A stretch of 64,000 nt of DNA from the NCBI GenBank assembly GCA_021796435.1, contig JAJYXM010000016.1, positions 438,625-502,624 of the forward strand. The letters are read 5' to 3'. Of this stretch, positions 1-64,000 are shown in pieces. The position numbers and the translations under genes are program-made. Below the pieces are notes generated by a model. The model saw nothing but the letters and a program-made list of their open reading frames with translations. It was not told the DNA's origin and made no database searches. The stretch is from a bacterium (GTDB lineage Bacteria; Patescibacteriota; Patescibacteriia; 2-12-FULL-60-25). Positions within the stretch are counted from its first letter, which is position 1. Each line of letters begins with the position of its first letter.

Positions 1-509
1 CGAAGAAGAACATCGCCATGCTGGTCAAGGCATTTACGCAGTTCAAGGTTCGCCGCGGCGTAGGCGATCCTTTCAAACTTGTGTTGATGGGACCGCAGGG
101 ATTCGGATATGAAGACATCAAACGCGAAATAGCGAATTCGAGCGTCAAATCCGAGATCCTTGAGTTGGGATATGTGCCGGAGGTTGATAAACCGTACATA
201 ATCTCGGCGGCGCACGCCTTGATCCATCCTGCATTCTACGAGGGGTTCGGCATCCCGCCGATCGAAGCGATGGCCTGCGGTACGCCGGTGATTTCGTCGA
301 ATGCCGCTTCATTGCCCGAGATCATGGGCGACGCGGCCCTGTATTTTTCGCCGGAAGAACCGGAACAGCTGATAGGCATGATGGACAGGCTGATCCAGGA
401 GCCGAATCTGCGGACAACGCTCTCGACGGCTGGTCTTGAGATGGCGAAACGCTATACATGGAAATCAGCAGCCGAGAAGATCTTGCCGGTACTTACACGA
501 TGGGCGTAG
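1..509 (+). CDS. Glycosyltransferase family 4 (GT-B), C-terminal fragment; the gene begins upstream of the window
   Basis: The reading frame is open to the left edge. It carries the GT4 C-terminal signature FYEGFGIPPIEAMACGTPVISS (E-x7-E region) and stops with TAG at 507-509. Confidence 0.7.
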   Translation, partial: KKNIAMLVKAFTQFKVRRGVGDPFKLVLMGPQGFGYEDIKREIANSSVKSEILELGYVPEVDKPYIISAAHALIHPAFYEGFGIPPIEAMACGTPVISSNAASLPEIMGDAALYFSPEEPEQLIGMMDRLIQEPNLRTTLSTAGLEMAKRYTWKSAAEKILPVLTRWA

Positions 510-513
510 AGAA

Positions 514-630
514 AATTACGAATTACGAATGACGAATGACGAATTGTTGGAAGGGGTTGGGTTAATTACGAATGACGAATGACGAATTGTTGGAAGGGGT
601 TGGGTTAATTACGAATGACGAATTGACATC
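514..630. repeat. 43-bp tandem direct repeat, about 2.7 copies (unit aattacgaatgacgaatgacgaattgttggaaggggttgggtt), directly upstream of the regulator gene
   Basis: Read directly: 521-563 and 564-606 are identical, and a third copy at 607-630 is truncated. It has an internal ACGAAT/GACGAAT sub-periodicity and ends in ttgacatcggtATG. Confidence 0.9.
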
Positions 631-633
631 GGT

Positions 634-1401
634 ATGCATGAGGCGACATTGAGGTTGTTGGAACTTGGGTTGAGCAATAAAGAGGCAAGCGTGTATCTTG
701 CGATGTTGGAGATCGGACCAGCTGGCGTACAGGATATAGCGCAGAAAGCCGGGGTAAACCGCTCGACGACTTATCTGACATTGGATGAACTAAAGAAGCG
801 GGGGTTGGCTTCATCCAGTACGGAGAACAAAAAGACCCTGTTCACGGCGGAATCGCCCTCGCGACTTTCTGCTGTCTTGAACAGGGAACGTGATGAGCTG
901 GAGAGCAGGAAGAAGAAACTGCAGGAATCGATTCCTTATTTCATGGCGCTCTACAATGCGATCGATGACAAACCGCAGGTCAGGTTCTTTGAGGGCGAAG
1001 AGGGGATAGTGGCCTTGCGGGAATTCATGGCCCAATCCAGAGGGGAGTATCTGAGCTTCACCGCGATTGATGAAGGGACGTTGCGCATGGCCAACATCAA
1101 TCCTGCACAACGTCTCAAGATGTCGCGTAGAGTGCATGGGAGGTATATTTTTTCGTTGAAGCCTAAGTTCGCGATCCCGAAGATGGATCTGACGAATTGG
1201 CAGGTCAAACAGCTCCCGTACGGCGCTTATCCTTTTACGGGCGAGATAAATATCGTGGATAATAAAGTCGCGGCTTATGTGGTCAAGAACAAGCCGCTCG
1301 GGATTTTGGTCGAGAACAAAGAGATGACGGATCTGTTTCGCGCCATGTTCAATGCGGCGTGGCAGGTGGGTAAACCGGTGGATAAGCGAAAGATGGGGTG
1401 A
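634..1401 (+). CDS. TrmB-family (sugar-responsive) transcriptional regulator
   Basis: The N-terminal winged HTH LGLSNKEASVYLAMLEIGPAGVQDIAQKAGVNRSTTYLTLDELKKRGL matches the TrmB family HTH pattern, and the length of about 250 aa is typical. This is a family-level call only. Confidence 0.7.
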   Translation: MHEATLRLLELGLSNKEASVYLAMLEIGPAGVQDIAQKAGVNRSTTYLTLDELKKRGLASSSTENKKTLFTAESPSRLSAVLNRERDELESRKKKLQESIPYFMALYNAIDDKPQVRFFEGEEGIVALREFMAQSRGEYLSFTAIDEGTLRMANINPAQRLKMSRRVHGRYIFSLKPKFAIPKMDLTNWQVKQLPYGAYPFTGEINIVDNKVAAYVVKNKPLGILVENKEMTDLFRAMFNAAWQVGKPVDKRKMG

Positions 1402-1402
1402 G

Positions 1403-1680
1403 TGAAGACAGGTATTCGCTTTCTTACCTGCGGGTCTCGTTTCAGTCTATCTCGAACAGGTCCTCGGTCAAGAAAGCGAATACCTGTCTTCACTTAGAGG
1501 AAGGGGAAGGATCAGGCGAGGAGCCCGCTTTCTTACCTGCGGGGCTCGTTTCAGCCTATCTCGAACACATCCTCGGTCAAGAAAGCAGGCACCCCATTGT
1601 CACATAGAGGAAAAGGGAGGGGTCAGGCGAAGTGTCAGCTTTCTTACCTGCGGGGCTCGATTTTGTTTATCTTGAACGGT
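1403..1680. repeat. Tandem array (period about 110 bp, about 2.6 units) of a hairpin-forming element with conserved core ...gctttcttacctgcggg(g/t)ctcg...tatctcgaaca..tcctcggtcaagaaagc...
   Basis: Copy A (1403-1492) is bounded by a perfect 23-bp inverted repeat (tgaagacaggtattcgctttctt / aagaaagcgaatacctgtcttca). Copy B is at about 1521-1590, and copy C at about 1631-1680 is truncated. A purine-rich spacer tagaggaaggggaagg(g)atcaggcga lies between units. The array starts 1 nt after the regulator stop codon. Confidence 0.85.
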
Positions 1681-1814
1681 GGATTTTTTGTCTAATTTTA
1701 GGTAAAATTAGTTTTAAGACAAGTGTTTTTCTTTTAATTTACATAAGTTTTTAGTATCTTAGTTTTTCTTCTATTTTTAGGTACAAAATTGGTTTAAAAC
1801 ATTCAGCCTAACAC

Positions 1815-1843
1815 TTGACAAAAGTGTCATTTTGTGTTATTTT
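1815..1843 (+). promoter_or_regulatory. Candidate sigma70-type promoter (TTGACA -N17- TATTTT) in an AT-rich spacer with imperfect direct repeats (ttaggtaaaattagtttt / ttaggtacaaaattggttt)
   Basis: TTGACA lies at 1815-1820 and TATTTT at 1838-1843, about 100 nt upstream of the 1941 ORF. The intergenic stretch 1690-1900 is strongly AT-rich relative to its flanks. Confidence 0.3.
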
Positions 1844-1940
1844 ATTTGGTTCTTTAGACAACCGTTGTCATTCTGATTTGGGGAAATTGCCTCGATTCCT
1901 GCCTGCGCGGGGATGACGAAAGCGGTTTTTCTGAATCAGG

Positions 1941-2483
1941 ATGACAACGAACAACCCCCGTCAAACGGGGGAGAAAGGTTTTGCCGTGAAAAAGTCGTTT
2001 CAGGCTGCAGCGATGGGAATTGCCGCGGCGTTCCTGCTGATCATCATCAGCGGAATCATCTGGCGCGCGTGCGCCAACCACTCCAAGGGTCTCGTGATCC
2101 GGTGGGTTTACCCGCAGGACCATGTGCCATACGGAGTGCCGGTGGTCGAAGGCACGTTTAACTCGTCGGGGAATCAACACCCCTGGCAGAAAGAACTGTG
2201 CGAGATGGAAAGGACAGCGAGCAACGAATACTCGTGCACGGTGGATATCCCATCGGGCAGCGAGTTCTTGTTCGCGATCCGCTACGTCGACTCCAAGACG
2301 GACAAGACGTGCTGGGTCTTCGACCACAGCGCGGATAAGCCGTGCGGAGGCAATGGTGCGGACGCAGGTCGGGTCTTCCTGGCCTTCGAGTCCAAGCCGA
2401 TCACGTTCACCGAGGTCAGCAATGGCCTCAAAGATTCGACAGGCGCTGCGTCGTTCTATGATGCACAAACTTCGATGCCGTGA
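1941..2483 (+). CDS. Small membrane-anchored protein (N-terminal TM helix) with a conserved Cys-containing C-terminal domain shared with the 812-aa lipoprotein
   Basis: Hydrophobic segment AAMGIAAAFLLIIISGIIW. The segment HPW...YSC...CWVFDHSADKPCGGNGADAG aligns with HPW...YSC...CWTFDHSTDFPCGGNGADVG at the C-terminus of the 4428..6866 ORF. Confidence 0.55.
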   Translation: MTTNNPRQTGEKGFAVKKSFQAAAMGIAAAFLLIIISGIIWRACANHSKGLVIRWVYPQDHVPYGVPVVEGTFNSSGNQHPWQKELCEMERTASNEYSCTVDIPSGSEFLFAIRYVDSKTDKTCWVFDHSADKPCGGNGADAGRVFLAFESKPITFTEVSNGLKDSTGAASFYDAQTSMP

Positions 2484-2516
2484 ATGATCCCGTCGATGAC
2501 GGGGAAAGGATTTCCG

Positions 2517-4064
2517 ATGAAGATGAACACGAAGTCACTGGTTGGACTGGTTGCGGTTTCTCTTTCTATGTTCGTCGGTTGCGGCGACAACTCTGAGGGG
2601 CTCATCCCGGGTCTCGACGAGAATGCTGCGGGCAACGCTGGCGGCTATGTCCCGCCTCCGGCCGGAACGGGTGGAAGCACCCAGACCGGCGGAAGTGGCG
2701 GCAGCAATGTGCAGACCGGCGGCGCAGCTGGCACGGGCGGCTCGCAAGCTGGAACCGGCGGGTCCAACTCCAATCCCTCTACCGGAGGGAGCGGCGGAGG
2801 AACTGCGGGAACCGGTGGCGAGGCTGGCAGCGGCGGAACGACAGCGACCGGCGGTTCGGGTGGAAGCACCCAGACCGGCGGAAGTGGTGGATCGAGCGAG
2901 ACCGGCGGAGCGGCGGGCGAGGCTAGTACGGGCGGAAGTGCCGGGACTGGCGGATCGACTGGCGGAACCGGTGGAAGCACCGGAACCGTCTGCACGCCGA
3001 ACGCGTCCGCGCCATGTGCGCTCTCGACGACCTGCATGGGCGAAACGACGTGCAAGAGCGACGGCAGCGGCTACAACGACACCTGCGACGATGTCAACAA
3101 CTGCAACAGCGGAACGGGCGGGAGCTCGGGAAGCGGCGGCAGTGGCGGAAGCGCGGGGACCGGCGGAGCGGCTGGCACGGGCGGATCCGGTGGATCGGTC
3201 AGCACGCTCGGCGAGATGTCGGTCACGATCAATATCCCGGTCTGTTCGACGGATCACGACATCTACATGTTCGCCCAGGATAAGACGCCGCAGTCTGGGA
3301 CCGTCGACTGGAACACGACCTTCTGGGCATCGAATACGAACGAAGGCACGTACACCTTCAAGGTCGCGCCGGGCGACGTCGTCAAGGTCGGGGGCTACTA
3401 TGACCCCGAGGTCGGCAAGGATCCGTGGGCCAAGAAGTTCTGCGACCCCGTGACACTCAAGCGTGTCGTGGCAGTGTGGGCGACGTTCAACGGTGAGTAT
3501 GTGCCGGCGCCGGAGGTGAAGAGCAATGGCGACGGTGGATGTGATTTCTACTTCCACGCCATTGCGCTCGAGCCTACGGCTGACGACAGCGATGGCGACG
3601 GAGACCCGGACGAGGACGACTGCCTGCCTCTCGATCCCCGTGGCTACCATGGCCAGACCGAGTCATGCGGCGACAACCTCAACCTCGACTGCATCGGCGG
3701 GAACGATCCGAGCCGCGTCCGGTATCGTCTCACGACCATCTCCGGACTCAGTCCTGTTCTGCAGGACTGGGATCGGAACGGCCTCGAGTACGGGCTGAAC
3801 TCCGTCGGCTCGGGCATCTACGAGGTGCTCGTCGAGTCGCCCATCGCGCCCAGGGATTTCACGATCAAGATGGGGACAATCAACGGCTGGGCAACTTGGG
3901 ACATCGGCTACAACAACGGTGTATGCAGCCGACCGACGTACGTCCCGGTGACGCTCACCGTCTCGGATGAGGTGAGCAACACTCCCTACAACCTCGTCTC
4001 CGAGGCGTCGTACGATGACGCCACCCATCAGTGGACTTGCCACGATGTGGTGACCAACCTCTAA
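2517..4064 (+). CDS. Secreted lipoprotein with a long Gly-rich (T-G-G-S/A-x-G) low-complexity linker, a Cys-rich segment and an acidic C-terminal domain
   Basis: The start was chosen at ATG 2517, after an SD-like ggggaaagga (the ORF track begins at 2484). The signal peptide plus lipobox is MKMNTKSLVGLVAVSLSMFVGC. The linker contains GGSTQTGGSGGS twice. The protein also has DDSDGDGDPDEDDC and Cys-rich motifs. Confidence 0.6.
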   Translation: MKMNTKSLVGLVAVSLSMFVGCGDNSEGLIPGLDENAAGNAGGYVPPPAGTGGSTQTGGSGGSNVQTGGAAGTGGSQAGTGGSNSNPSTGGSGGGTAGTGGEAGSGGTTATGGSGGSTQTGGSGGSSETGGAAGEASTGGSAGTGGSTGGTGGSTGTVCTPNASAPCALSTTCMGETTCKSDGSGYNDTCDDVNNCNSGTGGSSGSGGSGGSAGTGGAAGTGGSGGSVSTLGEMSVTINIPVCSTDHDIYMFAQDKTPQSGTVDWNTTFWASNTNEGTYTFKVAPGDVVKVGGYYDPEVGKDPWAKKFCDPVTLKRVVAVWATFNGEYVPAPEVKSNGDGGCDFYFHAIALEPTADDSDGDGDPDEDDCLPLDPRGYHGQTESCGDNLNLDCIGGNDPSRVRYRLTTISGLSPVLQDWDRNGLEYGLNSVGSGIYEVLVESPIAPRDFTIKMGTINGWATWDIGYNNGVCSRPTYVPVTLTVSDEVSNTPYNLVSEASYDDATHQWTCHDVVTNL

Positions 4065-4427
4065 GGTCACCAGTCTGGCGCAGGGGCGAGGCAATCTCGT
4101 CCCTTCACTCCTGAAACCGTCAGGGTGCTCCCACGTAGAACGTGGTTGAGCTCCTGGCGGTTTTTCCATACTTAGATATTCGTTCATTTAGATTAAAATA
4201 TTATGTTAAGCAGGTTTTTGCTTATTTTGCCGCCATTATCCCTTTGCTTATTGACAATCCTTACTTTATTTGTTAGGGTCACATATTCCCAAATTGCGCC
4301 ATTTCAGGGCGGGGGATGCCCGGTCTTTTAGGCTGGGAGTGCTCTTCACAAGTTACGAGGAGGTCAGCGGTCATGCAGAGCCAGATCAATCGGTGTTTCG
4401 CGTTCGGCCGAGAGGAGGGCCGGAATC

Positions 4428-6866
4428 ATGCATAGCCACGTCAACTTCAAGTTCATCTCAGGTCTCGCGTTCTTCGTCGCCATCAGCATCAGCGCCTGCT
4501 CGACCGATTCCGGTACGAGCAAGAAGGCGACCGGCACCACGGTGCAGGCCATCGACAGCGACAACGACGGCGTGGCCGACTGTACGGATCCGCTTCGGAC
4601 GTACGTCGACCTGCAGTGCGTCCCTGTCGACAACTGCCCCGCAATGTCGAACCACGACCAGGCGAATATCGACGGCGATAGCCTGGGCAACGCGTGCGAC
4701 AACGATATCGATGGGGACAAAGTCCCCAACTGCGCCGACGATGGCGTGCTCCCGTGCAACGACACGAGCGCGTCGAGCGGTCGTACGGTCGCCTCCGTGG
4801 CGGTCGACAACTGCATGTACGTTCCGAATCCGCCGCCCTCGTGCGAGGGTGATGCGGACTGCGTGTTCGCTGGCGGGACCTGCGTGAGCGGATACTGCTC
4901 GGGCCAGCTCGACTCGGACAACGACGGGTTGGGCGACAAGTGCGACGGCGATTCCGACAACGACGGGATCCTGGACTGCACTGACCCGACCCTGACGTAC
5001 ACGGACCCGGCATGCGTGTTCGCGGACAATTGTCCAACGGTGTCCAACCCCGACCAGTCCGATTCCGACATGGACGGCCAGGGCGACGAGTGCGACAACG
5101 ATAGGGATAACGACGGGATCTGTGATCCCAACGGCCCTACGTTCGGCTGCACCGGGCAGGACAACTGCCCCGACGTCGCCAACAACAACCAGAGCGATTC
5201 CGACAAGGACGGGCTCGGGGACGCTTGCGACCCCGACGACGACAACGACGGCGTGCCGGACACGGCAGACAACTGCCAGTTCACGCCGAACGCGGACCAG
5301 GTCGACACGAACCACGACGGGATCGGCGACGCCTGCGTCAACGATTTCGACGGCGACGGGATCCCCAACGGGAACGACAACTGCCCGCGGGTCCCGAACG
5401 TCGATCAGGCCGACAGCGACCACGACGGCGTCGGAAATGCATGCGAGGGTGATAGCGACGGCGACGGAGTGCAGGATTGCTCGAATGTCGGGCTCCTGGT
5501 CTACACCGACCCGAACTGCATCCCCAAGGACAATTGCCCCACGGTCGCCAACTTCGACCAGCTCGACCAGGACGGCGACGGGATCGGCAATCTCTGCGAC
5601 CCGGATCTCGACGGCGATGGCGTGCCGAACGCGACCGACAACTGCCCGAACCAGGCCAACGCCGACCAGGCGGACCAGGACGATGACGGGATCGGGGATG
5701 TCTGTGACGACGATGTCGACGGCGACGGGATCCTCAACGGGCTCGACAACTGCCCGCGGGTTCCGAACCCCGACCAGGCCAACAGCGACGGCGACGCCTA
5801 CGGCAACGCGTGCGACGACGACAAGGACAATGACGGGTATTGCAACCCAGGCGTGGTCCTTCCGAGCGCGCAGTGCACCGGCGTGGACAACTGCCCCGAC
5901 ATCGCCAACCCGACGCAGTCCGACCTGGACAAGGACGGACTCGGGGACGCGTGTGACGACGACGCCGATGGCGACGGGCAGACCGCCGCCGAGGGAGACT
6001 GCTGCGACAAGGGCTCGGAGATCTCGTCGCTGCGTCAGTGCAACACGCTGACCGCGCCGCTGATCAACACGAACGCGCTCGAGCTCTGCGACCAGCAGGA
6101 CAACAACTGCAACGGCCTGAAGGACGAGGGCGTCGACGACGACCACGACAACTGGTCGAAGCCTGGAGTCCTTCCGGAGCAGGTGTGCCCCACCAACCTG
6201 GGCGGCGCGGATGACTGCGACGACACGGATCCGAACGTGAACCCCGGCAACGGGACTTGCGGCGGAACGGGTGGCGCGGCCGGAAGTGCTGGCACGGGTG
6301 GTACGGCAGGCGCCGCGGGAACCGGCGGAACGGCCGGGACCGGTGGTACGGCTGGCACGGGTGGCGCTGGCGGAGCTGGCGGCACGGGTGGTACGGCAGG
6401 CGCCGCGGGAACCGGCGGAACGGCCGGGACCGGTGGTACGGGTGGTTCGGCTGGTGCGACGACTGACCTCGTCTTCACCTGGACGCCGGATCCGCAGCGC
6501 ATGCCGACGGGGCCGGTCGACATCATGGGATGGTACGTCGACGTCCTGAACGGCGGCGTGCAGCACCCGTGGGGTACGGTCTGCAGCGAGACGATTGCTT
6601 CGGGCATCTACTCGTGCCTGGTCACGCTGCCCAGCGGCGCACACCTCGTGTTCGACGGCCGCTATGCCTACTCGATGGCGAGCGGCGGCTACTGCTGGAC
6701 CTTCGACCACAGCACGGACTTCCCGTGCGGCGGGAACGGCGCGGACGTCGGACTCACCGTGGTCAAGGACGGCGCCGTGGTCGTGCCCTTCACCTACGTC
6801 TGGAACGGCAAGGGCACAGGCCCGGTCGGCGCCGTGTACTTCAACGGCGACCTCATCGTTCCCTGA
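4428..6866 (+). CDS. Large secreted lipoprotein: about 20 thrombospondin type-3 (TSP3) Ca-binding repeats, a Cys-rich metal-binding-like motif, a Gly-rich linker and a conserved C-terminal domain
   Basis: A strong SD (gagaggaggg) precedes the ATG. The signal peptide plus lipobox is AFFVAISISAC. It has many DxDxDGxGDxCDxDxDNDG / DNCPxxxNxDQxDxD units (TSP_3-like). CDQQDNNCNGLKDEG and DCDDTDPNVNPG resemble the Myxococcus-type Cys-rich putative metal-binding motif. Its C-terminal 130 aa is homologous to the 1941..2483 product. Confidence 0.8.
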   Translation: MHSHVNFKFISGLAFFVAISISACSTDSGTSKKATGTTVQAIDSDNDGVADCTDPLRTYVDLQCVPVDNCPAMSNHDQANIDGDSLGNACDNDIDGDKVPNCADDGVLPCNDTSASSGRTVASVAVDNCMYVPNPPPSCEGDADCVFAGGTCVSGYCSGQLDSDNDGLGDKCDGDSDNDGILDCTDPTLTYTDPACVFADNCPTVSNPDQSDSDMDGQGDECDNDRDNDGICDPNGPTFGCTGQDNCPDVANNNQSDSDKDGLGDACDPDDDNDGVPDTADNCQFTPNADQVDTNHDGIGDACVNDFDGDGIPNGNDNCPRVPNVDQADSDHDGVGNACEGDSDGDGVQDCSNVGLLVYTDPNCIPKDNCPTVANFDQLDQDGDGIGNLCDPDLDGDGVPNATDNCPNQANADQADQDDDGIGDVCDDDVDGDGILNGLDNCPRVPNPDQANSDGDAYGNACDDDKDNDGYCNPGVVLPSAQCTGVDNCPDIANPTQSDLDKDGLGDACDDDADGDGQTAAEGDCCDKGSEISSLRQCNTLTAPLINTNALELCDQQDNNCNGLKDEGVDDDHDNWSKPGVLPEQVCPTNLGGADDCDDTDPNVNPGNGTCGGTGGAAGSAGTGGTAGAAGTGGTAGTGGTAGTGGAGGAGGTGGTAGAAGTGGTAGTGGTGGSAGATTDLVFTWTPDPQRMPTGPVDIMGWYVDVLNGGVQHPWGTVCSETIASGIYSCLVTLPSGAHLVFDGRYAYSMASGGYCWTFDHSTDFPCGGNGADVGLTVVKDGAVVVPFTYVWNGKGTGPVGAVYFNGDLIVP

Positions 6867-6885
6867 CCTCCTTCCTCTGACGCTT

Positions 6886-6915
6886 GGGCGAGGCATGCCT
6901 CGCCCCTACACTTTT
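6886..6915 (+). terminator. Rho-independent terminator candidate (perfect palindrome gggcgaggcatgcctcgccc followed by ctacacTTTTgag)
   Basis: A 20-nt perfect GC-rich palindrome lies at 6886-6905 with a T-run at 6911-6914, 20 nt after the stop of the 812-aa ORF. A second hairpin is at 6916-6950 (gagaccgc...gcggtctc). Confidence 0.5.
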
Positions 6916-6979
6916 GAGACCGCTTCGGCAACCCATGCTGAGGCGGTCTCTTCCATTTCAGGGGAGAAACTTCATCAGT

Positions 6980-7021
6980 AGGGGCGAATGATCATTCGCC
7001 CCTACATTCGTATCTGCCTTT
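6980..7021 (+). terminator. Second terminator-like palindrome (aggggcgaatgatcattcgcccct) followed by ...ctgccTTTTTcg
   Basis: A 24-nt perfect palindrome. The tail cgcccctaca is shared with the first hairpin, suggesting a duplicated design. A T5 run lies at 7017-7021. Confidence 0.45.
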
Positions 7022-7040
7022 TTCGTGTTACAATTGTCTT

Positions 7041-8471
7041 ATGCATCAGGTCACCGAAGAGCGCGACTACGCGACGCTCACGTGGGGCATGTTTTTGATT
7101 TTGGTCCTGACTTTGACTTTCACGGCAATCGGACCGCCTTATCTTTCCATCGTCTTGCTCGCCTTGGCCTTCGCCATCCTTTTTGCTTATCGTTTCATCT
7201 ATGCTGCGTTCTATGCCGCTATATTCCTGGTCCCATTTTTGGGCATCATGGTGTCGGTGCCCACAGGAGGGCTCCTGATCGGCCAACTATCTTTCGGCGG
7301 GTCTTTGGATGTTTTTCTGGTGGAGATAGCGATGTTTCCGGTCTTGGCGGCATGGGCCATGCGGCTCATAGCTTTTTGGGTCGGCAGGCATGATGTGAAT
7401 TGGCGCCCCAGATTGCCGTTGATCAAGGAATACCTTCTCCTGTTCTTGGCGCATGTCCTCTCGATCTTCTCATCCGCCTATCCTGATCGGGCTTTCACTC
7501 TGCAGTTCAGCCTGCGCCCCGTGTTGTTCGACTATCTGGCGTTCATCGCCTTGCCGGTCAACCTGATCAAGTCCAAGAAGAGACTGATCGGAGCCTTGTC
7601 CGTGGTCTTGGTGGCCTGCGTGACAGCGGCTTTGACCGGTCTGGTCGCCGTATTTTTTCCGTCTGACCCGAGCATGGTATTGGGTCGCGCCCATCCCTTG
7701 CCGATCTTCGGTGTGAGCGCTTTGGGCGAGAACCATAACGAGTTGGCGGAGATAATGGTCTACGGTTCGTTCTTGGCCTGGGCGCTGGCAATGCTGGTCA
7801 AGGACCAAAGATGGCGCCGTATATTGTTGTGGCTCGGCGCTTTCCAGACGCTTATCGGCATCCTTACCTTCACGCGTACCTTCTGGATCGTATCCGTGTT
7901 GCAGGCCACTTTCCTCGCTTTGACGGTATGGCGAGACAGCGTCAAAAAATATCTTTCGCAGTTGATGATGTTGGGCATATTGTTGCTGCCGTTCGCAATC
8001 GGCGTCCTGTATTATACGACCACTTATACGGCGCAGAGTTCTGATACGACACGTCTTTCGCTTACCGAAATAGCTTTCGATTATTTCAAGGATAATCCGA
8101 TATTCGGGGTCGGGGCGGGCAGCTTCATCCAGCACATCGGCTCGACGGCTCTGTTCACCATCGAGTATGGCGCACCCTTGGACTCGCACGGTTTCATCCA
8201 GAAACTGATGATGGAGACTGGTTCGTTGGGGTTGGCCGCATTGCTCATCTTAGTGGTCGCTTTTGTCCTGTTCGTGCGTCAAGGTTTGCGTTCGGTCGGG
8301 AGCGGACGTAACCAAAAGATCTTGAGCTTGTTCATAGCGGCAGCAGGCGGTGCTTTCGTATATCAGCTTTTCAACACGGATTATTGGACGGGCAAGATGT
8401 GGCTGCCGATCGGTTTATGTCTGGCTGCTTTCCAGGTTTTGGGTCACGAGACGGAAGAAAAAAGAAGTTAG
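7041..8471 (+). CDS. O-antigen ligase / O-antigen polymerase (Wzy_C-like) family polytopic membrane protein
   Basis: About 12 predicted TM helices. A periplasmic-loop region GENHNELAEIMVYGSFLAWALAML resembles the O-antigen ligase domain. The gene lies between the secreted-protein genes and the glycan island. Confidence 0.55.
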   Translation: MHQVTEERDYATLTWGMFLILVLTLTFTAIGPPYLSIVLLALAFAILFAYRFIYAAFYAAIFLVPFLGIMVSVPTGGLLIGQLSFGGSLDVFLVEIAMFPVLAAWAMRLIAFWVGRHDVNWRPRLPLIKEYLLLFLAHVLSIFSSAYPDRAFTLQFSLRPVLFDYLAFIALPVNLIKSKKRLIGALSVVLVACVTAALTGLVAVFFPSDPSMVLGRAHPLPIFGVSALGENHNELAEIMVYGSFLAWALAMLVKDQRWRRILLWLGAFQTLIGILTFTRTFWIVSVLQATFLALTVWRDSVKKYLSQLMMLGILLLPFAIGVLYYTTTYTAQSSDTTRLSLTEIAFDYFKDNPIFGVGAGSFIQHIGSTALFTIEYGAPLDSHGFIQKLMMETGSLGLAALLILVVAFVLFVRQGLRSVGSGRNQKILSLFIAAAGGAFVYQLFNTDYWTGKMWLPIGLCLAAFQVLGHETEEKRS

Positions 8472-8549
8472 CTTCAGGCATCCGATAGTCGGCTTGTCGT
8501 CCATTCCGGTCAAAGGGCGTAAAGCCGGTTTTTTTGCTATACTTAGCGC

Positions 8550-11501
8550 GTGAAGCCTTTTAAGCCGTACCACAATTTTACGGCCTATCATCGTGAACCG
8601 GGAGGTCTGCGAAGGTTGGATTTTTTCGTCGACCGTATCGCCGCTTGGAGCGGCGGACGGCGGACCGCAGAGATAACCGTGTTGGATATCGGTTGCGGTA
8701 ACGGTAACATCAGTTTGCCTTTGGCTAAACTGGGCTATGAGGTCACGGGCGTGGATTATGATGCGGTCTCCATCAAGCGTGCCGAAGTGCAGGCGGAAGA
8801 GCTGGGCCTGGAAGCGAGATTCCTGGTCGGTTCATTCGATCGGGTATCGGGCAAGACATTCGACGTGGTCATCGCCAGCGAAGTCTTGGAACATCAGCAG
8901 GACCCGAAAGCTTTTTTGGAATCGGTCGCGCAGCGTCTTAACCCCGGAGGGTTGCTGTTGCTTTCCGTGCCGAACGGCGGAAGCCTGGAGGAATCCATCC
9001 GTTTCGTCACGACCCATACGCGTCTTGGGCGCAGACTGAAGACGTCGATCAAACGCCGCGTGTTGCATGAGGACGTCCAGACGTCGCAGGACCATCCGCA
9101 TTTCATCTTTTTCCATCTGAGGTCGTTGAGCGATCTGTTGCATGGAACGGGCTGGCGCGTGGATGCGTGGGGACAGGCCGCGGGGGTCTTCAAGGAATTC
9201 TATTATCTGTTAGGCCGTTTTTTCATGCGGCGCGGCAGCGGTACGTTCCATAGGCTGGACAGTTGGGATGCGAGATTCTGCAGCCGGCTGCCCATGGCGA
9301 TGGCTGATGGCTGGTTGATAGCGGCGACGCGCGAGTTGCATGACAAACCGTACATCGTCCACGTGGTGGATACGCTGAACGCGGGCGGTGCGGAACGCAT
9401 GTTGTTCGAATTGGTACGCGGTCTGCCGTCACGCGGATTCAGGGTCAAGGTCTTGGCGTTGTTGCGCGGCGGTCCGTTGGAGAAGCTTTTCAGGGAGGCT
9501 GGCGTAGAGGTGGAAGTCGGGCATTACCGTTGGCCTTGGGCGGCGGATACTTTTTTCCACGCGTATTCGTTCTTCAGGCGTGAAAGGCCGGATGTAGTCC
9601 ATACACACCTTTTCGATTCCGACATCTATGCGCGGGCAGCGGCATATTTCGCCGGTGTATCGATCATCCTGTGGACGGAACATAACGTGAACCTGCAGTT
9701 AGGTGCAGTCCGGCGTTGGCTTAAACATTGTACGAACCGTCTTGCGGCAAGGGGCGTCGCAGTCTCGAATACGGTGAAGGAGTATCTGCGCGTCTCCGAG
9801 GATACGCCGGAAAGTAAGGTCACGGTCATCCCGAACGGTCTGGATTTTTCCCGCATCGCCGTGCGGGAACGCCGGCAGTTCAAGGATGTCCCGGTGTTGT
9901 TGGCCGTCGGCCGACTTTCGCGCCAAAAAGGTTTCGATGTCTTATTGAAAGCATTGGCGCTGGTGAAGCACGAGTGGATCTTGCGCATCGCCGGTGAAGG
10001 CGAGGCAGAGGAAGAGCTTAAGCAACTCGCTAAGCGTCTGGACCTGGAATCGCGCGTCGAGTTTTTGGGTTTCAGCGACGATGTGCCTTCGCTGATGCAT
10101 GAATCCGATGTCTTCTGTTTCCCATCGCGTTGGGAAGGCCAGGGCTTGGCTGTGCTGGAAGCGGCGGCCATAGGCGTTCCGTTGATTGTCTCCGATCTGC
10201 CGGTGATACATGAGTTTTTGCGTCCTGATGAGGCGTTGTTCGTTGAGCCTTGCGATGTTCCGGCGTGGGCGAAGGCGATATCTACTTTGCTGGATAATCC
10301 GGATGAGGCATTACGTTATGCGCAGACTTGCGGGGACAGGTTGCGCCACGAACTTGATCTCGGGAAATTCGTCGATGCATATGCGGGGCTTTATCGGTCG
10401 GAACTTGAGCGAAAAAGAAAATCACGCCTGGTCTATCAGATTGTGCCGACGATGGATCCTGGAGGGGCGGAAAGGTTGGTGCTGGATTTGGCCGAGCGCA
10501 TGCCGGCTTATGGCTACGCGAGCAAAGTCGTGTCTTTTTATGGTGGCGGTAAATTGCAGCAGGAGGCGGAGAGACGCGGGATAGATCTGGCGGTCTTCGA
10601 AAGGCGTGGGCCTTTCAACGTAGTAGGCCTGTTCCGTCTGATCCGTCTCTTTTTGCGCGATAGGCCGCTCATCGTCCATACGCATCTTTTCGGCGCCGAT
10701 TTGTGGGGAAGGCTGGCGGCCAGGATGACTTTCCGCAAAATAGTCTTTTCGACCGAGCACAACGTGAACGTCGACGACAGCGGTACCAAGCGTTTCATCA
10801 AGTGGGCGTTGTCGCCTTGCACCGATGCTTTCGTCGCTGTCTCGTCCGCGGTGCAGCGATTCATGATGAAGGTGGAGCATCTGCCGGAGCGTAAGATTTT
10901 CGTCATCCCAAACGGCATCGCGATGCAGAAGGTGAAGCGCCGCGGTAACAGGAACCTCTCGGAAGTGCCCAGGATGTTGGCTGTGGGTCGTCTCACGGCC
11001 CAAAAGGATTTCGCGACCTTGATCAAAGCGGTCGGAAAATTGGAAAGTGATTTCAGACTGGATATCGTGGGCAGCGGGGAACTTGAACGAACATTGAAAG
11101 AGCAGGTATCCGAAGCCGGCTTGGACAAGAAGGTCCGGTTCTTGGGATACCGGGATGATGTCCCTGACCTTTTGGCTCAGGCCGATATCTTCATCTCGAC
11201 GGCGCGCTACGAGGGTTTGGCTTTGAGTTATGTGGAAGCCGCGGCGGCCGACGTGCCGCTCGTCTTGCCGGATATCCCGCAGTCCTATGAGGTGGCAGGT
11301 AAGGATGAAGCGGAATTCGCCGCCGTGGGGGATGAAGAAGCGTTCGTCCGTGCTTTGCGGAAAATCCTGGCCGATTATCCCTCGGCCTTGAGGCGTAGTG
11401 CGGTCTTGGGTTATCGCGTGCGGCAGAGCTGTTCGGTCGAAGAGATGGCGAAAAAATACGCCGGCCTATACGATCTGTTCCGTTACCTTAAAGGTGAATG
11501 A
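8550..11501 (+). CDS. Tri-domain fusion: N-terminal class I SAM methyltransferase followed by two tandem GT4 glycosyltransferase modules
   Basis: A GTG start is assumed, from the ORF track. MT motif I is VLDIGCGNGNISLPLAKLGYEVTGVDYD and the post-I region is DVVIASEVLEHQQDP. GT4 module 1 is HVVDTLNAGGAERMLFEL ... FPSRWEGQGLAVLEAAAIGVPLIVSD. GT4 module 2 is YQIVPTMDPGGAERLVLDL ... ARYEGLALSYVEAAAADVPLVLPD. Confidence 0.7.
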   Translation: MKPFKPYHNFTAYHREPGGLRRLDFFVDRIAAWSGGRRTAEITVLDIGCGNGNISLPLAKLGYEVTGVDYDAVSIKRAEVQAEELGLEARFLVGSFDRVSGKTFDVVIASEVLEHQQDPKAFLESVAQRLNPGGLLLLSVPNGGSLEESIRFVTTHTRLGRRLKTSIKRRVLHEDVQTSQDHPHFIFFHLRSLSDLLHGTGWRVDAWGQAAGVFKEFYYLLGRFFMRRGSGTFHRLDSWDARFCSRLPMAMADGWLIAATRELHDKPYIVHVVDTLNAGGAERMLFELVRGLPSRGFRVKVLALLRGGPLEKLFREAGVEVEVGHYRWPWAADTFFHAYSFFRRERPDVVHTHLFDSDIYARAAAYFAGVSIILWTEHNVNLQLGAVRRWLKHCTNRLAARGVAVSNTVKEYLRVSEDTPESKVTVIPNGLDFSRIAVRERRQFKDVPVLLAVGRLSRQKGFDVLLKALALVKHEWILRIAGEGEAEEELKQLAKRLDLESRVEFLGFSDDVPSLMHESDVFCFPSRWEGQGLAVLEAAAIGVPLIVSDLPVIHEFLRPDEALFVEPCDVPAWAKAISTLLDNPDEALRYAQTCGDRLRHELDLGKFVDAYAGLYRSELERKRKSRLVYQIVPTMDPGGAERLVLDLAERMPAYGYASKVVSFYGGGKLQQEAERRGIDLAVFERRGPFNVVGLFRLIRLFLRDRPLIVHTHLFGADLWGRLAARMTFRKIVFSTEHNVNVDDSGTKRFIKWALSPCTDAFVAVSSAVQRFMMKVEHLPERKIFVIPNGIAMQKVKRRGNRNLSEVPRMLAVGRLTAQKDFATLIKAVGKLESDFRLDIVGSGELERTLKEQVSEAGLDKKVRFLGYRDDVPDLLAQADIFISTARYEGLALSYVEAAAADVPLVLPDIPQSYEVAGKDEAEFAAVGDEEAFVRALRKILADYPSALRRSAVLGYRVRQSCSVEEMAKKYAGLYDLFRYLKGE

Positions 11502-11502
11502 T

Positions 11503-12723
11503 ATGCGCATACTCCATGTGAATAAATTCTTCGATTTCCGCGACGGTACGGATATCTACATCCAGCGTCTGATGGAGAAGCAGACGGCAGCCGGGCATGA
11601 AGTGCACATCTTGGCGACCTCCTCCGAGAAGAATGTCGAGACTCCGGACAGCCGGTTCTTCGTCAAGCGCCATGATTTTACGCAGAGCGAAGGCATTGAG
11701 AAAGACGCGAGCAAGGCGTTGAGTTTCTTGTGGAACAGCGAAGCCAAGGGCGCCATGCTTAAGGCCCTGGATGAATACAAGCCGGACATCGTACACCTAC
11801 ATAACATCTATCATCATCTGACGACGTCGATCCTGCAGCCCATCAGGCGACGACGTCTCCCATGCGTACAGACTTTGCATGATTATAAGTTGGCGTGCCC
11901 GAACTATAAGATGTTCACCGAAGGTGCGCCGTGTGAACGTTGCAAGGGCGGGCATTATCTGGAAGCGGTGCGACATCACTGTTTGGGCGCGTCGTTCGCG
12001 CCGAATTTTCTGGCGGCTTGCGAGATGGGCCTGACCAAGTTCAACCAATCCTACGAACGCACCGTGAAGTTCTTCATCTGTCCGACCGATTTCGTGGCCC
12101 GGAAGATGCGCGAGTGGGGAGAGCCGCCGTCAAAATTCAAGGTCATACATAATCCAGTCGATGAGTCATACGATCAGGTCGAAGGAACGGAAAATTTCAT
12201 CCTGTATATCGGTCGACTCTCGGAAGAGAAGGGAGTGGACGTTCTGATACGTGCCGCATCGCGTTTACCCGGCTTGGAGCTGAAGATCGCCGGAGCCGGT
12301 CCCCAGGAGAATAAGCTGAAGGAATTGGCTAAGTCGTTGAACGCGGAGAACGTATCTTTTTTGGGTTTTCTACGCCAAGAGCAGCTGAAGGAGTTGCGCA
12401 AGAATTCGCGCGTCATGGCGGTGCCTTCGGTGTGGTACGAGAATGCGCCGTTAGCCGTGCTGGAGGCGATGGCGCAAGGTTTGCCCGTCATCGCATCGCG
12501 TATAGGCGGTTTGCCGGAATTAGTGGATGAGGAAAATACCGGTTGGCTAGTTGCGCCACAGGACATAGACGCTTGGGCAGCGGCTTTGAAGATCGTGATG
12601 GAACAGGATCAGGGAGCATGGGAGAGGATGTCGCAAGCGGCGAAGCATCGTGCACGTGACATGTTCGGTTGGCAAAAACACTTAGCGGAATTGGAAATCG
12701 CCTACCATGAAGCTGGAGCATAA
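11503..12723 (+). CDS. GT4 glycosyltransferase with a Cys-x2-Cys...Cys-x2-Cys insert
   Basis: The start ATG at 11503 lies 1 nt after the upstream stop (the ORF track's 11398 start overlaps the upstream gene). Signature motifs are CPNYKMFTEGAPCERCKGG and VPSVWYENAPLAVLEAMAQGLPVIASRIGGLPELV. Confidence 0.8.
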   Translation: MRILHVNKFFDFRDGTDIYIQRLMEKQTAAGHEVHILATSSEKNVETPDSRFFVKRHDFTQSEGIEKDASKALSFLWNSEAKGAMLKALDEYKPDIVHLHNIYHHLTTSILQPIRRRRLPCVQTLHDYKLACPNYKMFTEGAPCERCKGGHYLEAVRHHCLGASFAPNFLAACEMGLTKFNQSYERTVKFFICPTDFVARKMREWGEPPSKFKVIHNPVDESYDQVEGTENFILYIGRLSEEKGVDVLIRAASRLPGLELKIAGAGPQENKLKELAKSLNAENVSFLGFLRQEQLKELRKNSRVMAVPSVWYENAPLAVLEAMAQGLPVIASRIGGLPELVDEENTGWLVAPQDIDAWAAALKIVMEQDQGAWERMSQAAKHRARDMFGWQKHLAELEIAYHEAGA

Positions 12724-12761
12724 ACGTTGAAAATTTGGCTTTATTTTGCTAAGTTCTATAC

Positions 12762-14771
12762 ATGAGGCGCATCCTGATAGCGGTAATAGTCGCAACCTGC
12801 CTGGTGGGGCAGATGGCGTTTCCGGTCCAAGCTGCGCAAGCGCTGCCTGGGTCGCCGCCGATCATCAACCTGTATCTGGATTGGCAGATGAAAGAAGAGG
12901 ATCTTCCGGCCTTGGCGCGTTGGGATGTGGTTGTGTTGGACGCCAATCAACAGGCGCGTTATCCGGATAAGATATTGAAGTTGCGACAGCTGAATCCGAA
13001 AATCAAGATCTTGGCTTATCTGCCGACCGAGGAATATGCGGTCGCGCATTTCTCGGAACCCGCGAATTATCCTTTCGCCAGGCTGGGTACGGCGATCAAG
13101 GACGATTGGTGGGTCAATGGTCCAACCGGAGCTAAAGTTTATTTCTGGCCGGGCCAACCCATGCTGAATGTTACGGACCAGGGCCAATCGGGCGAGAAGT
13201 GGAACGAATTTTTTCCGCGTTTCATCCGCGACGAGATCATGTCGAGCGGGATGTGGGATGGGGTATTCCTGGATAACGTTTTCGACGGCATTTCGCATTT
13301 CGCGAAGTCGAGCTATGACCTGGACCGGAACGGTAAAGCGGACGATAAGGCGACGGCGGACAAGGCATGGAATGACGGCATGCAGAAGATGCTGCGCCTG
13401 ATCAAGCAATATAACCCTAATGCGATCCTGTTAGGGAATGGCGGCGCAGGTTATGCCGATAAGCTGAACGGCGTGATGTTCGAGCATTTTCCGAGCTGGA
13501 GCTGGGGACCGAATTTCCAGGAAGTGCGGGATACGTTGGCGAAAAACATGACGCCGGCATATACGGCCATCAACGTTAATACCGACAACCGTCCGGAGCA
13601 GACCAATTATCGTCTGATGCGTTTCGGTTTGAGCAGCGCTTTGGCTGCCGGAAGTTCCTATTCCTTCGATCAGGGCGATTACAGCCACAACGTGGTCTGG
13701 TGGTATGACGAATATGAGGTCCCTTTGGGCCAACCTAAGAGCGGGCCGCGTATCCTGGCTGCAGCGACCGGGCAGGGATCCGTGCCGGCAGTGTGGATGC
13801 GCAGTTATGACAACGGCCTAGTCCTGGTCAACAGCACTACGAAGGCGCAAAAAGTCAGCCTCCCAGGGATATTCGAGAAGGTGCATGGTACGCAGGACAA
13901 GAAAACGAATGATGGTTCGGTGGTGGATAGCGTGATGCTTGGGGCACAGGATGGATTATTGCTCATCAAGCGTGTGGCCATAAATGACATCATCGGGACT
14001 TCTTTTGTGAATGGGGCGTTCATCAGGACTTATGACATGAGCGGCAAGCAGACGCAGAATGGTTTTTTTGCGCAGCGCGGCGATGCGCCGAGCGGAGCTA
14101 CGGTATTCGTGGCGGATGTCGATCAGGATGGTTTTGATGATGTGGTTTCCGCGGCTAAAGGGGCAGTGACCGTGAGTTTCGGCGGAACGCGGAAACCAGT
14201 GACCTTCCGACCATACGGTTCGGCTTATACGGGCACGCTTTATCTGTCCGTCGGAAATGCGAATCGCGATGCGGCGCTGGAAATCGTGGTCGGGCGCGAA
14301 GGCAAACCACCGGAGACGCGCGTCTTCACTTGGAGCGGCAAGGAGCTGGCGCGTTGGTCAGCGTATATGCCGCTGTTTTCGGGTGGCGTGCGTGTCGCGA
14401 TGGGTGATCTGGATGGTGATGGCATGCGAGAAATCGTGACAGCGGCTGGACCCGGCGGAGGACCGCATGTGCGTATCTGGAAGACGGACGGCAAGGTCTG
14501 GGGCGGATCTTTCTTTGCCTTCGATCCGAACGAAGCCGGGGGAATATCGATAGCAGTGGGCGATGTCGACAAAGACGGTAAAGACGAGATCATCGTAGGC
14601 TCAGGGCGCGGAGCTAAGCCCAGAGTGCGCGTTTTCGACGCGCGCGGTAATCTTAAGCGAGAAATAGTTCTGGGCGAACAGCCGGTGACTAACGGTATCG
14701 ATGTAGGTGCGGCTGACCTGAACGGCGACGGTATCGATGAGATACTGGTGGGAGGGATGCCCGCGATCTAA
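12762..14771 (+). CDS. Secreted protein with an N-terminal putative glycoside-hydrolase-like (GHL15-like) domain and C-terminal FG-GAP/VCBS beta-propeller repeats
   Basis: Signal peptide MRRILIAVIVATCLVGQMAFPVQAAQA. Four FG-GAP-like units: DVDQDGFDDVVSA, GDLDGDGMREIVTAAGPGGGPHVRIW, GDVDKDGKDEIIVGSGRGAKPRVRVF, ADLNGDGIDEILVGG. The N-terminal resemblance to the hypothetical GH family GHL15 is from memory and tentative. Confidence 0.55.
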   Translation: MRRILIAVIVATCLVGQMAFPVQAAQALPGSPPIINLYLDWQMKEEDLPALARWDVVVLDANQQARYPDKILKLRQLNPKIKILAYLPTEEYAVAHFSEPANYPFARLGTAIKDDWWVNGPTGAKVYFWPGQPMLNVTDQGQSGEKWNEFFPRFIRDEIMSSGMWDGVFLDNVFDGISHFAKSSYDLDRNGKADDKATADKAWNDGMQKMLRLIKQYNPNAILLGNGGAGYADKLNGVMFEHFPSWSWGPNFQEVRDTLAKNMTPAYTAINVNTDNRPEQTNYRLMRFGLSSALAAGSSYSFDQGDYSHNVVWWYDEYEVPLGQPKSGPRILAAATGQGSVPAVWMRSYDNGLVLVNSTTKAQKVSLPGIFEKVHGTQDKKTNDGSVVDSVMLGAQDGLLLIKRVAINDIIGTSFVNGAFIRTYDMSGKQTQNGFFAQRGDAPSGATVFVADVDQDGFDDVVSAAKGAVTVSFGGTRKPVTFRPYGSAYTGTLYLSVGNANRDAALEIVVGREGKPPETRVFTWSGKELARWSAYMPLFSGGVRVAMGDLDGDGMREIVTAAGPGGGPHVRIWKTDGKVWGGSFFAFDPNEAGGISIAVGDVDKDGKDEIIVGSGRGAKPRVRVFDARGNLKREIVLGEQPVTNGIDVGAADLNGDGIDEILVGGMPAI

Positions 14772-14784
14772 CGAACGACATAAT

Positions 14785-16452
14785 ATGCGTAAGCAAAAGA
14801 CAGTCAGCAATGTCCGACGCTCGAGCGGTCTGATGGCTCCGGCGAGCCAGGTCGCGGCTGCGCCAGCGCGCGCGGTGACTTCGCATATACGCCGCATCTA
14901 TCGTGACAAATATGCAGGGCGCCATCGCTTCGCAAGATGGGTGTTCGCGTTCGATGCTTTCATCCTAGTCGTGCTGGGCACGCTGCTGGTTTTCGATCTG
15001 GTGGTGTTTTTTCGCGGCATCCAGACGGCGGATCCTGGCTTGGAGGTAACTTTGGCGACGCCTGAATTGAGCTCGGCTGACGTCGTACCGTTGGAAGTTA
15101 AGGTGCGCGTAACTGACGCGAGGCAACATACTGGGATAAAAGTTGCGTTGCATCTGCCCCAAGAGATGAGTTTGATCCAAGCTTGGCCGGCGCTAGATCG
15201 GGACGGCATGTGGACGATCGGCAGCCTTTCCCCGGGAGAGACCGCTACGCGTAGAGTCTTGGTGCATCTTGATGCGACGATCAACACACGGGTGGATATA
15301 GGTTTCGTGTTGCAGCAATATGATCCAATAATTTTCGAACAAGCCCTTATCGGTACGGATTCGCGCCCTGTGACTTCATCGGCGCTTCGTCTGATGAGTC
15401 TTATGCCTGTGGCTGGAGTTTCGGAAGGCGCGCAGATACCCATCGTCATCGAGAACAGATCGGCAGCCACGAGCAGTCCGATGAATATGATTTTGGCTGA
15501 ATCGATCGGTGCGCCGCATGCAACTCTGGGGAGTGACGGCATCTATAGCTTGCCTGCGTTACCGGCGAACAGCCAGAAGATAGTTTTCTTAAATGTCGGA
15601 ACCGGTCTGGAAGGCGAGCATCTGGCTTTCAGGTTGGAATTGCAGTCGAGGGGGAGGAAGGTCGATCAGCTCGATCTGGATTTGATGCATGAGACACAGG
15701 TACCTGCGGTCGTTGAGGCGCCGCAGACATCCGATTCCGGAGCCGGAACCATCGTGAGATATTCTGGGGCACAGCCTGGTGCGCGTCTCATCCTGTTACA
15801 GAAAGAGATCACTGCTTTCAGACGATCCGCTTTCGAAATCGTGGATTTGCCGGAAGGGAGCGGTGCGGTCGATATCAGCAAAGTCCAAGGTGTGACAGAA
15901 GGTCAGCTCATGCTCGTATCGATCTACGATGGCGATTATTATCATCTGTCTGGTCAGATGCTGGAGCTGACATCGGCAGGTCTGCCTTTCGAGGTGCAGG
16001 CGCGTTATTACACCGCAAGCGGTGATCAGTTAGGTTTGGGTCCCTTGCCGCCGGTCTCAGGAGAGCCGACGCGCTATTGGATCTTGTGGACGCTCGGTCC
16101 GGCTGATCGCTCTTTGCATGATCTCACATATGATGCCCAGCTCGCAGACAACGTGAAGGCGACCGGCAAATATGCATCGACTATCCCGATAAGTTTTTCA
16201 TCTACCGATGCTGCGGTGAAGATGACGGTCGAAGAAGCCGACTTGGCGGGGCTAGGAAAAATAACTTTCGGATATGAAGTCGAGTTAGTGCCGCAAAAAA
16301 ATCAAGAGGGGTTATACGCTAACATCTTGTTGGGTAGCTCCATAGACGCGACGGATGAGTTCGGCAAACATGTGCAGGCGTTTTCGCCGAGTATCGATAC
16401 AGACCTTTCGAACGATGAGAAAGCTCGAGGCAAAGGTACGGTCCAGGAGTGA
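14785..16452 (+). CDS. Hypothetical membrane-anchored extracytoplasmic protein
   Basis: The start ATG at 14785 was chosen (the ORF track's 14737 overlaps the upstream gene). A single N-terminal TM helix is FARWVFAFDAFILVVLGTLLVFDLVVFF. No motif was recognised. Confidence 0.45.
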   Translation: MRKQKTVSNVRRSSGLMAPASQVAAAPARAVTSHIRRIYRDKYAGRHRFARWVFAFDAFILVVLGTLLVFDLVVFFRGIQTADPGLEVTLATPELSSADVVPLEVKVRVTDARQHTGIKVALHLPQEMSLIQAWPALDRDGMWTIGSLSPGETATRRVLVHLDATINTRVDIGFVLQQYDPIIFEQALIGTDSRPVTSSALRLMSLMPVAGVSEGAQIPIVIENRSAATSSPMNMILAESIGAPHATLGSDGIYSLPALPANSQKIVFLNVGTGLEGEHLAFRLELQSRGRKVDQLDLDLMHETQVPAVVEAPQTSDSGAGTIVRYSGAQPGARLILLQKEITAFRRSAFEIVDLPEGSGAVDISKVQGVTEGQLMLVSIYDGDYYHLSGQMLELTSAGLPFEVQARYYTASGDQLGLGPLPPVSGEPTRYWILWTLGPADRSLHDLTYDAQLADNVKATGKYASTIPISFSSTDAAVKMTVEEADLAGLGKITFGYEVELVPQKNQEGLYANILLGSSIDATDEFGKHVQAFSPSIDTDLSNDEKARGKGTVQE

Positions 16453-16477
16453 ATCAGGGACAAGGGAAGGCGAGCCC

Positions 16478-16756
16478 TCATTCAGAGGGAGGACGCGGGG
16501 AATACCTCGCGTTCTTTATTTTCCATTGATCGACCCATTGGCCGATGCCGACTGCGTTGGTCTTGTTGCGGACGCTTGTCTTGCGCTGCGACCAGGTTAC
16601 GAGAGACTCGAACAGGATCTTGTACCTGCCCTGTACGACTATATAGCGGATGTCTCCCGAAGAGATGGCGCGCCTGATGGTGCGTGGGTTTACGCCGAAG
16701 AGTCTCGCGGCTTCGGAGATGGTGACACGTACAGCGTTTTCATTGGACATAGTCAT
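16478..16756 (-). CDS. Small helix-turn-helix DNA-binding protein (excisionase/MerR-like HTH)
   Basis: TISEAARLFGVNPRTIRRAISSGDI matches the excisionase-family HTH pattern (hTh...LGVs..TlrR.i..G.i). It is followed upstream by a 330-bp AT-rich spacer. No integrase is present in the window. Confidence 0.5.
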   Translation of the reverse strand: MTMSNENAVRVTISEAARLFGVNPRTIRRAISSGDIRYIVVQGRYKILFESLVTWSQRKTSVRNKTNAVGIGQWVDQWKIKNARYSPRPPSE

Positions 16757-17085
16757 TTAACTCATTGTAGGCTTATTTCTATTATTTTGTCAACAATAGT
16801 ATGGACAAATAGTCGTACCAAATGAGGTTAAAGCTGGATGAAGGTTAGTCCTTAGGTTTTTATCGATTTTTAGTGCTATATAGGCTTGAAAAAAAACGGA
16901 CATTAGGCTAGTATTAGTACCACCTTTACCTCGTTTGCACCTCAGGACTTTAACATTTGATACCCTGCTTCGAGTTTAGTTTTTAGAAATCCTTGCGGCA
17001 CCTCGTATGATGCGTACTTGGATTTTTAGTAAGACTTTCTTGGAGTCACTTAATCAAATGGCAGAGTCCTAAATCAAACCACTAA

Positions 17086-17679
17086 ATGGCAAATCTCGTA
17101 GATAAATACCTGTTGTACCGCCTTAAGATTGCGCGGGATCCGGAAGCGTTTGCCAAAATTTATGACCGTTACGTGGAAGCGATTTATCGTTTCGCTTTTT
17201 TGAAATTGCCGAGCAAAGAGGACGCGCAAGACATTACGCATGAGACCTTCACCAAGGCCTGGCAGTACATCAACGAAAACAATGAGATAGCGAATATCAA
17301 GGCTTTGTTGTATCGGATAGCCAGGAACCTGATTATCGATAAATATCGCCAAAGAGGAAAAGAAATCAGCGTCCAGTCTGTAACGTTTGACGATGCCGTG
17401 GCGTCTACTTATATACAGGCGCAGGACAGCGACAAGGGCGCGGCAGAGGAAGCGATGCGTAGCGGTGCCGAAGTGGCTTTGCTTCTGCGGAAGATACGTA
17501 TCCTGAAGGAAGACTACCGTGACGTATTGAGCCTGAGGCTGGTGGATGGGTTGTCGTTCGGCCTGATCGCGACGATCCTGGAGAAGAATCCGGGTCATGT
17601 GAGGGTCATCTACCATAGGGCATTGAAAGCGCTGAAAGAGCATGAACAAAGAAGCGACAAAACAGCTGGACAAGATTAA
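17086..17679 (+). CDS. RNA polymerase sigma-70 factor, ECF subfamily
   Basis: Region 2 is IYDRYVEAIYRFAFLKLPSKEDAQDITHETFTKAW. Region 4 is DYRDVLSLRLVDGLSFGLIATILEKNPGHVRVIYHRALKAL. Confidence 0.85.
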   Translation: MANLVDKYLLYRLKIARDPEAFAKIYDRYVEAIYRFAFLKLPSKEDAQDITHETFTKAWQYINENNEIANIKALLYRIARNLIIDKYRQRGKEISVQSVTFDDAVASTYIQAQDSDKGAAEEAMRSGAEVALLLRKIRILKEDYRDVLSLRLVDGLSFGLIATILEKNPGHVRVIYHRALKALKEHEQRSDKTAGQD

Positions 17680-18769
17680 GCTGATGAGACAGTCGATCAA
17701 GCCGGATACGGCTTGGGTTAAGGAAACCCGAGCCACTATTTTGATGCAGGTCAAAAACACTTTGCCGACCAAGAAAGATGCTTGGAGCAAGAAGTTGGGT
17801 CAGGTCTATGGATTCATTTTCCCGCAAGAGATTTTCACTTGGGTAAGCCGTCCGGTGCTGGCTGGCCTAGCTTTGATCCTGGTGGTTGCAGGTGGATCCA
17901 TCATGTCTGTATCGGCTGCGGAAAAATCCTTACCTGGAGATTTTCTGTATGGCCTCAAATTAGCTTCGGAACAAGCGCGGATAGTCATGACCGGACCGAA
18001 GGAGGATAAGCTCAAGCTGAAGACGGAATTCACGTCACGTCGTATCGATGAGCTGAAGCAAGTGGTCAGCATGCCGAACGGCGATACGAAAGATAAGGTC
18101 GTGCAGGTCGCAGAGATCCTGAAGCACGACGTGAAGACCTTGAAGGATCAGTTGAACGATGTGGCACAGAGCGCATCACCGGACGCTACGGCGGCAGCCG
18201 CGAAGATGGTGGACAAACAATCGAACGAAGTCATAGCGGTTTTACGTGATGCTAAAGACAGCCTGCCTCCGGAAGATAAAGAGAAGGTCACGGAAGCGCA
18301 ATCCGCAGCGGCTGATACCGGAGTAAAGGCAATAGAAGTCATGGCGGAAAAGAACCAAGAGTCGGAAGACGTGTTCCCGGCCTCTGACCTGGTCCAGGCG
18401 ATGCAGGATCACGCGAAGATCGTGACGGAAGTCACGCAACTCGATCAACCCCTGGAGTTCGCGACAGGAGCGTCGGGGACGCCTTCGATGGCTTCTTCGA
18501 CTCTGAACATGTTGGCGAATTCCTTGAACTCATCATCCACAGTAGCCGGTCTGCCTGAACTTCTGGATAAGATGAAGGACGAGACGACACAAGCTTTCGC
18601 TCTGCAGAAGACTAAGGACCAACTGGCTGCCGCATCCTCAAGCCAGTCCGGCGTCACGGACGGGTCGTTCGACGAAGGGGAGCAGGCTGTGACATCTTCC
18701 GGTACACAGAGCACTGATGAAGCGGTGGCGTCTTCGAGCAGCGAAAGTGCTGCTTCCGGAACGCAGTAG
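17642..18769 (+). CDS. Putative anti-sigma factor / DUF5667-like membrane protein co-transcribed with the ECF sigma
   Basis: It overlaps the sigma gene by 38 nt. It has a cytoplasmic N-terminus, one TM helix (VLAGLALILVVAGGSIMSV) and a helical extracytoplasmic domain. The DUF5667 assignment is from memory of CPR sigma operons and is unverified. Confidence 0.45.
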   Translation: MNKEATKQLDKIKLMRQSIKPDTAWVKETRATILMQVKNTLPTKKDAWSKKLGQVYGFIFPQEIFTWVSRPVLAGLALILVVAGGSIMSVSAAEKSLPGDFLYGLKLASEQARIVMTGPKEDKLKLKTEFTSRRIDELKQVVSMPNGDTKDKVVQVAEILKHDVKTLKDQLNDVAQSASPDATAAAAKMVDKQSNEVIAVLRDAKDSLPPEDKEKVTEAQSAAADTGVKAIEVMAEKNQESEDVFPASDLVQAMQDHAKIVTEVTQLDQPLEFATGASGTPSMASSTLNMLANSLNSSSTVAGLPELLDKMKDETTQAFALQKTKDQLAAASSSQSGVTDGSFDEGEQAVTSSGTQSTDEAVASSSSESAASGTQ

Positions 18770-19052
18770 GAAACTCCGTAAGTTCTTACGCCTCGCAGGG
18801 TGTCTGTCTCTCGTTGACGGACATCCTGACGGGCGGGGGATGTACCTCCAGAGATTCGTTCGCGTCATGCGCGTTCCGGTCTCGGGAGGAATCAAATCCA
18901 CACGTCCGCTCGTTTGCACACATTCGAGCCAGCCGTAAAGGTCGTCCCCGATGCTTGTCGGGGGGCATGGCAAAATTATTCATCTCCCAAGCGTCAACGG
19001 ATTCCACTAGGATCCCTGACGCAAAACAACTCAAACCCTTAACAGGGTTGAT

Positions 19053-22000
19053 ATGAATCAAATGCTTAAAAAGGTTTTTTCGACCTTCGTCTCCTTGACC
19101 ACCATCGTCTGGTCAGTTGGGATCGGCACTCTGGTCATGCCTGGCATGGCTTCAGCTGCTACCTTGACTGCCGGTGATTTGATCAAGGCATCAGGTCCCG
19201 CGGTGTATTACTACGCCGCCGACGGGATGCGCTATGTCTTCCCGAATGAAAAGACTTACTTCTCTTGGTATAACGATTTCTCCGCGGTGAAAACGATCAC
19301 TGATTCGGAACTCGCTGCTATCTCTATGGGTAGCATCAACGTTACGATGAGGCCAGGTACCAAGCTGGTAAAGATCACCACCGATCCTAAGGTGTACGCC
19401 GTCACTAAGTGCGGCACCTTGCACTGGCTCGAATCCGAGGCAGTCGCCAAGGCTCTCTACGGAGATGCTTGGGCAACTCGCGTCGTTGACGTGCCGGATG
19501 CTTACTTCAGCAACTACACTGTAGGTTCTTCGATCTCCACTAACGTCCACCCGGACGGTACGTTGATAACGTATGCTGGTGATACGCATAAATACGTGGT
19601 CTGGAGCGGCGCCAAGCGCATGTTCAGCTCTGACGCAGCTTTCGCTGCCAATGGCTACAATGCCTTGAACGTCATCACCACCACGATCACCTACGGCAAC
19701 GGTTCAGACGTCGCTGGTCGTGAATCCGACCTGGCCGACACGGTCTGTGCGGGCTCCACCCCGGTTACGGGCGCTTTGACGGTGGCTTTGGCCTCCGACA
19801 CTCCAGCTGGTGCCACTGTCCCGAAGAACGCCGCTTCTGTCCCGCTTATTAAGGTTAACCTGACCGCCGGTTCATCCGACGTGATGGTTTCCGGTCTGCG
19901 TTTCCACCGCGTGGGCGTCGGTTCTGCCGCTGATTTCTCGAACGTCTACCTGTACAATCAGGATGGCGTGCGTTTGACCACCGGTCGCACCATCAACTCA
20001 TCGACTAATGTCGTCGAGTTCAACGCTTTGAACCTAACGGTTCCGGCCGGCTCGATGAAGTCCGTATACGTTTACGGTGACTTCTCGTCCCCGACCGATA
20101 CAGGCGGCGAACATGCGTTCGAAGTCCTGGATGCGGCTTCAGTCGTAGTCAGCGGTTCAGCCACGGTTGGCGGTTCATTCCCGGTCCGCGGCAACGTCTT
20201 CGTTGTCGGTACCGTGTCTGCTGGCACCTTGACCGTAACGAAGGGCGCGACACCTGCTAACCCGAACATCGGTGCAGAGCAAGCTGAAGTTTCCAACTTC
20301 AAGCTCACGGCTAACACGAACGACATTTCGGTCAGCCAGGTCACTCTGTATCAGGGCGGCTCTGTCACGAACTCGGATTTAACGAACTTCAAACTGTACC
20401 AGGGCACGACAATGGTGGCCTCGGCCGCTGCTGTCGAATCCAACGGTCGCATCGTCTTGAAGTTTAGTCCGGCTTACACGATCGCTAATGGCACCACTAA
20501 GGTGTTCTCCTTGAAGGCTGATGTTGCTGGCCGCTCCGGTCGCACCATCAAGACCTACATCGAATACACGACTGACGTGACTGCCAAGGATCTGAAGTAC
20601 AATGCTGGCGCAGCTGTCGATATCGGTACCTCCGGTACCTTCGACGGTACAGGCACCAACTACATCGAAGTCACTACCCAAGGCGGGCAGTTGACAAATT
20701 CGTACAACGGTCCTGCGACGGGAAGCTTGTCTAAGGGTCAGTTGGGCGCCACGATGTACAAGTTCGCATTAACCTCACCGGATAACACGCTCGAGATTCG
20801 CAACCTCCGATTCACCATCGAGAAGGTTGCTGGCGCCGGTTGTTACCTCGTCGGTAGCGCTGGCACGGCATACTTCCGCAACATCAAGGTCAAGAACCTC
20901 GATACTGGCGATACTTGGATGGGTCCGAAGGAATTGACGACAACTGGTTATCCATTATCCGCTACCCAGAACCTGGTATTCACTGACACGCAGAACATCT
21001 CTGCTGGTCAGACGCTCAATCTGGCTGTCGTGGCTGACTTGTCCGCTTCTGAAGACGCCGCTGGCGAATTCTTCGCGAACGGCACTTGTCAGTATCGCAT
21101 TAACTTCGTGGCCTTTGGCTCGAATGACGTGCGCATCGTCGACACGGGTGAATATCTCGCCACTTCGAAGATCGTCCCGAATCAGGCCGTCACCGGCAAT
21201 ACGCAGACCGTCAAGGCTTCCCGCCTGACCGTCTCGCTTGCCTCTAACCCAGTCTCCAGCACGCTCGTGAAGAAACAGCAGAACGTCGCGGTCGCTGGTC
21301 TCGTCCTCTCCGCTTCGGCTGAGTCCGACGTTACCGTCACCAACCTGACGCTCGCTGGCCAGGCTGCTCTCGCTTCCGTCAACTCATTTGGCGGTTCCGC
21401 GACAGCTCTCGCCAACTTCTCGCAACGTGTGACTTCATTGGCTTTGTTCGATGGCGACACCCAGGTAGGTCTCGCCAAGGCTCCTGACACCACGACTGGT
21501 AAGGCTCAGATCACCAACATGAATCTGACCATCACGAAGGGCACGACCAAGACCTTGACGGTCAAGGCCTCGTTCTCTTCCACGGCTTCCACCACGTCAC
21601 CTTACGACAAGGTTGCCGTCGGTGTTGCCTCAAGTGACGACATCACTGCGCAGGATGCTGATTCCAACACGGTAACCCCGTCCTTGGATACAGCTGTCAC
21701 CAACCAGGCTACGGGTGCAACCCCGTCAGTTGTCCAAACAATCCTGAACAGCGGTACCATCACGGTCCAGGCTGACGCCCACCCGGTGTCCAACATCGTC
21801 GTGGCCGGCAAGGATGCCTGGGTCTCGTTCGCTCAGTACAAGGCAACTGCCCAGTACGAAAACATCGAAATCGATCGCATCGCCGTTTTGGCCAGCTCGA
21901 CCAACGGTTTGACGGCTGACAGCGCCGATTTCGTCGCTGTAGCAGTCGCCAAGGATGGTGCGGTCATCGGCCAGGATACCTTCTCCTCTGGTGCCACAAG

Positions 22001-22955
22001 CTCCAAGGATATCGATCTGTCGGCCAACAAGATCACTGTGCCGAAAGATGGTTCCGTCCAGTTCCAGGTTTGGGCTAAGCTTTCTAACGTCCAGGCTTCC
22101 GGTTCTGTCAGCGGTGCCACCACTGGCGTTGCCCGTTCGGGCCACGCTCCGGCTCTCGGCGTAAACGCGGGTCTTCAGAATAACGATTGGGACTCCAACT
22201 ACGTCGGCATGATGAACATGCGCTCCACGGGCGTCGCTTCCGGTGAACGCGTTTACGCGACCTCCGGTGCTGCTCATGGCAACGCTCAGATTATGCGTAA
22301 GACTCTGCCGGTCGTGACCAAGCAGTCGCTCTCGTCGACTACTTTGTCCGACATCGATCAGGACTTGATGAAGTTCCAGATCTCGGCTGACAGCGCCGGT
22401 TCGGTCGCTTGGAAGCAGGCTGTATTCAGCTTCTCCAAGTCGGCTGCCGTCGCCCTGACCAACTTCAGACTGCGCCGCGGTGCAACTGATATGGATACAG
22501 GTGTCTACGCCATAACAAACGCCACTTCGGGTGCTGACCTCGTGAACGGCAGCCTCGCAGCTGGTGAAAACAGCGGTTACATCGCCGTCTCGTTGAAACC
22601 GGGTCAGGAAGAGTCAATCTCCGGCTCCGGCAACGTGTACACCTTGCACGCCACTGTCTCCGGTTCGGCCGCCGGTACGAACGTCACCTTGTCGTTCTAC
22701 CGCGATCCGACCAATCCGCTTGTCACCGGTTACTTGGTGAACAGCGTAACTTCCGGCATTTTCGCCACAGCCAGTGCGAACATCTTCCACATCGATACAG
22801 CAGTAGCTCCGTCCGGTGCATTCGGTGCGGTCGGTTCGTTCCTGTGGTCTGATGACTCTGAAGTACCGCATTCGGCGGCGGTTCAGACATCACGTGATTG
22901 GACTAATGATCTGTACGTTACGGATCTGTCCCAGTCGCAAACCCTCAGTCGCTAA
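19053..22955 (+). CDS. Giant (1300 aa) secreted Ser/Thr/Ala/Gly-rich cell-surface protein (S-layer/adhesin-like) with three N-terminal ~60-aa repeats and a long beta-rich Ig-like body
   Basis: Signal peptide MNQMLKKVFSTFVSLTTIVWSVGIGTLVMPGMASA. N-terminal repeats are (K)VY..(x)DG..(Y)VFP....F..Y (YYYAADGMRYVFPNEKTYFSWY / KVYAVTKCGTLHWLESEAVAKALY / HKYVVWSGAKRMFSSDAAFAANGY). The rest has no Cys and very high T/S/V/A content. A 283-nt leader precedes the gene. Confidence 0.75.
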   Translation: MNQMLKKVFSTFVSLTTIVWSVGIGTLVMPGMASAATLTAGDLIKASGPAVYYYAADGMRYVFPNEKTYFSWYNDFSAVKTITDSELAAISMGSINVTMRPGTKLVKITTDPKVYAVTKCGTLHWLESEAVAKALYGDAWATRVVDVPDAYFSNYTVGSSISTNVHPDGTLITYAGDTHKYVVWSGAKRMFSSDAAFAANGYNALNVITTTITYGNGSDVAGRESDLADTVCAGSTPVTGALTVALASDTPAGATVPKNAASVPLIKVNLTAGSSDVMVSGLRFHRVGVGSAADFSNVYLYNQDGVRLTTGRTINSSTNVVEFNALNLTVPAGSMKSVYVYGDFSSPTDTGGEHAFEVLDAASVVVSGSATVGGSFPVRGNVFVVGTVSAGTLTVTKGATPANPNIGAEQAEVSNFKLTANTNDISVSQVTLYQGGSVTNSDLTNFKLYQGTTMVASAAAVESNGRIVLKFSPAYTIANGTTKVFSLKADVAGRSGRTIKTYIEYTTDVTAKDLKYNAGAAVDIGTSGTFDGTGTNYIEVTTQGGQLTNSYNGPATGSLSKGQLGATMYKFALTSPDNTLEIRNLRFTIEKVAGAGCYLVGSAGTAYFRNIKVKNLDTGDTWMGPKELTTTGYPLSATQNLVFTDTQNISAGQTLNLAVVADLSASEDAAGEFFANGTCQYRINFVAFGSNDVRIVDTGEYLATSKIVPNQAVTGNTQTVKASRLTVSLASNPVSSTLVKKQQNVAVAGLVLSASAESDVTVTNLTLAGQAALASVNSFGGSATALANFSQRVTSLALFDGDTQVGLAKAPDTTTGKAQITNMNLTITKGTTKTLTVKASFSSTASTTSPYDKVAVGVASSDDITAQDADSNTVTPSLDTAVTNQATGATPSVVQTILNSGTITVQADAHPVSNIVVAGKDAWVSFAQYKATAQYENIEIDRIAVLASSTNGLTADSADFVAVAVAKDGAVIGQDTFSSGATSSKDIDLSANKITVPKDGSVQFQVWAKLSNVQASGSVSGATTGVARSGHAPALGVNAGLQNNDWDSNYVGMMNMRSTGVASGERVYATSGAAHGNAQIMRKTLPVVTKQSLSSTTLSDIDQDLMKFQISADSAGSVAWKQAVFSFSKSAAVALTNFRLRRGATDMDTGVYAITNATSGADLVNGSLAAGENSGYIAVSLKPGQEESISGSGNVYTLHATVSGSAAGTNVTLSFYRDPTNPLVTGYLVNSVTSGIFATASANIFHIDTAVAPSGAFGAVGSFLWSDDSEVPHSAAVQTSRDWTNDLYVTDLSQSQTLSR

Positions 22956-22988
22956 TCCTGAAAGCTACGGCTGAAGGATCGACGCGAT

Positions 22989-23012
22989 GGGGTGCACCTC
23001 GCGGTGCACCCC
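22989..23012 (+). terminator. Stem-loop (ggggtgcac ctcgcg gtgcacccc) 34 nt after the giant ORF; further hairpins follow (cccaaga ttcg tcttggg; ccaaaaccc...gggtttttgg)
   Basis: A perfect 9-bp GC-rich stem. No U-tract immediately follows, so it is terminator-like but not canonical. Confidence 0.35.
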
Positions 23013-23130
23013 AGAGGGTCTGGATCGTTTAGACGGTCCGAATATGGCGCCCAAGATTCGTCTTGGGAACGCTACCAAAACCCGGCCACGTCGCGTTTAA
23101 CGCGATTGCGCTGGGTTTTTGGTATGTGGG

Positions 23131-23290
23131 AGAGATGCTGAAACTATGTTTTCAGCTGCGGGGCTCGTCTAATTTATCTCGAACACATCCTCGCTTGAAA
23201 ACATAGTTTCAGCATCTCTTTGAAGGGAAGGAAATAGGCTGCGGAACTCGGCTGCTAGATTTAATATGGCAGCCTCAGACAGTCCTCGAT
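23131..23290. repeat. Two further copies (one intact, one degenerate) of the 1.4-kb hairpin element family
   Basis: Copy D (23131-23219) has the same conserved core (ctgcggggctcgtctaatttatctcgaacacatcctcg) as copies A-C, but completely different flanking arms (agagatgctgaaactatgttttcagc / gcttgaaaacatagtttcagcatctct) that are again mutually complementary. Degenerate copy D' lies at about 23236-23290 (aggctgcggaactcgg...cagtcctcgatc) with arms aggctgc/gcagcct. Purine-rich gaagggaaggaaa spacers recur. Confidence 0.8.
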
Positions 23291-23459
23291 CCCAAAAAGT
23301 CTAACTTTCAGCCTTGAAGAGGGAAGGAAAGGAATTGAATAGGAATCGTTTATTTTAATTTTTTGAGAAGGCACATTTTTTGCATACCAGCTACTAGCTA
23401 CTAAATACTAACAACTAAATACCAGCCCCACCCCTAGCTCCCTTTACCCCGCTTATGTT

Positions 23460-25850
23460 ATGCTAAAGCCCGCTATGAATAGACAAACGTCAGTCAATGT
23501 TTTAAAGGCTATTAGTTATGTGGGCATATATGGCGGGTTGTTGCTGCCGTTGGTTTTTGTCCCGGTCGTGATATTCCCGTTCGTGTTCTCAAAACTGATT
23601 TTTTTTCAGGTGTTGATCGGCCTGACTTTTCCGGCGTACATTGCCTTGGCTTGGGCTGAGCCTAAATTCCGGCCGCGCTGGTCTCCTTTATATATAGCGA
23701 TTGTCGCTTATTTCTTGGCCGTCGGTCTATCGGTGATCTTCGCTGTTGATGTGCAGCGCGCCTGGTGGGGTAACCAGGAACGCATGAATGGGTTATTCAC
23801 GGTGTTGCATTTCTTTTTGTGGTTCACGATGGCGAGCGGAGTCTTGCGTTCTTGGGTACAGTGGAAAAAAGTCTTGATATATGAAGTGGCTCTTTCCGGA
23901 ATCATGGCGAGCGTCGCATTGCTTCAGCTGGTCTATCCCGCACTGCTCAAGTTCCCGGCAGGACCCCGTGTAGGCGGGTTGCTCGATAATCCGATATACA
24001 TGGCGGGTTATCAGATATTCAATCTGATGTTCATAGGTCTGTTGTGGATGAAGGTAAAGAATCGAGCGTTCAGGCTGTTCCTGATAGCCATGGCCTTATT
24101 GGACATGGGCGCTTTCATCGCGGCCCAATCGCGCGGTGCGCTGGTCGGGTTGTTCGTGGCGATCGGCGTCTTCAGCATCACTTATGCGCTGCTCACGCCG
24201 AACAAAAAGACCAAGTTCGCGGTGTTAGGCATAGCTGCTTTCGCGGTCATAAGTTACGGCATCGTGTTCGCTTTCAAGGATACGGAATTCATCATGAATA
24301 CGCCGCTGCACCGATTTACCGATTTGTCGGGTACCACAGAGACGCGTTTCATCGCATGGGACATAGGTTGGCATGGATTCCTGGAGCGACCTTTGACCGG
24401 CTGGGGATTCGATGATTTCCATATCTTGTTCAATAAAAAATATCAGCCCAAGTCCCTGGAATACGGCTATTACGAGACATGGTTCGATCGAGCGCATAAT
24501 ACCGTAATCGACATGCTATCCATGACCGGAATCTTCGGCTTCCTCACTTTCTTCGGGATTTTCGCGGCATTATATTACATCGTCATCAGAGCATATCGTC
24601 GTGGCTGGATAGATATCCCTTTGGCGAGCGTCTTCATTGGCCTACCTTTGGGTTATTTCGTGCAGAATCTGTTCGTTTTCGATCAGCCGGCTGGTTTCAC
24701 CATGAGCTATCTGATGTTCGCCATCGTAGCGAGCATGGCTTATCCGGATTTCGCAGGGAGTAAAGCCGAACCGGTTGAGAAGGCAACGGAGAAGACGACG
24801 GCACAGATAAAGCCGGTCCCTTGGATAGCGTTCGGATTGATCCAGTTGGTGGCGCTATTCATCGTCTATCGCACGTCCGTCTTGCCTGCCGAGGCATCGT
24901 ATTACACCATAAAGTCGAATAATTATTTCATGGGGCGAGCATTCGACGTCGCCTTGATGTATGCGCAGAAGGCAGCGGTGATCCCTACGCCATATCTGGA
25001 TGAACAGACATTCCTGCAGTCCCGCAACCTGATCACCCTGGACGAATCGGGACAGATCGACCAGTTCAAGAATTGGAGGACCTGGTACAGCCTGATCATC
25101 GACCTGAACGAGAAATATCTTAAGGATCACCCCGATAATACGAATCCTCTGTTCATATACGCAAGATTCCTGCACGCCATGTCGAAATATTATCCGGAGG
25201 ATACAGCGAAGGCAGAAGCGGAGTATAAGGAAGCGATAAGGACGAGTCCGGAACGTCAGCAGCTGTATTATAGCTTGGCACGGTTCTATCTGGAGAAAGG
25301 CAGGAAACAAGAAGGTCTTGATGCGTTCAAGCAAGCATTGGAGTTCGACACGAAAATCGGCGAAAGCCATTGGTATGTGGGCTTGTCGGAACTGTACGAT
25401 TTCGGCCAACGCGAAGAAGGCGCCAAAGAGATCGCGGAAGCGTTCAAGGTCATCTCGCCTTATCAGCTCAAAGATGTGAGGGAGGCGGTCGCCGCGGCTG
25501 ATGCTTATTCGATATTAGGCGATAAGCAGGGCATGCAGGCCTTGATACCAAAATTGCCCAACTTGACCGGCGGGAGCGTCCCTTTTTATCTGGAGATCGC
25601 CAGGTCTTGCGAGAAGTTGGACATGATAGAAGAGCGCAACTTGATATTAGGCGCTCTACAAAAGGCTGACCCGACTTTGGGTCCGAGGTTGGAACCGTTA
25701 CAGAACGGCTCAGCGACATCGATAGACGACAGTTTGAAGATAACCGAAGCTGAGGCACAGGCTGCAGCAGCGGCGGCTCAGGCACAGACTTCGGTCTCCA
25801 GTACAGTGCCGGTCGAAACAAACTCGAGCGCCGCAGGGCCGAGGAAATAG
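23460..25850 (+). CDS. O-antigen ligase/Wzy-like polytopic membrane domain fused to a C-terminal TPR-repeat domain
   Basis: About 12 TM helices, then AQSRGALVGLFVAIGVF (Wzy_C-like). C-terminal TPR-like helices are AEAEYKEAIRTSPERQQLYYSLARFYLEKGRKQEGLDAFKQALEFD. Confidence 0.6.
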   Translation: MLKPAMNRQTSVNVLKAISYVGIYGGLLLPLVFVPVVIFPFVFSKLIFFQVLIGLTFPAYIALAWAEPKFRPRWSPLYIAIVAYFLAVGLSVIFAVDVQRAWWGNQERMNGLFTVLHFFLWFTMASGVLRSWVQWKKVLIYEVALSGIMASVALLQLVYPALLKFPAGPRVGGLLDNPIYMAGYQIFNLMFIGLLWMKVKNRAFRLFLIAMALLDMGAFIAAQSRGALVGLFVAIGVFSITYALLTPNKKTKFAVLGIAAFAVISYGIVFAFKDTEFIMNTPLHRFTDLSGTTETRFIAWDIGWHGFLERPLTGWGFDDFHILFNKKYQPKSLEYGYYETWFDRAHNTVIDMLSMTGIFGFLTFFGIFAALYYIVIRAYRRGWIDIPLASVFIGLPLGYFVQNLFVFDQPAGFTMSYLMFAIVASMAYPDFAGSKAEPVEKATEKTTAQIKPVPWIAFGLIQLVALFIVYRTSVLPAEASYYTIKSNNYFMGRAFDVALMYAQKAAVIPTPYLDEQTFLQSRNLITLDESGQIDQFKNWRTWYSLIIDLNEKYLKDHPDNTNPLFIYARFLHAMSKYYPEDTAKAEAEYKEAIRTSPERQQLYYSLARFYLEKGRKQEGLDAFKQALEFDTKIGESHWYVGLSELYDFGQREEGAKEIAEAFKVISPYQLKDVREAVAAADAYSILGDKQGMQALIPKLPNLTGGSVPFYLEIARSCEKLDMIEERNLILGALQKADPTLGPRLEPLQNGSATSIDDSLKITEAEAQAAAAAAQAQTSVSSTVPVETNSSAAGPRK

Positions 25851-25885
25851 TAAGGGAAGGCGCTTTAGCGGACGATATCCGAGAT

Positions 25886-27100
25886 TTAGACGTCGGTTTT
25901 ACCCATGAGCGCATCACGGTTGCCTGCGTAAGTGTTTGCCCAGCGGAAATATTTTTCGACGATCAGCGGACCAGCATGAGCCAGCTCCGCTGATTCGTTT
26001 ACGTCATCCAAAATGTGCCGCATCGCGTCGGTGATATCCTCCGTTTTTTCTGGCCCGACGATGATGGCGGCTGATGGACCATCATCTTGTTTCGTCATCC
26101 AGCGGTTAGCGCCGACGTCAGTAGCGATGATGGGTATGCCGGAAGACATGGCCTCGAGCAAGGTCCAGGGCATACCTTCCTTTACGGAAGGCAGGACGAA
26201 AGAATCGAAGGCGCGATATAGCTCGTTCGCGTCTTCGCGTTGGCCGGTCAGGATTACGCGTTCCAGCTTCAGCGTTTCGCGTTTGATCTTCAGCTTCCCG
26301 AATTCAGGGCCATCGCCGATTATCACGAAGCGGCAGCCGGGAAATTCATCATGGATCGGTTTCAGGGCATCCAAGTAGGCGAGAAGGTTCTTGGTGGCGT
26401 AGGCGTTGGCGATGGTGCCGAACACGTATGCGTCAGACGGAATACCTAAACGCCTACGCGCCTCATCACGCGTAAAAAGGTGTTGCGTAAACTTATCCGA
26501 CAAGCCATTAGGCACAGTGATGATCTTTCCGCGAGGAAGGAACCCTAGGCGATGGGCCAACTCCTCATCGCCAGGGTGGACGGTGATGATGACATCCTTG
26601 TATCTCGCCGAAATTTTTTCGGCCTCGCGATAGATCCAGCTTTTCCAACGTGGCAGCGGCTCCAGGAAAGACCAGCCACCTATGCGATATACGACACGCG
26701 GTTTTGCTGTTGATGCTCTGGCCGCTAGACTGCCGATGACTCCCATCTTGGAACTGTTCAGGTGGATCGCTTGAGGCCTGAAAGTGTCGATGAGCTTTTT
26801 TATTTCGCGGTATGCGAGATAATCCTGGATAGGATTTATTTCGCGCCTCATGTGTTTCAAACGTACAGTCCGTAAACCGGCATCCTGCGCGGCGCGCCAT
26901 AATTTGCCGTCACCGCCGGCGGCCAATGTGACTTCAAAACCATCTGATGACAACGATGCAGCGAAATTGACCAAAAAAGATTGGACCCCGCCCCAGTCAG
27001 CTTGGGTGACCAGGAGTAAAATTCTTGGCTTGGCATTTTCTTCCATCTTGGCGAGTGCCATATTTAGGGTTAACATAGCTAAATCACCGGAAAAATACAA
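25886..27100 (-). CDS. GT4 glycosyltransferase, divergently oriented to the downstream asnB-like gene
   Basis: N-terminal ILLLVTQADWGGVQSF and C-terminal VLPSVKEGMPWTLLEAMSSGIPIIATDVG. The start is uncertain: alternative in-frame ATGs lie at 27076 (preceded by ggtga), 27061 and 27046. Confidence 0.7.
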   Translation of the reverse strand: MYFSGDLAMLTLNMALAKMEENAKPRILLLVTQADWGGVQSFLVNFAASLSSDGFEVTLAAGGDGKLWRAAQDAGLRTVRLKHMRREINPIQDYLAYREIKKLIDTFRPQAIHLNSSKMGVIGSLAARASTAKPRVVYRIGGWSFLEPLPRWKSWIYREAEKISARYKDVIITVHPGDEELAHRLGFLPRGKIITVPNGLSDKFTQHLFTRDEARRRLGIPSDAYVFGTIANAYATKNLLAYLDALKPIHDEFPGCRFVIIGDGPEFGKLKIKRETLKLERVILTGQREDANELYRAFDSFVLPSVKEGMPWTLLEAMSSGIPIIATDVGANRWMTKQDDGPSAAIIVGPEKTEDITDAMRHILDDVNESAELAHAGPLIVEKYFRWANTYAGNRDALMGKTDV

Positions 27101-27174
27101 ACGTTCCAGGTCTGAAGACCATAAATACGGGGCTTTACATTTTTCAGCGCGTTCTCTAAGTTCAATTGTAGATT

Positions 27175-29064
27175 ATGTGCGGAATCGCGGGTGTCATCAA
27201 AGCAGACGGATCCGCTCCTGAAGAGGGGTTGCTTAGGTCAATGTCGCAAAGCATCGCACATCGCGGTCCGGATGGTTCGGGTATCTGGTCGATGCCGGGA
27301 GTAGGTTTGGTGCATAGGCGTTTGGCGATCATCGAACTGAACGATTTCGGCCATCAGCCGATGGTCGATGAGACGGGTAATCTGGCTTTGGTCTTCAACG
27401 GCGAGATCTATAACTATAAGCAGCTGCGTGACGAGCTGATCGCATTGGGTACTCGATTCCGTACGAACACGGATACGGAAGTGATAATCGAAGCGTATCG
27501 TGTCTGGGGAACTGGCTGCCTGAAGAGATTCCGTGGCATGTTCGCCTTCGCGTTGTGGGACAGACGAGAGAACAGACTGTTCGCCGCCCGTGATGCGATT
27601 GGTAAGAAGCCGTTTTTTTACGCCCTGACCGCTGATGGCGATCTAGCCTTCGCTTCAGAGATCAAAGCCATACGTGAGTTCATGCCGCTGCGTCCGGATT
27701 GGAACGCCGTACGTCTGTTCTTAGGTTTGCAGTACGTACCTTCTCCCTTGAGCGGATTCGAAGGCGTGAGGCAGCTCCCGCCCGGTCATTATTTGGTTTG
27801 GCAGGACGGTCAATTGGACGTGGCGAGACATAATGACTGGAACGATTACCGCAATCTCGGCGAGCATGATGATTCCGTCCGCGAAGACTTGTTGGCGAAC
27901 ACACTACTCCAAAAACTGGAAGATTCGGTCGCGGCAAGGCAACTTGCGGCCGATGTACCAGTCGGGGCATTCCTTTCCGGCGGCATAGATTCGGCGGCGG
28001 TCGTGGCAATGGCCGTGAAACACGTCACACGGCCCCTACAGACATTCACCATGGGTTTCCCGGTCATGCGGTTGGACGAAAGACGTGAAGCAAGGGCGGT
28101 CGCCAAGCATTTCAACACCGACCATTACGAATTCGAGGCGAGACCGGATGACATGATGGCTCTGTTGGACGAGTTGGTGGCGCATTATGATGCGCCGTAT
28201 GCCGATTCATCCTCTTTGCCTGTATGGTTGTTGTCGAAAGAGACGGCCAAAGAGATCAAAGTCGTATTGAATGGCGACGGCGGCGATGAACTTTTCGGCG
28301 GTTATCGTCGTTATGGCGCATATGAAAGGGCATTACGCCTGTGCGAGGTCCCGGTGATAGGTTCCGTGGCCGCGCCGGCTTCGATGTACGTCGGTAAGGT
28401 CTTGCGGGACGTACGGTTCAAGCGCATGGGCGAAACGGTCAGGACGCTGAGAGTCTGTCGTGAGCTGGCCTACGGCGAATTGTTTTGTGGTTCATATTTT
28501 TCGACCAAGCGCCTGCCCAGCGTCTTCAGACGCGACTTCCTGGATAAGACAGAGGGTGCGGACGCGGTACAGTTCGTGGCGAAACAGATGGATGGGGGAT
28601 TCGGTCTGCGGGCCGCGATGTTCTTCGATCTGACCTCTTATCTGCCGGATGACCTGAACGCGAAGATGGATCGGGCGACGATGCGCTTCGGGTTGGAGGC
28701 AAGAGCTCCTTTCCTGGATCAGGAGATGGTGAAATTCGCGCTTTCCGTCCCGCTGAAATATAAAATCAACCGCGGGAAGAAGAAGATCTTGCTGAAGCGC
28801 GCATTGGAAGGGATCCTGCCAGAAGAAGTGTTGAACCGGCCAAAACGCGGTTTCCAGGTCCCGTTGGCCGAATGGTTCCGTGGGCCGATGGCGAAGGTGC
28901 TCGAAGAAAGGTGTTTGGGTACAGATAGTCCGTTGCGGAGCATAACGGACGAAGATGGCGTAAGGCGATTGATCAGCCGGAACAAACAAGGTTTCGATCA
29001 CGGCAACCGTTTGTGGATGCTGTTGACCTTGGCGAGTTGGCTCGAAAAGAATTCCGGCTTATGA
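27175..29064 (+). CDS. asnB: Asparagine synthase (glutamine-hydrolysing) family amidotransferase, paralogue 1
   Basis: N-terminal nucleophile MCGIAGV, class-II GATase domain, and Asn-synthase PP-loop domain (LSGGIDSAAV). The length of 629 aa is typical of AsnB/WbpS/PseA-like enzymes. Confidence 0.85.
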   Translation: MCGIAGVIKADGSAPEEGLLRSMSQSIAHRGPDGSGIWSMPGVGLVHRRLAIIELNDFGHQPMVDETGNLALVFNGEIYNYKQLRDELIALGTRFRTNTDTEVIIEAYRVWGTGCLKRFRGMFAFALWDRRENRLFAARDAIGKKPFFYALTADGDLAFASEIKAIREFMPLRPDWNAVRLFLGLQYVPSPLSGFEGVRQLPPGHYLVWQDGQLDVARHNDWNDYRNLGEHDDSVREDLLANTLLQKLEDSVAARQLAADVPVGAFLSGGIDSAAVVAMAVKHVTRPLQTFTMGFPVMRLDERREARAVAKHFNTDHYEFEARPDDMMALLDELVAHYDAPYADSSSLPVWLLSKETAKEIKVVLNGDGGDELFGGYRRYGAYERALRLCEVPVIGSVAAPASMYVGKVLRDVRFKRMGETVRTLRVCRELAYGELFCGSYFSTKRLPSVFRRDFLDKTEGADAVQFVAKQMDGGFGLRAAMFFDLTSYLPDDLNAKMDRATMRFGLEARAPFLDQEMVKFALSVPLKYKINRGKKKILLKRALEGILPEEVLNRPKRGFQVPLAEWFRGPMAKVLEERCLGTDSPLRSITDEDGVRRLISRNKQGFDHGNRLWMLLTLASWLEKNSGL

Positions 29065-30176
29065 AGATCGTGATCGTCACGCCGCTTTATCCGCCGGATA
29101 TCGGAAGGCCGTCAGAATACGTCAAAGGACTTGCGGAGCGGGCGAAAGGATCGTTCGACGTCACCGTAATGACATACGGGTCTATCCCGGAGGAAGTCCC
29201 GGGGGTCCACATATGCGCGGCGCATAAGGACTGGCCAATCCCGTTGCGCATGGTCGAGTTCACTTTTCGTCTGTGGAAAGAAACTCACCAAGCCAATGCG
29301 CTGTGGGTCTGTGATGGAGCATCGATCGGTCTGCCGTCGGTCATCGTCGGGAAATTGCGCGGCATCCCGATCTTACGTTACGTATTGATGGATGAGGCTC
29401 GGGAGAGGGAGGCGCAATCTCGTACAGGAACCGACGGAAAGATATCGAGCGGAGCGAGATTGAAAGTGAAGACGGTACGCGCGCTGCAGGATTTCGTCTT
29501 AAAACAAGCTTACAGGGTCTGTGTTCCCACTGCGTCGCAGGAGTTCGGCCTGGTCAAAATTGAATCTTCGCGGGTAGAGATGTTGCCATTCCCCGCGGAG
29601 GGGCTACAGATCGCACCGTTCCCTCCAGAAAAACATCCTTGTGAGGTGTTGACGTTCGCCTGGTGCTTGAAGCCGGATGATGTGCGGACTTTGGTCTTGG
29701 CCCTGAAAGAGGCCGCCTCCGTACAGCCTGAGCTGCACCTGACGATAATGAGTGAGGCGCCATGGAAAGATGAGGCCATCAAGTTCGCGCAAGAATCGGG
29801 CGTCGCGGACAAGATTCGCTTTTTGGGTTATGTATCACGCGTAGAGACGGCTTTTCTGTTGCGTTCTTCGGGTTTGTTTTTCCTGGGACAAGGCGATTCC
29901 GATCTGCACCGCGAGGTAGCGATGGCATTTGAAGCGGGTATCCCGATCGTCGCGACGGAAAGTGACGACCATAAGGAAATGATCATGCATGGCACGTCTG
30001 GGTTGCTTGTCCCGCCTGGGGACGTCAGAGCATCAGCGATGGCGATCGAACGACTTATCGAAGATGCCGTTCTTCGTGACGTTTTAATCGAAGGAGGAAA
30101 GCGGGAGCTCAAGGCGAAGTTCAGCTGGGATGCCCACCTTGATGCCTTCAGACGCATGGTCGAAAATGCGCGATGA
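29061..30176 (+). CDS. GT4-like glycosyltransferase, translationally coupled to asnB paralogue 1 (ATGA overlap)
   Basis: Start ATG 29061-63 overlaps the asnB stop TGA 29062-64. The N-terminus is MKIVIVTPLYPPDIG and the C-terminal motif is AMAFEAGIPIVATESDDHKEMIMHGTSGLLVPPGD. Confidence 0.65.
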   Translation: MKIVIVTPLYPPDIGRPSEYVKGLAERAKGSFDVTVMTYGSIPEEVPGVHICAAHKDWPIPLRMVEFTFRLWKETHQANALWVCDGASIGLPSVIVGKLRGIPILRYVLMDEAREREAQSRTGTDGKISSGARLKVKTVRALQDFVLKQAYRVCVPTASQEFGLVKIESSRVEMLPFPAEGLQIAPFPPEKHPCEVLTFAWCLKPDDVRTLVLALKEAASVQPELHLTIMSEAPWKDEAIKFAQESGVADKIRFLGYVSRVETAFLLRSSGLFFLGQGDSDLHREVAMAFEAGIPIVATESDDHKEMIMHGTSGLLVPPGDVRASAMAIERLIEDAVLRDVLIEGGKRELKAKFSWDAHLDAFRRMVENAR

Positions 30177-31269
30177 TATGGGTATGATCGACGCCAAAAC
30201 CACATGGGAAAGATATTGTGCCGAAGAATTGGTACGCACACGTCCCATCTTGGAACGACATGGGTTTGAGTTGGACGAGACGCAGGTACACCTTGGAGGG
30301 GAGCGCGCCGTGATAAGCGGCAACAAATTGGTGCTCGTCGGACGACGAATCGCTGACGGGAAGAGGGTGATCATCAAAGCCAGCAGTCAAGATGACGGAA
30401 AGCGTGAATTACTTCAGGAGCGGACAAGCCGCGAGCTCCTGCGGCGCATCAACTTCGCCTATGCCGTGCTGCTGTCTCCGGAGGATCTAGGATGGTTCGA
30501 GGAGGGCGGTTCCATAGTGTCCGTCACCGCATTCCTCGAACAGGATCATGCGTTTTTGGAGCGTCCCTTGATCGAGCAATTCTTCCTGGCCATGAAGGCT
30601 TTCGAGATACAGGAGAGCTTCCATGCCGCGACATACGAACAGACACGATCGATCCAGGGTGTATTAGGTTTTTATCATGCCACGACATATCTCGAACGAT
30701 TCGAAGACTATCGGCGTGCGATCCTTGTGCGTAAGCTCGAGCGTTCTGGCGTCGAATCCATGCTCGATCGGGCTGCAAAGAAACTGGAAGACGGCAAGGA
30801 GAGGATCGAGCAGTACGGAGGATTCCTGACGCATACGGATTTTGTCCCGCATAATTTCCGCATCATCGGACGTGACATCTATCTGCTCGACCATTCTTCC
30901 ATCAGGTTCGGCAACAAATATGAGGGTTGGGCACGATTCCTCAATTTCATGCTATTGCATCATCGTGAGCTTGAGACCGCGGTCCTGAAGTATTTGGCGA
31001 ATAACAGGACGTACGAAGAGTCGGAGGCACTTGTTCTTATGCGGATATACCGTTTGGCGGAGATCGTGGCCTATTACGTAAAGCGTCTGGAGAGGTCAAC
31101 CGGCAATCTGCACGAACTGGATAGTGCGCGGGTGGAATTCTGGTTGGATGCATTGGAGGCACAGGTAGATGGAAAGCCTTTATCGGAGGAGCGCATCCGA
31201 GCCTACAGACAAAAAAGAGACGCCCTACGAAGCGAGGATGAAAAACAAAGGCAACGCGGGTTGCATTGA
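30166..31269 (+). CDS. Phosphotransferase (APH / choline-kinase-like) family protein
   Basis: A catalytic-loop-like HTDFVPHNF and LLDHSS (the H-x-D-x4-N ... D pattern of APH/ChoK kinases). The start is ambiguous among ATGs at 30166, 30178 and 30184. Confidence 0.4.
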   Translation: MRDDMGMIDAKTTWERYCAEELVRTRPILERHGFELDETQVHLGGERAVISGNKLVLVGRRIADGKRVIIKASSQDDGKRELLQERTSRELLRRINFAYAVLLSPEDLGWFEEGGSIVSVTAFLEQDHAFLERPLIEQFFLAMKAFEIQESFHAATYEQTRSIQGVLGFYHATTYLERFEDYRRAILVRKLERSGVESMLDRAAKKLEDGKERIEQYGGFLTHTDFVPHNFRIIGRDIYLLDHSSIRFGNKYEGWARFLNFMLLHHRELETAVLKYLANNRTYEESEALVLMRIYRLAEIVAYYVKRLERSTGNLHELDSARVEFWLDALEAQVDGKPLSEERIRAYRQKRDALRSEDEKQRQRGLH

Positions 31270-31356
31270 TTTGGCGAGGATTAATCGAAATGGCGTTCTT
31301 GTCGCTGCGTAACTTGGCCGTTTTTTTGTTCAATTTGTCTCAAACGTCGGATTGTT

Positions 31357-32568
31357 TTAATCCCAAAGTCGGTCAAAGATATGTGTTTTCATGTCTTTGG
31401 CGATAGCATCCCAATCGTATGACCGTAGTATCAGCGCACGCGCGTTCTCTGTGGTCTGACGCACTTCATCCGGATGTGAAAGGATATATCCGATCGTTTC
31501 CGCGATCTGTTCCGGCCTGTCGGGGTCTACGGCCCAACCAGTCGGAGTCTTGTCCGGATTGCGTTTAGCATCGAAGAGGAATTCGGCGATGCCGCCGGAC
31601 TGCGAAGCGACGACGGGCAGTTTCGAGGCCATGGCCGAAAGGAACGCGTTGCCCAAACCCTCAGTGCGGCTTGGACCGACGAAGATGTCGGCAGCTTTGC
31701 GGTAGGCTGTGACTTGTGAACGGTCTACCCGTCCGGTGAAAGTCAAGCGGTCCGCTACATCGAGTTCCTGCGAAAGATCCTTGAGCATCTTCTCGTCCGG
31801 GCCGTCGCCGACAAGCACGAGGCGGACGTTCTTCGGCAAAAGAGGTAATGCGCGGATGACCGTATCATGTCCTTTCTGGTGAACAAGCCGCGCGGTGTTC
31901 ATCAGGATGATTTGGCCGGGTCGCTTATCGATCGTTTGTTTGGCTTTCTCGATCTCTTCGGCCGAAACGTCCTGATGGATATCCCTTGGGTTGGCGCCGT
32001 TATGGATTATCTCCAATGGACCTTTGAAACCGCGTTTTTTGGCCCAGTCGGCGAGATAGGTGGAGATGGCTTGGATCATGGTCGCTTGGGTGAAAGCCCG
32101 TGTGAATAGGGGCCAGAGCGGTCGCATGACGTGTTCGATGTGTTCGATCGGATCGCCTTCCTGCAGGGTCAGGAGATAGGGGACACTGGGGTGGCAGAGC
32201 TTGAAGATAGCTGCAGGTACGCCGGATGAGTGCGCCATGAGCGCCCAGATCGCATCGAATTTGAGTTTCTTGTGCAGCCGGCAGGCAGTCCAGGCGGCAT
32301 AGAACTGGAAGAGCGGCTTGTTGAGTTTAAGCGGCCAGCGCCCCAGGTCCTCGAAGGTGGGTTTTTTTGAGGTGAAACCGATCCGATGGACGGTGACATT
32401 GCCGATTTTTTCGGTCTTCGGAAGTCCGCTGTCGAAACGCAAGGTCACCAGGTGGAACTCTATTTCGTCCGGGCTGATGCGGTCCGTGATCTCTTTTACC
32501 GCTGCCTCTGCGCCACTGACGAAGCTCGGATAGTACGTCAGCGAAAATATGAGTATGCGTTTTTTCAT
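31357..32568 (-). CDS. GT4 glycosyltransferase
   Basis: The start was chosen at MKKRILIFSLTYYPSFVSGAEAA (the ORF track extends 8 codons further). The C-terminal motif is GPSRTEGLGNAFLSAMASKLPVVASQSGGIAEFL. Confidence 0.75.
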   Translation of the reverse strand: MKKRILIFSLTYYPSFVSGAEAAVKEITDRISPDEIEFHLVTLRFDSGLPKTEKIGNVTVHRIGFTSKKPTFEDLGRWPLKLNKPLFQFYAAWTACRLHKKLKFDAIWALMAHSSGVPAAIFKLCHPSVPYLLTLQEGDPIEHIEHVMRPLWPLFTRAFTQATMIQAISTYLADWAKKRGFKGPLEIIHNGANPRDIHQDVSAEEIEKAKQTIDKRPGQIILMNTARLVHQKGHDTVIRALPLLPKNVRLVLVGDGPDEKMLKDLSQELDVADRLTFTGRVDRSQVTAYRKAADIFVGPSRTEGLGNAFLSAMASKLPVVASQSGGIAEFLFDAKRNPDKTPTGWAVDPDRPEQIAETIGYILSHPDEVRQTTENARALILRSYDWDAIAKDMKTHIFDRLWD

Positions 32569-32670
32569 ATGTCGTCGATTCACAATGGCCATGTCATCCT
32601 CCGGCTTGACCGGGGGATCCGGTAGCCAGATTTCCCGGTTGAATCGTGGAATGACACATGCGTCTCTAGA

Positions 32671-33540
32671 TTACATCTGTCGTTTAGCCTCCTCAATGTA
32701 TTCCTTCAGTGACCTGGCTTGCTTCCATCCGAGAGCGGAGATCTTATCCGAGTTGGGGACTGCATCTTCACGCGTCGTTTTGGTCGGAGGCAGCATCGTG
32801 ATCTTTCCGCCGAACATCTCCGCGACTTCAAGCAGGGAATAGTCGTCATCCGACGAGATGCCGTAATCGTCGCCTTCACCTTTTTCACCAGCGAGAAGTA
32901 TGCCGGAGATCGTGTCAGCGACATGCGTGAAGAGACGGCGCTGCGTGCCGGGGGAGCGGACGGTCAAAGGTTCACCTTTAAGGAATTGCTGACGGAAAGT
33001 CTCGATGACCGTGCCATATCCGTCGAAGGCGCGTTCGCCTGGACCATACACGTTGTAGAAATAGGTGATGGCATAAGGAAGCGCATACCAGCGGCCGTAG
33101 TCGTTCACGAGGTCAGACATGGCGGCTTTGGCCCAGGTGTACGGTGCCAAGTCCTTGCCGAGAGTCCCATCCGCACGCGGGCCGACGCCTTTGGTGGAGG
33201 AACCGGCGTAGACCAATTTGCATCCGTGACCACGCCAGAATTCCAAGACGCCGAGCGTACCTGCGATATTGAGATCCCAGATTAATCCCGGTTCTTCCAG
33301 ACTTTGTGCGACGCGTGAATATTCTCCAAGGTGGTAGATGATATCCGGCCTTACGTCGATGTGGCGCGCGATGTCTTTGGTGTGGCCTTCGACATATGCG
33401 ACGCCTGCCACGTGGTTATCGCGTGAACCGGTGAAGTAGTTGTCGAGGCAAATGACGCGATGCCCGGATTGTGCCAAGGCTGCGCAGAGATGTGAGCCGA
33501 CGAATCCGGCTCCTCCGGTGACTAGGATGGTTTGAGGCAT
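32671..33540 (-). CDS. NAD-dependent epimerase/dehydratase (SDR), UDP-glucuronate decarboxylase (UXS)-like
   Basis: The true start is at MPQTILVTGGAGFVGSHLCAALAQSGHRVICLDNYFTGSRDNH (Rossmann GxxGxxG plus the UXS-like DNYFTG motif). The ORF track's longer 388-aa form has an implausible 99-aa leader. Confidence 0.65.
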   Translation of the reverse strand: MPQTILVTGGAGFVGSHLCAALAQSGHRVICLDNYFTGSRDNHVAGVAYVEGHTKDIARHIDVRPDIIYHLGEYSRVAQSLEEPGLIWDLNIAGTLGVLEFWRGHGCKLVYAGSSTKGVGPRADGTLGKDLAPYTWAKAAMSDLVNDYGRWYALPYAITYFYNVYGPGERAFDGYGTVIETFRQQFLKGEPLTVRSPGTQRRLFTHVADTISGILLAGEKGEGDDYGISSDDDYSLLEVAEMFGGKITMLPPTKTTREDAVPNSDKISALGWKQARSLKEYIEEAKRQM

Positions 33541-33667
33541 ATGTCGGATAAAGGGTAGTATTTTTAGTGGTTTTGCGCAATGAAAGCGGTTGAATGACGA
33601 TTGACGCGGTGGGCGTCTTATGTTATCAAGCCTGCATCTGTCCTTTCGGCAATCGAGGTGATATCCG

Positions 33668-34438
33668 ATGATCGAGATAAAGACCGATGTGAACAAGCTG
33701 ATCGTCCGGCCGACGCCGGAAGAGGTGAAGGAGATTTTTGCCCATGCGCCGCATGTCGCGGAGAAGATCCTGCGGCATCTGTCCCGACAGACGGGTCGGG
33801 CGGAAGCGGGCGAGACGGAATGCTTGGCGATCGCCACGTTGGACTACAACCCGTACTACGTCCAGGTCATCTATGACACGCTGAAGCGCAACGGGAAGAA
33901 GGGATCGCAGTTCATGCGGTTTTACTACTTCACCGAAGCCATGCGTTGCCTGGCGGTGACCGAAGATGCACGGGTCGTGATGATCCGGGAATTCAGGCGG
34001 ACCCGCGGCGAGTGGGTGCAGATGCTTCCGGCTGGCGGAGCCAAGGCGGGCAAGGTGCTTGAGGTGATGGTGCGCGAGCTCTTCGCCGAAGCGGGTGCCC
34101 GGCTGACCGACGGAAGCCGCGTCGTCAGCCTGGGACGCAGGTACATGGACGACGGCATCTTCTCGGAGCGACTCAATCTCTTGGCGGCCGATCGACTGCA
34201 CGTCGACGCGATCCATTCGAATGAAGAAGAGTGCATTTCCGGCACAGTACTGGTGCCGTGGCGCGAGTGGCGTGCGAATGCGCTGGACGGCATGTACGAC
34301 GACGTCTTCTGCGAGCTCCTGGCGGGCCGCTGCACGTATGATTTCCGCGCCAAGCGGATCAGGGTGCGGGGAAAGACGGATGTGCTCGTCAAGCAGCAGG
34401 CCGTAACGACTGCGGTCGCGACAATCGGAGGTGACTGA
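33668..34438 (+). CDS. Hypothetical protein with a degenerate Nudix-like box
   Basis: EWVQMLPAGGAKAGKVLEVMVRELFAEAGA approximates Gx5Ex7REUxEExGU with substitutions. The antisense 329-aa ORF is Arg/Ser/Pro-rich and was judged spurious. Confidence 0.4.
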   Translation: MIEIKTDVNKLIVRPTPEEVKEIFAHAPHVAEKILRHLSRQTGRAEAGETECLAIATLDYNPYYVQVIYDTLKRNGKKGSQFMRFYYFTEAMRCLAVTEDARVVMIREFRRTRGEWVQMLPAGGAKAGKVLEVMVRELFAEAGARLTDGSRVVSLGRRYMDDGIFSERLNLLAADRLHVDAIHSNEEECISGTVLVPWREWRANALDGMYDDVFCELLAGRCTYDFRAKRIRVRGKTDVLVKQQAVTTAVATIGGD

Positions 34439-35057
34439 AGTGGTGACTGCGATATTGACCGACTTCGGGAAGGTGGTGTGCGACTTCAATCGCGATTGGG
34501 TCATCGCCGGATTCTGCTCACGTCTGCCTGGCACGCCGTCCGAGGTCATCAAGGAAGCCCTAAGCGGAGAGAAGGGACGAACGCTGCTCCGCGAGTTCGA
34601 ATGCGGGAGCATCACGGAAGATGACTATGCGAGGCGTCTCCTGTCGCTCATGGGGGTAAAAGGCATGGGACGCGAGAAGTTCTGGCGCATCCACGTCAAC
34701 ATGTTCACACCCAACTGGGACGTCATCCGGCTGTGGCAAGAGCTGCAGCGCGTCCATGGGGTGAAGCTGGTGGCTGTGACCGACACCGATCCGCGGCGTC
34801 TGGAATACATGAAGACCATCTCCATGCTCAAGTTCGATGGCGTCGCCGCAAGCTTCATGGTCGGACATCAGAAGCCGCACGAGAGCATCTTCAAACTAGC
34901 CTTGGAAGTCGCGGAAGTTACGCCTGAACAGTGCATCTTCGTGGATGACATCGAGGCGAACGTCCAGGCAGCAGAGAAGCTCGGTATCAACGCCATAACG
35001 TTCAGCGATGCGCCGCATCTCATGCATCGGCTGTGTCACTTCGGCTTGGTACTTTGA
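34431..35057 (+). CDS. HAD-superfamily hydrolase (HAD-IA-like phosphatase)
   Basis: Motif I-like ILTDFGKVV, motif II VAVTDTD, motif III/IV K...FVDDIEANVQAAEKLGINAI. A GTG start is assumed. Confidence 0.55.
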   Translation: MTEVVTAILTDFGKVVCDFNRDWVIAGFCSRLPGTPSEVIKEALSGEKGRTLLREFECGSITEDDYARRLLSLMGVKGMGREKFWRIHVNMFTPNWDVIRLWQELQRVHGVKLVAVTDTDPRRLEYMKTISMLKFDGVAASFMVGHQKPHESIFKLALEVAEVTPEQCIFVDDIEANVQAAEKLGINAITFSDAPHLMHRLCHFGLVL

Positions 35058-35139
35058 GCCGTCAGCGCCCTGCGGAGAAGCTATCCGCAGGGCGTTTACT
35101 TTTGCCCCAATCTACCGTAAAGTTGCGGTATAACCAAAG

Positions 35140-36264
35140 ATGAGAATCGTCTTAGCGACAGGCATATATCCGCCTGAAATAGGAGGTCCGGCGAGTTTCA
35201 CGCGCGAGTTGGCACGTGAGCTAAAAAAACGTGGCCATGAGGCGTCGGTTGTTTGTTATGGGGACGAGAAGACGTTGACCGATGAGGGCTGGGAAGTCGT
35301 CGCGGTCTCCCGTGCCGGCGGTCCGTTATTCAGATATCTTCGTTATGCCTGGAAAGTTTTTTTTATGGCGCGGATGTCTGATGTGGTTTTTCTGCAGGGG
35401 CCGGTTTCGGAAGGGCTGCCTGGCACCATCGGTGCCATCTTGGCGGGCAAACCGACGATGATGAAGATAGTCGGGGACTACGCTTGGGAAATCTATCGGC
35501 AGAAATCCGAGCGCAACAGTGAATTGCTGGACGAATTCGTCACGCATCGACACGCCGGCACGGTCAGGATCCTCGAATCCATCGAGAGATGGACGACACG
35601 GCGTGCGACTCTTGTGGTGACGCCGAGCCGTTTCCTGAAGACCATCGTCATGGCTTGGGGCGTACTTCCGGAAAAGATAAAAGTCATCTACAACACGATA
35701 CCGCCGTTGCCCTCTACGGAGGCGCGTGACGTCCTGCGCGGACGTGTTGGCCTTGAAGAAAAAAAAGTCATCCTGACCGTGGTGCGCGCGGTCCCCTGGA
35801 AGCATGTAGATTTTTTATGCGATGTCCTGTCTAGATTGCCGGAAGATTTCAGATTAGTGCATGTGGGCGACGGGCCGTCCTTGGCAACATGGAAAAAACG
35901 CGCACAGGAATTAGGTGTAGCCGATCGAGTGATTTTCGCGGGCAAGCAACCGCGTGAGAAGGTGGCGGAATGGTATGCGATGGCTGACGTTTTCGCGTTA
36001 CCCTCCGGCTACGAGGGTTTTCCGCACGTGGTCGCCGAGGCCGCATCCGTCGGTCTGCCGAGCGTGGTCAGCGATAAAGGAGGCAACCCGGAAACGCAAG
36101 AATTATTCCCGCGATTCGTCGAAGTCGCGCCATATCTGGATGTCACGGCTTGGACTGACGCTTTGGGCCGGCCAAGGCAAAGGCTACAGCCCGAGTTCGT
36201 GCAGAGCTTCGGGGAATTGGCCGACGAATATATCAAGATGATGCAAAAAGTATGCGGGTGCTGA
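35140..36264 (+). CDS. GT4 glycosyltransferase
   Basis: MRIVLATGIYPPEIGGPASFTRELARELKKRGHEASVV and ADVFALPSGYEGFPHVVAEAASVGLPSVVSDKGGNPE. Confidence 0.8.
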   Translation: MRIVLATGIYPPEIGGPASFTRELARELKKRGHEASVVCYGDEKTLTDEGWEVVAVSRAGGPLFRYLRYAWKVFFMARMSDVVFLQGPVSEGLPGTIGAILAGKPTMMKIVGDYAWEIYRQKSERNSELLDEFVTHRHAGTVRILESIERWTTRRATLVVTPSRFLKTIVMAWGVLPEKIKVIYNTIPPLPSTEARDVLRGRVGLEEKKVILTVVRAVPWKHVDFLCDVLSRLPEDFRLVHVGDGPSLATWKKRAQELGVADRVIFAGKQPREKVAEWYAMADVFALPSGYEGFPHVVAEAASVGLPSVVSDKGGNPETQELFPRFVEVAPYLDVTAWTDALGRPRQRLQPEFVQSFGELADEYIKMMQKVCGC

Positions 36265-37301
36265 TGTTGAGCCGTGACGCTTCGGGGTTGAAGCCTGATT
36301 CATCGACCGCGAAGCGTTGGCGTCTTTTACGCGACGCGGGTGTCGAACTCGAGGTCATCGTCGCATCAAGAGGAACCGGTTCCTGGGAAGAGACGGGGCT
36401 GAAAGTCAGAGGGACGGGTGGCGATGTCCTGACCAAGTGGTGGAATGCTTGGAAACTAGCCCGGTACGCGGCACACGGTACGCGGTACGATCTAGTTACG
36501 GCCCAGGATCCTTTTGAGCTCGGTCTCATCGGTCATCTCTTATCGAGTAAGCTGCATATCCCGTTCGAGATCCAGGATCACGGAGGATTTTTTGATGGAG
36601 AAAAAGCTGATGAGCCGTTGTGGTCCTTGCGTTCGAGGATGGCCAGTTGGTTGGCGAAGCGGGCGAATCTGATACGCACGGTCAGCCCGAGAAGTCTTGA
36701 TGAGTTGAAGAAGGACGGATCGGGAAAAAAAGTTTATTGGATGCCGATCTCCGCGGAGTCGAGGTTCGCGGGGCTTGAGCGCGCAGCGGAACCTTTCCAT
36801 GTGGTGAGCGTCGGCAGATTGGTGACGGTGAAGGATTTCGATCTGCTGATCAAGTCTTTCGCCATGCTCAAACAGAGACATGGAGAAGCGAGGCTGACTA
36901 TCGTAGGCGAGGGAGCGGAGAGACGGAATCTAGAGGACTTGGTGCAGAGCCTGGATCTCGTCGGTTCGGTGGATCTGCCAGGAGCGGGTGACCCGGCGCC
37001 TTTCCTGAAGAAAGCGGCGGTGTTCGTGATGCTTTCGAGACATGAAGGATGGGGCATCGCTTCCATCGAAGCGGCTTTGGCGGGCGTGCCGATAGTCATG
37101 ACCGATACCGGTTGTGCACGATGGTTAGAGAAGCGCGTTGGGGCTAGCGTAGTCAGCACCGATGAAAAAGAACCGGAAAAGATAAGCAGATCCATCGAAG
37201 CGCAGGCAAAATCGTCAGGCATGAGATTGGATGCGTCTTCGCTCGAGACGCAAGAGCAGGCTACAGCGACGCAGGTGGCGAGATGGTCTGAATTATGTTA
37301 G
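36252..37301 (+). CDS. GT4 glycosyltransferase
   Basis: MRVLMLSRDASG ... VMLSRHEGWGIASIEAALAGVPIVMTDTGCA. It overlaps the upstream gene by 13 nt. Confidence 0.75.
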   Translation: MRVLMLSRDASGLKPDSSTAKRWRLLRDAGVELEVIVASRGTGSWEETGLKVRGTGGDVLTKWWNAWKLARYAAHGTRYDLVTAQDPFELGLIGHLLSSKLHIPFEIQDHGGFFDGEKADEPLWSLRSRMASWLAKRANLIRTVSPRSLDELKKDGSGKKVYWMPISAESRFAGLERAAEPFHVVSVGRLVTVKDFDLLIKSFAMLKQRHGEARLTIVGEGAERRNLEDLVQSLDLVGSVDLPGAGDPAPFLKKAAVFVMLSRHEGWGIASIEAALAGVPIVMTDTGCARWLEKRVGASVVSTDEKEPEKISRSIEAQAKSSGMRLDASSLETQEQATATQVARWSELC

Positions 37302-37311
37302 TTTTCCTGAT

Positions 37312-38388
37312 ATGAAAAAGCTTTTGTTGCTGGTCGGAGCCAGGCCGAATTTCATCAAGATAGCGCCTTTATATCGCGCCTTGAAGGAGCGGGGAGCCGG
37401 GCTGACCTTGGTGCATACTGGTCAGCATTACGATAAGGCGATGTCGGAAGTATTCTTCAACGAATTGGACATACCGGCACCTGACGCGAACCTAGGCATA
37501 GGTCCTGGGACGCGCATCGAGCAGACGCGAAAGATCGTGGCAGGACTGCGGCCTTTGCTTGAGACGGGGGAGCACGAGGCCATCGTCGTGGTCGGTGATG
37601 TCACATCCACCGCCGCCGGAACGATGGCTGCCATCGCGTGCGGCGTACCGGCGATGCATGTCGAGGCGGGTCTGCGCAGTTTCAATTGGCGTATGCCGGA
37701 GGAACTGAATCGCATGATTGCGGATCATCACTCGGACCATCTGTTCGTATCCGACAAAGATGGCTTGAAGAACCTGAAGAACGAGGGCATACCGGACGAA
37801 CGCATGCATTTCGTCGGCAACATCATGATCGACAGCCTACGCAGCATCGAACCTGCGGCCGATGCGTCAAACGTGTTGACGAGGCTCGGACTGGAATCGA
37901 AGAAATACGGATTGATGACTTTACATCGTCCGGAGAACGTAGATCGTCCTGAAGTTTTCGTTCCTTTGATTGCGGCGCTGCGCAAGGTGTCGGAGAAATT
38001 GACTTTGGTTTTTCCGGTTCACCCTCGTACAAGAGGTAAAATCGAATCCGTCGAGGGTGGTTTGGGCGATGGCATAAAATTGATCGATCCAGTCGGTTAT
38101 ACCGAGATGGTGGCTTTGATCAAGAACGCAGCTTGCGCTTTGACCGATTCAGGCGGACTCCAGGAAGAGACTACCGCACTCGGCGTCCCTTGCCTGACTT
38201 TGCGCACCGAAACGGAGCGTCCCTGTACCGTCACGGAAGGAACGAGCGAAATCGTCGGCACCGATGCCGAAAAGATAATGGAGGCGCTGGACAGGGTCTT
38301 GCGCGGCGAGTGGAAGAAGGGTCGGCTTCCGGAACTATGGGACGGAAAGACCGCCGGAAGGATAGCTGATATCATCATCAAATTATGA
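37312..38388 (+). CDS. wecB: UDP-N-acetylglucosamine 2-epimerase (non-hydrolysing)
   Basis: The start was chosen at MKKLLLLVGARPNFIKIAPLYRALKE (WecB N-terminal signature GARPNFIK). Other motifs are HTGQHYD and VHPRTR. The ORF track's 37231 start adds an Arg-rich leader. Confidence 0.8.
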   Translation: MKKLLLLVGARPNFIKIAPLYRALKERGAGLTLVHTGQHYDKAMSEVFFNELDIPAPDANLGIGPGTRIEQTRKIVAGLRPLLETGEHEAIVVVGDVTSTAAGTMAAIACGVPAMHVEAGLRSFNWRMPEELNRMIADHHSDHLFVSDKDGLKNLKNEGIPDERMHFVGNIMIDSLRSIEPAADASNVLTRLGLESKKYGLMTLHRPENVDRPEVFVPLIAALRKVSEKLTLVFPVHPRTRGKIESVEGGLGDGIKLIDPVGYTEMVALIKNAACALTDSGGLQEETTALGVPCLTLRTETERPCTVTEGTSEIVGTDAEKIMEALDRVLRGEWKKGRLPELWDGKTAGRIADIIIKL

Positions 38389-39410
38389 AAAAGCTGAAGC
38401 TCCTATTCATCACACCTAAGATCCATGAGCAGCATGATGATTTCGCGTTCACGAGCCTTTGGGCGCGTGCTTTTTCCGATGCCGGTTTCGAGGTAATGAC
38501 GATCTGCATGGAAAAGGGCGAGAGCTCGTTGCCTTTTCCGGTCTATTCGATGGGTAAAGAAGATGGTTTGCCGAAGTGGCGTTCCGTCTTGCGTTTTTGG
38601 CGTCTGATAATCGGATTGAAATATGATCGTGTGTTCGTCCACATGAGCGCGCCTATGCTGGGTGCCGGATGTTGGTGGTGGTGGCTGCGCGGCATCCCGA
38701 CATATTTTTGGTACACGCATTATACCCAGCCGATGTCGCTCAAGATCGGAGGGCGCATGGTCAAGCGCATGTTCTGCGCGATGCAGGGCAGCCTGCCGCA
38801 ATACGACAATGATCAGCGGAAGATCGTCACGGGTCATGGCATTGATACGAAATTCTGGGACGTACCGGAGGCGTCTGACACAGAGCGCGAATCAGCGACA
38901 CACCTACTGGCCGTGCATCGCATCTCGCGTTCAAAGCGGCTAGATTTACTGATCAAAGCGATGGAATTCTTGCCAGCTGAATATACCTTGACGCATTACG
39001 GCCGTACGCAGGATCCCGGAGATGACGTGAAGTTTGAAGGCGAGATCAAAGAGCTGATAGCGAAGTTAGGGTTGGAGAACAGGGTTAAGCTGATGGGATC
39101 GGTCCCGATGCCGGAGCTGCGTAAGGTATATCCGCGCTACAGGGTAATCGCGAACATGGTGCCGCAGACCATTGATAAAAGCGCGATAGAAGCGATGTAT
39201 TGCGGTCTGACGCCAGTCTTGGCGCGAGATCATGCTGCGGCGATAGGCTTGCCTTCTGCACCGAAGAGCGAAGATCCGAAGGACGTCGCGGATTACATTC
39301 TGAACTTAAGATTGATGAGCCGAGAGGAGCTAAAGAAAATCATAGATGAGAAGCATAGTCTCGCGAGCTTAGTTCAGAAGATGTCGGTATATATCCGCGA
39401 GGGAAACTGA
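38385..39410 (+). CDS. Putative glycosyltransferase (GT-B, GT4-like C-terminal half)
   Basis: ATGA overlap with wecB. The C-terminus NRVKLMGSVPMPELRKVYPRYRVIANMVPQTIDKSAIEAMYCGLTPVLA is GT1/GT4-like. The N-terminal half is divergent. Confidence 0.45.
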   Translation: MKKLKLLFITPKIHEQHDDFAFTSLWARAFSDAGFEVMTICMEKGESSLPFPVYSMGKEDGLPKWRSVLRFWRLIIGLKYDRVFVHMSAPMLGAGCWWWWLRGIPTYFWYTHYTQPMSLKIGGRMVKRMFCAMQGSLPQYDNDQRKIVTGHGIDTKFWDVPEASDTERESATHLLAVHRISRSKRLDLLIKAMEFLPAEYTLTHYGRTQDPGDDVKFEGEIKELIAKLGLENRVKLMGSVPMPELRKVYPRYRVIANMVPQTIDKSAIEAMYCGLTPVLARDHAAAIGLPSAPKSEDPKDVADYILNLRLMSREELKKIIDEKHSLASLVQKMSVYIREGN

Positions 39411-39412
39411 TT

Positions 39413-41272
39413 ATGTGCGGCATCAATGGTTTGAGTTATCGCGATCCGGAGGCTTTGCGCCGCATGCATGCCGCGACGCGTCATCGCGGACCGGATGATG
39501 AAGGGTTCTTCGAAACGGATGAGGTTTCTTTGGCGCATAACCGCCTGTCGATCATCGATCTTTCACCCGGCGGACATCAGCCCATGACCACGCCGGATGG
39601 CCGCTATACCGTCGTCTTCAACGGCGAGATCTATAATTACCGTGAGCTGCAGCGACAGCTGGAGATGCTGGGCAAGAAATTCGTTTCGCAATCGGATACG
39701 GAAGTCTTGCTGCAAGCCTTCGCTGTCTGGGGTCTTGATTGTCTGCCTAAGCTGAATGGGATCTTCGCTTTCGCCTTGTGGGATCGGGATGGTGCGGAGC
39801 TTTTCCTGGTGCGTGATCCGGTGGGCGTCAAACCTTTATATTATTCGTGGAACGAAGGAAAATTGGTTTTTTCATCCGAACTTAAGTCCATTTTAGCTGC
39901 AGGGGTGCAAAAACGCATTGATAAGACCGCCTTGAACCTGTATTTCCGTTTTCTGTATGTACCAGGTACCCGCACGATGTTCGAGGGAATCTCGAAATTG
40001 CGGCCAGGCCACGTGCTGCGTCTGAAATCAGGTGAGGTGACGATCAACCCTTGGAGCGAAGTGAAGGAAGGACCATATCTGGCGCAATATCCGGCCGCCA
40101 TGCAAGCCGTAAGGGATGGCGTACGCGCCGCAGTCGGCAGGCAACTGGTCTCGGACCGTCCGTTAGGAGTCTTCCTTTCTGGAGGCATAGATTCGACTTC
40201 GGTCTTGGCCATGATGCGTGAAACATCCGGCGTAGGGCGGATCAAGACATTCTCCGTCGGCTACGAGGCGACGGAGGAAAGCGACAAATACAATTCTGAC
40301 GCGAATCTGGCGAGACGGACCGCTAAGTTCTTCGATACCGAGCATCATGAATTCACCATAAACGGGCGCGATGTGGCAGGATGTTTCGAAGATATAGTCT
40401 GGCACATGGACGAACCCGTCTCGAACCACATACAGCCGTCGACATATCTTTTGGCCAAGTTCGCCAAACCGCAGATCACGGTCGCTTTGGGCGGCGATGG
40501 GGGAGATGAGTTGTTCGGCGGATATGATAGATATTGGCTAAGTGCGTTCGTCGATAGAGTGCGTGCACTGCCATCGCCGATGCGACACAGGTTGGCTTTG
40601 CAGCTCGTGGAAAAGGTGTCCGGACGTAAAGGTCTGACGGAAAAGATATCCATTCCGCAAGGCATGGAGAGGTTTTTTGCCTTCATCGGGCAAAAGGACG
40701 AACAAGCGCTACGTTTCATAAAAGATGGCAATAAGATGCCACAAGCCGGTGCGCTGGTATTCGCCTCTTATTTCGATCCGCTGTGGAAGGATTTCACCGA
40801 TCAGTTCATGGCCATCGATGCGCAGACTTGGTTGCCTGACGAGTCGCTGGTCAGGTCCGATAAGTTGACCATGGCGCACGCCTTGGAGGAACGTGTCCCG
40901 CTTTTGGATCTCGAGCTCTGGAAGTTGGCGTATCGCATCCCTTCAGCCTGGAAGATGAACCGACCATCCCAAGGCAAACGCATCTTGGTCGATGCGATGC
41001 GGCCTTATCTGCCCCCGCACGTCCTGAAGGTGAAGAAGCAGGGTTTCTTTTCGCCGGCGGCGAAGTGGCTACGTGGTGACTTGGAATCGTTCGCTCGTGA
41101 TGTCTTGAGTGATGGATATGCATCGGGAAGCGGAGAGTTCGTTGATTTAGCCGAAGCTCGACGCGCCCTGGATGACCATATATCGAAAAGGCAGTACGGC
41201 TTGAACCAGGTCTGGTCAGTGATGACGTTCCAGGTCTGGTACAGGAAATTTATGAGTGATTATTCAAATTGA
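39413..41272 (+). CDS. asnB: Asparagine synthase (glutamine-hydrolysing) family amidotransferase, paralogue 2
   Basis: MCGINGL, GATase-2 domain, PP-loop LSGGIDSTSV. The start is 2 nt after the upstream stop. Confidence 0.85.
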   Translation: MCGINGLSYRDPEALRRMHAATRHRGPDDEGFFETDEVSLAHNRLSIIDLSPGGHQPMTTPDGRYTVVFNGEIYNYRELQRQLEMLGKKFVSQSDTEVLLQAFAVWGLDCLPKLNGIFAFALWDRDGAELFLVRDPVGVKPLYYSWNEGKLVFSSELKSILAAGVQKRIDKTALNLYFRFLYVPGTRTMFEGISKLRPGHVLRLKSGEVTINPWSEVKEGPYLAQYPAAMQAVRDGVRAAVGRQLVSDRPLGVFLSGGIDSTSVLAMMRETSGVGRIKTFSVGYEATEESDKYNSDANLARRTAKFFDTEHHEFTINGRDVAGCFEDIVWHMDEPVSNHIQPSTYLLAKFAKPQITVALGGDGGDELFGGYDRYWLSAFVDRVRALPSPMRHRLALQLVEKVSGRKGLTEKISIPQGMERFFAFIGQKDEQALRFIKDGNKMPQAGALVFASYFDPLWKDFTDQFMAIDAQTWLPDESLVRSDKLTMAHALEERVPLLDLELWKLAYRIPSAWKMNRPSQGKRILVDAMRPYLPPHVLKVKKQGFFSPAAKWLRGDLESFARDVLSDGYASGSGEFVDLAEARRALDDHISKRQYGLNQVWSVMTFQVWYRKFMSDYSN

Positions 41273-41275
41273 TTT

Positions 41276-41818
41276 ATGAAATTCGTTAATCCAGAACCAC
41301 CTGATGAGTTGCTTCGTCAGTTTGATAAAAACGAGAACGAAATTGAGCCACGTACAAGACAATGGATATGGGATCATCCAGAGTATGAACCGTATCATGC
41401 TGTTGGCGAGATATGGCTCATTAACCGTCTTGGACAAATATGCGTCTCAAAGCGATCCGAGAGTTTAAGAGGTAATCCAGGAAAGTGGCAAACAAAGTTT
41501 GGCGGAAAAGTGCCTGTGGGTTCTACGCCGCACGAAACAGCGATGAGGGAACTAGAGGAGGAAGCGGGGATTGTCCCAGTTTCAGACCGCATGTTTCTAG
41601 TCGAAAAAACAAAACGCGCTGAGAGATACATCTATCCGTTTGATGGACTTACGGAAGAATTGAGATTTAATGACGGAGAGATTGTGGCGGTGCGTTGGTT
41701 GACGATTGATGAATACCATGAGGAACTGAAATCCTCTCCTGATGTGTGGTGTAATTTGATAAAATTTAATCAGGAGAAGATTATCCTTGAATGGATAAGT
41801 GAGCACTGTGGCGATTGA
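41276..41818 (+). CDS. Nudix hydrolase
   Basis: Canonical Nudix box GGKVPVGSTPHETAMRELEEEAGIV. The gene and its 3' spacer are visibly more AT-rich than the surroundings. Confidence 0.8.
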   Translation: MKFVNPEPPDELLRQFDKNENEIEPRTRQWIWDHPEYEPYHAVGEIWLINRLGQICVSKRSESLRGNPGKWQTKFGGKVPVGSTPHETAMRELEEEAGIVPVSDRMFLVEKTKRAERYIYPFDGLTEELRFNDGEIVAVRWLTIDEYHEELKSSPDVWCNLIKFNQEKIILEWISEHCGD

Positions 41819-41929
41819 GCGGCTTGTCCAGATGGGCGTGTTTAGCCTGGTCACGAAGACTCTGGTCTTCGAGGGCAAATACCAAGAGTTTTCTTTTTTC
41901 GGATGTTTTGTGTAACATAGCGCTAAACT

Positions 41930-42772
41930 ATGAAAGATGACGCATTGAAAGCCAAGGTACGTACTTGGTGGAACGATAATCCGTTCGCATATCTCCTCAG
42001 TGTAGATGAAGAAGGCTCTTGGGAGTTCTTCAGGAATGTAGACCGTAAGGTCATGAAGTGGATGTCGCCATGGGCACATACCAAGTACCCCTTATTGTCT
42101 AATTTGGTGGATTATAAGGCCTTGAAGGGCAAGAAAGTCCTGGACATCGCATGCGGTACGGGTTGGACGACCGAGCAGTTCGTGCGTGCCGGAGCGGAAG
42201 TAACGGCGGTCGATTTAACTCCGAATGCCGTCGAGCTGACTAAGAAACGCATGCAGCTTTATGGATTGAATGCGACGGTGCAGGAAGCGGATGCGGAGAA
42301 TCTGCCCTTCCCTGACGAGTCGTTCGATTATGTCATGGCTTGGGGATTCCTGATGCATACTCCGGATACCGAAAAGGCCATCAGCGAGATCAGACGCGTG
42401 ATGAAGACAGGGGGCAGGGGTGGCGCCATGATGTACAACAAGAATTCGATCCATTGGCGTTGGGCTTTGTGGTTCGGCAAGGGTGTCCTGCAGGGCAAAC
42501 TCCTGAAGATGAAACCGCAGGAGATCGCTAATCGTTATACCGATGGGGCAGATGTTGGCGGCAACATGCTGACGAAATTCTATACACCGGATGAGTTCGA
42601 GAAGATGTTCTCCATCTTCAAGACGCGGAAAGTAGTAGTTTGCGATCGTCCTGAAGTAGCCGACAGTCTGCCGATGCGTCGTTTGCCGTTAGGTCGTTAC
42701 TTACCTATGTTCGTGAAGCATTGGATCGCGGCGCATTGGGGGCAGACAGCGTGGATAGAATTCGAGAAATAA
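41930..42772 (+). CDS. Class I SAM-dependent methyltransferase (Methyltransf_11-like)
   Basis: VLDIACGTGWTTEQFVRAGAEVTAVDLTPNAVE ... VMAWGFLMHTPD ... GGRGGAMMY. Confidence 0.75.
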   Translation: MKDDALKAKVRTWWNDNPFAYLLSVDEEGSWEFFRNVDRKVMKWMSPWAHTKYPLLSNLVDYKALKGKKVLDIACGTGWTTEQFVRAGAEVTAVDLTPNAVELTKKRMQLYGLNATVQEADAENLPFPDESFDYVMAWGFLMHTPDTEKAISEIRRVMKTGGRGGAMMYNKNSIHWRWALWFGKGVLQGKLLKMKPQEIANRYTDGADVGGNMLTKFYTPDEFEKMFSIFKTRKVVVCDRPEVADSLPMRRLPLGRYLPMFVKHWIAAHWGQTAWIEFEK

Positions 42773-43575
42773 TGAAGACCAAAAAACAAATCAGCGACGC
42801 ACTTCGTAAGTCTTTCGATCTGTTGGGTGGTGCGGCAAGGGATGAAGAGTCCGAATGGAACAGGCTCGTCTTGACGCTTGGTTTGGCCGATGAACTCTCG
42901 GGCGATCTGGAAGGTAAGCGTTTTTTGGATGTCGGCAGTTCCGTCGGGGTGATGCCTTTGGCGGCGTCCTTCTTCGGTACGCAGAGTTCGTACGGACTCG
43001 ATAAATTCATCTTTCCGGATACTTTCGAGAACCCTTTCAGGATGACCCACGAACAGTTCGAGACGTTGCGCAAGGTGTGGGCGGAAAACAATACCGAGGT
43101 CATAAAACATGACATCAAGGACCCTATGCCGTTGGCCGACAGCTCGGTTGATGTGATCATGTGCAATGCCTTGATCGAACACGTGCATGGTCTGCACAAG
43201 CACCTTTTCTCCGAATTCGAACGTGTCTTGGCGCCGGGTGGGATCGTCATCGTGACGACGCCGAACATCGCCATGTTATTGAAGCGGTTGCGTTTTCTGG
43301 TTGGTCGTACGCCACTCTGGGACTTCAGGGATTATTTCGAATCCGGGAAGGAGTTCACTGGGCACATCCGCGAGTTCACGGTCAGAGAATGTAGGCAGAT
43401 GCTGGAATGGAGCGGATTGGAACCGATCAAAGTATATTCACGCGCGACATATTTCAAATGGAAGTGGCTGCGTAAACCGCACAAATGGATGCAGCTGATG
43501 ACTCAAGGTCTGTCTTTCCTGTCGCCGAACTTCGGAGACTTGGTGATAGCCATAGGGCGTAAGTCGAGGGATTGA
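42772..43575 (+). CDS. Class I SAM-dependent methyltransferase
   Basis: A TAATG overlap with the upstream MT. KRFLDVGSSVGVMPLAA ... VDVIMCNALIEHVHGLHKHLFSEFERVLAPGGIVIVTTPN. Confidence 0.6.
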   Translation: MKTKKQISDALRKSFDLLGGAARDEESEWNRLVLTLGLADELSGDLEGKRFLDVGSSVGVMPLAASFFGTQSSYGLDKFIFPDTFENPFRMTHEQFETLRKVWAENNTEVIKHDIKDPMPLADSSVDVIMCNALIEHVHGLHKHLFSEFERVLAPGGIVIVTTPNIAMLLKRLRFLVGRTPLWDFRDYFESGKEFTGHIREFTVRECRQMLEWSGLEPIKVYSRATYFKWKWLRKPHKWMQLMTQGLSFLSPNFGDLVIAIGRKSRD

Positions 43576-43579
43576 CGAT

Positions 43580-44401
43580 ATGGAGAAGATTAAGGCTACG
43601 GCGACGATGTTGACTTTCAATAATGCTGCGACAGTCGCCAAGAGCTTGGAGTCGGTCAAAGATTTCGACGAAGTGCTCGTACTGGATGGCGGAAGTACTG
43701 ATGGCACTTTAGAGCTTCTGCGGCGATATGGAGCGCGGATAGAGAAACAGTCGGATGCTCCAGGAAAGATTTCGGATTTTACGGCAGTACGCCAGAGGTC
43801 GTTCGAACTGGCTAAACATGACTGGATCTTCTGGATCGATTCGGATGAATACGCGGATGATCGCCTGCTCGTCGAACTGCGTGAAGCAGTCGAACATGGA
43901 GACGCGGATTCCGCCTATCGCGTAGAGCGTGTGCCTATCATCGACGGCAAGATAATCAGGTTCGGTGCCCTGTTGCCTGATAAGATCGTACGTCTGGTGA
44001 ACCGCAAGACCGCGCATTGGGCTAAGAGCAAGCGGGTGCATGAACACGTGACGTTGGATGACAGTGTGGATGTCATCGATCTTCAGGGGAGCATGTTCAC
44101 ACCGTGGGAAAGCCTGGAGGAATATCAAAGACGGGATAAATACTATCTCGGTTTAGCCTTTTCGCGTCCCGTAACACGCAGGCCGTCTCTGTATCGGACG
44201 GTGAAATCGATACTGAAAAATTCGGCCTTAGCCGCATGGTTGCCGATCAAATGGTCTTATCTTGAAGTGCGCCATGGCTTCTCAACGGAAGTGATGCCTT
44301 GGGCATATCAGTGGAGATTCTCAAGATATTATTTGGCTATTGTGAAAGAAAGGCTAAAACAGTATCTTTATGGAAGAAGGTATGTCCCACCTACCGTCTG
44401 A
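43580..44401 (+). CDS. GT2 (GT-A fold) glycosyltransferase
   Basis: ATATMLTFNNAATVAKSLESVKDFDEVLVLDGGSTDGT ... WIFWIDSDEYADD (DxD). Confidence 0.75.
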   Translation: MEKIKATATMLTFNNAATVAKSLESVKDFDEVLVLDGGSTDGTLELLRRYGARIEKQSDAPGKISDFTAVRQRSFELAKHDWIFWIDSDEYADDRLLVELREAVEHGDADSAYRVERVPIIDGKIIRFGALLPDKIVRLVNRKTAHWAKSKRVHEHVTLDDSVDVIDLQGSMFTPWESLEEYQRRDKYYLGLAFSRPVTRRPSLYRTVKSILKNSALAAWLPIKWSYLEVRHGFSTEVMPWAYQWRFSRYYLAIVKERLKQYLYGRRYVPPTV

Positions 44402-45104
44402 ATTTAAGCATCTTGAGGGCAAAGTCTTGAGTAGCCGGGTATACCCCGAATTTTTTAGCTTACGGGGGGATGAGGAAATCCTGAATGTCGGTAGTGGCGA
44501 GGGACCGCAGATGGTGGTATATGCGGGCAGATTCAAGAGTATGTTGGGTGTGGATATAATGCCCGATAGACTGGCTGGATTCAGGAAACTAGGTGACTCG
44601 TTACATCAAAATGTCGAGACGCTGGAATCGAATGTCGAATCCATCGGATTGCCAGATGCGTCATTCGATGTCGTGATGGCGATTGACACCATCGAGCATG
44701 TAGAACATCCGGATAAACTGTTGAGTGAGGTTTTTCGTTTGCTCAAGCCTGGAGGCAGGATGCTGATCACTTTTCCTGCCATGCACGATAAGTTCGTGGA
44801 TGGCTTGTCGGCTTTGAAGGTTTTTTTCACGCGGCAGAAGAAAACGCAGCGCGAGGGTTGGCATCCGGATGACCATCAGCACGAATATCCCGTCGGAAAG
44901 TGGGTGGGTATGGTCGAGGCTGCAGGACTCAGGTCGAAACGTAGCCGAGCGACGACCATGTTCCCGCCGTTGCATCTGTATGGCGTGCCGCGTTTTTGGT
45001 TTTCGTGCGGAATCCTGCACGCTATCGATAAAGCGGTCTGTTCGATCCCGGGCGTGATGAAGCTGGGGCAAACAGTCATGGTCGAATTTGTGAAACCTGT
45101 ATGA
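44370..45104 (+). CDS. Class I SAM-dependent methyltransferase
   Basis: ILNVGSGEGPQMVVYAGRFKSMLGVDIMPDRL ... VVMAIDTIEHVEHPDKLLSEVFRLLKPGGRMLITFP. The start may instead be 44382. Confidence 0.65.
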   Translation: MEEGMSHLPSEFKHLEGKVLSSRVYPEFFSLRGDEEILNVGSGEGPQMVVYAGRFKSMLGVDIMPDRLAGFRKLGDSLHQNVETLESNVESIGLPDASFDVVMAIDTIEHVEHPDKLLSEVFRLLKPGGRMLITFPAMHDKFVDGLSALKVFFTRQKKTQREGWHPDDHQHEYPVGKWVGMVEAAGLRSKRSRATTMFPPLHLYGVPRFWFSCGILHAIDKAVCSIPGVMKLGQTVMVEFVKPV

Positions 45105-46237
45105 AGATTTTTTATGTGACGAACGTCAGGTTTCCGACGGAAAAAGCGCATGGTTGGCAGATAGCTAAGATGTGCGACGCCTTTGCTGCTTTGGGACACA
45201 ATGTGACGTTGGTCGTTCCGGATAGGATAACGCCGATCAAGGAGGATGCACGCAGCTATTATCAATTGACGCAGGAGTTCGAAATAAAGAAACTCAAGAT
45301 CTGGGATGCTTTGGATGTCCGCTGGATACCCAGGCTTCCGGCTTTTCTGTTGACCGAGTGGTCGTTCAAGCGGGCGGTGAAGAAGTGGATGTATAGCGTA
45401 GGTGAGGGAGATGCTTTGGTCATAACGCGCGACCAGTTCTTGGCCAAGCAGTTGGTTCGTCCGGGGTGGAAGGTGATCTTCGAAGCGCATGATATATCTC
45501 CGCGTTTCTTTTGGTTACATCGGAAGTTGGCACGCTGTACTGATCTGCTTGTGGCGAGCAACGAGTGGAAGAAGAATGAGATACTGAAGCGTTGGGGGAA
45601 AGACCTCAAGGGAAAGGTCATCGCGCTGCAGAACGGGATCGAGTTGAAACCCTACCTCGAGATGCCGACGAAAGAAGATGCGAGAAGAACACTCGAATGG
45701 GAAAAGGAAAAAAAGGTGGCTCTGTATACAGGTCATCTGTATGATTGGAAAGGGGTTTATGTCTTGGCTGATGCGAGCAAAGAATTGCCGCTTGGCTCTG
45801 AAGTCGTGATGCTTGGAGGAACCCCGGAAGATGCGAAGAGGATGCGCGAATATGTCGAGAAAAACGATCTGAACAAGATCCGGCTTGTCGCGCATGTACC
45901 GCACAAAGACGTGCTGACATATCTCGCCGCGGCCGACTGTCTGGTCATACCGAATACCGCCAAGTCTTGGAATTCGCTATATACGACATCGCCGATAAAA
46001 TTGTGGGAATACTTGGCGGCGCGACGGCCGGTGGTGGCCAGTGACTTGCCGAGTCTGCGTGAATCAGTCACAGATGAAGAGGTCTTTTTCGTGAAACCGG
46101 ATGATCCACGTGCCTTGGCGCAAGGCATAGAAAGGGCGTGTACTGACGATGGCGGACGGGTGGAAAACGGCTGGAAGAGGGCGCAGAGCCAGACTTGGCA
46201 AGCGCGAGCGAAAAAGATAGTCGAGGCAGTCTTATGA
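45101..46237 (+). CDS. GT4 glycosyltransferase
   Basis: MKIFYVTNVRFPTEKAHGWQIAKMCDAFAALGHNVTLVVPD. The C-terminal half is GT1-like (LVIPNTAKSWNSLYTTSPIKLWEYLAARRPVVASDLPSL). Confidence 0.7.
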   Translation: MKIFYVTNVRFPTEKAHGWQIAKMCDAFAALGHNVTLVVPDRITPIKEDARSYYQLTQEFEIKKLKIWDALDVRWIPRLPAFLLTEWSFKRAVKKWMYSVGEGDALVITRDQFLAKQLVRPGWKVIFEAHDISPRFFWLHRKLARCTDLLVASNEWKKNEILKRWGKDLKGKVIALQNGIELKPYLEMPTKEDARRTLEWEKEKKVALYTGHLYDWKGVYVLADASKELPLGSEVVMLGGTPEDAKRMREYVEKNDLNKIRLVAHVPHKDVLTYLAAADCLVIPNTAKSWNSLYTTSPIKLWEYLAARRPVVASDLPSLRESVTDEEVFFVKPDDPRALAQGIERACTDDGGRVENGWKRAQSQTWQARAKKIVEAVL

Positions 46238-47589
46238 GCAGCGTATATAAGGACATCGCAAAAGGATCGGCCATCATCATGGCTTCGCGTTTGGTGCTCA
46301 AACTTTTTTCCATCGTGAGCTACTTCATGATCCTGCGGGCATTGAGCCTCAAGGATTATGGTTTCGTCTCGTTGGCGCTGTCGATCTCCGGTCCGGCTTT
46401 GTCCATCAGTGGTTTGGGCTTGGATGATCTGCTTTTATCGCAGGGTGCGAGGGCGCGCGGCGAGAAAACATATGGCGAGTTCTCCAGCGTCTTTGGGGGT
46501 TTCGTGCTCGTGCGTTTGTTGATATTGGCAGGGATCACGGCATTACTGCTTTTCATCCGTAGTCTGCTCGGCCAACAATATCTCGAGGTAGTCAACCAAT
46601 ATCTGTGGCAAGCCATCTTGTGGATCTGGGTCGTAAACATCCGTTGGATAGGGGACGGTATGACCCAGATGTTCGAGAAGTTCAAATTGTTCTCTGTAGC
46701 CAATGTCACGGAGAGTGCCTTGCGCGCGGGTATCGTCCTCGTCCTTTATGTCATAGGGCATCTGAATATCGGGACCGTGCTCTGGGCTTACATCCTATCC
46801 AAAGGCCTGCCGACCTTCATGGTGTTGCCCGCCATGAGGCACCTAGGCGGTTGGGGCAGACCGATCCTGAAGATCAAGATGTTTTTTTCGTACCTCAAAC
46901 AGAAGGGCGCTTGGGAAACTGTGCGTATGTTGTCCGGCAGTCTGCTTTCGGGGTTGAACCAATGGATCGTCGCAGGTCTGTTGGGCCTTGAGGCGGTCGC
47001 CATATATAATTTCGCTTCGAGCCTGAATTCCCTGTTGGCGCAATTTTCGCCTTTCCGACAAATCCTTTATCCGATCGTCTCCAGGTTGAGTTCGGAAGCC
47101 GAGTCCGCTTCCGCGTTGGCCAGGAGGATGTCGAAATACTCCATATGGTTGGCGAGCTTATTGCTTATGGCCGCGACTTTTGGAGCGCCTCTGGGCGTAT
47201 GGCTGTTGGCGCCGAAATACCTGAACGCTATCCCGGCATTCTATCTGCTCATGCTTTCACAGCTGACGAATGCGGCGACGGTCTCGCACGGTCCTCTGAT
47301 GTACTCGAACAATGAACAGAAGTATCTGCTGAAGCTGTCGATCTTCGGAACGGTCTCAGGCGTGACGGTCATGCCGCTGCTTACCTGGCTTTTCGGTGTT
47401 TATGGAGCGATCCTCGAGAGCCATTTCTCCACCGTTTTGATCTCTTGGTTGCGAGAGAAACGATTGCGGGAGAAACACGGGATAAAGACTTTCGTCTTTT
47501 CTGACATTTTCGTCATCGATGCATATGACAAGCAGGCGATAAAGAAAGTTTGGCAAGCCGTCGTCCTTAGGTTAAGGAATGCTCTATGA
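46234..47589 (+). CDS. wzx: Polysaccharide biosynthesis protein / Wzx-type flippase (MOP superfamily)
   Basis: ATGA overlap with the upstream GT. There are 12-14 predicted TM helices. The N-terminus MASRLVLKLFSIVSYFMILRALSLKDYGFVSLALSI is typical of the Polysacc_synt family. Confidence 0.6.
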   Translation: MSSVYKDIAKGSAIIMASRLVLKLFSIVSYFMILRALSLKDYGFVSLALSISGPALSISGLGLDDLLLSQGARARGEKTYGEFSSVFGGFVLVRLLILAGITALLLFIRSLLGQQYLEVVNQYLWQAILWIWVVNIRWIGDGMTQMFEKFKLFSVANVTESALRAGIVLVLYVIGHLNIGTVLWAYILSKGLPTFMVLPAMRHLGGWGRPILKIKMFFSYLKQKGAWETVRMLSGSLLSGLNQWIVAGLLGLEAVAIYNFASSLNSLLAQFSPFRQILYPIVSRLSSEAESASALARRMSKYSIWLASLLLMAATFGAPLGVWLLAPKYLNAIPAFYLLMLSQLTNAATVSHGPLMYSNNEQKYLLKLSIFGTVSGVTVMPLLTWLFGVYGAILESHFSTVLISWLREKRLREKHGIKTFVFSDIFVIDAYDKQAIKKVWQAVVLRLRNAL

Positions 47590-48977
47590 AGAAGATATTC
47601 ATCACGCTTTCGAGAGGTTTTTTGGCGCGGAACATATTGCAGACCGATATTTTTTCCGACCTCTTGGCTCGGGGAGACGAGTTGGTCATCGCGACGCCCG
47701 GGGTGGATGACCCTGATTTCATCAAGACTTTTTCTCGTCCGGGCGTAAAGATCATCGGTTTTCACGTCCCTAGGTGGACCTGGTTGGACAGGAGGTTGGC
47801 GGGGTTCCACCACAATCTTCTGTGGAGCGGCACCGTCAGATTCACGGCTAAGTATGGGATATACAAGTCGGGAAAATTCCAGTCTTTCCGATATGTCTTA
47901 CAGCTGTTGCTGTTCAAACCGTTATCTTACATTCCGCAGTTGCGCTTGATTGTGCGTTGGCTAGATTCCATCCTTCGTCCTGCTCCGGAAGAGGCGCTTG
48001 AGCAGTTGCGGGCGGAAAAACCGGATTTGGTTTTTTTGACGAATCCCATGGAGGATGCGGATAGCTTCTACATCAAAGCCGCTAAGCAGCTCGGCATGAC
48101 TACGGTCGGTCTGGTGAAGAGTTGGGACAACATGTCGAAGACGAGCTTCCGGATTCTGACCGACTACGTATTGGTCTGGGGAGAATACATGAAAGAAGAG
48201 GCTATGAAGTATCAGCTCTATCCGAAAGATAGGATCTTCGAGGTCGGAGTGCCGCAGTTCGACATCTACAAGACGCGGAAAGGATTGAGGCCAAAGGATG
48301 AATTCCTCGAATCAATGGATTTGGATGTGGGGCGCAAGACCATCATCTTCGGATCAGAAGGGAAGGTCACGCCGTATGATCCGGAGATAGTCGCCGGTAT
48401 CGCTGACATGATCGAACGAAACGAGTTGGTCGAGCCATGTCAGGTGCTGGTACGGCCGCATTTCGGATATAAGAATGATGCGGATAAGTTCGATCCTGTG
48501 GCCGCGCGGCGACATCTTGCCATGGATAGGTCCAACACGCCGCGACCCGTATTTTATGATCAGTGGGATTATTCCCGTGAACATTTTTTGCGCTTGGCCG
48601 AGATACTGCAGGCAGGTGATGTGATGGTGACGACTGCCTCGACTTTGGCTATAGACGCGGTCATGTTCGGCATGCCGGTGATCGCCATCGCTTTTGACGG
48701 AGAGCATCATTTTTCCCACGAGGAATCGGTTGCGCGATGGTATGAGACAGAGTACTATAGCCACGTCCTGAAGACCGGAGCCGTCGTAATCGTCAGGAAT
48801 TTCGCGGAATTACGGGCGGCGTTGAACGCGATCTTGGAGAAGCCTGACGAAAGGAAGACGCAAAGAGCTGAGCTGGTAAGGCGGTTCGCCGGAAGATTCG
48901 ACGGGAAAGCAGGCGAGCGTATAGCGGCGTATCTCTCCGAGCTGGCCGAAACAGGCAAAATAACAAAAGAATTATGA
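47586..48977 (+). CDS. GT-B-fold surface-carbohydrate biosynthesis protein (TagF/CDP-glycerol glycerophosphotransferase-like or related)
   Basis: ATGA overlap. FGSEGKVTPYD ... VLVRPHFGYKN ... GDVMVTTASTLAIDAVMFGMPVIAI resembles the C-terminal nucleotide-binding half of TagB/TagF-like enzymes. This is a weak family call. Confidence 0.4.
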   Translation: MKKIFITLSRGFLARNILQTDIFSDLLARGDELVIATPGVDDPDFIKTFSRPGVKIIGFHVPRWTWLDRRLAGFHHNLLWSGTVRFTAKYGIYKSGKFQSFRYVLQLLLFKPLSYIPQLRLIVRWLDSILRPAPEEALEQLRAEKPDLVFLTNPMEDADSFYIKAAKQLGMTTVGLVKSWDNMSKTSFRILTDYVLVWGEYMKEEAMKYQLYPKDRIFEVGVPQFDIYKTRKGLRPKDEFLESMDLDVGRKTIIFGSEGKVTPYDPEIVAGIADMIERNELVEPCQVLVRPHFGYKNDADKFDPVAARRHLAMDRSNTPRPVFYDQWDYSREHFLRLAEILQAGDVMVTTASTLAIDAVMFGMPVIAIAFDGEHHFSHEESVARWYETEYYSHVLKTGAVVIVRNFAELRAALNAILEKPDERKTQRAELVRRFAGRFDGKAGERIAAYLSELAETGKITKEL

Positions 48978-49750
48978 GTGAAAAATCAGCGACATACGAA
49001 AAAAAGACGGGCGCTTTATACGGTTCATTGTTTACGGCGTACGACGACAAGAAGTTCGAGGAATCGGTCGCATTGTTCGGGATGCGCCATAAGAAGTGGG
49101 GCATCGATACCGAATGGTTCCGCGGCAAGGAGTGTCTGGATGCGGGCTGTGGTGGGGGAAGATATCTGATCGCCCTTTCGCGTCTGGGCGCGAAACGCGT
49201 GGTAGGCATAGACATCAGCGCCGATGCCGTCGCGGCAGCTAACCAGCGCATACAGGATAAGGGATTCGGTGGAATCGCCGAGGCGAAGCAGGCTTCGGTC
49301 CTTGAGATACCTTTTCCGGACGCGTCTTTCGACTATGTCGTCTCATCCGGCGTGATCCATCACACACCTGATCCGAAAAAAGGTTTCGACGAATTAGTCC
49401 GTGTCTTGCGACCCGGCGGAAAACTGTTCTTGTCGGTTTATGGACGCGGCGGGTTGGTCTGGATGGTGAATGACATCGGACGATTGATTGCACGTGTAGT
49501 ACCTTTCAAGACGATGGAGGCGCTGTGGAAGGCGATCGGAATCCCGGCCAATAAACGCTACAACTATCTCGATAATATGTATGTGCCGTACTGCTACCGC
49601 TATACCGAAAAGGAGATACGGAAGTGGTTGGCTGACGCCGGGTTCGAGAATGTACAACGTCTGAAGTTCGAACGTTACGATTATTCCACCTTGTGGTCGC
49701 GTATCATGCACGGTGAAGGCTGGTTGCAGTTCTACGCGGATAAAAAATAG
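48974..49750 (+). CDS. Class I SAM-dependent methyltransferase (paralogue of 50460..51299)
   Basis: CLDAGCGGGRYLIALSRLGAKRVVGIDISADAV ... DNMYVPYCYRYTEKEIRKWLADAGFENVQRLKFERYDY. Confidence 0.75.
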   Translation: MSEKSATYEKKTGALYGSLFTAYDDKKFEESVALFGMRHKKWGIDTEWFRGKECLDAGCGGGRYLIALSRLGAKRVVGIDISADAVAAANQRIQDKGFGGIAEAKQASVLEIPFPDASFDYVVSSGVIHHTPDPKKGFDELVRVLRPGGKLFLSVYGRGGLVWMVNDIGRLIARVVPFKTMEALWKAIGIPANKRYNYLDNMYVPYCYRYTEKEIRKWLADAGFENVQRLKFERYDYSTLWSRIMHGEGWLQFYADKK

Positions 49751-49756
49751 GAATTT

Positions 49757-50449
49757 ATGGGTTTGGGCTTCTTTACGACCGATCAGATGCCCGATAGACA
49801 AGCTGAAGTCAGTGGAGAACTGAAGCGACAGCCGTCTTGGGTTTTACGAGATGGCTTGTTGCAGCGGGTCTTAGGTGGCTTGGATAAGACGGCGTCGATA
49901 GTGGATTTGGGTAGCGGCAGCGGAGAGACCGAGAGGCAGCTCTTACAATTAGGATTCACGAATATTACGACGGTCGATATCGGGGATTATCTGGATTTTC
50001 CGGGTAAAGACACAGCGGCAATCAAGCAAGTCAGGGCCGACCTCTCGAAAGACGTGTTGGATATCCCCGCTGAATCCGCTGACGTGGTCTTGGCGTTACA
50101 GATGCTGGAGCATCTGGAGAATCCGTGGCATTGTGCGCGGGAGATTTTGCGTATCGCAAAGCCTGGTGCGATCATTTTCGTCTCGATCCCTGATGCGACG
50201 AGTTTCATTAACCGGATGATCTATCTTTTCAGGGCTGACGTACCCACGTATGCAGTGAAGAACAACCATATCTCGTTATTCACCAAGGCGCTGTTCAGTA
50301 AGCTTTGGGGTGGAAAGGTAGAGTTCAAAACGACGTTCCATTCCGAGGCGTATTTCAAGCTCTTCAACCGGAAGCTGAGGTTCAACGGTAATTCGTGGTT
50401 CGGCAGGCTGTTCGCCCGAAAAGTGGCGTATTGCTTAATGCGGCGATAA
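49757..50449 (+). CDS. Class I SAM-dependent methyltransferase
   Basis: IVDLGSGSGETERQLLQLGFTNITTVDIGD ... VVLALQMLEHLENPWHCAREILRIAKPGAIIFVSIPD. Confidence 0.65.
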   Translation: MGLGFFTTDQMPDRQAEVSGELKRQPSWVLRDGLLQRVLGGLDKTASIVDLGSGSGETERQLLQLGFTNITTVDIGDYLDFPGKDTAAIKQVRADLSKDVLDIPAESADVVLALQMLEHLENPWHCAREILRIAKPGAIIFVSIPDATSFINRMIYLFRADVPTYAVKNNHISLFTKALFSKLWGGKVEFKTTFHSEAYFKLFNRKLRFNGNSWFGRLFARKVAYCLMRR

Positions 50450-50459
50450 CCGTTAATAT

Positions 50460-51299
50460 ATGCCCGTTATGAATGAAACACCTATCCTCAAAATACCATT
50501 ACGACCTGACTGGAAGTTCGTCCCGACCAACATAGAAGATTCGACGGGCAAGATATATGACAATCTTTTTTCCGCTTACGACGAGAAGCGTTTTGAGGAG
50601 TCGGTGGAGCTGTTCCCGATGCGCCAGCAGAAGTGGGGCATATCGCTGGATTGGTTCAAGGATAAGGTGTGTTTGGATGTAGGCTGTGGCCAAGGCCGTT
50701 TCGTGACTGCGCTAGGTAGGCTGGGAGCCGCAAAAGCCATCGGCGTTGATATCAATGAGAAAGGTCTGGAGGCTGGCCGGAATCGCCGTTGGTTCAAGGA
50801 GTTGAATAACGTCGAGCTGATGAACTCTTCGGCCGGAGATCTGCCGTTCGTGGACAGCTATTTCGATTACGTCATCTGTTCTGGAGTGCTTTTGCTCATG
50901 CCCGAACCAAAGAAAGGTTTTGATGAGTTGGTGCGCGTGACCAAACCTGGAGGACGTATTTTCCTTTCGATGTACGGCAAAGGCGGACTCAAATGGGCGG
51001 TGAATGACTTCTTCCGCTTCTTCCTGATCCGTTGGGTGCCATTCGCGTTCACCGAGAAGGTTTTCAAGGCCGTAGGCGTGCCGCCGAATAAGCGCTACAA
51101 CATTTTGGATAACCTTTATACTCCATATACGCATCGCTACACCGAGAAAGAGATCCGCAAATGGTTCGAGGATGCTGGTTTCGAGAATATCCGCCGCGTG
51201 AAGTTCGAGCGTTATGATTACGAGACTTGGCAGAGCAGGTTGATTCATGGGGAGGCGTGGATACAGATAATCGCCGATAAGAAACCGGCAAACACTTAA
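50460..51299 (+). CDS. Class I SAM-dependent methyltransferase (paralogue of 48974..49750)
   Basis: CLDVGCGQGRFVTALGRLGAAKAIGVDINEKGL ... DNLYTPYTHRYTEKEIRKWFEDAGFENIRRVKFERYDY. Confidence 0.75.
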   Translation: MPVMNETPILKIPLRPDWKFVPTNIEDSTGKIYDNLFSAYDEKRFEESVELFPMRQQKWGISLDWFKDKVCLDVGCGQGRFVTALGRLGAAKAIGVDINEKGLEAGRNRRWFKELNNVELMNSSAGDLPFVDSYFDYVICSGVLLLMPEPKKGFDELVRVTKPGGRIFLSMYGKGGLKWAVNDFFRFFLIRWVPFAFTEKVFKAVGVPPNKRYNILDNLYTPYTHRYTEKEIRKWFEDAGFENIRRVKFERYDYETWQSRLIHGEAWIQIIADKKPANT

Positions 51300-51406
51300 A
51301 TCTGGCGTGCTACGTCGTTAGAACCTGCGCTACTCGCTCTGCGTACGCTTGAGTACGCGTCGCTCCGTTGCTCGGTTTTTCCTAGTATCACATCCAGATT
51401 AAAGAG
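51296..51406. repeat. Hairpin-forming intergenic element, family 2 (copy E), between the MT gene and neuB
   Basis: Terminal inverted repeat ttaaatctgg / ccagattaaa. Core ctcgctctgcgtacgcttgagtacgcg and cgctccgttgctcggtttttcct. It starts at the MT stop codon. Confidence 0.75.
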
Positions 51407-51460
51407 TTTGCTTACGCGAACCAGTTGACGGGATGAGAAAACTCCCTTAATCTCATCTAG

Positions 51461-52594
51461 ATGTCGATATTTTTCGATTCTCCGCAAGGAAAACGCGGGT
51501 TGGGCGAAGGCCATCCGGTTTTTGTCATTGCCGAGATCGGCAAGAATTTCATCCAGACGGAAGAGCCTAAGACGACCGAGGAATATCTCGAGAACGCGAT
51601 AGCTCTGGTGAAAGCGGCGAAGGATGCGGGGGCTGATGCGGTGAAATTCCAGACGCATAACTTCGTGGATGAGCAGGCGGATATCGATGTGGTCTCTCCG
51701 CATTTCCGTGGGTCGGACAGGTACAACTGGGTCAAGCGTAATGACCTTTCGACTCCGGTCGAGACTTTCTGGAGGCCTTTGAAACAAGCTTGCGACGAAA
51801 TCGGCATAACTTTCTTTTCGACTCCCATGAGCCGTGGTGCGGCGCATAAGCTGGATCAGATAGAGCCGGTATTATGGAAAGTCGGTTCGGGAGACGTCTT
51901 GGATTTCGTCATGCTTGATCATCTGCGTACGAGCGGGAAACCCATCATCATCAGCTCCGGCATGAGTACGCTGGAAGAGGTCGATAAGTCGATCGCTTTC
52001 TTAAAGGAAAAGACGGATCAGGTCGTGCTGCTGCATTGTGTTTCGCGCTATCCTTGTCCACCGGAAGACCTGCATCTAAAGACGATCGAATTCTTCAAGG
52101 AGCGCTATGGCATCCCTGTCGGATTTTCCGATCATTCGACCACTATCCATTCGTCCATGGCGGCAGTAGCTCTTGGCGCGTCGGTGATCGAGAAGCATTT
52201 TTCTTTCGGTAGGGAACTTTGGGGCTCTGATCATAAGGTGTCATTGACCCCGCAAGAGATGGCGGAGCTTGTGAGCGGCATACGCCGGATGGCTGAGGAT
52301 CGAGTCTATAGGGATGAGATCTTGCGTCATGAGTTGGTTCAGAAGGGGATGGGTGAGAAAGAGAAGGTGATGGACGAAGGTGAAGCCGTATTCCGTCCGT
52401 TATTCCGTAAGACGCTCGTCGCGGCGCATGACTTGCTGGCCGGGACTGTTATCGAAGAATACCATCTGCACGCCAAACGTCCGCAAGCACATCTGTTCGG
52501 TCTAGCGTCAGAGGAATACGGGAGGATATTGGGAAGAAAACTGAAGCACGATCACAAGGGCGGGGAGCCTTTTGCGGAAAACGATTTTGAATAA
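51461..52594 (+). CDS. neuB: N-acylneuraminate-9-phosphate / N-acetylneuraminate synthase family (NeuB/PseI/LegI-type nonulosonic acid synthase)
   Basis: NeuB motif VIAEIGKNF ... GADAVKFQTHNF. C-terminal SAF domain TLVAAHDLLAGTVIEEYHLHAKRP. Confidence 0.8.
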   Translation: MSIFFDSPQGKRGLGEGHPVFVIAEIGKNFIQTEEPKTTEEYLENAIALVKAAKDAGADAVKFQTHNFVDEQADIDVVSPHFRGSDRYNWVKRNDLSTPVETFWRPLKQACDEIGITFFSTPMSRGAAHKLDQIEPVLWKVGSGDVLDFVMLDHLRTSGKPIIISSGMSTLEEVDKSIAFLKEKTDQVVLLHCVSRYPCPPEDLHLKTIEFFKERYGIPVGFSDHSTTIHSSMAAVALGASVIEKHFSFGRELWGSDHKVSLTPQEMAELVSGIRRMAEDRVYRDEILRHELVQKGMGEKEKVMDEGEAVFRPLFRKTLVAAHDLLAGTVIEEYHLHAKRPQAHLFGLASEEYGRILGRKLKHDHKGGEPFAENDFE

Positions 52595-52676
52595 TTATTT
52601 TTCGAGCTTTAGGGCCTAGTAGGCTTGACAAAAACGCCAAAAAAGAGTAAGACGCTTTGAACAAGGGGAGGGTCGA

Positions 52677-53618
52677 ATGAATCTCTTTGGCGTACTTTTG
52701 ACATTATTCGGGGCTTTGATGGTGGCGATATACGCCATCGCGCTTCGCGCCATGCTGCATCGAGGCAAAAGCGCAGAAGAAAGGCCGGAAGAGAGTGTGC
52801 TGAACGGCGGCGTCATGACAGTCGCAGCCGTCTCGCTCTTCATCTTGGTGTCCGTCACGCGGACTTCGATAGATCTTGCTCCTGGTTTCTGGAAGTATGT
52901 CGCAATCACCGGATTGCTGAACATACTGATCAGTTACTTGGGGTTCAAGGCGCTGCAGACCAAGGATGACGTATCGCTTGTCGTACCGATCAAGGACACG
53001 ACGCCGGCGGCGATCGTCCTGACCTCTTGGATCATCGTGGGGGAACGCCCATCGACGATGGGGTACGTCGGTATCCTGTTGCTCGTGGCCGGTACCTACA
53101 CCCTGAACATCCAAGGCCTGATCGATCAGTTGCACAGCGGACGCTGGACCTGGAAGGCGTTTTTGGAGCCTTGGTTGGCTCTAGGCAGGTCGCGTGGTGT
53201 GCGTTTGGCGTTCGCTGCTTCGGCAGTCGGTTGCCTAGCGATACCGTTCGATGGCCTCGCTTCGCGATCCGGCCCGCCGCTCTTCGCGCTTGCCTGCGTC
53301 ATCAGCTTCTCTGCAGTCGCGCACTCGATTCGGGCATTGGCCTCGGGTGCGGGAAGGCAATTCTTCGATCGACGGCGCGGCATGCCTTATGCGGCGTTGG
53401 TCGGAGGGGCATTGTTCGCGGCTGCCACCGGTCTCTTCTGGTGGTCGTTCCGGTTCTTGCTCGTCGCGTATCAGGCGACCGTCAAACGCTCGGAGACGTT
53501 CTTCGTGATCGTTCTCGCTTTCCTTATCCTTCGTGAGCGGAAATCTTTCCGGTCACGGATGGTGGCGGTCTTGCTTATGTGCATCGGTACCATCCTCATC
53601 GCAAGGTCACGTGGTTGA
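52677..53618 (+). CDS. EamA/DMT-superfamily-like 10-TM membrane transporter
   Basis: Two repeated 5-TM halves. No specific motif was recognised. Confidence 0.45.
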   Translation: MNLFGVLLTLFGALMVAIYAIALRAMLHRGKSAEERPEESVLNGGVMTVAAVSLFILVSVTRTSIDLAPGFWKYVAITGLLNILISYLGFKALQTKDDVSLVVPIKDTTPAAIVLTSWIIVGERPSTMGYVGILLLVAGTYTLNIQGLIDQLHSGRWTWKAFLEPWLALGRSRGVRLAFAASAVGCLAIPFDGLASRSGPPLFALACVISFSAVAHSIRALASGAGRQFFDRRRGMPYAALVGGALFAAATGLFWWSFRFLLVAYQATVKRSETFFVIVLAFLILRERKSFRSRMVAVLLMCIGTILIARSRG

Positions 53619-53630
53619 AAGGGAATCGTC

Positions 53631-54734
53631 ATGCAGACACAGACAACACAGGGTCAGGATCCGAGGAATTCAGTGTTTCAGGGCTTGTCGGGAATCCTCT
53701 ACGCGGCGTGCGAGCCCATCGCGCCTTCATACCGCATGCAGTCGCAGACGGCGGCAGCATGCGCCGACGCAGTCTGTCCTGGTGGTCTCGCGGGCAAGCG
53801 GGTGCTCGACATCGGCTGCGGATTCGGCACAACGGCGCTCGCCATCGCGGCGCATGCGCCAGCCGAGATCGTCTGCGTCGACACCTCGCAGGTGCATCTG
53901 AACCTGCTCGAGCACACCTTCTTCGGGGATACGAGCGCCGAATCCTTCCTGCGCAGCGTGCAGGCGGAGGAGGTACTCGGGAAGTACTTCGAGCCGACGG
54001 TCGAACTCCTCAGCTCCATGCGGCGCGAGTTCCGAGCGAGCCGCTTCGTCCGGCGGGGTGGGAAGCTCTATACGTTTCTCGCTTCTTCGCTGGATCTCAC
54101 GCCCGAGATGATCGGGGGCGAGGTCGACGCGATCGTGGGGAACAACTTCCTGCACTGGCCATGCAACCAGCGTCGCGCGCAGTACGTCAAGGACGGCGAC
54201 GCGGAGAATGCGCTTGAGCGTGCCAAGGACGATGCGCTCAAGGCTTTGGCTGCACTGAAGAAGCCGGACGGCGTCATGGCTCTGCTCGAACCGATCGACT
54301 TCGTCCGTACCGATGACACCGCGGCGTACCAGGATATGGTGGCGCACGCCTTGGCCAACCATCCGGCGTTCGTGGCCCTGCATTCCGGGATCAACGATCG
54401 CTTGAGGGTGCGCTACGGCATGGACCGCAGGATGCCGTCTCTCTCGCCGATCTTCGAGCTCGAAGCGATGCCAGCGCTTTTCCGGCGAAACGGCCTCGAG
54501 CTCATGAATGTGGCCCAGTTCGAGCGCGTCATGCCCGTAACGTATGGTGACGCCTTGGACTTCATGTTCGTGCGCCTTCCCATGGTGCTGGGCGGCCTCG
54601 ACATCCCGTTCGACGCCAAGCTCGCCCTGGCCAAGGAGATCGAGATCAGGCTGCGCTACGAGGCGACCGAGATGAAGCCCGAGATCCTCAGCACTCCGCT
54701 CCACGGCCAGTACTTCGTCTTCCTGGCCAAGTAG
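53631..54734 (+). CDS. Putative class I SAM-dependent methyltransferase with a long C-terminal extension
   Basis: Motif I VLDIGCGFGTTALAIAAHAPAEIVCVDTS. This gene has markedly higher GC than the island average. Confidence 0.5.
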   Translation: MQTQTTQGQDPRNSVFQGLSGILYAACEPIAPSYRMQSQTAAACADAVCPGGLAGKRVLDIGCGFGTTALAIAAHAPAEIVCVDTSQVHLNLLEHTFFGDTSAESFLRSVQAEEVLGKYFEPTVELLSSMRREFRASRFVRRGGKLYTFLASSLDLTPEMIGGEVDAIVGNNFLHWPCNQRRAQYVKDGDAENALERAKDDALKALAALKKPDGVMALLEPIDFVRTDDTAAYQDMVAHALANHPAFVALHSGINDRLRVRYGMDRRMPSLSPIFELEAMPALFRRNGLELMNVAQFERVMPVTYGDALDFMFVRLPMVLGGLDIPFDAKLALAKEIEIRLRYEATEMKPEILSTPLHGQYFVFLAK

Positions 54735-54855
54735 TCCTTCCTCAATAATCGCCTGTCGGTGCTCACCGGCAGGCGATTTCCATTTTCATACCTTGGCTTG
54801 ACCAGAATCCAATTTTGGACTAAGGTCTGACATCCCTTTCACAAGGAGTAGTGGA

Positions 54856-55920
54856 ATGTCGGAGAATCAGGTTTCTGTTGTTTTCGTCACCAAAGACAAG
54901 GGCGGATTCGAGGCCAGCTACCCGCTGGCTCAAGAGCTGAAGCGTAGGGGCCACCAGGTCAAGGTCTTCGCTGAAGGCGTCTCCCTCGAACTCTGGAGAG
55001 CGTCCGGTCTCGAGCCGACCTTCGCTGGTTCCCTCGACTTCAGGCGTGAGCCGAACGAGGTGGATGCCAAGGTGCTGCTTTCCGTGGTCAATCCAGACAT
55101 AGTCGTCGCCACGATGGGTTCGCCCATCAACCTCGAACTCGAGTGCGGGAAGGCGGCCAACGATCTCGGCATCCCTTTGGCCATCATCGAGGATGTGTGG
55201 GGGACGTCGGGACGCATGACCTGCCCGGCCCAACTGGCCTTCACAGTCGACGACTTCGGTGTGCGACTCATGCGTGCACTTCCTCAATTCGCCGCAGCCA
55301 AGATCATCGTCGCCGGTAATCCTGGCGTAAGCGCGTTCGAGGTTCCGTCGGGAATCGAGGAGCGGGTAGAGCGGCTGCGTGAAGAGAAGGGGACGGTCGT
55401 CATGTTCGCCGGCGAAGGACCGGGTACCTCTGAGCTCCTGGTCATGACGTTCCTTTCGCTACGCAAGTCGAAAGAGCGTTGCGTCGTCGTGCCGCGCTTC
55501 CACCCCAAGTACCTCAACGTCCCTGAGAACAGGGTACTCTGGGAGGGGATCGTCGAGGCGATGGCGGGTGACAACGTCGCGGTCACCCGGGTCTTCGATG
55601 ACGTGTCGGATACGCGTGCCCTTGCGGCGCTATCTGACGTCACGATTTCCGGTTCGAGTACCGTCCTGCAATATGCGGCGAAGTTCGGCCGCATGTCGGT
55701 CAGCATCACGACGGAACTGACACGCAAGTTGCTCGGCGAGCAGGTGGCTTACAACGAGTACCCCGGCATCAAGCTCGGAATCGCCGTGCCTCTGCGTGAA
55801 CCCTGCGACATCATCTCTCTTGCGCGCGAAGCAGCTCCTGGAATGCGTGTGAATGCCAAGCACGTCTTCCGCGTGTTGCCGATCGAGGAGATCGCCGACG
55901 CCGTCCTTTCCCTGGCCTGA
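54856..55920 (+). CDS. Hypothetical protein, possibly GT-B-like
   Basis: VVFVTKDKGGFEASYPLAQELKRRGHQVKVFAEG resembles the N-terminus of Rossmann-like GT-B proteins. No diagnostic motif was found. Confidence 0.35.
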   Translation: MSENQVSVVFVTKDKGGFEASYPLAQELKRRGHQVKVFAEGVSLELWRASGLEPTFAGSLDFRREPNEVDAKVLLSVVNPDIVVATMGSPINLELECGKAANDLGIPLAIIEDVWGTSGRMTCPAQLAFTVDDFGVRLMRALPQFAAAKIIVAGNPGVSAFEVPSGIEERVERLREEKGTVVMFAGEGPGTSELLVMTFLSLRKSKERCVVVPRFHPKYLNVPENRVLWEGIVEAMAGDNVAVTRVFDDVSDTRALAALSDVTISGSSTVLQYAAKFGRMSVSITTELTRKLLGEQVAYNEYPGIKLGIAVPLREPCDIISLAREAAPGMRVNAKHVFRVLPIEEIADAVLSLA

Positions 55921-56018
55921 ATCTTCAGGCGTTCCTCTTCTTGCCTTAGCCCGCACTCTTGTCTTAGAGATTGCGGGCTTTCGTATTACCAAAATTTAGG
56001 CTATCGTGTCGATTGACT

Positions 56019-56447
56019 ATGACGAATAAATGCCTCTATATCCCAAAAGAACGAATCGATGAGACCCTGGCTCAAAGTCCACAAACGGGAAAAAGATTGC
56101 TTGAACCGCTTAAATCCTTTTCGGCCGAGCATGCTGCACCTTTTAATATCCTCGAGGATTGTCAGGTCTCGAACGACGCCGAAATCCATCAGCATGAGTC
56201 GGATCTTTGGTACTGCATCGAAGGCGAAGTGAGGTTCGTTTGCGGAGGGCAAATGGTCGACCCTTGGTTCAAGCAGTTGCCGGACGGTACAGAAGACAGG
56301 CGAGAGATCAAAGCCAAGACCATCGAGGGCGGTGAGGAAATCCTGTTGCATGCCGGCGATTGGCTTTGGATCCCCGCAGGTGAAGCGCACCAGCATTTTT
56401 GCGCAGATACGGCGCGTTTAGTGATAATCAAGATCCCGAAAGTTTGA
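56019..56447 (+). CDS. Cupin-domain protein
   Basis: Cupin motifs EIHQHESDLWYCIEGEV and LHAGDWLWIPAGEAHQH. The start was chosen at MTNKCLYIP (the ORF track's 55971 adds 16 aa). Confidence 0.55.
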   Translation: MTNKCLYIPKERIDETLAQSPQTGKRLLEPLKSFSAEHAAPFNILEDCQVSNDAEIHQHESDLWYCIEGEVRFVCGGQMVDPWFKQLPDGTEDRREIKAKTIEGGEEILLHAGDWLWIPAGEAHQHFCADTARLVIIKIPKV

Positions 56448-56529
56448 GGTTCGATTCTTGAGGTCGTTTTTCCTGTGCCGCCTGTTGACTTTTGGGCGGA
56501 AAAAAAGTAGTTTAGGGAGGCAAAATATC

Positions 56530-57723
56530 ATGTCTGACATCGAGAATATCGACTCCGAGATGAGGCGGAAACGTAAGATCTGCGTCGTCATCATCGGTCG
56601 GGCGAACTACGGACGCATCAAGACCGCCTTGGAAGCGATCCGTAAACACCCTGATCTGGAACTGCAGATAATCGGCGGTTCGTCTTTGTTATTGGAACGG
56701 CACGGCAAGGGAGTGGAAGTGATGCGAGCCGAGGGTTTTGAAGTCGATCATGAGGCTTATATGGCGGTGGAAGGAGAGACGCCTCTCACCATGGCTAAGT
56801 CGGTCGGTCTGGGCATCTTGGAGATCACTAATGCCTTGAACCGATTGAAGCCGGATGTCGTGCTTACGATCGCTGACCGTTTCGAGACCATCGCTACCGC
56901 TATCGCCGCGTCATACATGAACATCCCCGTCGCGCACACGCAGGGCGGTGAAGTCACAGGATCCATCGATGAACATGTACGCCACGCGGTCACCAAATTG
57001 GCGCATATCCATTTTCCGGCGACTCAGTTGAGCGGCGAGCGTCTGATCAAGATGGGGGAAGAGCCGGATACGGTTCATGTGACAGGTTGCCCGGCCATCG
57101 ACATCGTCGCGCAGATGGACAGGAATTTCACGCCGGAAGAGATCGAACAACTCGGTTATCAAGGCGTGGGTCCGAAAGTCGACGTGACCAAGCCATATGT
57201 CCTGATGATGCAGCATCCGGTGACGACCGAATATGGTTCGGGCCATGATCAGGTGATGGAGACCGTCGAAGCCATCAAGATGACCGGGATGCAGGCGATC
57301 GCCTTGTGGCCGAACATCGATGCCGGTTCGGACCAGATCTCGAAGGCGCTGCGTATCTTCCGTGAATTCAATCCTGAAGTGCCGGTACGTTTCTATAAGA
57401 ATTTCCCGCCAGAGACCTATGCGCGGGTCTTGGCGAATGCGGCTTGCGCCGTCGGTAACTCGTCCTCTTTCATCCGCGAAGGGAGTTATCTCGGTACCCC
57501 AGCCATAATCGTCGGCACGCGGCAACACAATCGTGAGCATGGGAGGAACGTGCTGATGGATGTCCCACACGATCGCCAAGCGATATTCGAGGCACTGCAG
57601 AGACAGCTGGCGAACGGACGTTACGAATCGGATCCAGTATTCGGCGATGGCAGGGCCGGTGAGAGGATAGCCGAGATACTGGCGCGCGCAGAATTCCGGG
57701 TCCAGAAGAGCATCACCTATTGA
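56530..57723 (+). CDS. neuC: UDP-N-acetylglucosamine 2-epimerase (hydrolysing), NeuC family
   Basis: NeuC signature GGEVTGSIDEHVRHAVTKLAHIHF. The start was chosen at MSDIENID, ATG 56530. Confidence 0.75.
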   Translation: MSDIENIDSEMRRKRKICVVIIGRANYGRIKTALEAIRKHPDLELQIIGGSSLLLERHGKGVEVMRAEGFEVDHEAYMAVEGETPLTMAKSVGLGILEITNALNRLKPDVVLTIADRFETIATAIAASYMNIPVAHTQGGEVTGSIDEHVRHAVTKLAHIHFPATQLSGERLIKMGEEPDTVHVTGCPAIDIVAQMDRNFTPEEIEQLGYQGVGPKVDVTKPYVLMMQHPVTTEYGSGHDQVMETVEAIKMTGMQAIALWPNIDAGSDQISKALRIFREFNPEVPVRFYKNFPPETYARVLANAACAVGNSSSFIREGSYLGTPAIIVGTRQHNREHGRNVLMDVPHDRQAIFEALQRQLANGRYESDPVFGDGRAGERIAEILARAEFRVQKSITY

Positions 57724-57728
57724 TATAT

Positions 57729-58679
57729 ATGTCTAAAACCGTCATCCTCGAACCGACTAATTACAGCCCCAAATCGATTGCGCTATATTCGCAACTGGGT
57801 AGTGTCAGTTCTGAAGCATTGGAGGGCGAGGCGCTGGATAGGGAATTGGCTGATGCGGAGGTTATTGTCCTCCGTTTGGCTTTTTATATCGACGCGGCGT
57901 TCATGGACAAAGCCCCTAAGCTCAAGATCCTGGCGACGCCTACGACCGGACTGAACCACATCGATGTCGTCGAAGCCGAAAAGCGCGGTATCAGGATAAT
58001 CAGCCTTAAAGGTTGGCGCGAAGTGACTGAAAAGATATATGCGACATCTGAACACACGATCGGGCTCATGTTGGCTTTGTTGCGGAAATTGCCGTTCGCC
58101 CATAACCACGTAGTGGCTGGAGGTTGGGACCGAAACCTTTTCGTCGGCCATGAGATCAGCGGCGCTACGATCGGTATGCTCGGTTGCGGCCGTCTGGGTT
58201 TTCGTGTGGCGGAGATACTCGACAAGATGGGCGCCAAGGTGATCGCTTACGATCCATACCAGAAGAATATCCCGACATGTGTGGAGATGGTCAGTGATCT
58301 TCAGGCCTTTTTGGGTCGTGCCGACATCGTTTCCGTACACGTATATCTTACGGATGAGACGACGCACATGTTGAGCAAACAGGAATTCGCTTGGATGAAA
58401 CCCGGGGTCAGGCTGGTCAACACGGCGCGTGGACAGATCATCGACGAAGTCGCGTTGCTTGAGGCTCTGGAGTCGGGGCATCTAGCCGGAGCGGCGTTGG
58501 ATGTGTTGGAGAACGAGGCGGCGGACGGGAAATTCCTGGAACATAACGCTTTGCGTGGATTCGCGGCCACGCATGACAATCTGATCCTGACGCCGCATAT
58601 AGGCGGCGCGACGCGTGAGTCGATGGCGATGACGGAAGACGCGATCGCCGGAGCCGTGGTCGAAGCCATGAATGAATAA
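57729..58679 (+). CDS. D-isomer-specific 2-hydroxyacid dehydrogenase family (PGDH/GDH-like), NAD-binding
   Basis: GATIGMLGCGRLGFRVAEILDKMGAKVIAYD (GxGxxG), the catalytic region VNTARGQIIDEVALLEALESGHLAGAALDVLENE, and the terminal LTPHIGGAT. Confidence 0.7.
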   Translation: MSKTVILEPTNYSPKSIALYSQLGSVSSEALEGEALDRELADAEVIVLRLAFYIDAAFMDKAPKLKILATPTTGLNHIDVVEAEKRGIRIISLKGWREVTEKIYATSEHTIGLMLALLRKLPFAHNHVVAGGWDRNLFVGHEISGATIGMLGCGRLGFRVAEILDKMGAKVIAYDPYQKNIPTCVEMVSDLQAFLGRADIVSVHVYLTDETTHMLSKQEFAWMKPGVRLVNTARGQIIDEVALLEALESGHLAGAALDVLENEAADGKFLEHNALRGFAATHDNLILTPHIGGATRESMAMTEDAIAGAVVEAMNE

Positions 58680-58684
58680 ATATT

Positions 58685-59392
58685 ATGAACGATTTGAAGG
58701 TATTGGCCGTGATCACGGCGCGTGGAGGCTCAAAAGGAATACCACGCAAGAACATAAAGGATCTGGCGGGAAAACCGCTGATAGCCTGGACCATAGAGGC
58801 GGCGCAGGGGAGTAAACTCTTGACCGACTATCTTGTATCGACGGATGATCAGGAGATCGCGGACATCTCGCGGCAGTGCGGTGCACCTGTGCCGTTCATG
58901 CGTCCGGCTGAACTGGCGACAGATACGGCGACGAGTATGGGCGTGGTGCAGCATGCCTTGAAGTGGCAAGAGGAAAATGAGGGTAAGACATATGACGCAT
59001 TAATGATCCTGCAGCCGACGAGTCCGTTGCGTTCTTCGCAGGATATCGACGGTTGTATAGAGAAGATGGCTGAGACGGATTGTGATTCTGTCATGAGCAT
59101 GGTCAAACTGACCGACTTCGCGGCCAAGAAACTCAAGGTGCTGGATGGTGACAAGATAAGACCGTGGATGGAGGACGAGGGTAGAGAAAGCAGCTCGCGC
59201 CAGGCTTTGGGTGACGTGTACAAACGTAATTGCGCCGTATATCTGACTAAGACGGAAAGGATCATGGAAGGGGATCTGTTCGGTCATGATTCGAGGGCTT
59301 ATGTCATGCCTGAAGATGTCTCTACGGACATCAATACTCCTTTGGATTTTGAGTTACTGGATTTTTTGATGCGAAGAAAGTTGATGAAATAA
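58685..59392 (+). CDS. neuA: N-acylneuraminate cytidylyltransferase (CMP-nonulosonic acid synthetase)
   Basis: LAVITARGGSKGIPRKNIKDLAGKPLIAWTIEAA and ILQPTSPLR, the classic CMP-NeuAc synthetase motifs. Confidence 0.85.
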   Translation: MNDLKVLAVITARGGSKGIPRKNIKDLAGKPLIAWTIEAAQGSKLLTDYLVSTDDQEIADISRQCGAPVPFMRPAELATDTATSMGVVQHALKWQEENEGKTYDALMILQPTSPLRSSQDIDGCIEKMAETDCDSVMSMVKLTDFAAKKLKVLDGDKIRPWMEDEGRESSSRQALGDVYKRNCAVYLTKTERIMEGDLFGHDSRAYVMPEDVSTDINTPLDFELLDFLMRRKLMK

Positions 59393-59395
59393 ACT

Positions 59396-61237
59396 ATGTG
59401 CGGGATTGCCGGGTCATTCGGACGAGGTGCTGACTCGGCCGTTGTCAGACGCATGATAGATGCGTTGGCGCATCGCGGTCCTGACGGCGAGGGCTTGTTG
59501 GAACTGTCCAACGGTACGATGGCGCATCGTAGATTATCCATCATCGACCTGTCTGACGCAGGAAAACAACCGATGGTCTCGCATGACGGTCGTTTCGCCA
59601 TAACCTTCAACGGAGAGATCTATAACTACAAGGAATTGCGTGAAGAGCTGATCGGTTATCCTTTTTCTTCCCAGACGGATACGGAGGTGATCTTGGCCGC
59701 ATGGGAAAAATGGGGCGAGGCCTGTTTGGATCGGATGCTCGGTATGTTCGCCTTCGCGATCATCGATAAGACCACGGGCGAGGTGACTGTCGTACGCGAC
59801 CGATTGGGCATCAAGCCGCTTTTTTATGCTTTGCAGGACGGTAAACTGTTCTTCGCTTCAGAGATCAAAGCTTTGTTGGCGGCGGGTGTCAGGGTCGAAC
59901 CGAACGAAAAAATCATCTCGCACTATCTTCTGCGGGGATATTATGATCATTCAGAGGAGACGTTCTTCAAGAATATATTGATCTTGCGCGGTGGGCATCT
60001 GTTGAGGTTCTGCGAGGGCGAGCTAGAAACCAAACGCTGGTGGTATTTGCCCGAACGGGTGGAGGGTATCGCTTCCTTATCTGACGATGAGCTGGTGGAA
60101 AGTTTCCGCGCATTGCTAGACGATAGCCTGCGCCTGCATCTGCGCAGCGACGTCCCGGTCGGGGTGAATCTCTCGAGCGGAATCGATTCGTTGAGCCTGT
60201 TCTTCGAGCTTAACCGGATAATGGACCTCAAGTCCTTGAACATCTTCTCCATGGGTTTCGAGGAGAAGGCGTATGATGAGACGGAGGACATAATGCATCT
60301 GTCGCATGATTTCGGCGTACCTTTCCATCGGACAGCGATAGAACCAGGGGTATTCAACCGGACGATCGACCAGACGGTAGCCGCCCTCGACCAGCCATTC
60401 GGAGGAGTATCGACGATGGGTTATTACGATCTGATGTCGTCCCATCGCAAGAATGGCGTGATCGTCGTGCTGGAAGGTCAAGGCGTGGATGAGATCCTGG
60501 CAGGATATCGGTATTTCTACGGCCCTTATTATCGCGATCTCGTCAGACAGGGGCGTTTGGGTGAGATAGGGGCCGAGATAGGCCGCGCCGCCCAAGATAA
60601 CAATCCACTCCATCTCTTGCAGTCGGCACTGGCTTTCGGCAAGACCTGGCGCGACGCCGGAAAGTCGGCTTTCCAGGATGGGACTAAGTTTTTGCGTTTC
60701 GATTGCCTCAAGGAGTCATGGGTGGCAAAAGCCGGCAAGTATGCCGCGCCTGAATTCGAGCGGCCTTTCCCGGATCATCTGCGGAATGCGCTTTATAGGG
60801 ATACGATATATACCAAATTGCCTCGTGTCTTGCGCTTCAATGACCATATATCGATGGCGCATGGACTGGAGTTGCGCGTCCCATATCTGGATCATCGCAT
60901 AGTCGAGTTCGCATTCTGTCTTGAGGATCGGTGGAAGATACGCGGAGGAAAAAGCAAATTCATGTTACGTGAGGCCATGCGCGGTGTCGTGCCGGAAGAT
61001 CTGCGCACGCGGCAAAAGCGCCCGCAGTCTTCACCGCAGACGACGTGGTTCAAGACACGACTGAAGGATGATGTATTGCGTGAATTGTCCTCAAGAGCCT
61101 TGAAGGAATTGCCTATGGTAGATGCGGAAAAGGCTCAAGAGAGCTTCCGTCGTTTCGTCGGGAACGAGAAGGATAATAATTCGTTTTTCTACTGGCAGCT
61201 GATTAATCTTGCTAGATGGTATAAAATGTACTTCTGA
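59396..61237 (+). CDS. asnB: Asparagine synthase (glutamine-hydrolysing) family amidotransferase, paralogue 3, immediately downstream of neuA
   Basis: MCGIAGSF, GATase-2 domain, PP-loop LSSGIDSLSL. It lies 3 nt after the neuA stop. Confidence 0.85.
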   Translation: MCGIAGSFGRGADSAVVRRMIDALAHRGPDGEGLLELSNGTMAHRRLSIIDLSDAGKQPMVSHDGRFAITFNGEIYNYKELREELIGYPFSSQTDTEVILAAWEKWGEACLDRMLGMFAFAIIDKTTGEVTVVRDRLGIKPLFYALQDGKLFFASEIKALLAAGVRVEPNEKIISHYLLRGYYDHSEETFFKNILILRGGHLLRFCEGELETKRWWYLPERVEGIASLSDDELVESFRALLDDSLRLHLRSDVPVGVNLSSGIDSLSLFFELNRIMDLKSLNIFSMGFEEKAYDETEDIMHLSHDFGVPFHRTAIEPGVFNRTIDQTVAALDQPFGGVSTMGYYDLMSSHRKNGVIVVLEGQGVDEILAGYRYFYGPYYRDLVRQGRLGEIGAEIGRAAQDNNPLHLLQSALAFGKTWRDAGKSAFQDGTKFLRFDCLKESWVAKAGKYAAPEFERPFPDHLRNALYRDTIYTKLPRVLRFNDHISMAHGLELRVPYLDHRIVEFAFCLEDRWKIRGGKSKFMLREAMRGVVPEDLRTRQKRPQSSPQTTWFKTRLKDDVLRELSSRALKELPMVDAEKAQESFRRFVGNEKDNNSFFYWQLINLARWYKMYF

Positions 61238-61405
61238 GGAGACTTTTAATTCTGGCGCATGACTGCGTCAAAGCCTCCGCTGCTTGCTCTGCGTACGCTC
61301 CAGTACGCGCCGCGCCCGCCATGCAAGCCTTGCTTGCAAGGCGTTGCGGGCGGGTCGCTCCGCTGCTCGGCGTTTCCTTGTCCTGCATCCAGAATTAAAA
61401 GTCTC
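61238..61405. repeat. Hairpin-forming intergenic element, family 2 (copy F) with an extra internal GC hairpin
   Basis: Perfect 17-bp terminal inverted repeat gagacttttaattctgg / ccagaattaaaagtctc. It shares ctcgctctgcgtacgctccagtacgcgccgcg and cgctccgctgctcggcgtttcct with copy E. An inserted palindrome cgcccgccatgcaagccttgcttgcaaggcgttgcgggcg is unique to this copy. It starts at the asnB stop. Confidence 0.75.
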
Positions 61406-61432
61406 TTGTTTCGAAGGCTTGATACAACAGAG

Positions 61433-62320
61433 ATGAAAAAAATAAAATCATCAAAATCGTACCAATGTCCGGTCTGCGGCAGCGAGTCTTCTGAAACCCT
61501 AGACAGCCGACGCCTTAACGGTCACGAACATAAGAACCTGATCTGCGGATCCTGTGGCATGGTTTGGGTCTCGACAAGGCAGCCAGCAAAAACCTATGAC
61601 AAGTTTTATCGCAGCGGATATGCGGTCGGCGTTTATGGCTTGAAAGACGGGAAAGAGGGTCTGGATGAAGTATTGGAATGGCGCGTGCGACGGAGTAAGG
61701 AGAAACTGGCAAATTTCGGTTCCGCTTGGGCACGCGGGTCGAGGGTCCTGGAGATCGGCAGCGGTATTGGAGCATTGTTGAAGTATCTCAAAGATGAGTA
61801 TCGTTGTAAGGTTTGGGGCATCGAGCCGGAACCTGCTTTTGCCGAACTAAGCCAGAAAGAATTGGGGCTAGATGTTTTTGCCGGCACGTTCGAACAATGG
61901 ACGAAAAATCATCCTAAAGGTTTTCCTCTTAAGTACGACCGGATAGTGCTGGATCAGGTCTTGGAACATATCCTGGAGCCCGTGGATTTTTTACGACGAG
62001 TCGCGGAAAGGCTTGAGTCTGACGGGAAGATATTCATCAGCGTACCTAACGTAACGGCGCCGAAGGACAGGCAAAAGGATTTTTTCATCTTCGAACACGT
62101 GTCATCCTTCTCGCCCTTCGCCCTTTGGCTGCTTTTGGCGCGATGCGGATTTAAGATCGTGAGGATGCATGCCGAAAAGCCAGGATCGCTTCAAGTCATG
62201 GCGATGAAGTTCGGTTCACCCGAAAAAATGATCGATGCCGATGAGGTAGGAAAGCCGCAAGACAAATCCATGATCCTCAGACGCTTTAAAGCATTGGAGA
62301 AACATGGGCGGAATAAATAG
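61433..62320 (+). CDS. Class I SAM-dependent methyltransferase with an N-terminal Cys4 zinc-ribbon
   Basis: The start was chosen at MKKIKSSKSYQCPVCGSE...CGSCG (the ORF track's 61259 start lies inside the repeat element). MT motif I is RVLEIGSGIGALLKYLKDEYRCKVWGIEPEP. Confidence 0.65.
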   Translation: MKKIKSSKSYQCPVCGSESSETLDSRRLNGHEHKNLICGSCGMVWVSTRQPAKTYDKFYRSGYAVGVYGLKDGKEGLDEVLEWRVRRSKEKLANFGSAWARGSRVLEIGSGIGALLKYLKDEYRCKVWGIEPEPAFAELSQKELGLDVFAGTFEQWTKNHPKGFPLKYDRIVLDQVLEHILEPVDFLRRVAERLESDGKIFISVPNVTAPKDRQKDFFIFEHVSSFSPFALWLLLARCGFKIVRMHAEKPGSLQVMAMKFGSPEKMIDADEVGKPQDKSMILRRFKALEKHGRNK

Positions 62321-63734
62321 GGCGATCCAGGCATGGCGAACTGCATCGAAGGATCGTAAGTTTTGGGTCGCTCTGTCTTTGATCGCCGTTTTCGGTTTCG
62401 TGTGGGGTCGTCAAAATCTGCTGGATAGTCCGCGTCCATGGTTCGATGAGGGAATATATCTTCAGGTCGCCAAGAACGTCGCGCAGGAAGGGCTTTGGGC
62501 CTTGCGGGTTTCGCCGCATCAGACGGTGGGTTTGGAGTACATCACGGTCGGATTTCCGGTCATATTGCCGGTAGCATTCTCGATCAGGATATTCGGAGCG
62601 TCGCTTTTGGCGGCACGGAGCGTGATGTTGGCATGGATCGTTTTGGGTATATTGCTTGCTGGTTATTTGGGTTATCGCATGTACGGCAGGAAGGCAGGTT
62701 TGGCCAGTGCATCATTCCTGGCAAGTTTCGGACCATGGTATGCGAACGGGAAGAACGTGATGGGTGAGGTGCCCGGTCTGGTGTTGATGATGGCATCTCT
62801 GATTTTTTTGACGAGGATCGAGAAAGGAGAAAGGCATTGGTGGGATTTTTTTTGGCTCACGACTTTCGCCTGTCTGGCTGCCGTCAGCAAACCATCATTC
62901 CTGGTCTTGGGTCCGGCGATGGTCTTGGCGATAGCGGTTCTGCTATGGCGCGGCTTCAGGCCTACTTGGTCGATCGCGGCGGCTATAATCGTACCGATAG
63001 TTTCGGTGTTCGCCGTCTGGATGTGGACCCAGTTCGGAGGGTTCCCGGGGAGCGAGGTCTTGCATCACTACCTGAATCCTTATGGATTGGATGAGGTGGG
63101 CGCAGTCATGCGCGATAATTTTTTCGGCATGCTGAGCCATGTGACGCCATTGCATCTTTTGTTGATGCTGGGTTTGATAGTTTGTGCGATTTACATACGT
63201 GGTCGGAAAAGGATCAAAGCGATCGAATATGTTTTGATGACGGTGATCCTGATGACCTTGCTCAGCTATCTGCGTACAGCGGGTTGGTATAGGTATTTTT
63301 TCGTGGCGCAGATCTCGTGTTTCTTGCTTCTGCCGTTGGTCCCTATGGTATTTTCCGGAAAACTCCATCATGCGAAGCAAGCATGGCTCATGCCTGTCTT
63401 CGTCATTTTCTTCATCGCGATGAACCTGGTCGCTCTGATCCGTGATCCGGCACCGATGTATGGGCAGGGTTGGCGGAAAATAGAGGATTGGCTCAAGTCG
63501 GATAAAGCTTCAGGCAGCATCATGTTCGTGAACGTACCGGAAGCCGTATATTTTTTCAGAGGGAAAGAATACAGCCAGTTTTTGAGGATCACAGACAAGT
63601 TGAGTTTAGGCGATCTGCGTGGCGGAACTGATATGATAGTGGCGCCGAATCCGCTTCCGGATAAGCTGATCCTGCCTTACGATTACCATCAATCCGAACA
63701 GCTAGGTAGCTACGCTATTTGGCGGAAGGACTAA
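62304..63734 (+). CDS. GT-C-fold glycosyltransferase of the PMT / ArnT (GT39/GT83-like) family
   Basis: About 11 TM helices. A first-loop acidic motif WFDEGIYLQVAKNV (a DE-like catalytic loop) and the overall topology are typical of the dolichyl/undecaprenyl-phosphate-sugar:protein or lipid glycosyltransferases. Confidence 0.55.
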   Translation: MGGINRAIQAWRTASKDRKFWVALSLIAVFGFVWGRQNLLDSPRPWFDEGIYLQVAKNVAQEGLWALRVSPHQTVGLEYITVGFPVILPVAFSIRIFGASLLAARSVMLAWIVLGILLAGYLGYRMYGRKAGLASASFLASFGPWYANGKNVMGEVPGLVLMMASLIFLTRIEKGERHWWDFFWLTTFACLAAVSKPSFLVLGPAMVLAIAVLLWRGFRPTWSIAAAIIVPIVSVFAVWMWTQFGGFPGSEVLHHYLNPYGLDEVGAVMRDNFFGMLSHVTPLHLLLMLGLIVCAIYIRGRKRIKAIEYVLMTVILMTLLSYLRTAGWYRYFFVAQISCFLLLPLVPMVFSGKLHHAKQAWLMPVFVIFFIAMNLVALIRDPAPMYGQGWRKIEDWLKSDKASGSIMFVNVPEAVYFFRGKEYSQFLRITDKLSLGDLRGGTDMIVAPNPLPDKLILPYDYHQSEQLGSYAIWRKD

Positions 63735-63789
63735 GCGAACGTGCTCGACAGCTCATCGGCGATAGCTTATGATGTGGCATATCTGAAAT

Positions 63790-64000
63790 ATGGATAATGT
63801 CGAGTTTTTCCTGGAAAAATTCTCTTCTGTTTACCCCTATTCGCATTGCGTCTGGAGGATAGATGAGGCTGCAGCTTTGGCGGACAACCTGCCGTTCAAG
63901 GGCGTGACGTTCGATCTAGGTTGCGGTGACGGAAGCTACATGAAGATCATGCTGGAGAGGGTCGGCAAGCCGGAAAGGTTGATTGGTCTGGACCCGCAGG
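63790..64000 (+). CDS. Class I SAM-dependent methyltransferase, N-terminal fragment (continues past the window end)
   Basis: MDNVEFFLEKF ... GVTFDLGCGDGSYMKIMLERVGKPERLIGLDPQ (motif I). The frame is open to the right edge. Confidence 0.45.
   Translation, partial: MDNVEFFLEKFSSVYPYSHCVWRIDEAAALADNLPFKGVTFDLGCGDGSYMKIMLERVGKPERLIGLDPQ

What the first reader, a model, noticed from the sequence alone, without database searches (positions are those of the whole stretch)
1403..1680. Family of hairpin elements with a conserved core and copy-specific complementary arms (tandem array at 1.4 kb, further copies at 23.1 kb)
Four good copies and one degenerate copy share a core of about 35 nt (ctgcggggctcg...tatctcgaaca.atcctcg). 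The flanking arms differ completely between copies (A: tgaagacaggtattcgctttctt/aagaaagcgaatacctgtcttca; D: agagatgctgaaactatgttttcagc/gcttgaaaacatagtttcagcatctct), yet they stay perfectly self-complementary. A conserved loop with freely varying but paired stems is the signature of a selected RNA or DNA secondary structure, for example a MITE/REP-like element, a terminator/attenuator family or a small ncRNA. Copies sit immediately 3' of two genes, the TrmB-like regulator and the 1300-aa surface protein, and are separated by purine-rich GAGGAAGGGGAAGG spacers. I do not recognise the element as any named repeat.
Basis: seen in the sequence. Interest (0 to 1): 0.7.

Follow-up and report, generated by a model that had tools for sequence, protein, structure and literature searches.

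The report
Capped-hairpin intergenic repeats in Patescibacteria
A small group of ultra-small (Patescibacteria) bacteria carries an undescribed family of about 92-base hairpins at gene ends, with a conserved tip and a stem that differs in every copy but stays paired; it resembles the repeated palindromes of other bacteria (REP elements) but fits no named family.

Summary
The window holds two intact copies (A 1401-1494, D 23131-23219). Copy B is a chimera, C is truncated, and E belongs to a second subtype that has lost its 5' arm.

About 36 copies turned up in six related Patescibacteria genomes. None turned up in viral contigs, phage or plasmid records, or Rfam.

Each intact copy has three parts:
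- a Watson-Crick stem, mostly 21-29 bp, with a copy-specific sequence; all 26 stem pairs covary, and 0 of 500 shuffles match;
- a conserved junction, CUGYGG opposite UCCUCG, with a bulged U on each strand;
- an apical module that comes in three types.

Every copy lies on the G-rich strand, and wherever flanking genes could be called it is in sense to at least one neighbour. Many start at or inside the upstream gene's stop codon, and most are followed by a purine-rich tract resembling a ribosome-binding site. Flanking genes are unrelated housekeeping genes.

Related genomes differ in whether a copy is present. Tandem duplication and recombination between cores explain copies B, C and E.

My best reading is a REP-like repeat that is co-transcribed and acts as an RNA stem-loop at the mRNA 3' end or between cistrons, with the conserved cap bound by an unknown factor. 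That function is inferred, not shown. The family fails the defining tests for MITE, REP, attC and intrinsic terminator.

The parts
1390..1400 (+). G-rich 5' flank (AGATGGGGTGA), which supplies the last codons and most of the stop codon (TGA 1399-1401, whose final A is the first stem base) of the TrmB-like gene.
   Evidence: The same ATGGGGTGA/TAG ending closes unrelated genes next to other copies (murJ in L009, TrmB in L097). GGGTAG ends uppS and gatC. TrmB orthologues without the element end 1-4 residues earlier or with different tails.
1401..1494 (+). Copy A, intact main-type element: 5' arm 1401-1427, core 1428-1466, 3' arm 1467-1494.
   Evidence: 25-bp perfect arms. Fold z = -9.7. Covariance model R1 scores 94 bits.
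1495..1510 (+). Purine-rich spacer (TTAGAGGAAGGGGAAGG): a stop codon plus a tract resembling a ribosome-binding (Shine-Dalgarno, SD) site.
   Evidence: A comparable tract follows most copies listed in all genomes. It is absent from empty sites, so it belongs to the unit.
1511..1603 (+). Copy B, a chimeric element. The core 1537-1575 is intact. The 5' arm is of the 'arm 2' type and the 3' arm of the 'arm 1' type.
   Evidence: Only 13-15 bp pair. R1 scores 69.6 bits. Both parental arm types are intact in L132.
1604..1622 (+). Second purine-rich spacer (ATAGAGGAAAAGGGAGGGG).
   Evidence: Part of the 109-nt tandem unit.
1623..1680 (+). Copy C, truncated. It has a 5' arm of the arm-2 type plus the 5' half of the core (1648-1659), then diverges into a T-run.
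   Evidence: 64% identity to copy A over the unit. No stable fold (z = +0.9). Not found by R1. The orthologous second copy in Ess09-17 is truncated at the same place.
23131..23219 (+). Copy D, intact main-type element: arms 23131-23154 and 23196-23219, core 23156-23193.
   Evidence: 24-bp perfect arms. Fold z = -9.1. R1 scores 95.6 bits. Orthologous copies with unrelated arms occur in Ess09-17 and Ga0265297.
23220..23236 (+). Purine-rich spacer (TTGAAGGGAAGGAAATA).
   Evidence: Read from the sequence. Same kind of tract as after A and B.
23237..23313 (+). Copy E, second subtype: core 5' box 23239-23250, internal hairpin GCTGC/GCAGC 23251-23273, core 3' box 23274-23288, 3' arm 23289-23313. The 5' arm is missing.
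   Evidence: The intact orthologue L134 9799-9902 has 22-bp arms and an internal hairpin CGGTG/CACCG. The same subtype occurs at L112 7004-7108.
23314..23335 (+). Purine-rich 3' flank of copy E (TTGAAGAGGGAAGGAAAGGAAT).
   Evidence: Read from the sequence.

Best explanation
This is a lineage-restricted family of interspersed 'capped hairpin' elements.

Anatomy. The hairpin is about 92 nt; with its purine-rich flanks the unit is about 110-165 nt. Each intact copy has:
- a Watson-Crick stem, mostly 21-29 bp (median 24; two of 17-18 bp), whose sequence is specific to the copy;
- a conserved junction: a covarying closing pair, then 5'-CUGYGG opposite UCCUCG-3', with one bulged U on each strand and a Y.U mismatch;
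- an apical module that comes in three types.

Shown:
- The family exists only in a few related Patescibacteria genomes among those searched.
- Copies sit in spacers between unrelated housekeeping genes. Every copy is on the G-rich strand, and wherever flanking genes could be called it is in sense to at least one neighbour.
- The copies often begin at or inside the stop codon of the upstream gene. A stop codon plus a purine tract resembling a ribosome-binding site usually follows them.
- Copies are gained or lost as whole units between related genomes.
- Copies duplicate locally and in tandem.
- Recombination between cores yields chimeric or truncated copies. Window copies B and C are of this kind, and E has lost its 5' arm.

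Inferred:
- The element behaves like enterobacterial REP/BIME elements. It is passively co-transcribed with the upstream gene and works as RNA, as a very stable stem-loop at the mRNA 3' end or between cistrons.
- In that position it would protect or define the 3' end. The long perfect duplex would be a substrate for RNase III.
- It would also block ribosomes that have just terminated from re-initiating, as proposed for 'ribosome termination structures'. The purine tract would then give the next gene a fresh ribosome-binding site.
- The conserved junction and cap would be the binding site of an unidentified trans-acting factor.
For: Family and structure:
- Covariation in all 26 stem pairs, 0/500 shuffles.
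- R1 finds 30 matches in 181 kb of the window plus related loci, and 11 more in newly fetched orthologous loci. All lie on the sense strand.
- The three apical types share one junction and one architecture.
- In the junction, the G33.U60 pair of the main type is A-U in the second type. The G/T-variable column 34 is unpaired in the RNAalifold model.
- The internal hairpin of the second type covaries: GCTGC/GCAGC against CGGTG/CACCG.

Selection:
- The core is essentially identical between genomes whose four-fold degenerate sites are only 30-59% identical.
- The D site is orthologous in three lineages. It has three unrelated arm pairs of about 24-27 bp, each perfect or with a single irregularity beside the core.
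- Between closer relatives the arms do not change at all: 0 changes between Ess09-17 and L132, where silent sites are 72% identical.
- Secondary tandem copies are chimeric, truncated or mismatched.

Position:
- The stop codon of the upstream co-oriented gene lies in the G-rich flank or inside the 5' arm in 10 of the 17 copies inspected.
- Copies lie inside or beside housekeeping operons: gatC|gatA, uppS|mgsA, GT2|murJ, after rplL, khpA, TrmB and an epimerase gene, and upstream of nusA and smc.
- In 13 of 15 loci with usable data the element strand is the G-rich strand, with skew magnitude at least 0.089; skew is weaker at L056 (0.059) and near zero at L120.
- Neighbouring small hairpins in the same 3' UTR carry UUCG loops, an RNA-stability motif, and also change stem sequence between relatives while staying paired.

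Dynamics:
- Three copies present in Ga0265297 are absent from the 80-84% identical Ca. Uhrbacteria JACRQE locus. The empty sites have neither arms nor purine flanks.
- TrmB loci of more distant relatives lack the element.

Literature analogue for a stop-codon-adjacent structure acting as a translational insulator: PMC7518266.
Against: - There are no expression data, so transcription, the functional strand and processing are all inferred.
- The stems contain almost no G.U pairs. Stem mismatches are more often A.C (about 9) than G.U (about 4) on the sense strand. That is not what selection on a sense-strand RNA predicts, though the count is too small to decide.
- Gene orientation and leading strand coincide in every locus. 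The orientation rule therefore fits a mechanism tied to replication and single-stranded DNA equally well.
- Copy D and its orthologues sit after a terminator-like hairpin with a T-run, where sense transcription may be low.
- A generic protective hairpin needs no conserved 40-nt cap, and the factor proposed to bind it is hypothetical.
- About five copies lie between divergent genes. They are upstream of a co-oriented gene rather than downstream of one.
Confidence: 0.5

Rival explanations
1. The element is primarily selfish, non-autonomous mobile DNA. It folds as single-stranded DNA during replication. A trans-encoded enzyme, for example an HUH/Y1 nuclease of the RAYT or IS200/IS605 kind, recognises the conserved cap and bulges. 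Stem sequence is irrelevant as long as it pairs. The conserved loop with a variable stem would be like the nick-site hairpins of rolling-circle replication origins.
For: - Presence/absence differences between related genomes, local duplication with inherited arms, and dispersal among unrelated genes.
- Strict co-orientation with the G-rich leading strand, as is known for IS200/IS605 and REP elements (my own knowledge).
- Almost exclusively Watson-Crick stems with few G.U pairs, which suits DNA-level upkeep of the palindrome.
- The element brings its own stop codon and SD-like tract, a plausible adaptation that lowers the cost of inserting at gene ends.
Against: - No transposase or nuclease gene was seen among the Pfam-scanned genes of the window or the loci. 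This was not a full screen.
- No target-site duplication and no conserved ends.
- Dispersed copies have unrelated arms but near-identical cores. This implies old copies each kept by selection, which selfish spread alone does not give.
- Orthologous copies persist across lineages whose silent sites are saturated.
- No copies in viral contigs or in phage or plasmid records.
Confidence: 0.25
2. Only the cap (junction plus apical module, about 45 nt) is the mobile or convergently recruited unit. It enters the apical loop of ordinary pre-existing hairpins, so the arms are simply the host hairpin's stem.
For: - These genomes are full of simple intergenic hairpins whose stems also differ between relatives.
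- Some simple hairpins share the flanking motif (GATGGGG...hairpin...AGAGGG at 22984-23018).
- A 23-nt insertion replaces the TTCG loop of the terminator-like hairpin at 23087-23109, relative to a strain whose Wzy-type O-antigen ligase protein (P0125) is 99% identical to the window's. Loops therefore do accept insertions.
Against: - Both empty sites examined lack the arms and the flanks as well as the cap.
- New local copies inherit the arms of their neighbour (L121 5415 from 6219).
- Element stems are mostly 21-29 bp, whereas the ordinary hairpins here are 7-12 bp.
- No pair was found with the same stem both with and without the cap.
Confidence: 0.08
3. The cap is the business end of a stand-alone RNA: a small RNA excised from the transcript (for instance by RNase III cutting the long stem), a new self-cleaving ribozyme, or a ligand- or protein-binding aptamer. 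In this reading it is not a passive structural element.
For: - About 15 conserved unpaired or internal-loop nucleotides flank an optional, covarying internal hairpin. This pattern is typical of catalytic or binding cores.
- The closing stem varies in sequence, as in small ribozyme families (my own knowledge).
- There are many copies per genome.
Against: - No match to any Rfam ribozyme, riboswitch or small-RNA family. Only generic hairpin (microRNA precursor) hits appear, far below threshold.
- The third apical type shares little beyond the junction.
- There is no promoter or terminator of its own. A sigma-70-like match on the opposite strand exists in one sub-family only.
- No covariation evidence exists inside the cap of the main type, because it is invariant.
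Confidence: 0.1
4. The elements are a family of intrinsic transcription terminators or attenuators.
For: They lie at gene ends in sense orientation and have strong stems.
Against: - Each stem is followed by purines, not by a U-tract. The terminator scan does not flag them.
- Copies sit inside operons such as gatC|gatA.
- Copy D follows a separate, conserved terminator-like hairpin.
Confidence: 0.04
5. The arms are guide or 'spacer'-like sequences acquired from invaders, making this a hairpin-encoded immune memory.
For: The arms are copy-specific, and their sequence differs even at orthologous sites.
Against: - The arms of A and D have no exact match in 2.9 million viral contigs.
- Arm divergence matches the divergence of silent sites, and arms are unchanged between close relatives. 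No acquisition mechanism is needed.
- No associated genes were seen.
Confidence: 0.02

Closest known systems
REP/BIME elements (repetitive extragenic palindromes) of Enterobacteria and Pseudomonas
   Same: Short non-coding palindromic repeats. They occur in tens to hundreds of copies, in intergenic spacers and at operon junctions, often in tandem clusters. They are co-transcribed and able to stabilise upstream mRNA. Their orientation is biased.
   Different: REP stems are conserved in sequence within a genome, are only about 10-15 bp long, and carry a 5' GTAG recognised by a RAYT transposase. Here the stem is copy-specific and mostly 21-29 bp. The conserved part is the cap. No RAYT is known for this family.
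MITEs (for example Correia/NEMIS, RUP, ERIC)
   Same: About 100-150-nt non-autonomous repeats that fold into long hairpins. They insert near gene ends and can supply regulatory signals. Related strains differ in presence or absence.
   Different: MITE terminal inverted repeats are the conserved, transposase-recognised part, and they are flanked by target-site duplications. Here the arms are not conserved, and no duplication was seen at two filled/empty site pairs.
MIRUs (mycobacterial interspersed repetitive units)
   Same: Intergenic repeats inside operons, oriented with transcription. Their ends overlap the stop and start signals of the flanking genes (my own knowledge).
   Different: MIRUs are tandem direct repeats with small ORFs, not hairpins with a conserved cap.
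Ribosome termination structures (RTS; PMC7518266)
   Same: A stable mRNA structure immediately downstream of the stop codon, proposed to insulate translation between cistrons.
   Different: RTS is a statistical folding signal with no sequence family. Here a specific conserved module is repeated, and not all copies abut a stop codon.
Integron attC sites
   Same: Located 3' of genes. The sequence varies but the hairpin, with extrahelical bases, is conserved. They function as a folded single strand.
   Different: attC conserves the base of the stem (the RYYYAAC/GTTRRRY boxes) and varies the tip. This family does the opposite. There is no integrase and no cassette-like gene turnover.
Nick-site hairpins of rolling-circle (HUH Rep) origins
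   Same: A conserved loop sequence on a stem of variable sequence.
   Different: Those are single sites next to a rep gene, with short stems and a 9-nt loop motif. They are not dispersed chromosomal repeats.

Membership tests
MITE | Terminal inverted repeats conserved between copies, matching those of a parent IS | tested here: not met
   Arms share no more than 8-9 nt between non-orthologous, non-adjacent copies. Every arm column varies.
MITE | Target-site duplication flanking the insertion | tested here: inconclusive
   Two filled/empty comparisons (L121 against L108) show no direct repeat at the borders. The genomes are about 80% identical, so the borders are blurred.
MITE | A related autonomous element with a transposase in the same genomes | not testable with these tools
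   Only fragments of the carrier genomes could be read. No transposase appeared among about 30 genes scanned with Pfam.
REP/BIME | Short imperfect palindrome with a conserved sequence and a 5' GTAG head | tested here: not met
   The stem sequence is copy-specific and there is no GTAG head. The conserved part is apical.
REP/BIME | Extragenic, multi-copy, clustered or tandem, oriented | tested here: met
   About 36 copies in roughly 350 kb of related DNA. All are intergenic and on the sense strand. Tandem pairs or triplets occur at six or more loci.
REP/BIME | Cognate RAYT (Y1 transposase) gene | not testable with these tools
Intrinsic terminator | G+C-rich stem immediately followed by a U-tract | tested here: not met
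   Stems are followed by stop codons and purine runs. The consensus scan does not flag them.
Integron attC | Conserved R''/R' boxes (RYYYAAC ... GTTRRRY) at the base of the hairpin, with a variable tip | tested here: not met
   The bases of the stems are not conserved. Conservation lies at the tip.
Any Rfam 15 family | Score at or above the family's gathering threshold | tested here: not met
   No gathering-level match in the window. Permissive scans of all three element loci give only microRNA-precursor (generic hairpin) hits at 14-36 bits, against thresholds of 52-230.
Ribosome termination structure (functional class) | Stable mRNA structure starting within about 10-15 nt of the stop codon | tested here: met
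   Met for copy A and nine or more other copies. Not met for copy D, which lies 176 nt downstream.
RNase III substrate (functional class) | About 20 bp or more of near-perfect duplex RNA | tested here: met
   Stems are mostly 21-29 bp, and 13 of 19 intact copies have no mismatch. Actual cleavage cannot be tested here.

The most novel reading that the evidence does not exclude
The conserved cap (the CUGYGG/UCCUCG junction with two bulged U plus the CUCG...CUCRRACA internal loop) is a new functional RNA module. It could be a self-cleaving or factor-guided processing signal that defines mRNA 3' ends, or releases a small RNA, in these reduced genomes. It would be carried on a stem whose length is selected but whose sequence is free. 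Alternatively the cap is a new kind of mobile unit that colonises hairpin loops.
Probability: 0.15. Interest if true: 0.8.

Novelty: new variant of a known kind. Interest (0 to 1): 0.55.

Why it matters
Patescibacteria have very small genomes with little non-coding DNA and few described regulatory RNAs or repeats. A repeat family kept at gene ends in housekeeping operons is therefore unlikely to be mere junk, especially as its cap stays nearly unchanged over distances at which silent sites are saturated.

It offers a candidate handle on how these organisms form, process or insulate mRNA 3' ends. It is also a clean natural example of a stem whose pairing is kept while its sequence turns over completely.

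In practice, the covariance model marks a narrow clade and flags recombination hot spots. Chimeric copies mark past rearrangements.

If the cap proves catalytic, or proves to be bound by a dedicated factor, it would be a new RNA class.

Tried and rejected
1. **Known RNA families.** Rfam at gathering level and at permissive thresholds gave only generic hairpin hits.
2. **Phage or plasmid origin.** No blastn match. The core pattern is absent from viral contigs. One loose-pattern viral hit (L122) is a chance match inside high-GC sequence without arms, and R1 finds nothing there.
3. **Arms as spacers.** The arms of A and D are absent from viral contigs.
4. **Over-permissive first scan.** Genome-wide copy numbers and the apparent restriction to one half of the Ess09-17 contig therefore cannot be trusted.
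5. **Promoter on the opposite strand.** TTGACC-16-TAGACT inside copy A is present only in one sub-family. Rejected.
6. **My first model of the inner helix** (CGGGG with CCUCG and a CUG bulge). Column 34 (G/T) would break it in 5 of 19 copies. The RNAalifold register explains the variants better.
7. **Strand inference from mismatch type.** An early count of 4:0 A.C over G.U faded to about 9:4 with more copies. Not decisive.
8. **Special arm-replacement mechanism.** Not needed, because arm divergence (36-54% identity between the window and Ess09-17) equals four-fold-site divergence (40-59%).
9. **Motif recognition by eye.** Hammerhead, K-turn, loop E, tRNA-like acceptor/T-arm, LexA box, dif, parS and KOPS (GGGNAGGG does resemble the GGGTAGGG flank). 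None fits across copies. ARAGORN finds no tRNA in the window.
10. **Literature searches** for repeats or structured RNAs in Patescibacteria found nothing relevant.
11. **Source contig.** The window's own source contig could not be fetched.
Full report
**What is in the window**

Copy A (1401-1494) and copy D (23131-23219) are hairpins with 25-nt and 24-nt perfectly complementary arms around a 38-39-nt core. They fold at -57 and -49 kcal/mol, about 9-10 standard deviations below shuffled controls. The core pattern does not occur by chance: 0.00 matches are expected.

The array at 1.4 kb is a 109-nt tandem unit present 2.4 times.
- Copy B keeps a perfect core, but its arms barely match.
- Copy C stops after the 5' half of the core.
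- Copy E, just after D, has a different cap (CTGCGGAACTCG, a GCTGC/GCAGC hairpin, then CTCAGACAGTCCTCG) and no 5' arm.

**It is a family, and a narrow one**

- A pattern scan of one genome per species returned mostly chance hits. True copies, with arms, occurred only in Patescibacteria: MAG Ess09-17 (one 1.24-Mb contig, many loci), JBDSJN01 bin.323 and Ca. Uhrbacteria JACRQE01.
- A strict pattern scan of JGI metagenomes found a single sample, Ga0265297, including a 1.36-Mb contig.
- Viral contigs and phage and plasmid records have none. The one loose viral hit is spurious.
- Rfam 15 has nothing at gathering level. Permissive scans list only microRNA-precursor models, which score any long hairpin.
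- The window comes from a relative of Ess09-17. Their TrmB genes are 83% identical in DNA, and their four-fold degenerate sites are 40-59% identical.

**Structure**

I aligned 19 intact copies (alignment A1).
- With a 26-bp outer stem, 91.9% of cells pair, against 56.9% after shuffling and 39-54% with slid partners.
- All 26 pairs show changes on both sides, and no shuffle reaches the observed score.
- The pair that closes the stem next to the core covaries: G-C 11 times, C-G 7 times, A-U once.

RNAalifold continues the helix into the core: C27-G65, a bulged U28, G29-C64, a C30.U63 mismatch, G31-C62, G32-C61 and G33.U60. One U is bulged on the 3' strand, one pair further out. This register fits the variants:
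- Position 34 (G or T) is unpaired.
- Position 30 can be C or U.
- In the second cap type the G.U becomes A-U.

A covariance model (R1) finds 30 matches in the window plus the related loci, and 11 more in loci fetched later. All are on the same strand as the neighbouring genes.

Three cap types share the junction CUGYGG / UCCUCG and the long stem:
- the main type;
- the type of copy E, seen at L112 7004-7108 and intact at L134 9799-9902, whose internal hairpin covaries with the window's;
- a third type at L046 348-441.

Stems are mostly 21-29 bp, with a median of 24 and two of 17-18 bp. 13 of 19 intact copies have no mismatch at all.

**Position**

- In 13 of 15 loci with usable data the element strand is the G-rich strand, with skew magnitude at least 0.089. 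Skew is weaker at L056 (0.059) and near zero at L120. The window's GC skew is +0.10.
- Wherever flanking genes could be called, the element is in sense to at least one neighbour.
- In 10 of the 17 copies inspected, the stop codon of the upstream co-oriented gene lies in the G-rich 5' flank or inside the 5' arm. Examples are ATGGGGTGA after TrmB and murJ, GGGTAG after uppS and gatC, and ATGTAG after an epimerase gene.
- TrmB orthologues without the element end slightly earlier or with different tails. The element therefore supplies the last codons and the stop.
- On the 3' side, most copies are followed by a stop codon and a purine run resembling a ribosome-binding site, some 25-45 nt before the next start codon where genes are close.
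- The neighbours are ordinary, unrelated genes: gatC|gatA, uppS|mgsA, GT2|murJ|fecR-like, rplL, khpA, nusA, smc, mraW|clpB, TrmB, epimerases and glycosyltransferases.
- About five copies sit between divergent genes, upstream of a co-oriented gene.
- Copy D and its orthologues follow a chain of small hairpins and a terminator-like hairpin with a T-run.

**Evolution**

- Ca. Uhrbacteria JACRQE and Ga0265297 are 80-84% identical around one copy that they share, and its arms are identical. Three further copies in Ga0265297 are missing from JACRQE, and the empty sites contain neither arms nor purine flanks.
- One of those copies has nearly the same arms as its neighbour 800 nt away, so it is a local duplication.
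- The TrmB site is occupied in the window, Ess09-17 and L132. It is empty in JACRQE and in relatives whose TrmB protein is 72-74% identical.
- L132 keeps two intact tandem copies at that site. Ess09-17 has truncated the second.
- The window has three copies, and the middle one combines the 5' arm of copy 2 with the 3' arm of copy 1. That is the product expected from unequal exchange between cores.
- Another Ess09-17 copy (L097 4398-4490) has a perfect core, the 3' arm of its intact L132 orthologue, and a foreign 5' arm.
- The D site is occupied in the window, Ess09-17 and Ga0265297. The cores are the same, but the three arm pairs are unrelated (about 36% identity between the window and Ess09-17, which is the level of silent sites). 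Each pair is about 24-27 bp and perfect or nearly so.
- Between the closer pair Ess09-17 and L132, whose silent sites are 72% identical, the arms of copy 1 are identical.

Stem sequence is therefore free in the long run. Pairing, stem length and the cap are held.

**Interpretation**

The persistence of the pairing and of the cap argues for selection on a folded single strand at each locus. Sense orientation, abutment on stop codons and location inside operons make the mRNA the most economical candidate for that strand. So do the UUCG-capped hairpins alongside.

I therefore read the element as REP-like in behaviour. It would be a duplicative intergenic hairpin that, once transcribed, forms a very stable stem-loop at the mRNA 3' end or between cistrons. 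That stem-loop could do three things:
- shield the upstream message from 3' exonucleases;
- serve as an RNase III site, because the duplex spans more than two helical turns;
- stop terminating ribosomes from re-initiating, as proposed for ribosome termination structures (PMC7518266), while its purine tract re-supplies a ribosome-binding site.

The conserved junction and cap imply a specific partner, which is unknown.

None of this function is shown. Three things keep a replication-linked, single-stranded-DNA mechanism alive, and with it a mainly selfish element:
- gene strand and leading strand coincide everywhere;
- the stems have almost no G.U pairs;
- their few mismatches lean to A.C on the sense strand.

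**Classification**

The family fails the defining features of the classes it was tested against:
- MITEs: no conserved terminal repeats.
- REP: no conserved stem and no GTAG.
- Intrinsic terminators: no U-tract.
- attC sites: conservation is at the tip, not the base.

It matches nothing in Rfam, and I found no description in the literature searched. I file it as a new variant of the known kind 'interspersed palindromic intergenic repeat / candidate structured RNA motif'.

Noticed in passing
window 521-623: A perfect 43-nt tandem repeat (AATTACGAATGACGAATGACGAATTGTTGGAAGGGGTTGGGTT), 2.4 copies at 100% identity, containing AATKACG heptamer runs. It lies in the spacer between the glycosyltransferase gene and the TrmB-like gene.
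   Followed up: no
window 1863-1949: A hairpin in the leader of the downstream small gene. Its 16-nt arms (CGTTGTCATTCTGATT / AATCAGGATGACAACG) are conserved in Ess09-17 and L132. The enclosed loop differs completely and grows from 55 nt to about 115 nt with nested hairpins in L132. JACRQE has different but still complementary arms at the same place.
   Followed up: partly
window 22989-23067, with L134 and L136 orthologues: The 3' UTR of the 1300-aa gene is a chain of small hairpins, several capped by TTCG (UUCG tetraloops). The stems at the same positions differ between the window, Ess09-17 and Ga0265297 but stay paired. One hairpin, CCCAAGA-TTCG-TCTTGGG at 23050-23067, is conserved between the window and Ess09-17.
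   Followed up: partly
window 23077-23120: A terminator-like hairpin (AAAACCCGGC ... GCTGGGTTTTT). Its loop is 23 nt (23087-23109, itself a small palindrome CGCG-TTTAA-CGCG). A strain whose Wzy-type O-antigen ligase protein is 99% identical (L135) has just TTCG there. This is a strain-level insertion into a hairpin loop.
   Followed up: partly
window 6886-7005: The spacer between the thrombospondin-repeat protein gene and a Wzy-type gene holds three further strong palindromes. One is a perfect 28-nt palindrome, GTAGGGGCGAATGATCATTCGCCCCTAC, whose GTAGGGGCG start resembles the 5' flank of the elements.
   Followed up: no
window 4428-6866 (+) and 4458-6896 (-): Two mirror ORFs of exactly 812 aa on opposite strands. 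The + strand one is a thrombospondin type 3 repeat protein (Pfam E = 1e-59). The antisense ORF is probably a by-product of the repeat's codon composition.
   Followed up: no
window 1-64000: Every Pfam-annotated gene scanned is a cell-envelope or glycan function: several GT4/GT1 glycosyltransferases, two Wzy_C O-antigen-ligase-like proteins (one with TPR repeats), asparagine synthase, a GHL15/FG-GAP protein, and a methyltransferase-GT fusion. From 35 kb onward the genes are packed on the + strand with almost no spacers and no elements.
   Followed up: partly
L009, L019, L046, L055, L061, L082, L097, L103, L112, L134 (Ess09-17 contig JAVHLR010000001.1): All copies recovered from this 1.24-Mb contig lie between 680 and 1152 kb, all on its minus strand. 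None was recovered from the other half.
   Followed up: no
L120 about 1590-1660: A tRNA-like sequence (GCCGTTGTAGCTCAGCTGGTAGAGCA...) begins about 90 nt downstream of the element on the same strand. This copy therefore sits between a TPR protein gene and a tRNA gene.
   Followed up: no

Follow-up and report, generated by a model that had tools for sequence, protein, structure and literature searches.

The window, i.e. the 64,000-nucleotide stretch of DNA that was analysed, holds most of a glycan island of at least 67 kb (from gene content and profile searches), in which about 45 glycan genes, arranged in translationally coupled operons, surround the gene of a 1300-aa secreted surface protein. 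Two statements about this island are supported: it encodes glycan assembly on a lipid carrier, of the Wzx type and using Wzy_C-family transferases plus a GT-C enzyme, and it is tied physically and evolutionarily to the 1300-aa protein. In its organisation it resembles, by analogy, the loci with which Gram-positive bacteria glycosylate their S-layers (slg loci). The best reading, to which about an even chance is given, is an slg-type locus for O-glycosylation of the surface protein with a methylated, amidated, sialic-acid-like glycan. A literature search found no description of an slg-like locus for the phylum Patescibacteria. The host is an uncultivated, ultra-small, Uhrbacteria-like member of the Patescibacteria (CPR), and its contig carrying the exact sequence of the 1300-aa protein measures 1,522,766 bp.

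Gene inventory of the island

The inventory was produced by Pfam and NCBIfam profile searches on every long ORF between 8550 and 64000. An initial annotation, made from the letters alone, had drawn the island from 8550 to the window end, with almost every gene glycan-related. The island continues for at least 10 kb past 64000 (three more methyltransferases, a GT2, a CDP-alcohol phosphotransferase, two nucleotidyltransferases, a kinase and an AroB-like cyclase), and most of its genes are glycan-related, the exceptions being the HTH_17, ECF sigma and DUF5667 anti-sigma-like genes, the 1300-aa protein and two unannotated proteins. All six ATGA overlaps that had been listed (29061, 38385, 42772, 46234, 47586 and 48974) are as placed. 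The upstream core, the regulatory genes and the surface protein are as follows.

7041-8471, +: Wzy_C-family membrane protein without TPR (Pfam Wzy_C 41.9 bits, cut-off 31.7)
8550-11501, +: WsaE-like fusion of a SAM-methyltransferase (Methyltransf_23, aa 27-205) and two GT4 units (two Glycos_transf_1/Glyco_transf_4 pairs)
11503-12723, +: GT4, translationally coupled to the fusion (Pfam, overlap sequence; 51-83% in relatives)
12762-14771, +: secreted GHL15 (TIM-barrel glycan hydrolase-like) with FG-GAP repeats (GHL15 108.6 bits, N-terminal signal-like helix)
14737-16452, +: conserved membrane-anchored protein (one TM at 74-92; orthologues 29-62%)
16478-16756, -: small DNA-binding protein of the HTH_17 type, its gene divergent from that of sigma (38 bits, cut-off 27)
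17086-17679, +: ECF-type sigma-70 factor (Pfam Sigma70_r2 and r4_2)
17642-18769, +: single-pass membrane protein with DUF5667 (36 bits; TM at 72-90), anti-sigma-like partner
19053-22955, +: 1300-aa secreted surface protein (signal peptide, anchoring-type module of about 200 aa, about nine cohesin/Ig-like β-sandwich domains)
19158-19757, +: its N-terminal module (aa 36-235), a mobile, usually terminal domain without a Pfam model
22981-23219, +: three hairpins 3' of its stop codon (repeat search)

The Wzy_C protein at 7041-8471, a candidate polymerase or second ligase, has at least nine hydrophobic segments and is the first gene of the conserved core, with orthologues (43-48%) at the same position in L005, L007 and L009. 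Two Wzy-like proteins had been announced; that at 23460-25850 carries Wzy_C and TPR domains, and this second one lies just upstream of the island start then proposed. The best NCBIfam match of the fusion at 8550-11501 is the PEP-CTERM/XrtA glycosyltransferase TIGR03088, below cut-off, and the protein at 14737-16452 has no Pfam match above threshold. The HTH_17 gene, also called in L094, is accompanied by an 11/12 promoter-like site on the minus strand (16793-16764) and a terminator-like hairpin at 16488-16517; the DUF5667 gene overlaps the sigma gene.

Downstream of the surface protein gene lies the Wzy_C protein with TPR, together with its partners.

23460-25850, +: Wzy_C (WaaL-fold) domain (69.5 bits), 13th TM helix and C-terminal TPR superhelix
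25886-27100, -: GT4, conserved partner of Wzy_C-TPR (Pfam; orthologues 43-74% in 8/8 relatives)
27175-29064, +: AsnB-type glutamine amidotransferase no. 1, most like those of EPS loci (Asn_synthase and GATase_7, N-terminal MCGI)
29061-30176, +: GT4, ATGA-coupled to AsnB1 (Pfam)
30130-31269, +: unannotated protein with an HTDFVPHN motif (read in the sequence)

The AlphaFold2 model of Wzy_C-TPR (pLDDT 87.2, pTM 0.82) finds WaaL (7TPG) as its best PDB match, followed by OGT-type TPRs. Hydropathy supports a TPR domain outside the cell (12 WaaL-like helices and the 13th). The protein is a candidate glycan ligase or O-oligosaccharyltransferase, Pfam Wzy_C membership making no separation between ligase, polymerase and O-OTase, and the sole solved relative being a lipid A-core ligase. 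AsnB1 matches TIGR03108 over its full length (536 bits, below the cut-off of 816.9). The protein at 30130-31269 has no Pfam or NCBIfam match, and its motif might be a kinase/APH-like catalytic loop.

The middle operons contain the flippase and most of the methyltransferases (MTs).

31357-32592, -: GT4 (Pfam)
32671-33837, -: NAD-dependent sugar epimerase/dehydratase (Epimerase 147 bits; NCBIfam matches sub-threshold only)
33668-34438, +: NUDIX hydrolase (profile search)
34431-35057, +: HAD phosphatase (profile search)
35140-36264 and 36252-37301, +: GT4 pair (Pfam; orthologues in L002, L005, L009)
37231-38388, +: non-hydrolysing UDP-GlcNAc 2-epimerase, WecB, UDP-ManNAc (TIGR00236 289.8 bits, cut-off 210)
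38385-39410, +: GT4, ATGA-coupled to WecB (Pfam)
39413-41272, +: AsnB-type amidotransferase no. 2 (Pfam/NCBIfam, starts MCGI)
41276-41818, +: NUDIX hydrolase no. 2 (missing in the 88% relative)
41930-42772, +: MT1 (profile search)
42772-43575, +: MT2 (profile search)
43580-44401, +: GT2 (Pfam)
44370-45104, +: MT3 (profile search)
45101-46237, +: GT4 (Pfam)
46234-47589, +: Wzx-type flippase (Polysacc_synt 59 bits, cut-off 28.2; called as 451 aa in L001)
47586-48977, +: TagB-fold GT-B, Glyphos_transf/TagB-like (Pfam Glyphos_transf 41 bits)
48974-51299, +: MT trio, MT4, MT5 and MT6 (profile search)

The Polysacc_synt match confirms the predicted Wzx, and the proposed Wzx/Wzy-type lipid-carrier pathway is supported by the flippase, the Wzy_C-family proteins and the GT-C. 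The TagB-fold protein had passed for one more ordinary glycosyltransferase (GT); its best curated match is the NCBIfam family BFO_1060 (67.7 bits), with TIGR04396 also matched, both below cut-off. BFO_1060 is an orthologue of the Tannerella Pse/Leg transferases (PMC5420450), and the enzyme is a candidate CMP-nonulosonate transferase, near the Tannerella nonulosonate-transferase family by sequence. Its relatives adjoin NeuB/C/A in 16/40 metagenome (groundwater) loci.

The last part of the window contains a nonulosonate module.

51461-52594, +: NeuB-family nonulosonate synthase with SAF domain (Pfam NeuB 233 bits)
52677-53618, +: EamA transporter (profile search)
53631-54734, +: divergent MT (profile search)
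54856-55920, +: unannotated 354-aa cytoplasmic protein (sub-threshold Glyco_transf_4 match only)
55971-56447, +: cupin (profile search)
56458-57723, +: hydrolysing UDP-GlcNAc 2-epimerase, NeuC/LegG type (TIGR03568 354.7 bits, cut-off 235.9)
57720-58679, +: D-2-hydroxyacid (phosphoglycerate-type) dehydrogenase (Pfam; NCBIfam PGDH 227.8 bits, below cut-off)
58685-59392, +: CMP-nonulosonate synthetase, NeuA/PseF-like (CTP_transf_3 84.5 bits; PseF 164.5 bits, below the cut-off of 205.7)
59396-61237, +: AsnB-type amidotransferase no. 3, directly 3' of NeuA (same position in L092, L093)
61259-62320, +: Zn-ribbon and methyltransferase (profile search)
62304-63734, +: PMT_2-type GT-C membrane glycosyltransferase (31.1 bits, cut-off 26.1)
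63790-64000, +: 5' part of one more methyltransferase gene (whole in L010, product 266 aa)

With NeuC, NeuB and a NeuA-like enzyme the CMP-nonulosonate pathway is confirmed. NeuB gives NCBIfam scores of 258 (NeuB) and 208 (PseI), both below cut-off, and its best PDB matches are PseI 8H2C and NeuB 1XUU (about 1e-38). The hydroxyacid dehydrogenase is a recurrent member of the module, adjoining NeuB/C/A in 17/40 loci. The block 52677-55920 has a high GC3 (0.71-0.83) and is kept in relatives, inverted in one. The PMT-like GT-C also stands, PMT_2 being above cut-off; the protein has at least eight TM segments and a weak WsfD match, and two genes 3' of it, past the window-end MT, lies a polyprenyl-P-sugar-synthase-like GT2 (L010 12284-12976).

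As to the other enzyme counts, the three AsnB-like amidotransferases (27175, 39413 and 59396, each starting MCGI) and the ten SAM-MT domains (fusion N-terminus, 41930, 42772, 44370, 48974, 49757, 50460, 53631, 61259 and a partial one at about 63790) agree with the initial annotation, as does a tandem MT trio with two paralogues (MT4 and MT6 are 57% identical). For the "at least 14 GTs", 12 proteins with 13 GT units score above Pfam gathering scores, and 14 is reached only with the 354-aa protein or the Wzy_C proteins. None of the MTs reaches the curated cut-off of a named rRNA, tRNA, quinone or other non-sugar family; they are generic class-I MTs, placed in the operons by context, and sugars are their putative substrates.

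Conservation of the locus and properties of the surface protein

The order sigma factor, DUF5667 protein, 1300-aa protein, Wzy_C-TPR and minus-strand GT4 is found in 8/8 species representatives, with at most one unmatched ORF interposed, and no relative with the 1300-aa protein but lacking the island core genes was found among these 8 species. The clustering is not due to chance, because identical gene order recurs in independent genomes. The ECF sigma/anti-sigma pair lies directly 5' of the 1300-aa gene in all eight (sigma orthologues 52-95%; DUF5667 likewise kept in 8/8), and Wzy_C-TPR, next to this gene across relatives at 60-88% identity, is directly 3' of it in 6/8, one unmatched ORF standing between them in 2/8. 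Where the contig reaches, the same relatives have AsnB downstream and Wzy_C, GT4-GT4, GT4 and GHL15 upstream (GHL15 kept in 7/8). AsnB1 is present in 6/8; of the two others, at least one has a contig that ends before its position. Just 3' of AsnB1, more distant relatives have a gene content unlike that of the window, and the GT4 of 29061-30176 is missing there. The best-120 homologue lists of the 1300-aa protein and Wzy_C-TPR have 34 contigs (matched by size) in common. L002 and L092 join up on JAVHLR010000001.1, and the island is therefore collinear throughout in the relative with an 88%-identical 1300-aa protein; the distal module is also kept in a relative at 66% identity. The expected co-occurrence in related genomes was found in 8/8 for the giant protein and the island core genes.

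Full-length homologues of the 1300-aa protein number more than 1600, every one of them labelled Patescibacteria or Uhrbacteria. The protein may be an S-layer or major envelope protein and is a candidate acceptor of the glycan. Serine and threonine make up 22% of its residues, and it has 4 Cys (0.3%), where none had been reported. Its gene is monocistronic, with its own 283-nt leader and the three downstream hairpins (arms of 18 nt; of 21 nt with A and T runs at the sides; and of 24 nt, perfect, the 24-mer occurring once only in the window), which probably serve as transcriptional insulation. Structure analysis gives a β-sandwich array for the body, and fold searches returned adhesin- and cohesin-like domains.

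In a phmmer search of 1.84e9 representatives, the N-terminal module was found in 4652 proteins (E<=1e-3), and among the best 150 of these it usually follows the signal peptide directly or forms the very C-terminal end; it has no Pfam match even at E<=1. In a comparison of two strains with 98-100% identity in the flanking genes, the 1300-aa protein reaches only 85%, nucleotide identity dropping to 0.71-0.85 over aa 200-1100, whereas the anchor end is 100% identical. Its dS of 0.45 and dN/dS of 0.20 compare with 0.05-0.08 and 0.03-0.05, respectively, for the flanks. The body is a recombination hot spot between strains, and its variation between near-identical flanks speaks for surface exposure of the protein.

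At long range the 1300-aa protein is the best conserved of the locus (60-71% vs 27-63% for neighbour genes). Between species, S-layer proteins usually show little conservation, and ECF-sigma control is unusual for a constitutive S-layer; both the sigma control and the long-range conservation speak against the slg reading. So do the results of searches over the window and the next 10 kb (74 kb), in which no priming phosphoglycosyltransferase (Bac_transf or MraY/WecA type), Wzz or ABC exporter was found, and of the fold searches, which matched no known S-layer fold.

Comparison with slg loci and proposed pathway

The S-layer glycosylation parallel drawn by the initial annotation is closer than could be seen from the letters alone. 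WsaE consists of an N-terminal MT and two GT domains, WsfB and PglL combine Wzy_C with a C-terminal TPR, WsfA is homologous to Asn synthases, and WsfD and WsfH form a branching pair (PMC2943079). The MT-GT4-GT4 fusion, Wzy_C-TPR, the AsnB homologue and the GT-C with its GT2 are their respective likenesses in the island. In Geobacillus the S-layer gene is adjacent and monocistronic, as the 1300-aa gene is here, and overlapping stop and start codons are a further slg parallel (PMC2943079).

In the proposed pathway, the GT4 and GT2 enzymes would assemble a glycan on polyprenyl-phosphate at the cytoplasmic face; no gene for a priming enzyme was found in the 74 kb. WecB would supply UDP-ManNAc, and NeuC, NeuB and NeuA a CMP-activated sialic-acid-like nonulosonate, probably modified by AsnB3, the hydroxyacid dehydrogenase, the cupin and methyltransferases, and added by the TagB-fold transferase. 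Further AsnB enzymes may perform carboxyl amidation or amidino-group formation, and the roughly ten methyltransferases would modify the chain or cap it, with a WsaE-like role for the MT-GT4-GT4 fusion. The lipid-linked glycan would then be flipped by Wzx, perhaps polymerised by the TPR-less Wzy_C protein, and transferred en bloc by Wzy_C-TPR to Ser/Thr/Tyr residues, those of the 1300-aa protein and perhaps of others as well. Side sugars may be added outside the membrane from polyprenyl-P-monosaccharide by way of PMT_2 and the downstream GT2, and the sigma/anti-sigma pair would couple expression to the envelope state.

Alternative explanations

The main rival, possible though clearly less probable, is a secondary cell-wall polymer or lipoglycan (teichoic-acid-like or SCWP-like), polymerised and ligated to lipid or peptidoglycan by the two Wzy_C proteins; the 1300-aa protein would be unglycosylated and attached by its N-terminal module to the polymer, in the way that Bacillus SLH domains bind pyruvylated SCWP. 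This mobile, usually terminal module occurs in about 4650 representative proteins, which come in many lengths, so it needs a common conserved ligand, and it is C-terminal on a second protein of the same locus in L004. The TagB fold in the island and the lipid ligation performed by the one solved Wzy_C relative point the same way. The secreted, core-conserved GHL15 hydrolase, WecB with its ManNAc, typical of wall-polymer linkage units, and the downstream CDP-alcohol phosphotransferase, two cytidylyltransferase-like enzymes, kinase and AroB-like cyclase, which suggest a phospho-polyol or phospho-cyclitol component, fit a wall polymer equally well and to that extent count against the slg reading. 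However, the 74 kb contain no LCP-family ligase, TagO/TagA, TagGH or TagD; the TagB-fold protein finds its best score in the nonulosonate-transferase family rather than in TagB/F; glycan transferases fused to a TPR (WsfB, PglL, OGT) are associated with protein substrates; and the gene-by-gene match to slg loci is extensive. Wall polymer and O-glycosylation are also compatible with each other.

Within O-glycosylation, a general PglL-type system whose main targets are other envelope proteins, e.g. type IV pilins, with the 1300-aa gene adjacent through shared regulation, is judged improbable. Wzy_C-TPR paralogues (25-29% identity) do stand by NeuB/C/A in 11/40 groundwater contigs with no 1300-aa homologue within 10 kb, and PglL and the Tannerella system, both known Wzy_C O-OTases, show promiscuity (PMC2943079, PMC5420450), but the orthologous Wzy_C-TPR keeps its place beside the 1300-aa gene throughout the eight species, and the window has no pilin gene. 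More improbable still is a juxtaposition of two or more independent pathways with their own products, a core EPS-type one around the surface protein and a separate nonulosonate/methylation/cyclitol one. Duplicated classes (two Wzy_C, two UDP-GlcNAc 2-epimerases, three AsnB), several transcription units with divergent genes and the hairpin at 16488-16517, the variable content after AsnB1, differences in G+C among sub-blocks and a nonulosonate module that travels separately on other contigs would agree with it. A single pathway is favoured over this juxtaposition by the presence of one Wzx only in 74 kb, by the end-to-end collinearity in the 88% relative with the distal block kept in the 66% relative, and by translational coupling across module borders, from GT4 to Wzx, the TagB-like gene and MT4.

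Gene content and extent of the locus

All long ORFs of the window were translated, and about 50 of them were scanned against Pfam and NCBIfam. From 7.0 kb to the window end, nearly all genes are on the + strand and most are glycan-related by these profiles. Contig L010, found by exact look-up of the last complete window gene, extends 10 kb past the window and carries the island further, so that the locus amounts to at least 67 kb (at least 4.4% of the 1.52-Mb contig, of 1,522,766 bp, in which the 1300-aa protein was found by identical sequence), with 13 methyltransferase (MT) domains in all. Towards the upstream side, the one contig listed for the gene there has a length of 2 kb.

Gene order of the locus in the window and in contig L010 (GT, glycosyltransferase; - marks the minus strand)
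7041-8471, Wzy_C protein, first gene in order
8550-11501, fusion of an MT with two GT4 units (Pfam), then GT4, a secreted GHL15+FG-GAP protein and a membrane protein
16478-16756 (-), small HTH_17 gene (92 aa, excisionase/MerR-like), diverging from the ECF sigma gene
19053-22955 (+), 1300-aa surface protein, preceded by the ECF sigma factor and then a DUF5667 single-pass protein
23460-25850, Wzy_C+TPR protein, then GT4 (-), AsnB1, GT4, an unannotated protein, GT4 (-) and an SDR epimerase/dehydratase (-)
following the SDR gene, NUDIX, HAD, two GT4, WecB, GT4, AsnB2, NUDIX
following the second NUDIX, MT, MT, GT2, MT, GT4, Wzx, TagB-fold GT (47586-48977), MT trio (48974-51299)
following the MT trio, NeuB, EamA, MT, an unannotated 354-aa protein, cupin, NeuC
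following NeuC, 2-hydroxyacid dehydrogenase, NeuA-like cytidylyltransferase, AsnB3, Zn-ribbon-MT, PMT_2 GT-C (62304-63734), start of another MT
L010 12284-21284, rest of the cut MT, 230-aa GT2, CDP-alcohol phosphotransferase, Zn-ADH, nucleotidyltransferase fused to an AroB-like sugar-phosphate cyclase (292.5 bits against a cut-off of 305), APH-fold kinase, inositol-phosphate-cytidylyltransferase-like enzyme, three more MTs

Where the initial annotation had counted at least 14 GTs, the profiles gave 12 GT proteins with 13 GT units. The six ATGA overlaps that it reported were all found, each at its named site, and the paralogues that it saw in the MT trio are 57% identical (MT4 and MT6). It had also raised the possibility that the MTs might be non-sugar enzymes; in the profile search no MT reached any curated NCBIfam cut-off, and an assignment as misplaced rRNA, tRNA or quinone enzymes was rejected on this ground. 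A reading of the AsnB genes as lasso-peptide/macrolactam cyclases was likewise discarded, since the generic Asn-synthase model outscores those models and the Cys at the N-terminus is preserved. The window was also scanned for tRNAs and against Rfam, with no match to either.

The CDP-alcohol phosphotransferase of the extension is archaetidylinositol-phosphate-synthase-like, and the extension genes taken together suggest a CDP-activated cyclitol or polyol phosphate component. The unannotated 379-aa protein encoded at 30130-31269 has no profile match and contains the motif HTDFVPHN, which is like the catalytic loop of APH/choline-kinase-fold kinases.

The 1300-aa surface protein and its N-terminal module

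The 1300-aa protein carries a signal peptide and 4 Cys, where the initial annotation had read it as Cys-free. The AlphaFold2 model of residues 31-1230 (mean pLDDT 87.4, pTM 0.46) begins with an N-terminal domain of mixed α/β type, some 200 aa long, and continues with roughly nine β-sandwich domains, the strand content being 50% past the N-terminal domain. The N-terminal module (aa 36-235, window 19158-19757) has no Pfam match even at E ≤ 1, and it matches 4652 proteins in a library of 1.84 billion representatives, 1273 of them at E ≤ 1e-30. In the best 150 of these 4652 matches its usual place is either immediately behind the signal peptide, the proteins being 186-1550 aa long, or the very C-terminal end, as at 2054-2246 in a protein of 2248 aa, and a few copies are internal or duplicated; one relative's locus (L004) encodes a second module-bearing protein. 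The module thus placed behaves like the wall-anchoring modules SLH and CWB2, and by this analogy it would be a candidate anchoring module of Patescibacteria without earlier description.

The gene has a 283-nt leader and is followed past its stop codon by three hairpins. Two of them (22981-23020, and 23077-23119 with flanking A and T runs) precede a perfect 24-nt inverted repeat, unique in the window, whose arms (23131-23154 and 23196-23219) are separated by a 41-nt spacer and lie between the surface-protein gene and the Wzy_C+TPR gene. This hairpin set may act as a stack of terminators or have a regulatory role, and by its sequence features the surface-protein gene looks transcriptionally separate. 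Further upstream, the HTH_17 gene has an 11/12 sigma-70-like promoter match at 16793-16764, and is kept in the sister strain (L094 7427-7699).

Comparison with this sister strain, a contig from another run (L094), gave a measure of variation within the species. The flanking genes are 98-100% identical at the protein level (nucleotide identity 0.98-1.00), whereas the 1300-aa protein is only 85% identical. Residues 1-100 and 1101-1200 are identical in both strains, and nucleotide identity falls to 0.71-0.85 over window positions 19550-22530 (aa ~200-1100; L094 10500-13480). The dS of the gene is 0.45, locally up to 1.45, against 0.05-0.08 in the GT4, GHL15 and Wzy_C+TPR genes, and its dN/dS is 0.20 against 0.03-0.05 in the same three genes. 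So high a dS argues for an imported allele, i.e. recombination, and not only for faster change in place; the comparison points to allelic replacement, a putative recombination hot spot, confined to the presumably exposed part of the protein. The combination of a constant anchor and an exchanged exposed body would correspond, by analogy, to the pattern of surface antigens and S-layer cassettes. Being secreted, built as a β-sandwich array and hypervariable between strains, the 1300-aa protein is a candidate S-layer protein. The DUF5667 gene also has a raised dS (0.34) between the two strains.

Conservation and synteny

More than 1600 full-length homologues of the 1300-aa protein were found (55-88% identity, 1260-1390 aa), and their label, wherever one is given, is Patescibacteria or Candidatus Uhrbacteria. 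A scan of one genome per species returned eight loci with this protein, whose ORFs were compared with the window proteins by BLAST. The order sigma factor, DUF5667 protein, 1300-aa protein, Wzy_C+TPR protein, GT4 (-) was found in all eight; whether the island and the giant protein occur together in related genomes was a check proposed in the initial annotation. In L006 and L007 one unmatched ORF separates the surface-protein gene from the Wzy_C+TPR gene. Where the contigs reach, AsnB1, the SDR enzyme and GT4s follow downstream, and Wzy_C, GT4-GT4, GT4, GHL15 and the membrane protein without family precede upstream. Across these distances no other product of the locus is conserved as well as the 1300-aa protein; its identity in L003, for instance, is 71%, compared with 34-63% in its neighbours. 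In addition, 34 contigs are apparently common to the top-120 homologue lists of the 1300-aa and Wzy_C+TPR proteins, contigs having been matched by size as a proxy.

A homologue search with the TagB-fold gene yielded orthologues on contigs of three relatives. On JAVHLR010000001.1 the stretch carrying it (892592-913983) abuts the stretch carrying the surface-protein gene (914099-937980), which makes the entire island collinear in this relative, with its 88% identical 1300-aa protein. The distal module is also present, with one sub-block inverted, in a relative of 66% identity (L093). The island is a lineage trait and not a recent acquisition. A strain-specific, horizontally acquired island, as hinted by steps in G+C content, was rejected in view of this collinearity and of the distal block in the 66% relative.

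Two side observations were made on the relatives' loci. The unmatched ORF of L006 (7040-7810) and L007 (13812-14639), the two most distant relatives, encodes 257-276 aa and has no window counterpart, the corresponding gap in the window being 505 bp of non-coding DNA. Three public MAG records titled "uncultured Gammaproteobacteria bacterium" (L003, L005, L009) carry a Patescibacteria-type locus with full synteny and a 1300-aa protein of 63-70% identity; these titles look like mislabels.

Wzy_C proteins, flippase and GT-C enzyme

The 796-aa Wzy_C+TPR protein has a Wzy_C domain (69.5 bits) and TPR repeats in Pfam. The best solved match of its AlphaFold2 model (pLDDT 87.2, pTM 0.82) is the WaaL O-antigen ligase 7TPG (Foldseek E 1e-5, TM 0.62 on the WaaL length, sequence identity 17%), and the next matches are TPR superhelices, including O-GlcNAc transferase. 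By hydropathy and the list of helices, 12 WaaL-like helices are followed by a linker rich in Lys (429-453) and then by a 13th helix (454-473). With the WaaL topology and this additional helix, the TPR domain of about 320 aa is predicted to lie outside the membrane. Both Wzy-like proteins of the initial annotation were found; the second one (7041-8471) sits just upstream of the start that had been assigned to the island. It belongs to the Wzy_C family, which groups polymerases and ligases alike, and has no NCBIfam match; PDB sequence searches with this protein, the 354-aa protein and the PMT_2 enzyme gave no match.

The flippase is of the Wzx type (Polysacc_synt, 59 bits against a cut-off of 28.2), and no ABC transporter domains were found in the window or the next 10 kb, Wzx standing there instead of Wzm/Wzt. 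No Wzz/PCP chain-length regulator was detected in these 74 kb. No Bac_transf or Glycos_transf_4 (MraY/WecA) match was obtained with the window ORFs and the called genes of the next 10 kb; as none lies in these 74 kb, the priming transferase may sit elsewhere in the 1.52-Mb genome. The PMT_2 GT-C enzyme scores above the Pfam cut-off, and two genes downstream of it is the 230-aa GT2, whose best NCBIfam matches are PgfS, ArnC and dolichyl-P-hexose transferases (DPM-type), all below the curated cut-offs. No GtrA-like small flippase was seen in the window or the next 10 kb.

Nonulosonate module and TagB-fold transferase

NeuC passes the equivalog TIGR03568 (354.7 bits against a cut-off of 235.9), a model which we take to cover LegG as well, and WecB passes its own cut-off. 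The NeuB and CTP_transf_3 proteins score above the Pfam gathering thresholds and reach no NCBIfam equivalog (NeuB 258 against 399.65, PseI 208 against 340, PseF 164.5 against 205.7); PDB matches of the NeuB-family protein to PseI and NeuB are equally good. Neither an aminotransferase nor an acetyltransferase was found in the window or the extension, nor were PseB/C/H/G, LegB/C/H or DegT, and the only SDR enzyme has weak LegB/RmlB matches far below cut-off. A pseudaminic or legionaminic acid pathway was thus rejected as the default, the set of dehydratase, aminotransferase and acetyltransferase being missing from these sequences. With no set specific to Pse or Leg, a Neu- or Kdn-type sugar becomes the default and is the more likely product judging by the gene content. 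The many enzymes adjoining the nonulosonate genes are candidate modifying enzymes of this sugar.

The best curated match of the TagB-fold gene is the BFO_1060 family (NF046086, 67.7 bits against a cut-off of 200). A simple pattern scan of its product found DxD motifs only, and no D/E-D/E-G or HP sialyltransferase motif. The profile score and the neighbourhood point to a fold and context related to those of the BFO_1060/Tanf_01245 family, and not to membership. The gene also matches Pfam Glyphos_transf (41 against a threshold of 22.1), from whose name a TagF/teichoic-acid function could be read. No TagD was found in the window or the extension, the cytidylyltransferase-like genes of the extension being of non-TagD type. 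As the Tannerella family is the best match and relatives of the gene stand beside NeuB/C/A on 16 of 40 contigs, this function was left as a minor possibility.

A metagenome scan with NeuB produced 80 loci, and neighbours were counted in the 40 loci of at least 9 kb: NeuC accompanied NeuB in 31, NeuA in 27, a hydroxyacid dehydrogenase in 17, a TagB-fold gene in 16 and a Wzy_C+TPR paralogue in 11. The nonulosonate module and its link to Wzy_C+TPR enzymes therefore recur. In this collection (L012-L091, from groundwater and other metagenomes), the module of NeuB/NeuC/NeuA with a phosphoglycerate-type dehydrogenase, often together with a TagB-fold GT, occurs on many small-cell-fraction contigs and often directly adjoins a Wzy_C+TPR paralogue with 25-29% identity to that of the window.

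The sub-block at 52677-55920 (EamA, a divergent MT and the 354-aa protein) has a GC3 of 0.71-0.83, against about 0.62 in its neighbours, and together with the cupin gene it is inverted as a unit in L093 (13084-17843). The 354-aa protein, which has no Pfam, NCBIfam or PDB sequence match, is kept in the nonulosonate module of the three close relatives examined (3/3).

Comparison with known systems

The closest likeness is to S-layer glycosylation (slg) loci, as reviewed for Geobacillus stearothermophilus NRS 2004/3a and Paenibacillus alvei CCM 2051T (PMC2943079). There, S-layer genes are monocistronic, in Geobacillus also adjacent to the cluster, and slg stop and start codons overlap; WsaE has an N-terminal methyltransferase and two GT domains, WsfB, like PglL, is a Wzy_C protein with a C-terminal TPR, WsfA is an asparagine-synthase homologue, WsfC combines a glycerophosphotransferase domain with ManNAc transferase activity, and WsfD and WsfH use a second lipid carrier to attach a branch (PMC2943079). 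The island similarly has a monocistronic-type surface-protein gene adjoining glycan genes, and packed GT operons (12 GT proteins) with overlapping stop and start codons. The MT+GT+GT protein at 8550-11501 resembles WsaE, AsnB resembles WsfA, the glycerophosphotransferase-fold domain with ManNAc resembles WsfC, and the GT-C and GT2, a putative branching pair, resemble WsfD/WsfH. By domain architecture the Wzy_C+TPR protein, directly 3' of the surface-protein gene, is the candidate protein transferase corresponding to WsfB. Unlike slg loci, the island has Wzx and not Wzm/Wzt, no WsaP/WsfP-type priming enzyme in 74 kb and no rml genes. It is three to four times larger, with 13 MTs, 3 AsnB and nonulosonate and CDP-alcohol/cyclitol modules, has an ECF sigma/anti-sigma pair and an unrelated, non-SLH anchoring-type module, and belongs to another phylum.

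In Tannerella forsythia the S-layer O-glycan bears a terminal Pse5Am7Gra or Leg derivative added by Tanf_01245/BFO_1060, members of the BFO_1060 family being required for adding these Pse or Leg derivatives (PMC5420450). The island likewise places a TagB-fold GT near this family beside a NeuB/NeuA-type module, with ManNAc-type acceptor chemistry via WecB, and an amidotransferase and glycerate-type dehydrogenase beside the CMP-synthetase match the amidino and glyceroyl decorations of the Tannerella sugar. However, the TagB-fold score is far below the family cut-off, Pse/Leg genes are lacking and the host is monoderm.

With WaaL (7TPG), PglL and PilO, the Wzy_C+TPR protein has in common a Wzy_C domain above the Pfam threshold and the WaaL fold, with a C-terminal TPR as in PglL and WsfB; it differs from WaaL by its length (796 aa), 13th helix and TPR domain, in a monoderm host without a lipid A-core acceptor. 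The island resembles Wzx/Wzy O-antigen and capsule pathways in uniting Wzx, a candidate Wzy_C polymerase, many GTs and sugar-nucleotide genes in one locus, but it has no priming PGT, Wzz/PCP or Wza, there is no outer membrane, and its MT and amidotransferase numbers are well above usual. Among the Campylobacter flagellin nonulosonate genes, the AsnB-like PseA gives the acetamidino form and Cj1295 the di-O-methylglyceroyl form of Pse (in part PMC3068675). The AsnB-type amidotransferase and methyl/glycerate-type chemistry beside NeuB/NeuA are comparable, whereas Maf-type transferases and flagellin are absent from the island and attachment is predicted to proceed via a lipid carrier and Wzy_C, not in the cytoplasm. 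The PMT_2 GT-C and the polyprenyl-P-sugar-synthase-like GT2 recall the pairs GtrB/GtrC, ArnC/ArnT, WsfH/WsfD and PgfS/PgfM, although all matches are below curated cut-offs and no GtrA-type flippase was seen.

Interpretation of the locus

A surface-protein O-glycosylation system, as proposed in the initial annotation, is the reading best supported by synteny, domain architecture and analogy, and we give it about an even chance, with the 1300-aa protein as the candidate glycan acceptor. The main rival is a wall- or lipid-linked glycopolymer that the 1300-aa protein would bind through its N-terminal module. The anchoring-like placement of this module is compatible with such a polymer, and the slg-like architecture around the Wzy_C+TPR gene with O-glycosylation; we regard the glycopolymer as the less likely of the two readings, which are not exclusive. 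As a tentative and rather less than probable extension of O-glycosylation, the 1300-aa protein may serve a large Uhrbacteria-type clade of Patescibacteria as its S-layer or main envelope protein. A module not described before and common to thousands of CPR surface proteins would hold it on the wall, and the dedicated Wzy_C+TPR enzyme would O-glycosylate it with a glycan that is amidated, methylated several times and capped by a sialic-acid-like sugar.

All enzyme families of the locus are already known, and it represents no new category. The locus is of interest for its phylum, with a nearly blank surface biology, for being so large and so conserved in a reduced genome, and for a widespread unannotated module and an allele-swapping surface protein. 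CPR bacteria (Patescibacteria) form a large part of bacterial diversity; their genomes are tiny, and attachment to other cells is their presumed way of life. To our knowledge, their surface molecules are essentially unknown. Within the literature collection searched, nothing relevant was found for CPR/Patescibacteria on S-layer proteins, glycosylation, nonulosonic acids or O-antigen ligases. If correct, the extended reading would give the Candidate Phyla Radiation its first protein-glycosylation system and its first identified S-layer component, and the exchange of alleles of the exposed body between strains would suggest pressure from phages or from host recognition. The share of the contig devoted to one surface-glycan locus argues that the coat is central to the organism's biology. 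The locus supplies candidates for a conserved major surface protein, for its likely glycan ligase, for a pathway to a sialic-acid-like sugar and for an anchoring module that is widespread and unannotated. They could be of use in metaproteomics and glycoproteomics, for interpreting cryo-ET data, for sorting cells with lectins or antibodies, and in work on host attachment and phage defence in uncultivated bacteria. Should the 1300-aa protein not be glycosylated, the locus would still be a lead to a wall polymer bound by CPR surface proteins.

Sequence upstream of the island

Directly upstream of the island is a G+C-rich block (1941-6896; GC 0.60-0.63, GC3 0.75-0.86), which encodes a 526-aa lipoprotein-like protein without family and a lipoprotein of 812 aa built from thrombospondin type 3 (calcium-binding) repeats. 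An antisense ORF of equal length, probably a composition artefact, lies opposite the 812-aa lipoprotein gene. The 180-aa protein encoded at 1941-2483 has a 130-aa C-terminal domain in common with the 812-aa repeat protein (37% identity).

Follow-up and report, generated by a model that had tools for sequence, protein, structure and literature searches.

Two hairpin elements in a patescibacterial surface-glycan operon as probable members of a REP/ERIC-like palindromic repeat family

The window analyzed here, a stretch of 64,000 nucleotides (64 kb), carries a surface-glycan gene string in which two long hairpin-forming elements, which we call E and F, are placed directly at the ends of genes. 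What are these elements, and what are they doing at stop codons inside an operon? The preliminary description of this DNA had offered three answers, namely intra-operon attenuators or terminators, RNA processing sites or a miniature mobile element. Our comparison of near-identical strains and of distant lineages points to the last of these as the best fit: we consider it probable, with a likelihood of roughly 0.6, that E and F are copies of a non-autonomous REP/ERIC-like palindromic repeat family that undergoes rapid turnover at gene ends. The question bears both on biology and on annotation: the elements mark strain-variable junctions in a surface-glycan locus, and they create spurious ORFs and false N-terminal extensions, as exemplified by an ATG at 61259 which falls inside F and is a false start of the downstream methyltransferase.

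Extent, fold and genic setting of elements E and F

E and F align over their whole length, with an identity of 76% between their cores, and together constitute a direct-repeat family in the 64-kb window. Their core blocks, GCTCTGCGTACGCTNNAGTACGCG and GTCGCTCCGYTGCTCGG, occur in this window only at E and F, with shuffled sequences giving an expectation of 0.00 and 0.04 matches, respectively. Thus, the end-to-end alignment, the shared core blocks and the further copies found elsewhere (see below) bear out the preliminary description in treating the two as one genuine repeat family. It had also credited them with terminal inverted repeats: the motifs that it quoted can indeed be read, in E as TTAAATCTGG/CCAGATTAAA and in F as TTAATTCTGG/CCAGAATTAA, but they belong to the inner portion of a longer closing stem that is specific to each copy, and are not conserved ends of a transposon. 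Taken alone, these end motifs are not significant, with at least two matches recovered in 15 of 100 shuffles.

Structure prediction, a check that had been proposed at the outset, folds both elements into long hairpins, with energies of -37.8 kcal/mol for E (z = -2.7) and -86.7 kcal/mol for F (z = -6.6). On the forward strand, the whole hairpin of E extends from 51290 to 51409 (covariance-model match of 102.4 bits) and is closed by the stem P1, AAACaCTTaAATCTGG/CCAGATTaAAGaGTTT, in which 51290-51305 pairs with 51394-51409. Its core, reckoned from TGG to CCA, occupies 51303-51396, with the length of 94 nt that is common to most members of the family, and its apex hairpin, UGCGUAC-GCUUGA-GUACGCG (51340-51359), has a helix that is either invariant or compensated across copies. 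F extends from 61237 to 61407 on the same strand (91.4 bits) and is closed by a perfect 17-bp stem, GAGACTTTTAATTCTGG/CCAGAATTAAAAGTCTC, which pairs 61239-61255 with 61389-61405 and is supplemented by two wobble pairs. By alignment with E, the core of F spans 61253-61391 and measures 139 nt (94 + 45), the fold placing its apex hairpin, UGCGUAC-GCUCCA-GUACGCG, at 61290-61309. The additional 45 nt correspond to a nested GC-rich palindrome (61310-61354, forward strand) directly 3' of the apex hairpin, evident from both the alignment and the fold; the presence of an extra palindrome had been recorded correctly, but its length had been given as 40 nt. This insert is absent from E and from every other copy in the loci that we fetched. 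The window also contains a first, distinct family of hairpins, for which kinship with E and F was considered and rejected, the covariance model scoring at most 3 bits there.

Pfam scans establish the setting of the two elements: E lies between a methyltransferase gene (50460-51299) and the gene for NeuB (51461-52594), and F between a gene for AsnB (59396-61237) and one for a second methyltransferase, with its real start at 61433. Both adjoin stop codons, as the initial reading of the locus had claimed. The closing stem of E outruns the originally quoted repeats, and therefore the TAA stop of the upstream methyltransferase (51297-51299, forward strand) is located inside the E stem, as seen in both the sequence and the fold. 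The TGA stop of this AsnB, the third AsnB paralogue (61235-61237, forward strand), ends at the start of F. The accompanying assertion that E and F fill the only sizeable gaps in the gene string is refuted by further gaps of 82-143 nt at 52595, 54735, 55921 and 56448, two of which are occupied by ordinary hairpins with a GC stem and a T-run. Between E and neuB, a box of the form TTGAC-N17-TAAnCT can be read by eye in the window and in a sister strain; a promoter scan did not call it.

E/F-type elements are gained, lost and replaced as strains diverge

The window comes from a Patescibacteria bacterium, and a DUF5667 protein encoded in it finds its closest named relatives in Patescibacteria and Uhrbacteria. 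The sister strain (L003, from ENA) preserves the gene order of the window, and both alleles are confirmed in independent assemblies: that of the window by a Logan assembly (L002) that is identical to it over 41461-62594, and that of the sister strain, in part, by a separate assembly (L004). BLAST comparison of the window with the sister strain gives an identity of 93.9% over 41889-51284 and of 98.6% over 51447-61235 and 61432-62698, and the similarity breaks exactly at E and at F. At E, the segment between the BLAST breakpoints (51285-51446) comprises the last four methyltransferase codons, the element itself and about 40 nt on its 3' side. Here the sister strain has another member of the family, with a core identity of 67% to the E of the window (the value between the latter and one Saccharimonadia copy is 70%), which has a closing stem of its own, GGGCTcTCGCGTTTGG/CCAAACGCGAaAGCCC, and preserves the distance of 34 nt between TGGCG and the apex. 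At F, the similarity stops at the first base of the AsnB stop codon (61235), and the non-aligning segment (61236-61431) has as its counterpart a spacer of 93 nt in which two CGTC/TGTC-tagged REPs form a tail-to-tail dimer. A third variable junction lies 3' of the second AsnB paralogue (41252-41888), where the window has a NUDIX ORF and a small hairpin and the sister strain a member of the family (272-410 of its locus), which begins right after a TAA and has a small GC palindrome nested beside its apex.

More distant relatives extend this picture. In one of them (L029), with unchanged gene order, the stop codon of AsnB overlaps the start of the methyltransferase (ATGCTTGA), so that the F site is empty; the F junction being formed by overlapping genes in relatives, F is therefore an insertion. 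Before neuB, the same relative has a plain terminator-like hairpin, CGGCTCA..TGAGCCG followed by TTTTT, and another (L005) only a plain hairpin, ATAGCGTCC..GGACGCTAT followed by TTTCG. The C-terminus of the upstream methyltransferase reads KKPANT* in the window, KKI* in the sister strain and KKK* in L005; these differing ends are in line with a stop codon that, in several copies, is contributed by the element's 5' end. Elements of the E/F type are thus acquired, lost and swapped within the time in which strains diverge.

Distribution, consensus structure and placement of the family

Using a pattern fitted to three known copies (TGGCG-N34-CGTACG-N4-AGTACGC), we obtained matches at 17 loci in the GTDB representative genomes, 13 of which are true members that also share motifs outside the pattern, namely YGTC and CATCCA. 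The hosts of the members found in this way are two Gammaproteobacteria, five Clostridia, one Phascolarctobacterium and one Saccharimonadia, all of them MAGs. A covariance model (R1) gave 41 matches at E<=1 in 231 kb of sequence, including the window and related loci, of which about 36 are credible copies of the family. The span from TGG to CCA is exactly 94 nt in most copies, across lineages; the apparent invariance of TGGCG and of the apex comes in part from the search pattern, and copies found by the model vary there. The preliminary description had named a lack of further copies and of conservation in relatives as grounds for refutation; the copies in the sister strain and in three other phyla speak instead for a real family. 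Near-identical copies occur at unlinked loci within a genome (L011/L012/L016 and L009/L019), and same-strand tandem arrays of up to four units are seen at three loci (L021, L022 and L006), with some array units decayed and devoid of the apex. Local densities reach 4-5 copies per 8 kb (L006, L007 and L010, loci of 8-21 kb); the source strain has two copies in the 64-kb window, and the 63 kb of the related loci L023-L025 have none.

Searches of other collections place the family outside the existing catalogues. The exact 20-nt core is absent from the GTDB representative genomes and has a single chance match, inside a coding region, in JGI metagenomes. E and F matched nothing beyond a 27-nt chance match in phage and plasmid collections, and the family pattern had zero matches in IMG/VR. 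With Rfam 15, no family reached its gathering score in the window, the sub-threshold matches over E, F and the array of L022 being noise, and in 12 related loci that score was attained by nothing other than an unrelated 5S rRNA and a glmS ribozyme. Likewise, a protein search with the concatenated translations of spurious ORFs from elements of several phyla returned no matches. Hence, the family is a palindromic repeat of about 120 nt that is not in the RNA-family catalogue and is apparently undescribed. Two further candidates were rejected. A small reverse-strand ORF starting from a conserved ATG runs from ATG to TGA in E, and its frame is not kept between copies. An origin from 5S rRNA, an idea which arose from a length of 118 nt and from the array next to the 5S rRNA in L021, found no Rfam 5S signal on any copy.

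In the consensus, all copies fold as a rod. The closing stem P1 has 12-19 bp of free but complementary sequence and ends in UGG/CCA; inward of it come a small asymmetric loop, with a C opposite AU, two 3-bp helices, and a pyrimidine-rich internal loop with YGTC on its 5' side and a UUUCC-like run on its 3' side. These are followed by an inner stem of free sequence and the apex hairpin, CGUAC-N6-GUACG. The YGTC motif, which is unpaired and internal rather than terminal, takes the form CGTC in F and CGTT in E and is C/TGTC just 5' of the inner stem in most other copies; it is absent from the Gammaproteobacteria copies. Covariation in the stems is strong: 87% of the cells are paired, as against 25-46% with the partners slid, and double changes number 132, as against 16-43. 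Indeed, copies within one genome (L007) may share P1 and yet have unrelated inner stems, each perfectly complementary. G.U pairs are scarce in the consensus helices (23 of 500 cells, with 17 A.C and 390 Watson-Crick), a composition to be expected of a DNA palindrome whose symmetry is maintained, for instance through template switching, and less typical of helices selected as RNA. The two strands also differ: the TGGCG strand is pyrimidine-rich, and it is the strand opposite the mRNA that folds better in 29 of 32 copies (mean of -48.5 vs -40.2 kcal/mol) and that has more G.U pairs (97 vs 57), which would not be expected were selection acting on the mRNA-sense hairpin. The covariance model itself is strand-specific, with 102 bits as against 8 bits on the reverse complement.

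As to placement, measured from the final base of the same-strand upstream stop codon, the start of the model falls between -8 and +6 nt at about 16 independent sites; the next gene is 8 to about 600 nt away. No relationship links the upstream genes, which include frr, smc, ftsY and malQ together with genes for a TPR protein, an oxidoreductase and a PadR-family protein. In several cases the stop codon is supplied by the 5' end of the element, either as cTGAc (L009 and L019) or as a TAA within P1 (L007, L014, L022 and E of the window). About 13 of 15 loci agree in how the element is oriented with respect to the upstream gene; the exceptions are L008, where the element is opposite to both of its neighbours, and L021, where four units lie between the 3' end of the 23S rRNA and the 5S rRNA, antisense to the rRNA.

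The combination of features described above also accommodates a different interpretation, in which the elements are a dedicated structured RNA that acts in cis as a regulatory element of the 3'-UTR or belongs to a class of small RNA not yet recognised, the repeat-like spread being secondary. Under this proposal, an RNase, a component of the ribosome or some other widely conserved RNA-binding protein would be the partner to which the conserved junction loops and apex bind. A length fixed at 94 nt and unpaired motifs conserved across four phyla, the covariation in stems of free sequence, the strand-specificity of the model and the largely consistent orientation are all in its favour, as is the conserved C/A opposition, which would be a G.U wobble beside a bulged A on the reverse strand. 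Nevertheless, we regard it as unlikely: neither the upstream nor the downstream flanking genes have anything in common, and thus no regulon logic is apparent; strains can do without the elements or have unrelated hairpins in their stead; the arrays include decayed units without the apex; the rarity of G.U in the consensus stems (a count close to that of A.C) is more like that of DNA palindromes; and there is no Rfam match. Several features are unusual for a selfish repeat, namely the fixed 94 nt with conserved junction loops across phyla, the better fold of the opposite strand, and stems that are free in sequence and often perfectly paired. A related and comparably doubtful idea is that the family is a widespread, uncatalogued structured nucleic-acid element, the 94-nt core of which is read by a universal partner. 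That partner would be an RNA-binding factor or an RNase at work where coding regions end, or else an HUH-type single-stranded DNA enzyme that targets stop-proximal sites; if true, this would explain both the occurrence of the same length and motifs in Patescibacteria, Clostridia, Negativicutes and Gammaproteobacteria and the docking on stop codons.

Transcript ends, recombination and known repeat classes

The position of the elements directly after stop codons is in favour of another early suggestion, an intra-operon terminator or attenuator, that is, a hairpin that stops or pauses RNA polymerase after the upstream gene. E and F indeed share with terminators, including TRIT, a repeated conserved terminator motif of mycobacteria, the description of a hairpin immediately 3' of a stop codon; the relatives L029 and L005 carry a simple terminator-like hairpin at the very junction occupied by E, and the box seen by eye between E and neuB in the window and the sister strain can be set beside this. 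However, the scan of the forward strand for terminators found no site at E or F, and the sequence after the closing stem is GCTTACG in E and TTGTTTCG in F: an intrinsic terminator is rejected because the U-tract is missing at both. The suggestion thus fails on the combination of GC stem and U-tract, though the operon has ordinary hairpins of that kind elsewhere, from which E and F differ in appearance, in their much greater length and in their interrupted helices. Further against it, the promoter scan does not call the box at E, no boundary of a transcription unit is expected at F because the flanking genes overlap in L029, and the family also occurs antisense inside the 23S-5S rRNA spacer. 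Altogether, we hold a terminating or attenuating role to be very improbable. Equally improbable is the notion that the hairpins act at the DNA level as recombination junctions, marking or promoting the break points of glycan-gene block exchange like cassette borders, for although all three breaks between the window and the sister strain (41252-41888, 51285-51446 and 61236-61431) fall at a stop codon beside such an element, the identity steps from 93.9% to 98.6% at E, and the NUDIX ORF of the window stands at the same junction where the sister strain has its hairpin, in other phyla the family follows housekeeping genes rather than variable glycan loci, Pfam scans near the elements show no recombinase, and both hybrid sites flanking the NUDIX insertion and attC-type core sites are absent.

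We therefore return to the REP/ERIC-like repeat as the preferred reading. It is favoured because the copies are many, form tandem arrays, include near-identical ones at unlinked loci and show no link to gene function, and because a relative has an empty site and strains of 98.6% identity have the element replaced by another member or by REPs. The same presence, absence and replacement among near-identical strains, together with the empty F site, the unlinked copies and the arrays, is what places the mobile element ahead of the other early suggestions. Several points count against the repeat reading: REP and MITE families are normally lineage-specific, and a core fixed at 94 nt in several phyla is more reminiscent of a functional RNA maintained by selection; the strand opposite the mRNA folds better; no target-site duplication was seen; and the loci read revealed no transposase or other associated protein. 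As observed, copies come to lie at the extreme 3' end of ORFs, where they frequently provide or overlap the stop codon, and they duplicate into tandem arrays. E and F would be co-transcribed in the glycan operon as stable RNA hairpins between cistrons, where, judging from their position and fold, they could protect the 3' end of the upstream message, offer a site for a double-strand-specific RNase or other processing, or uncouple translation. As relatives have a simple terminator at the E junction, it is possible that E invaded a transcript boundary or took it over. Mobilisation as a single strand by a putative enzyme of the HUH/RAYT type would agree better than cut-and-paste transposition with the hairpin ends and their lack of conservation, with the absence of target duplications and with the strand bias.

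How does the family compare with known systems? Two of these can be set aside. Integron attC sites were rejected as the AAC/GTT cores (RYYYAAC...GTTRRRY) are absent from the stem bases of E, F and the E-site copy of the sister strain, and no integron integrase was found among the Pfam-scanned neighbours. TIGR arrays are accompanied by a neighbouring Nop-domain Tas protein and have loops in which box C/D motifs flank variable 9-nt spacers (PMC12045711). Pfam detects no Nop domain near E, F or the hairpin array of the window, and the variable parts of the E/F-family elements are paired stems and not loop spacers. A role of the free-sequence stems as guide-like spacers was likewise rejected, as neither the F closing stem nor the stems of 24-25 nt in the other hairpin family have an exact match in IMG/VR.

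Classical MITEs have conserved terminal inverted repeats that are transposase binding sites, and generate a target duplication of TA or another sequence. Both hallmarks were looked for in the E/F family. The closing stems are wholly different between copies, as illustrated by AAACACTTAAATCTGG, GAGACTTTTAATTCTGG, GGGCTCTCGCGTTTGG and CTGACGCTCTCATTTGG, each self-complementary, and the target-site duplications that had been suggested as a further check are not evident, the flanks of the 20 listed copies showing no consistent direct repeat. A classical MITE is therefore rejected. In some Clostridia copies TA stands at both ends, where it belongs to the palindrome. Correia elements (NEMIS) of Neisseria are hairpin-forming units of about 100-160 bp that are inserted by genes, co-transcribed with them and processed by RNase III; by description, the E/F family resembles these and MITEs in its size, hairpin, gene-adjacent location and insertion polymorphism among strains. 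ERIC or IRU sequences of Enterobacteriaceae and Vibrio are imperfect palindromes of about 127 bp in transcribed intergenic parts of operons, some copies of which have insertions at fixed internal sites, and their RNA hairpins have orientation-dependent effects on the mRNA. Again by description, they share with the E/F family its size, palindromy, intergenic position in an operon and internal insertion in some copies. In contrast, no resemblance in sequence is apparent, the ends of ERIC are conserved whereas those of the E/F family are stems of free sequence, and ERIC is not known outside gamma-proteobacterial families.

REPs are units of 20-40 bp with a single stem of 8-9 bp, beginning with AT in the CGTC families, a loop of 4-5 nt, a short CCA-like tail, and, at one end, a CGTC/TGTC or GTAG tag that is left unpaired (Di Nocera et al. 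2013, PMC3733652). They lie within a few bases of where the upstream ORF ends, may provide its stop codon, and form dimers, clusters and nestings in larger palindromes; the CGTC families make no target duplication and have no known dedicated transposase (PMC3733652). The dimer at the F site of the sister strain agrees with REPs in every published point, and serves as a positive control (PMC3733652). The E/F family, too, is palindromic, intergenic, located within a few bases of the 3' end of an ORF where it may supply the stop codon, clustered, and without target duplication. An unpaired YGTC stands 5' of the inner stem in most copies, internally and not at an end of the palindrome. Unlike the 20-40 bp REP unit, however, E measures 120 nt and F 171 nt, with four helices and a 94-nt core, and the element is not a dimer of two REPs because only one of its arms carries the tag. 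Moreover, REP families are largely lineage-specific, whereas the E/F family is common to four lineages. REP and REPIN families are further marked by high copy numbers per genome and an associated RAYT transposase; for the E/F family, the loci of 8-21 kb gave local densities of up to 4-5 copies per 8 kb.

More generally, REP, ERIC and Correia repeats are usually confined to a genus or family, and their origin and spread are still debated. The family described here differs from them in having a core of the same length in four distant lineages, including the ultra-small Patescibacteria, in docking on the stop codons of unrelated genes, and in being replaced between strains that are 98.6% identical. 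It thus constitutes a tractable case for how such elements move and affect operon transcripts, and the covariance model R1 could be used to annotate them in MAGs.

Arrays, nested palindromes and strand asymmetry in family-2

The rod-like palindromic repeats of family-2, whose TGGCG strand carries a closing stem ending in UGG/CCA and an apex hairpin, differ between their two strands. Taken over all copies (A4), purines predominate on the complement of the TGGCG strand, and this complement folds better by about 8 kcal/mol on average and contains more G.U pairs. The conserved C/A opposition adjoining UGG/CCA becomes a G.U wobble and a bulged A on this complement strand. In most copies the better-folding strand is antisense to the upstream gene. 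The family also occurs as a tandem array: in a Phascolarctobacterium MAG (locus L021, 1-700), the spacer from the 3′ end of the 23S rRNA to the 5S rRNA gene (579-695) is filled by four tandem units, all running antisense to the rRNA.

In two different copies a small GC-rich palindrome is nested beside the apex hairpin, and the two copies carry it on opposite sides. One lies in a copy from the sister strain (locus L003, 320-340; CCTGCCtaccGGCAGG) and the other is the 45-nt palindrome of element F (window 61310-61354), which was not found in any other locus when compared across all those fetched.

The glycan gene string and its counterpart in the sister strain

The supposedly continuous glycan gene string contains two canonical terminator-like hairpins (window 54747-54778 and 55948-55981), each a GC-rich perfect stem followed by a T-run, and both are also kept in the sister strain L003, which has the same gene order. 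At window 41252-41888, we observed a NUDIX ORF (approximately 41276-41818) and a small hairpin; the matching junction in L003 has no NUDIX ORF and holds a family-2 hairpin only. The C-terminus of AsnB paralogue 2 at this junction reads FMSDYSN* in the window versus FC* in L003. Across window 41889-62698, nucleotide identity with L003 steps from 93.9% to the left of element E (51290-51409) to 98.6% to its right; hence, the sequence comparison suggests a recombination break point at E.

The first hairpin family and the left end of the window

The units of the first hairpin family (window 1401-1494, 1510-1600, 1620-1700 and 23131-23219; 15470-15570 in L025, the locus of a related species) share a conserved loop, CTGCGGGGCTCGTTTCAGYCTATCTCGAACACATCCTCG, which is about 40 nt long and not palindromic; it is enclosed by perfect stems of 24-25 bp, whose sequences are unrelated to one another. 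At the orthologous L025 site, with flanks 77-94% identical, the loop is retained and the stem is wholly different, yet perfect again (A5). Three units stand in tandem after a TrmB-like ORF in the window. Judged by the covariance model, this family has no kinship with E and F. A search of IMG/VR with the stems returned 0 matches, and no Nop/Tas protein was found near the family.

Two large ORFs (window 2484-6866) feature nonamer repeats rich in Gly as well as thrombospondin type-3 repeats, as recognized by Pfam TSP_3 and repeat families D1-D10. A short array of ACGAAT-type repeats was also seen at 503-630.

CGTC/TGTC-tagged REPs

The F site of L003 is also taken up by CGTC/TGTC-tagged REPs. In the window, two such REPs (32592-32657) are paired tail to tail, and the minus-strand ORFs on either side of them are convergent or adjacent. 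Both these and the L003 elements at 19779-19834 conform to the published type: they display the CGTC/TGTC tag and the CCNG tail, and their 9-bp stem, beginning with AT, has CTTGA as its loop.
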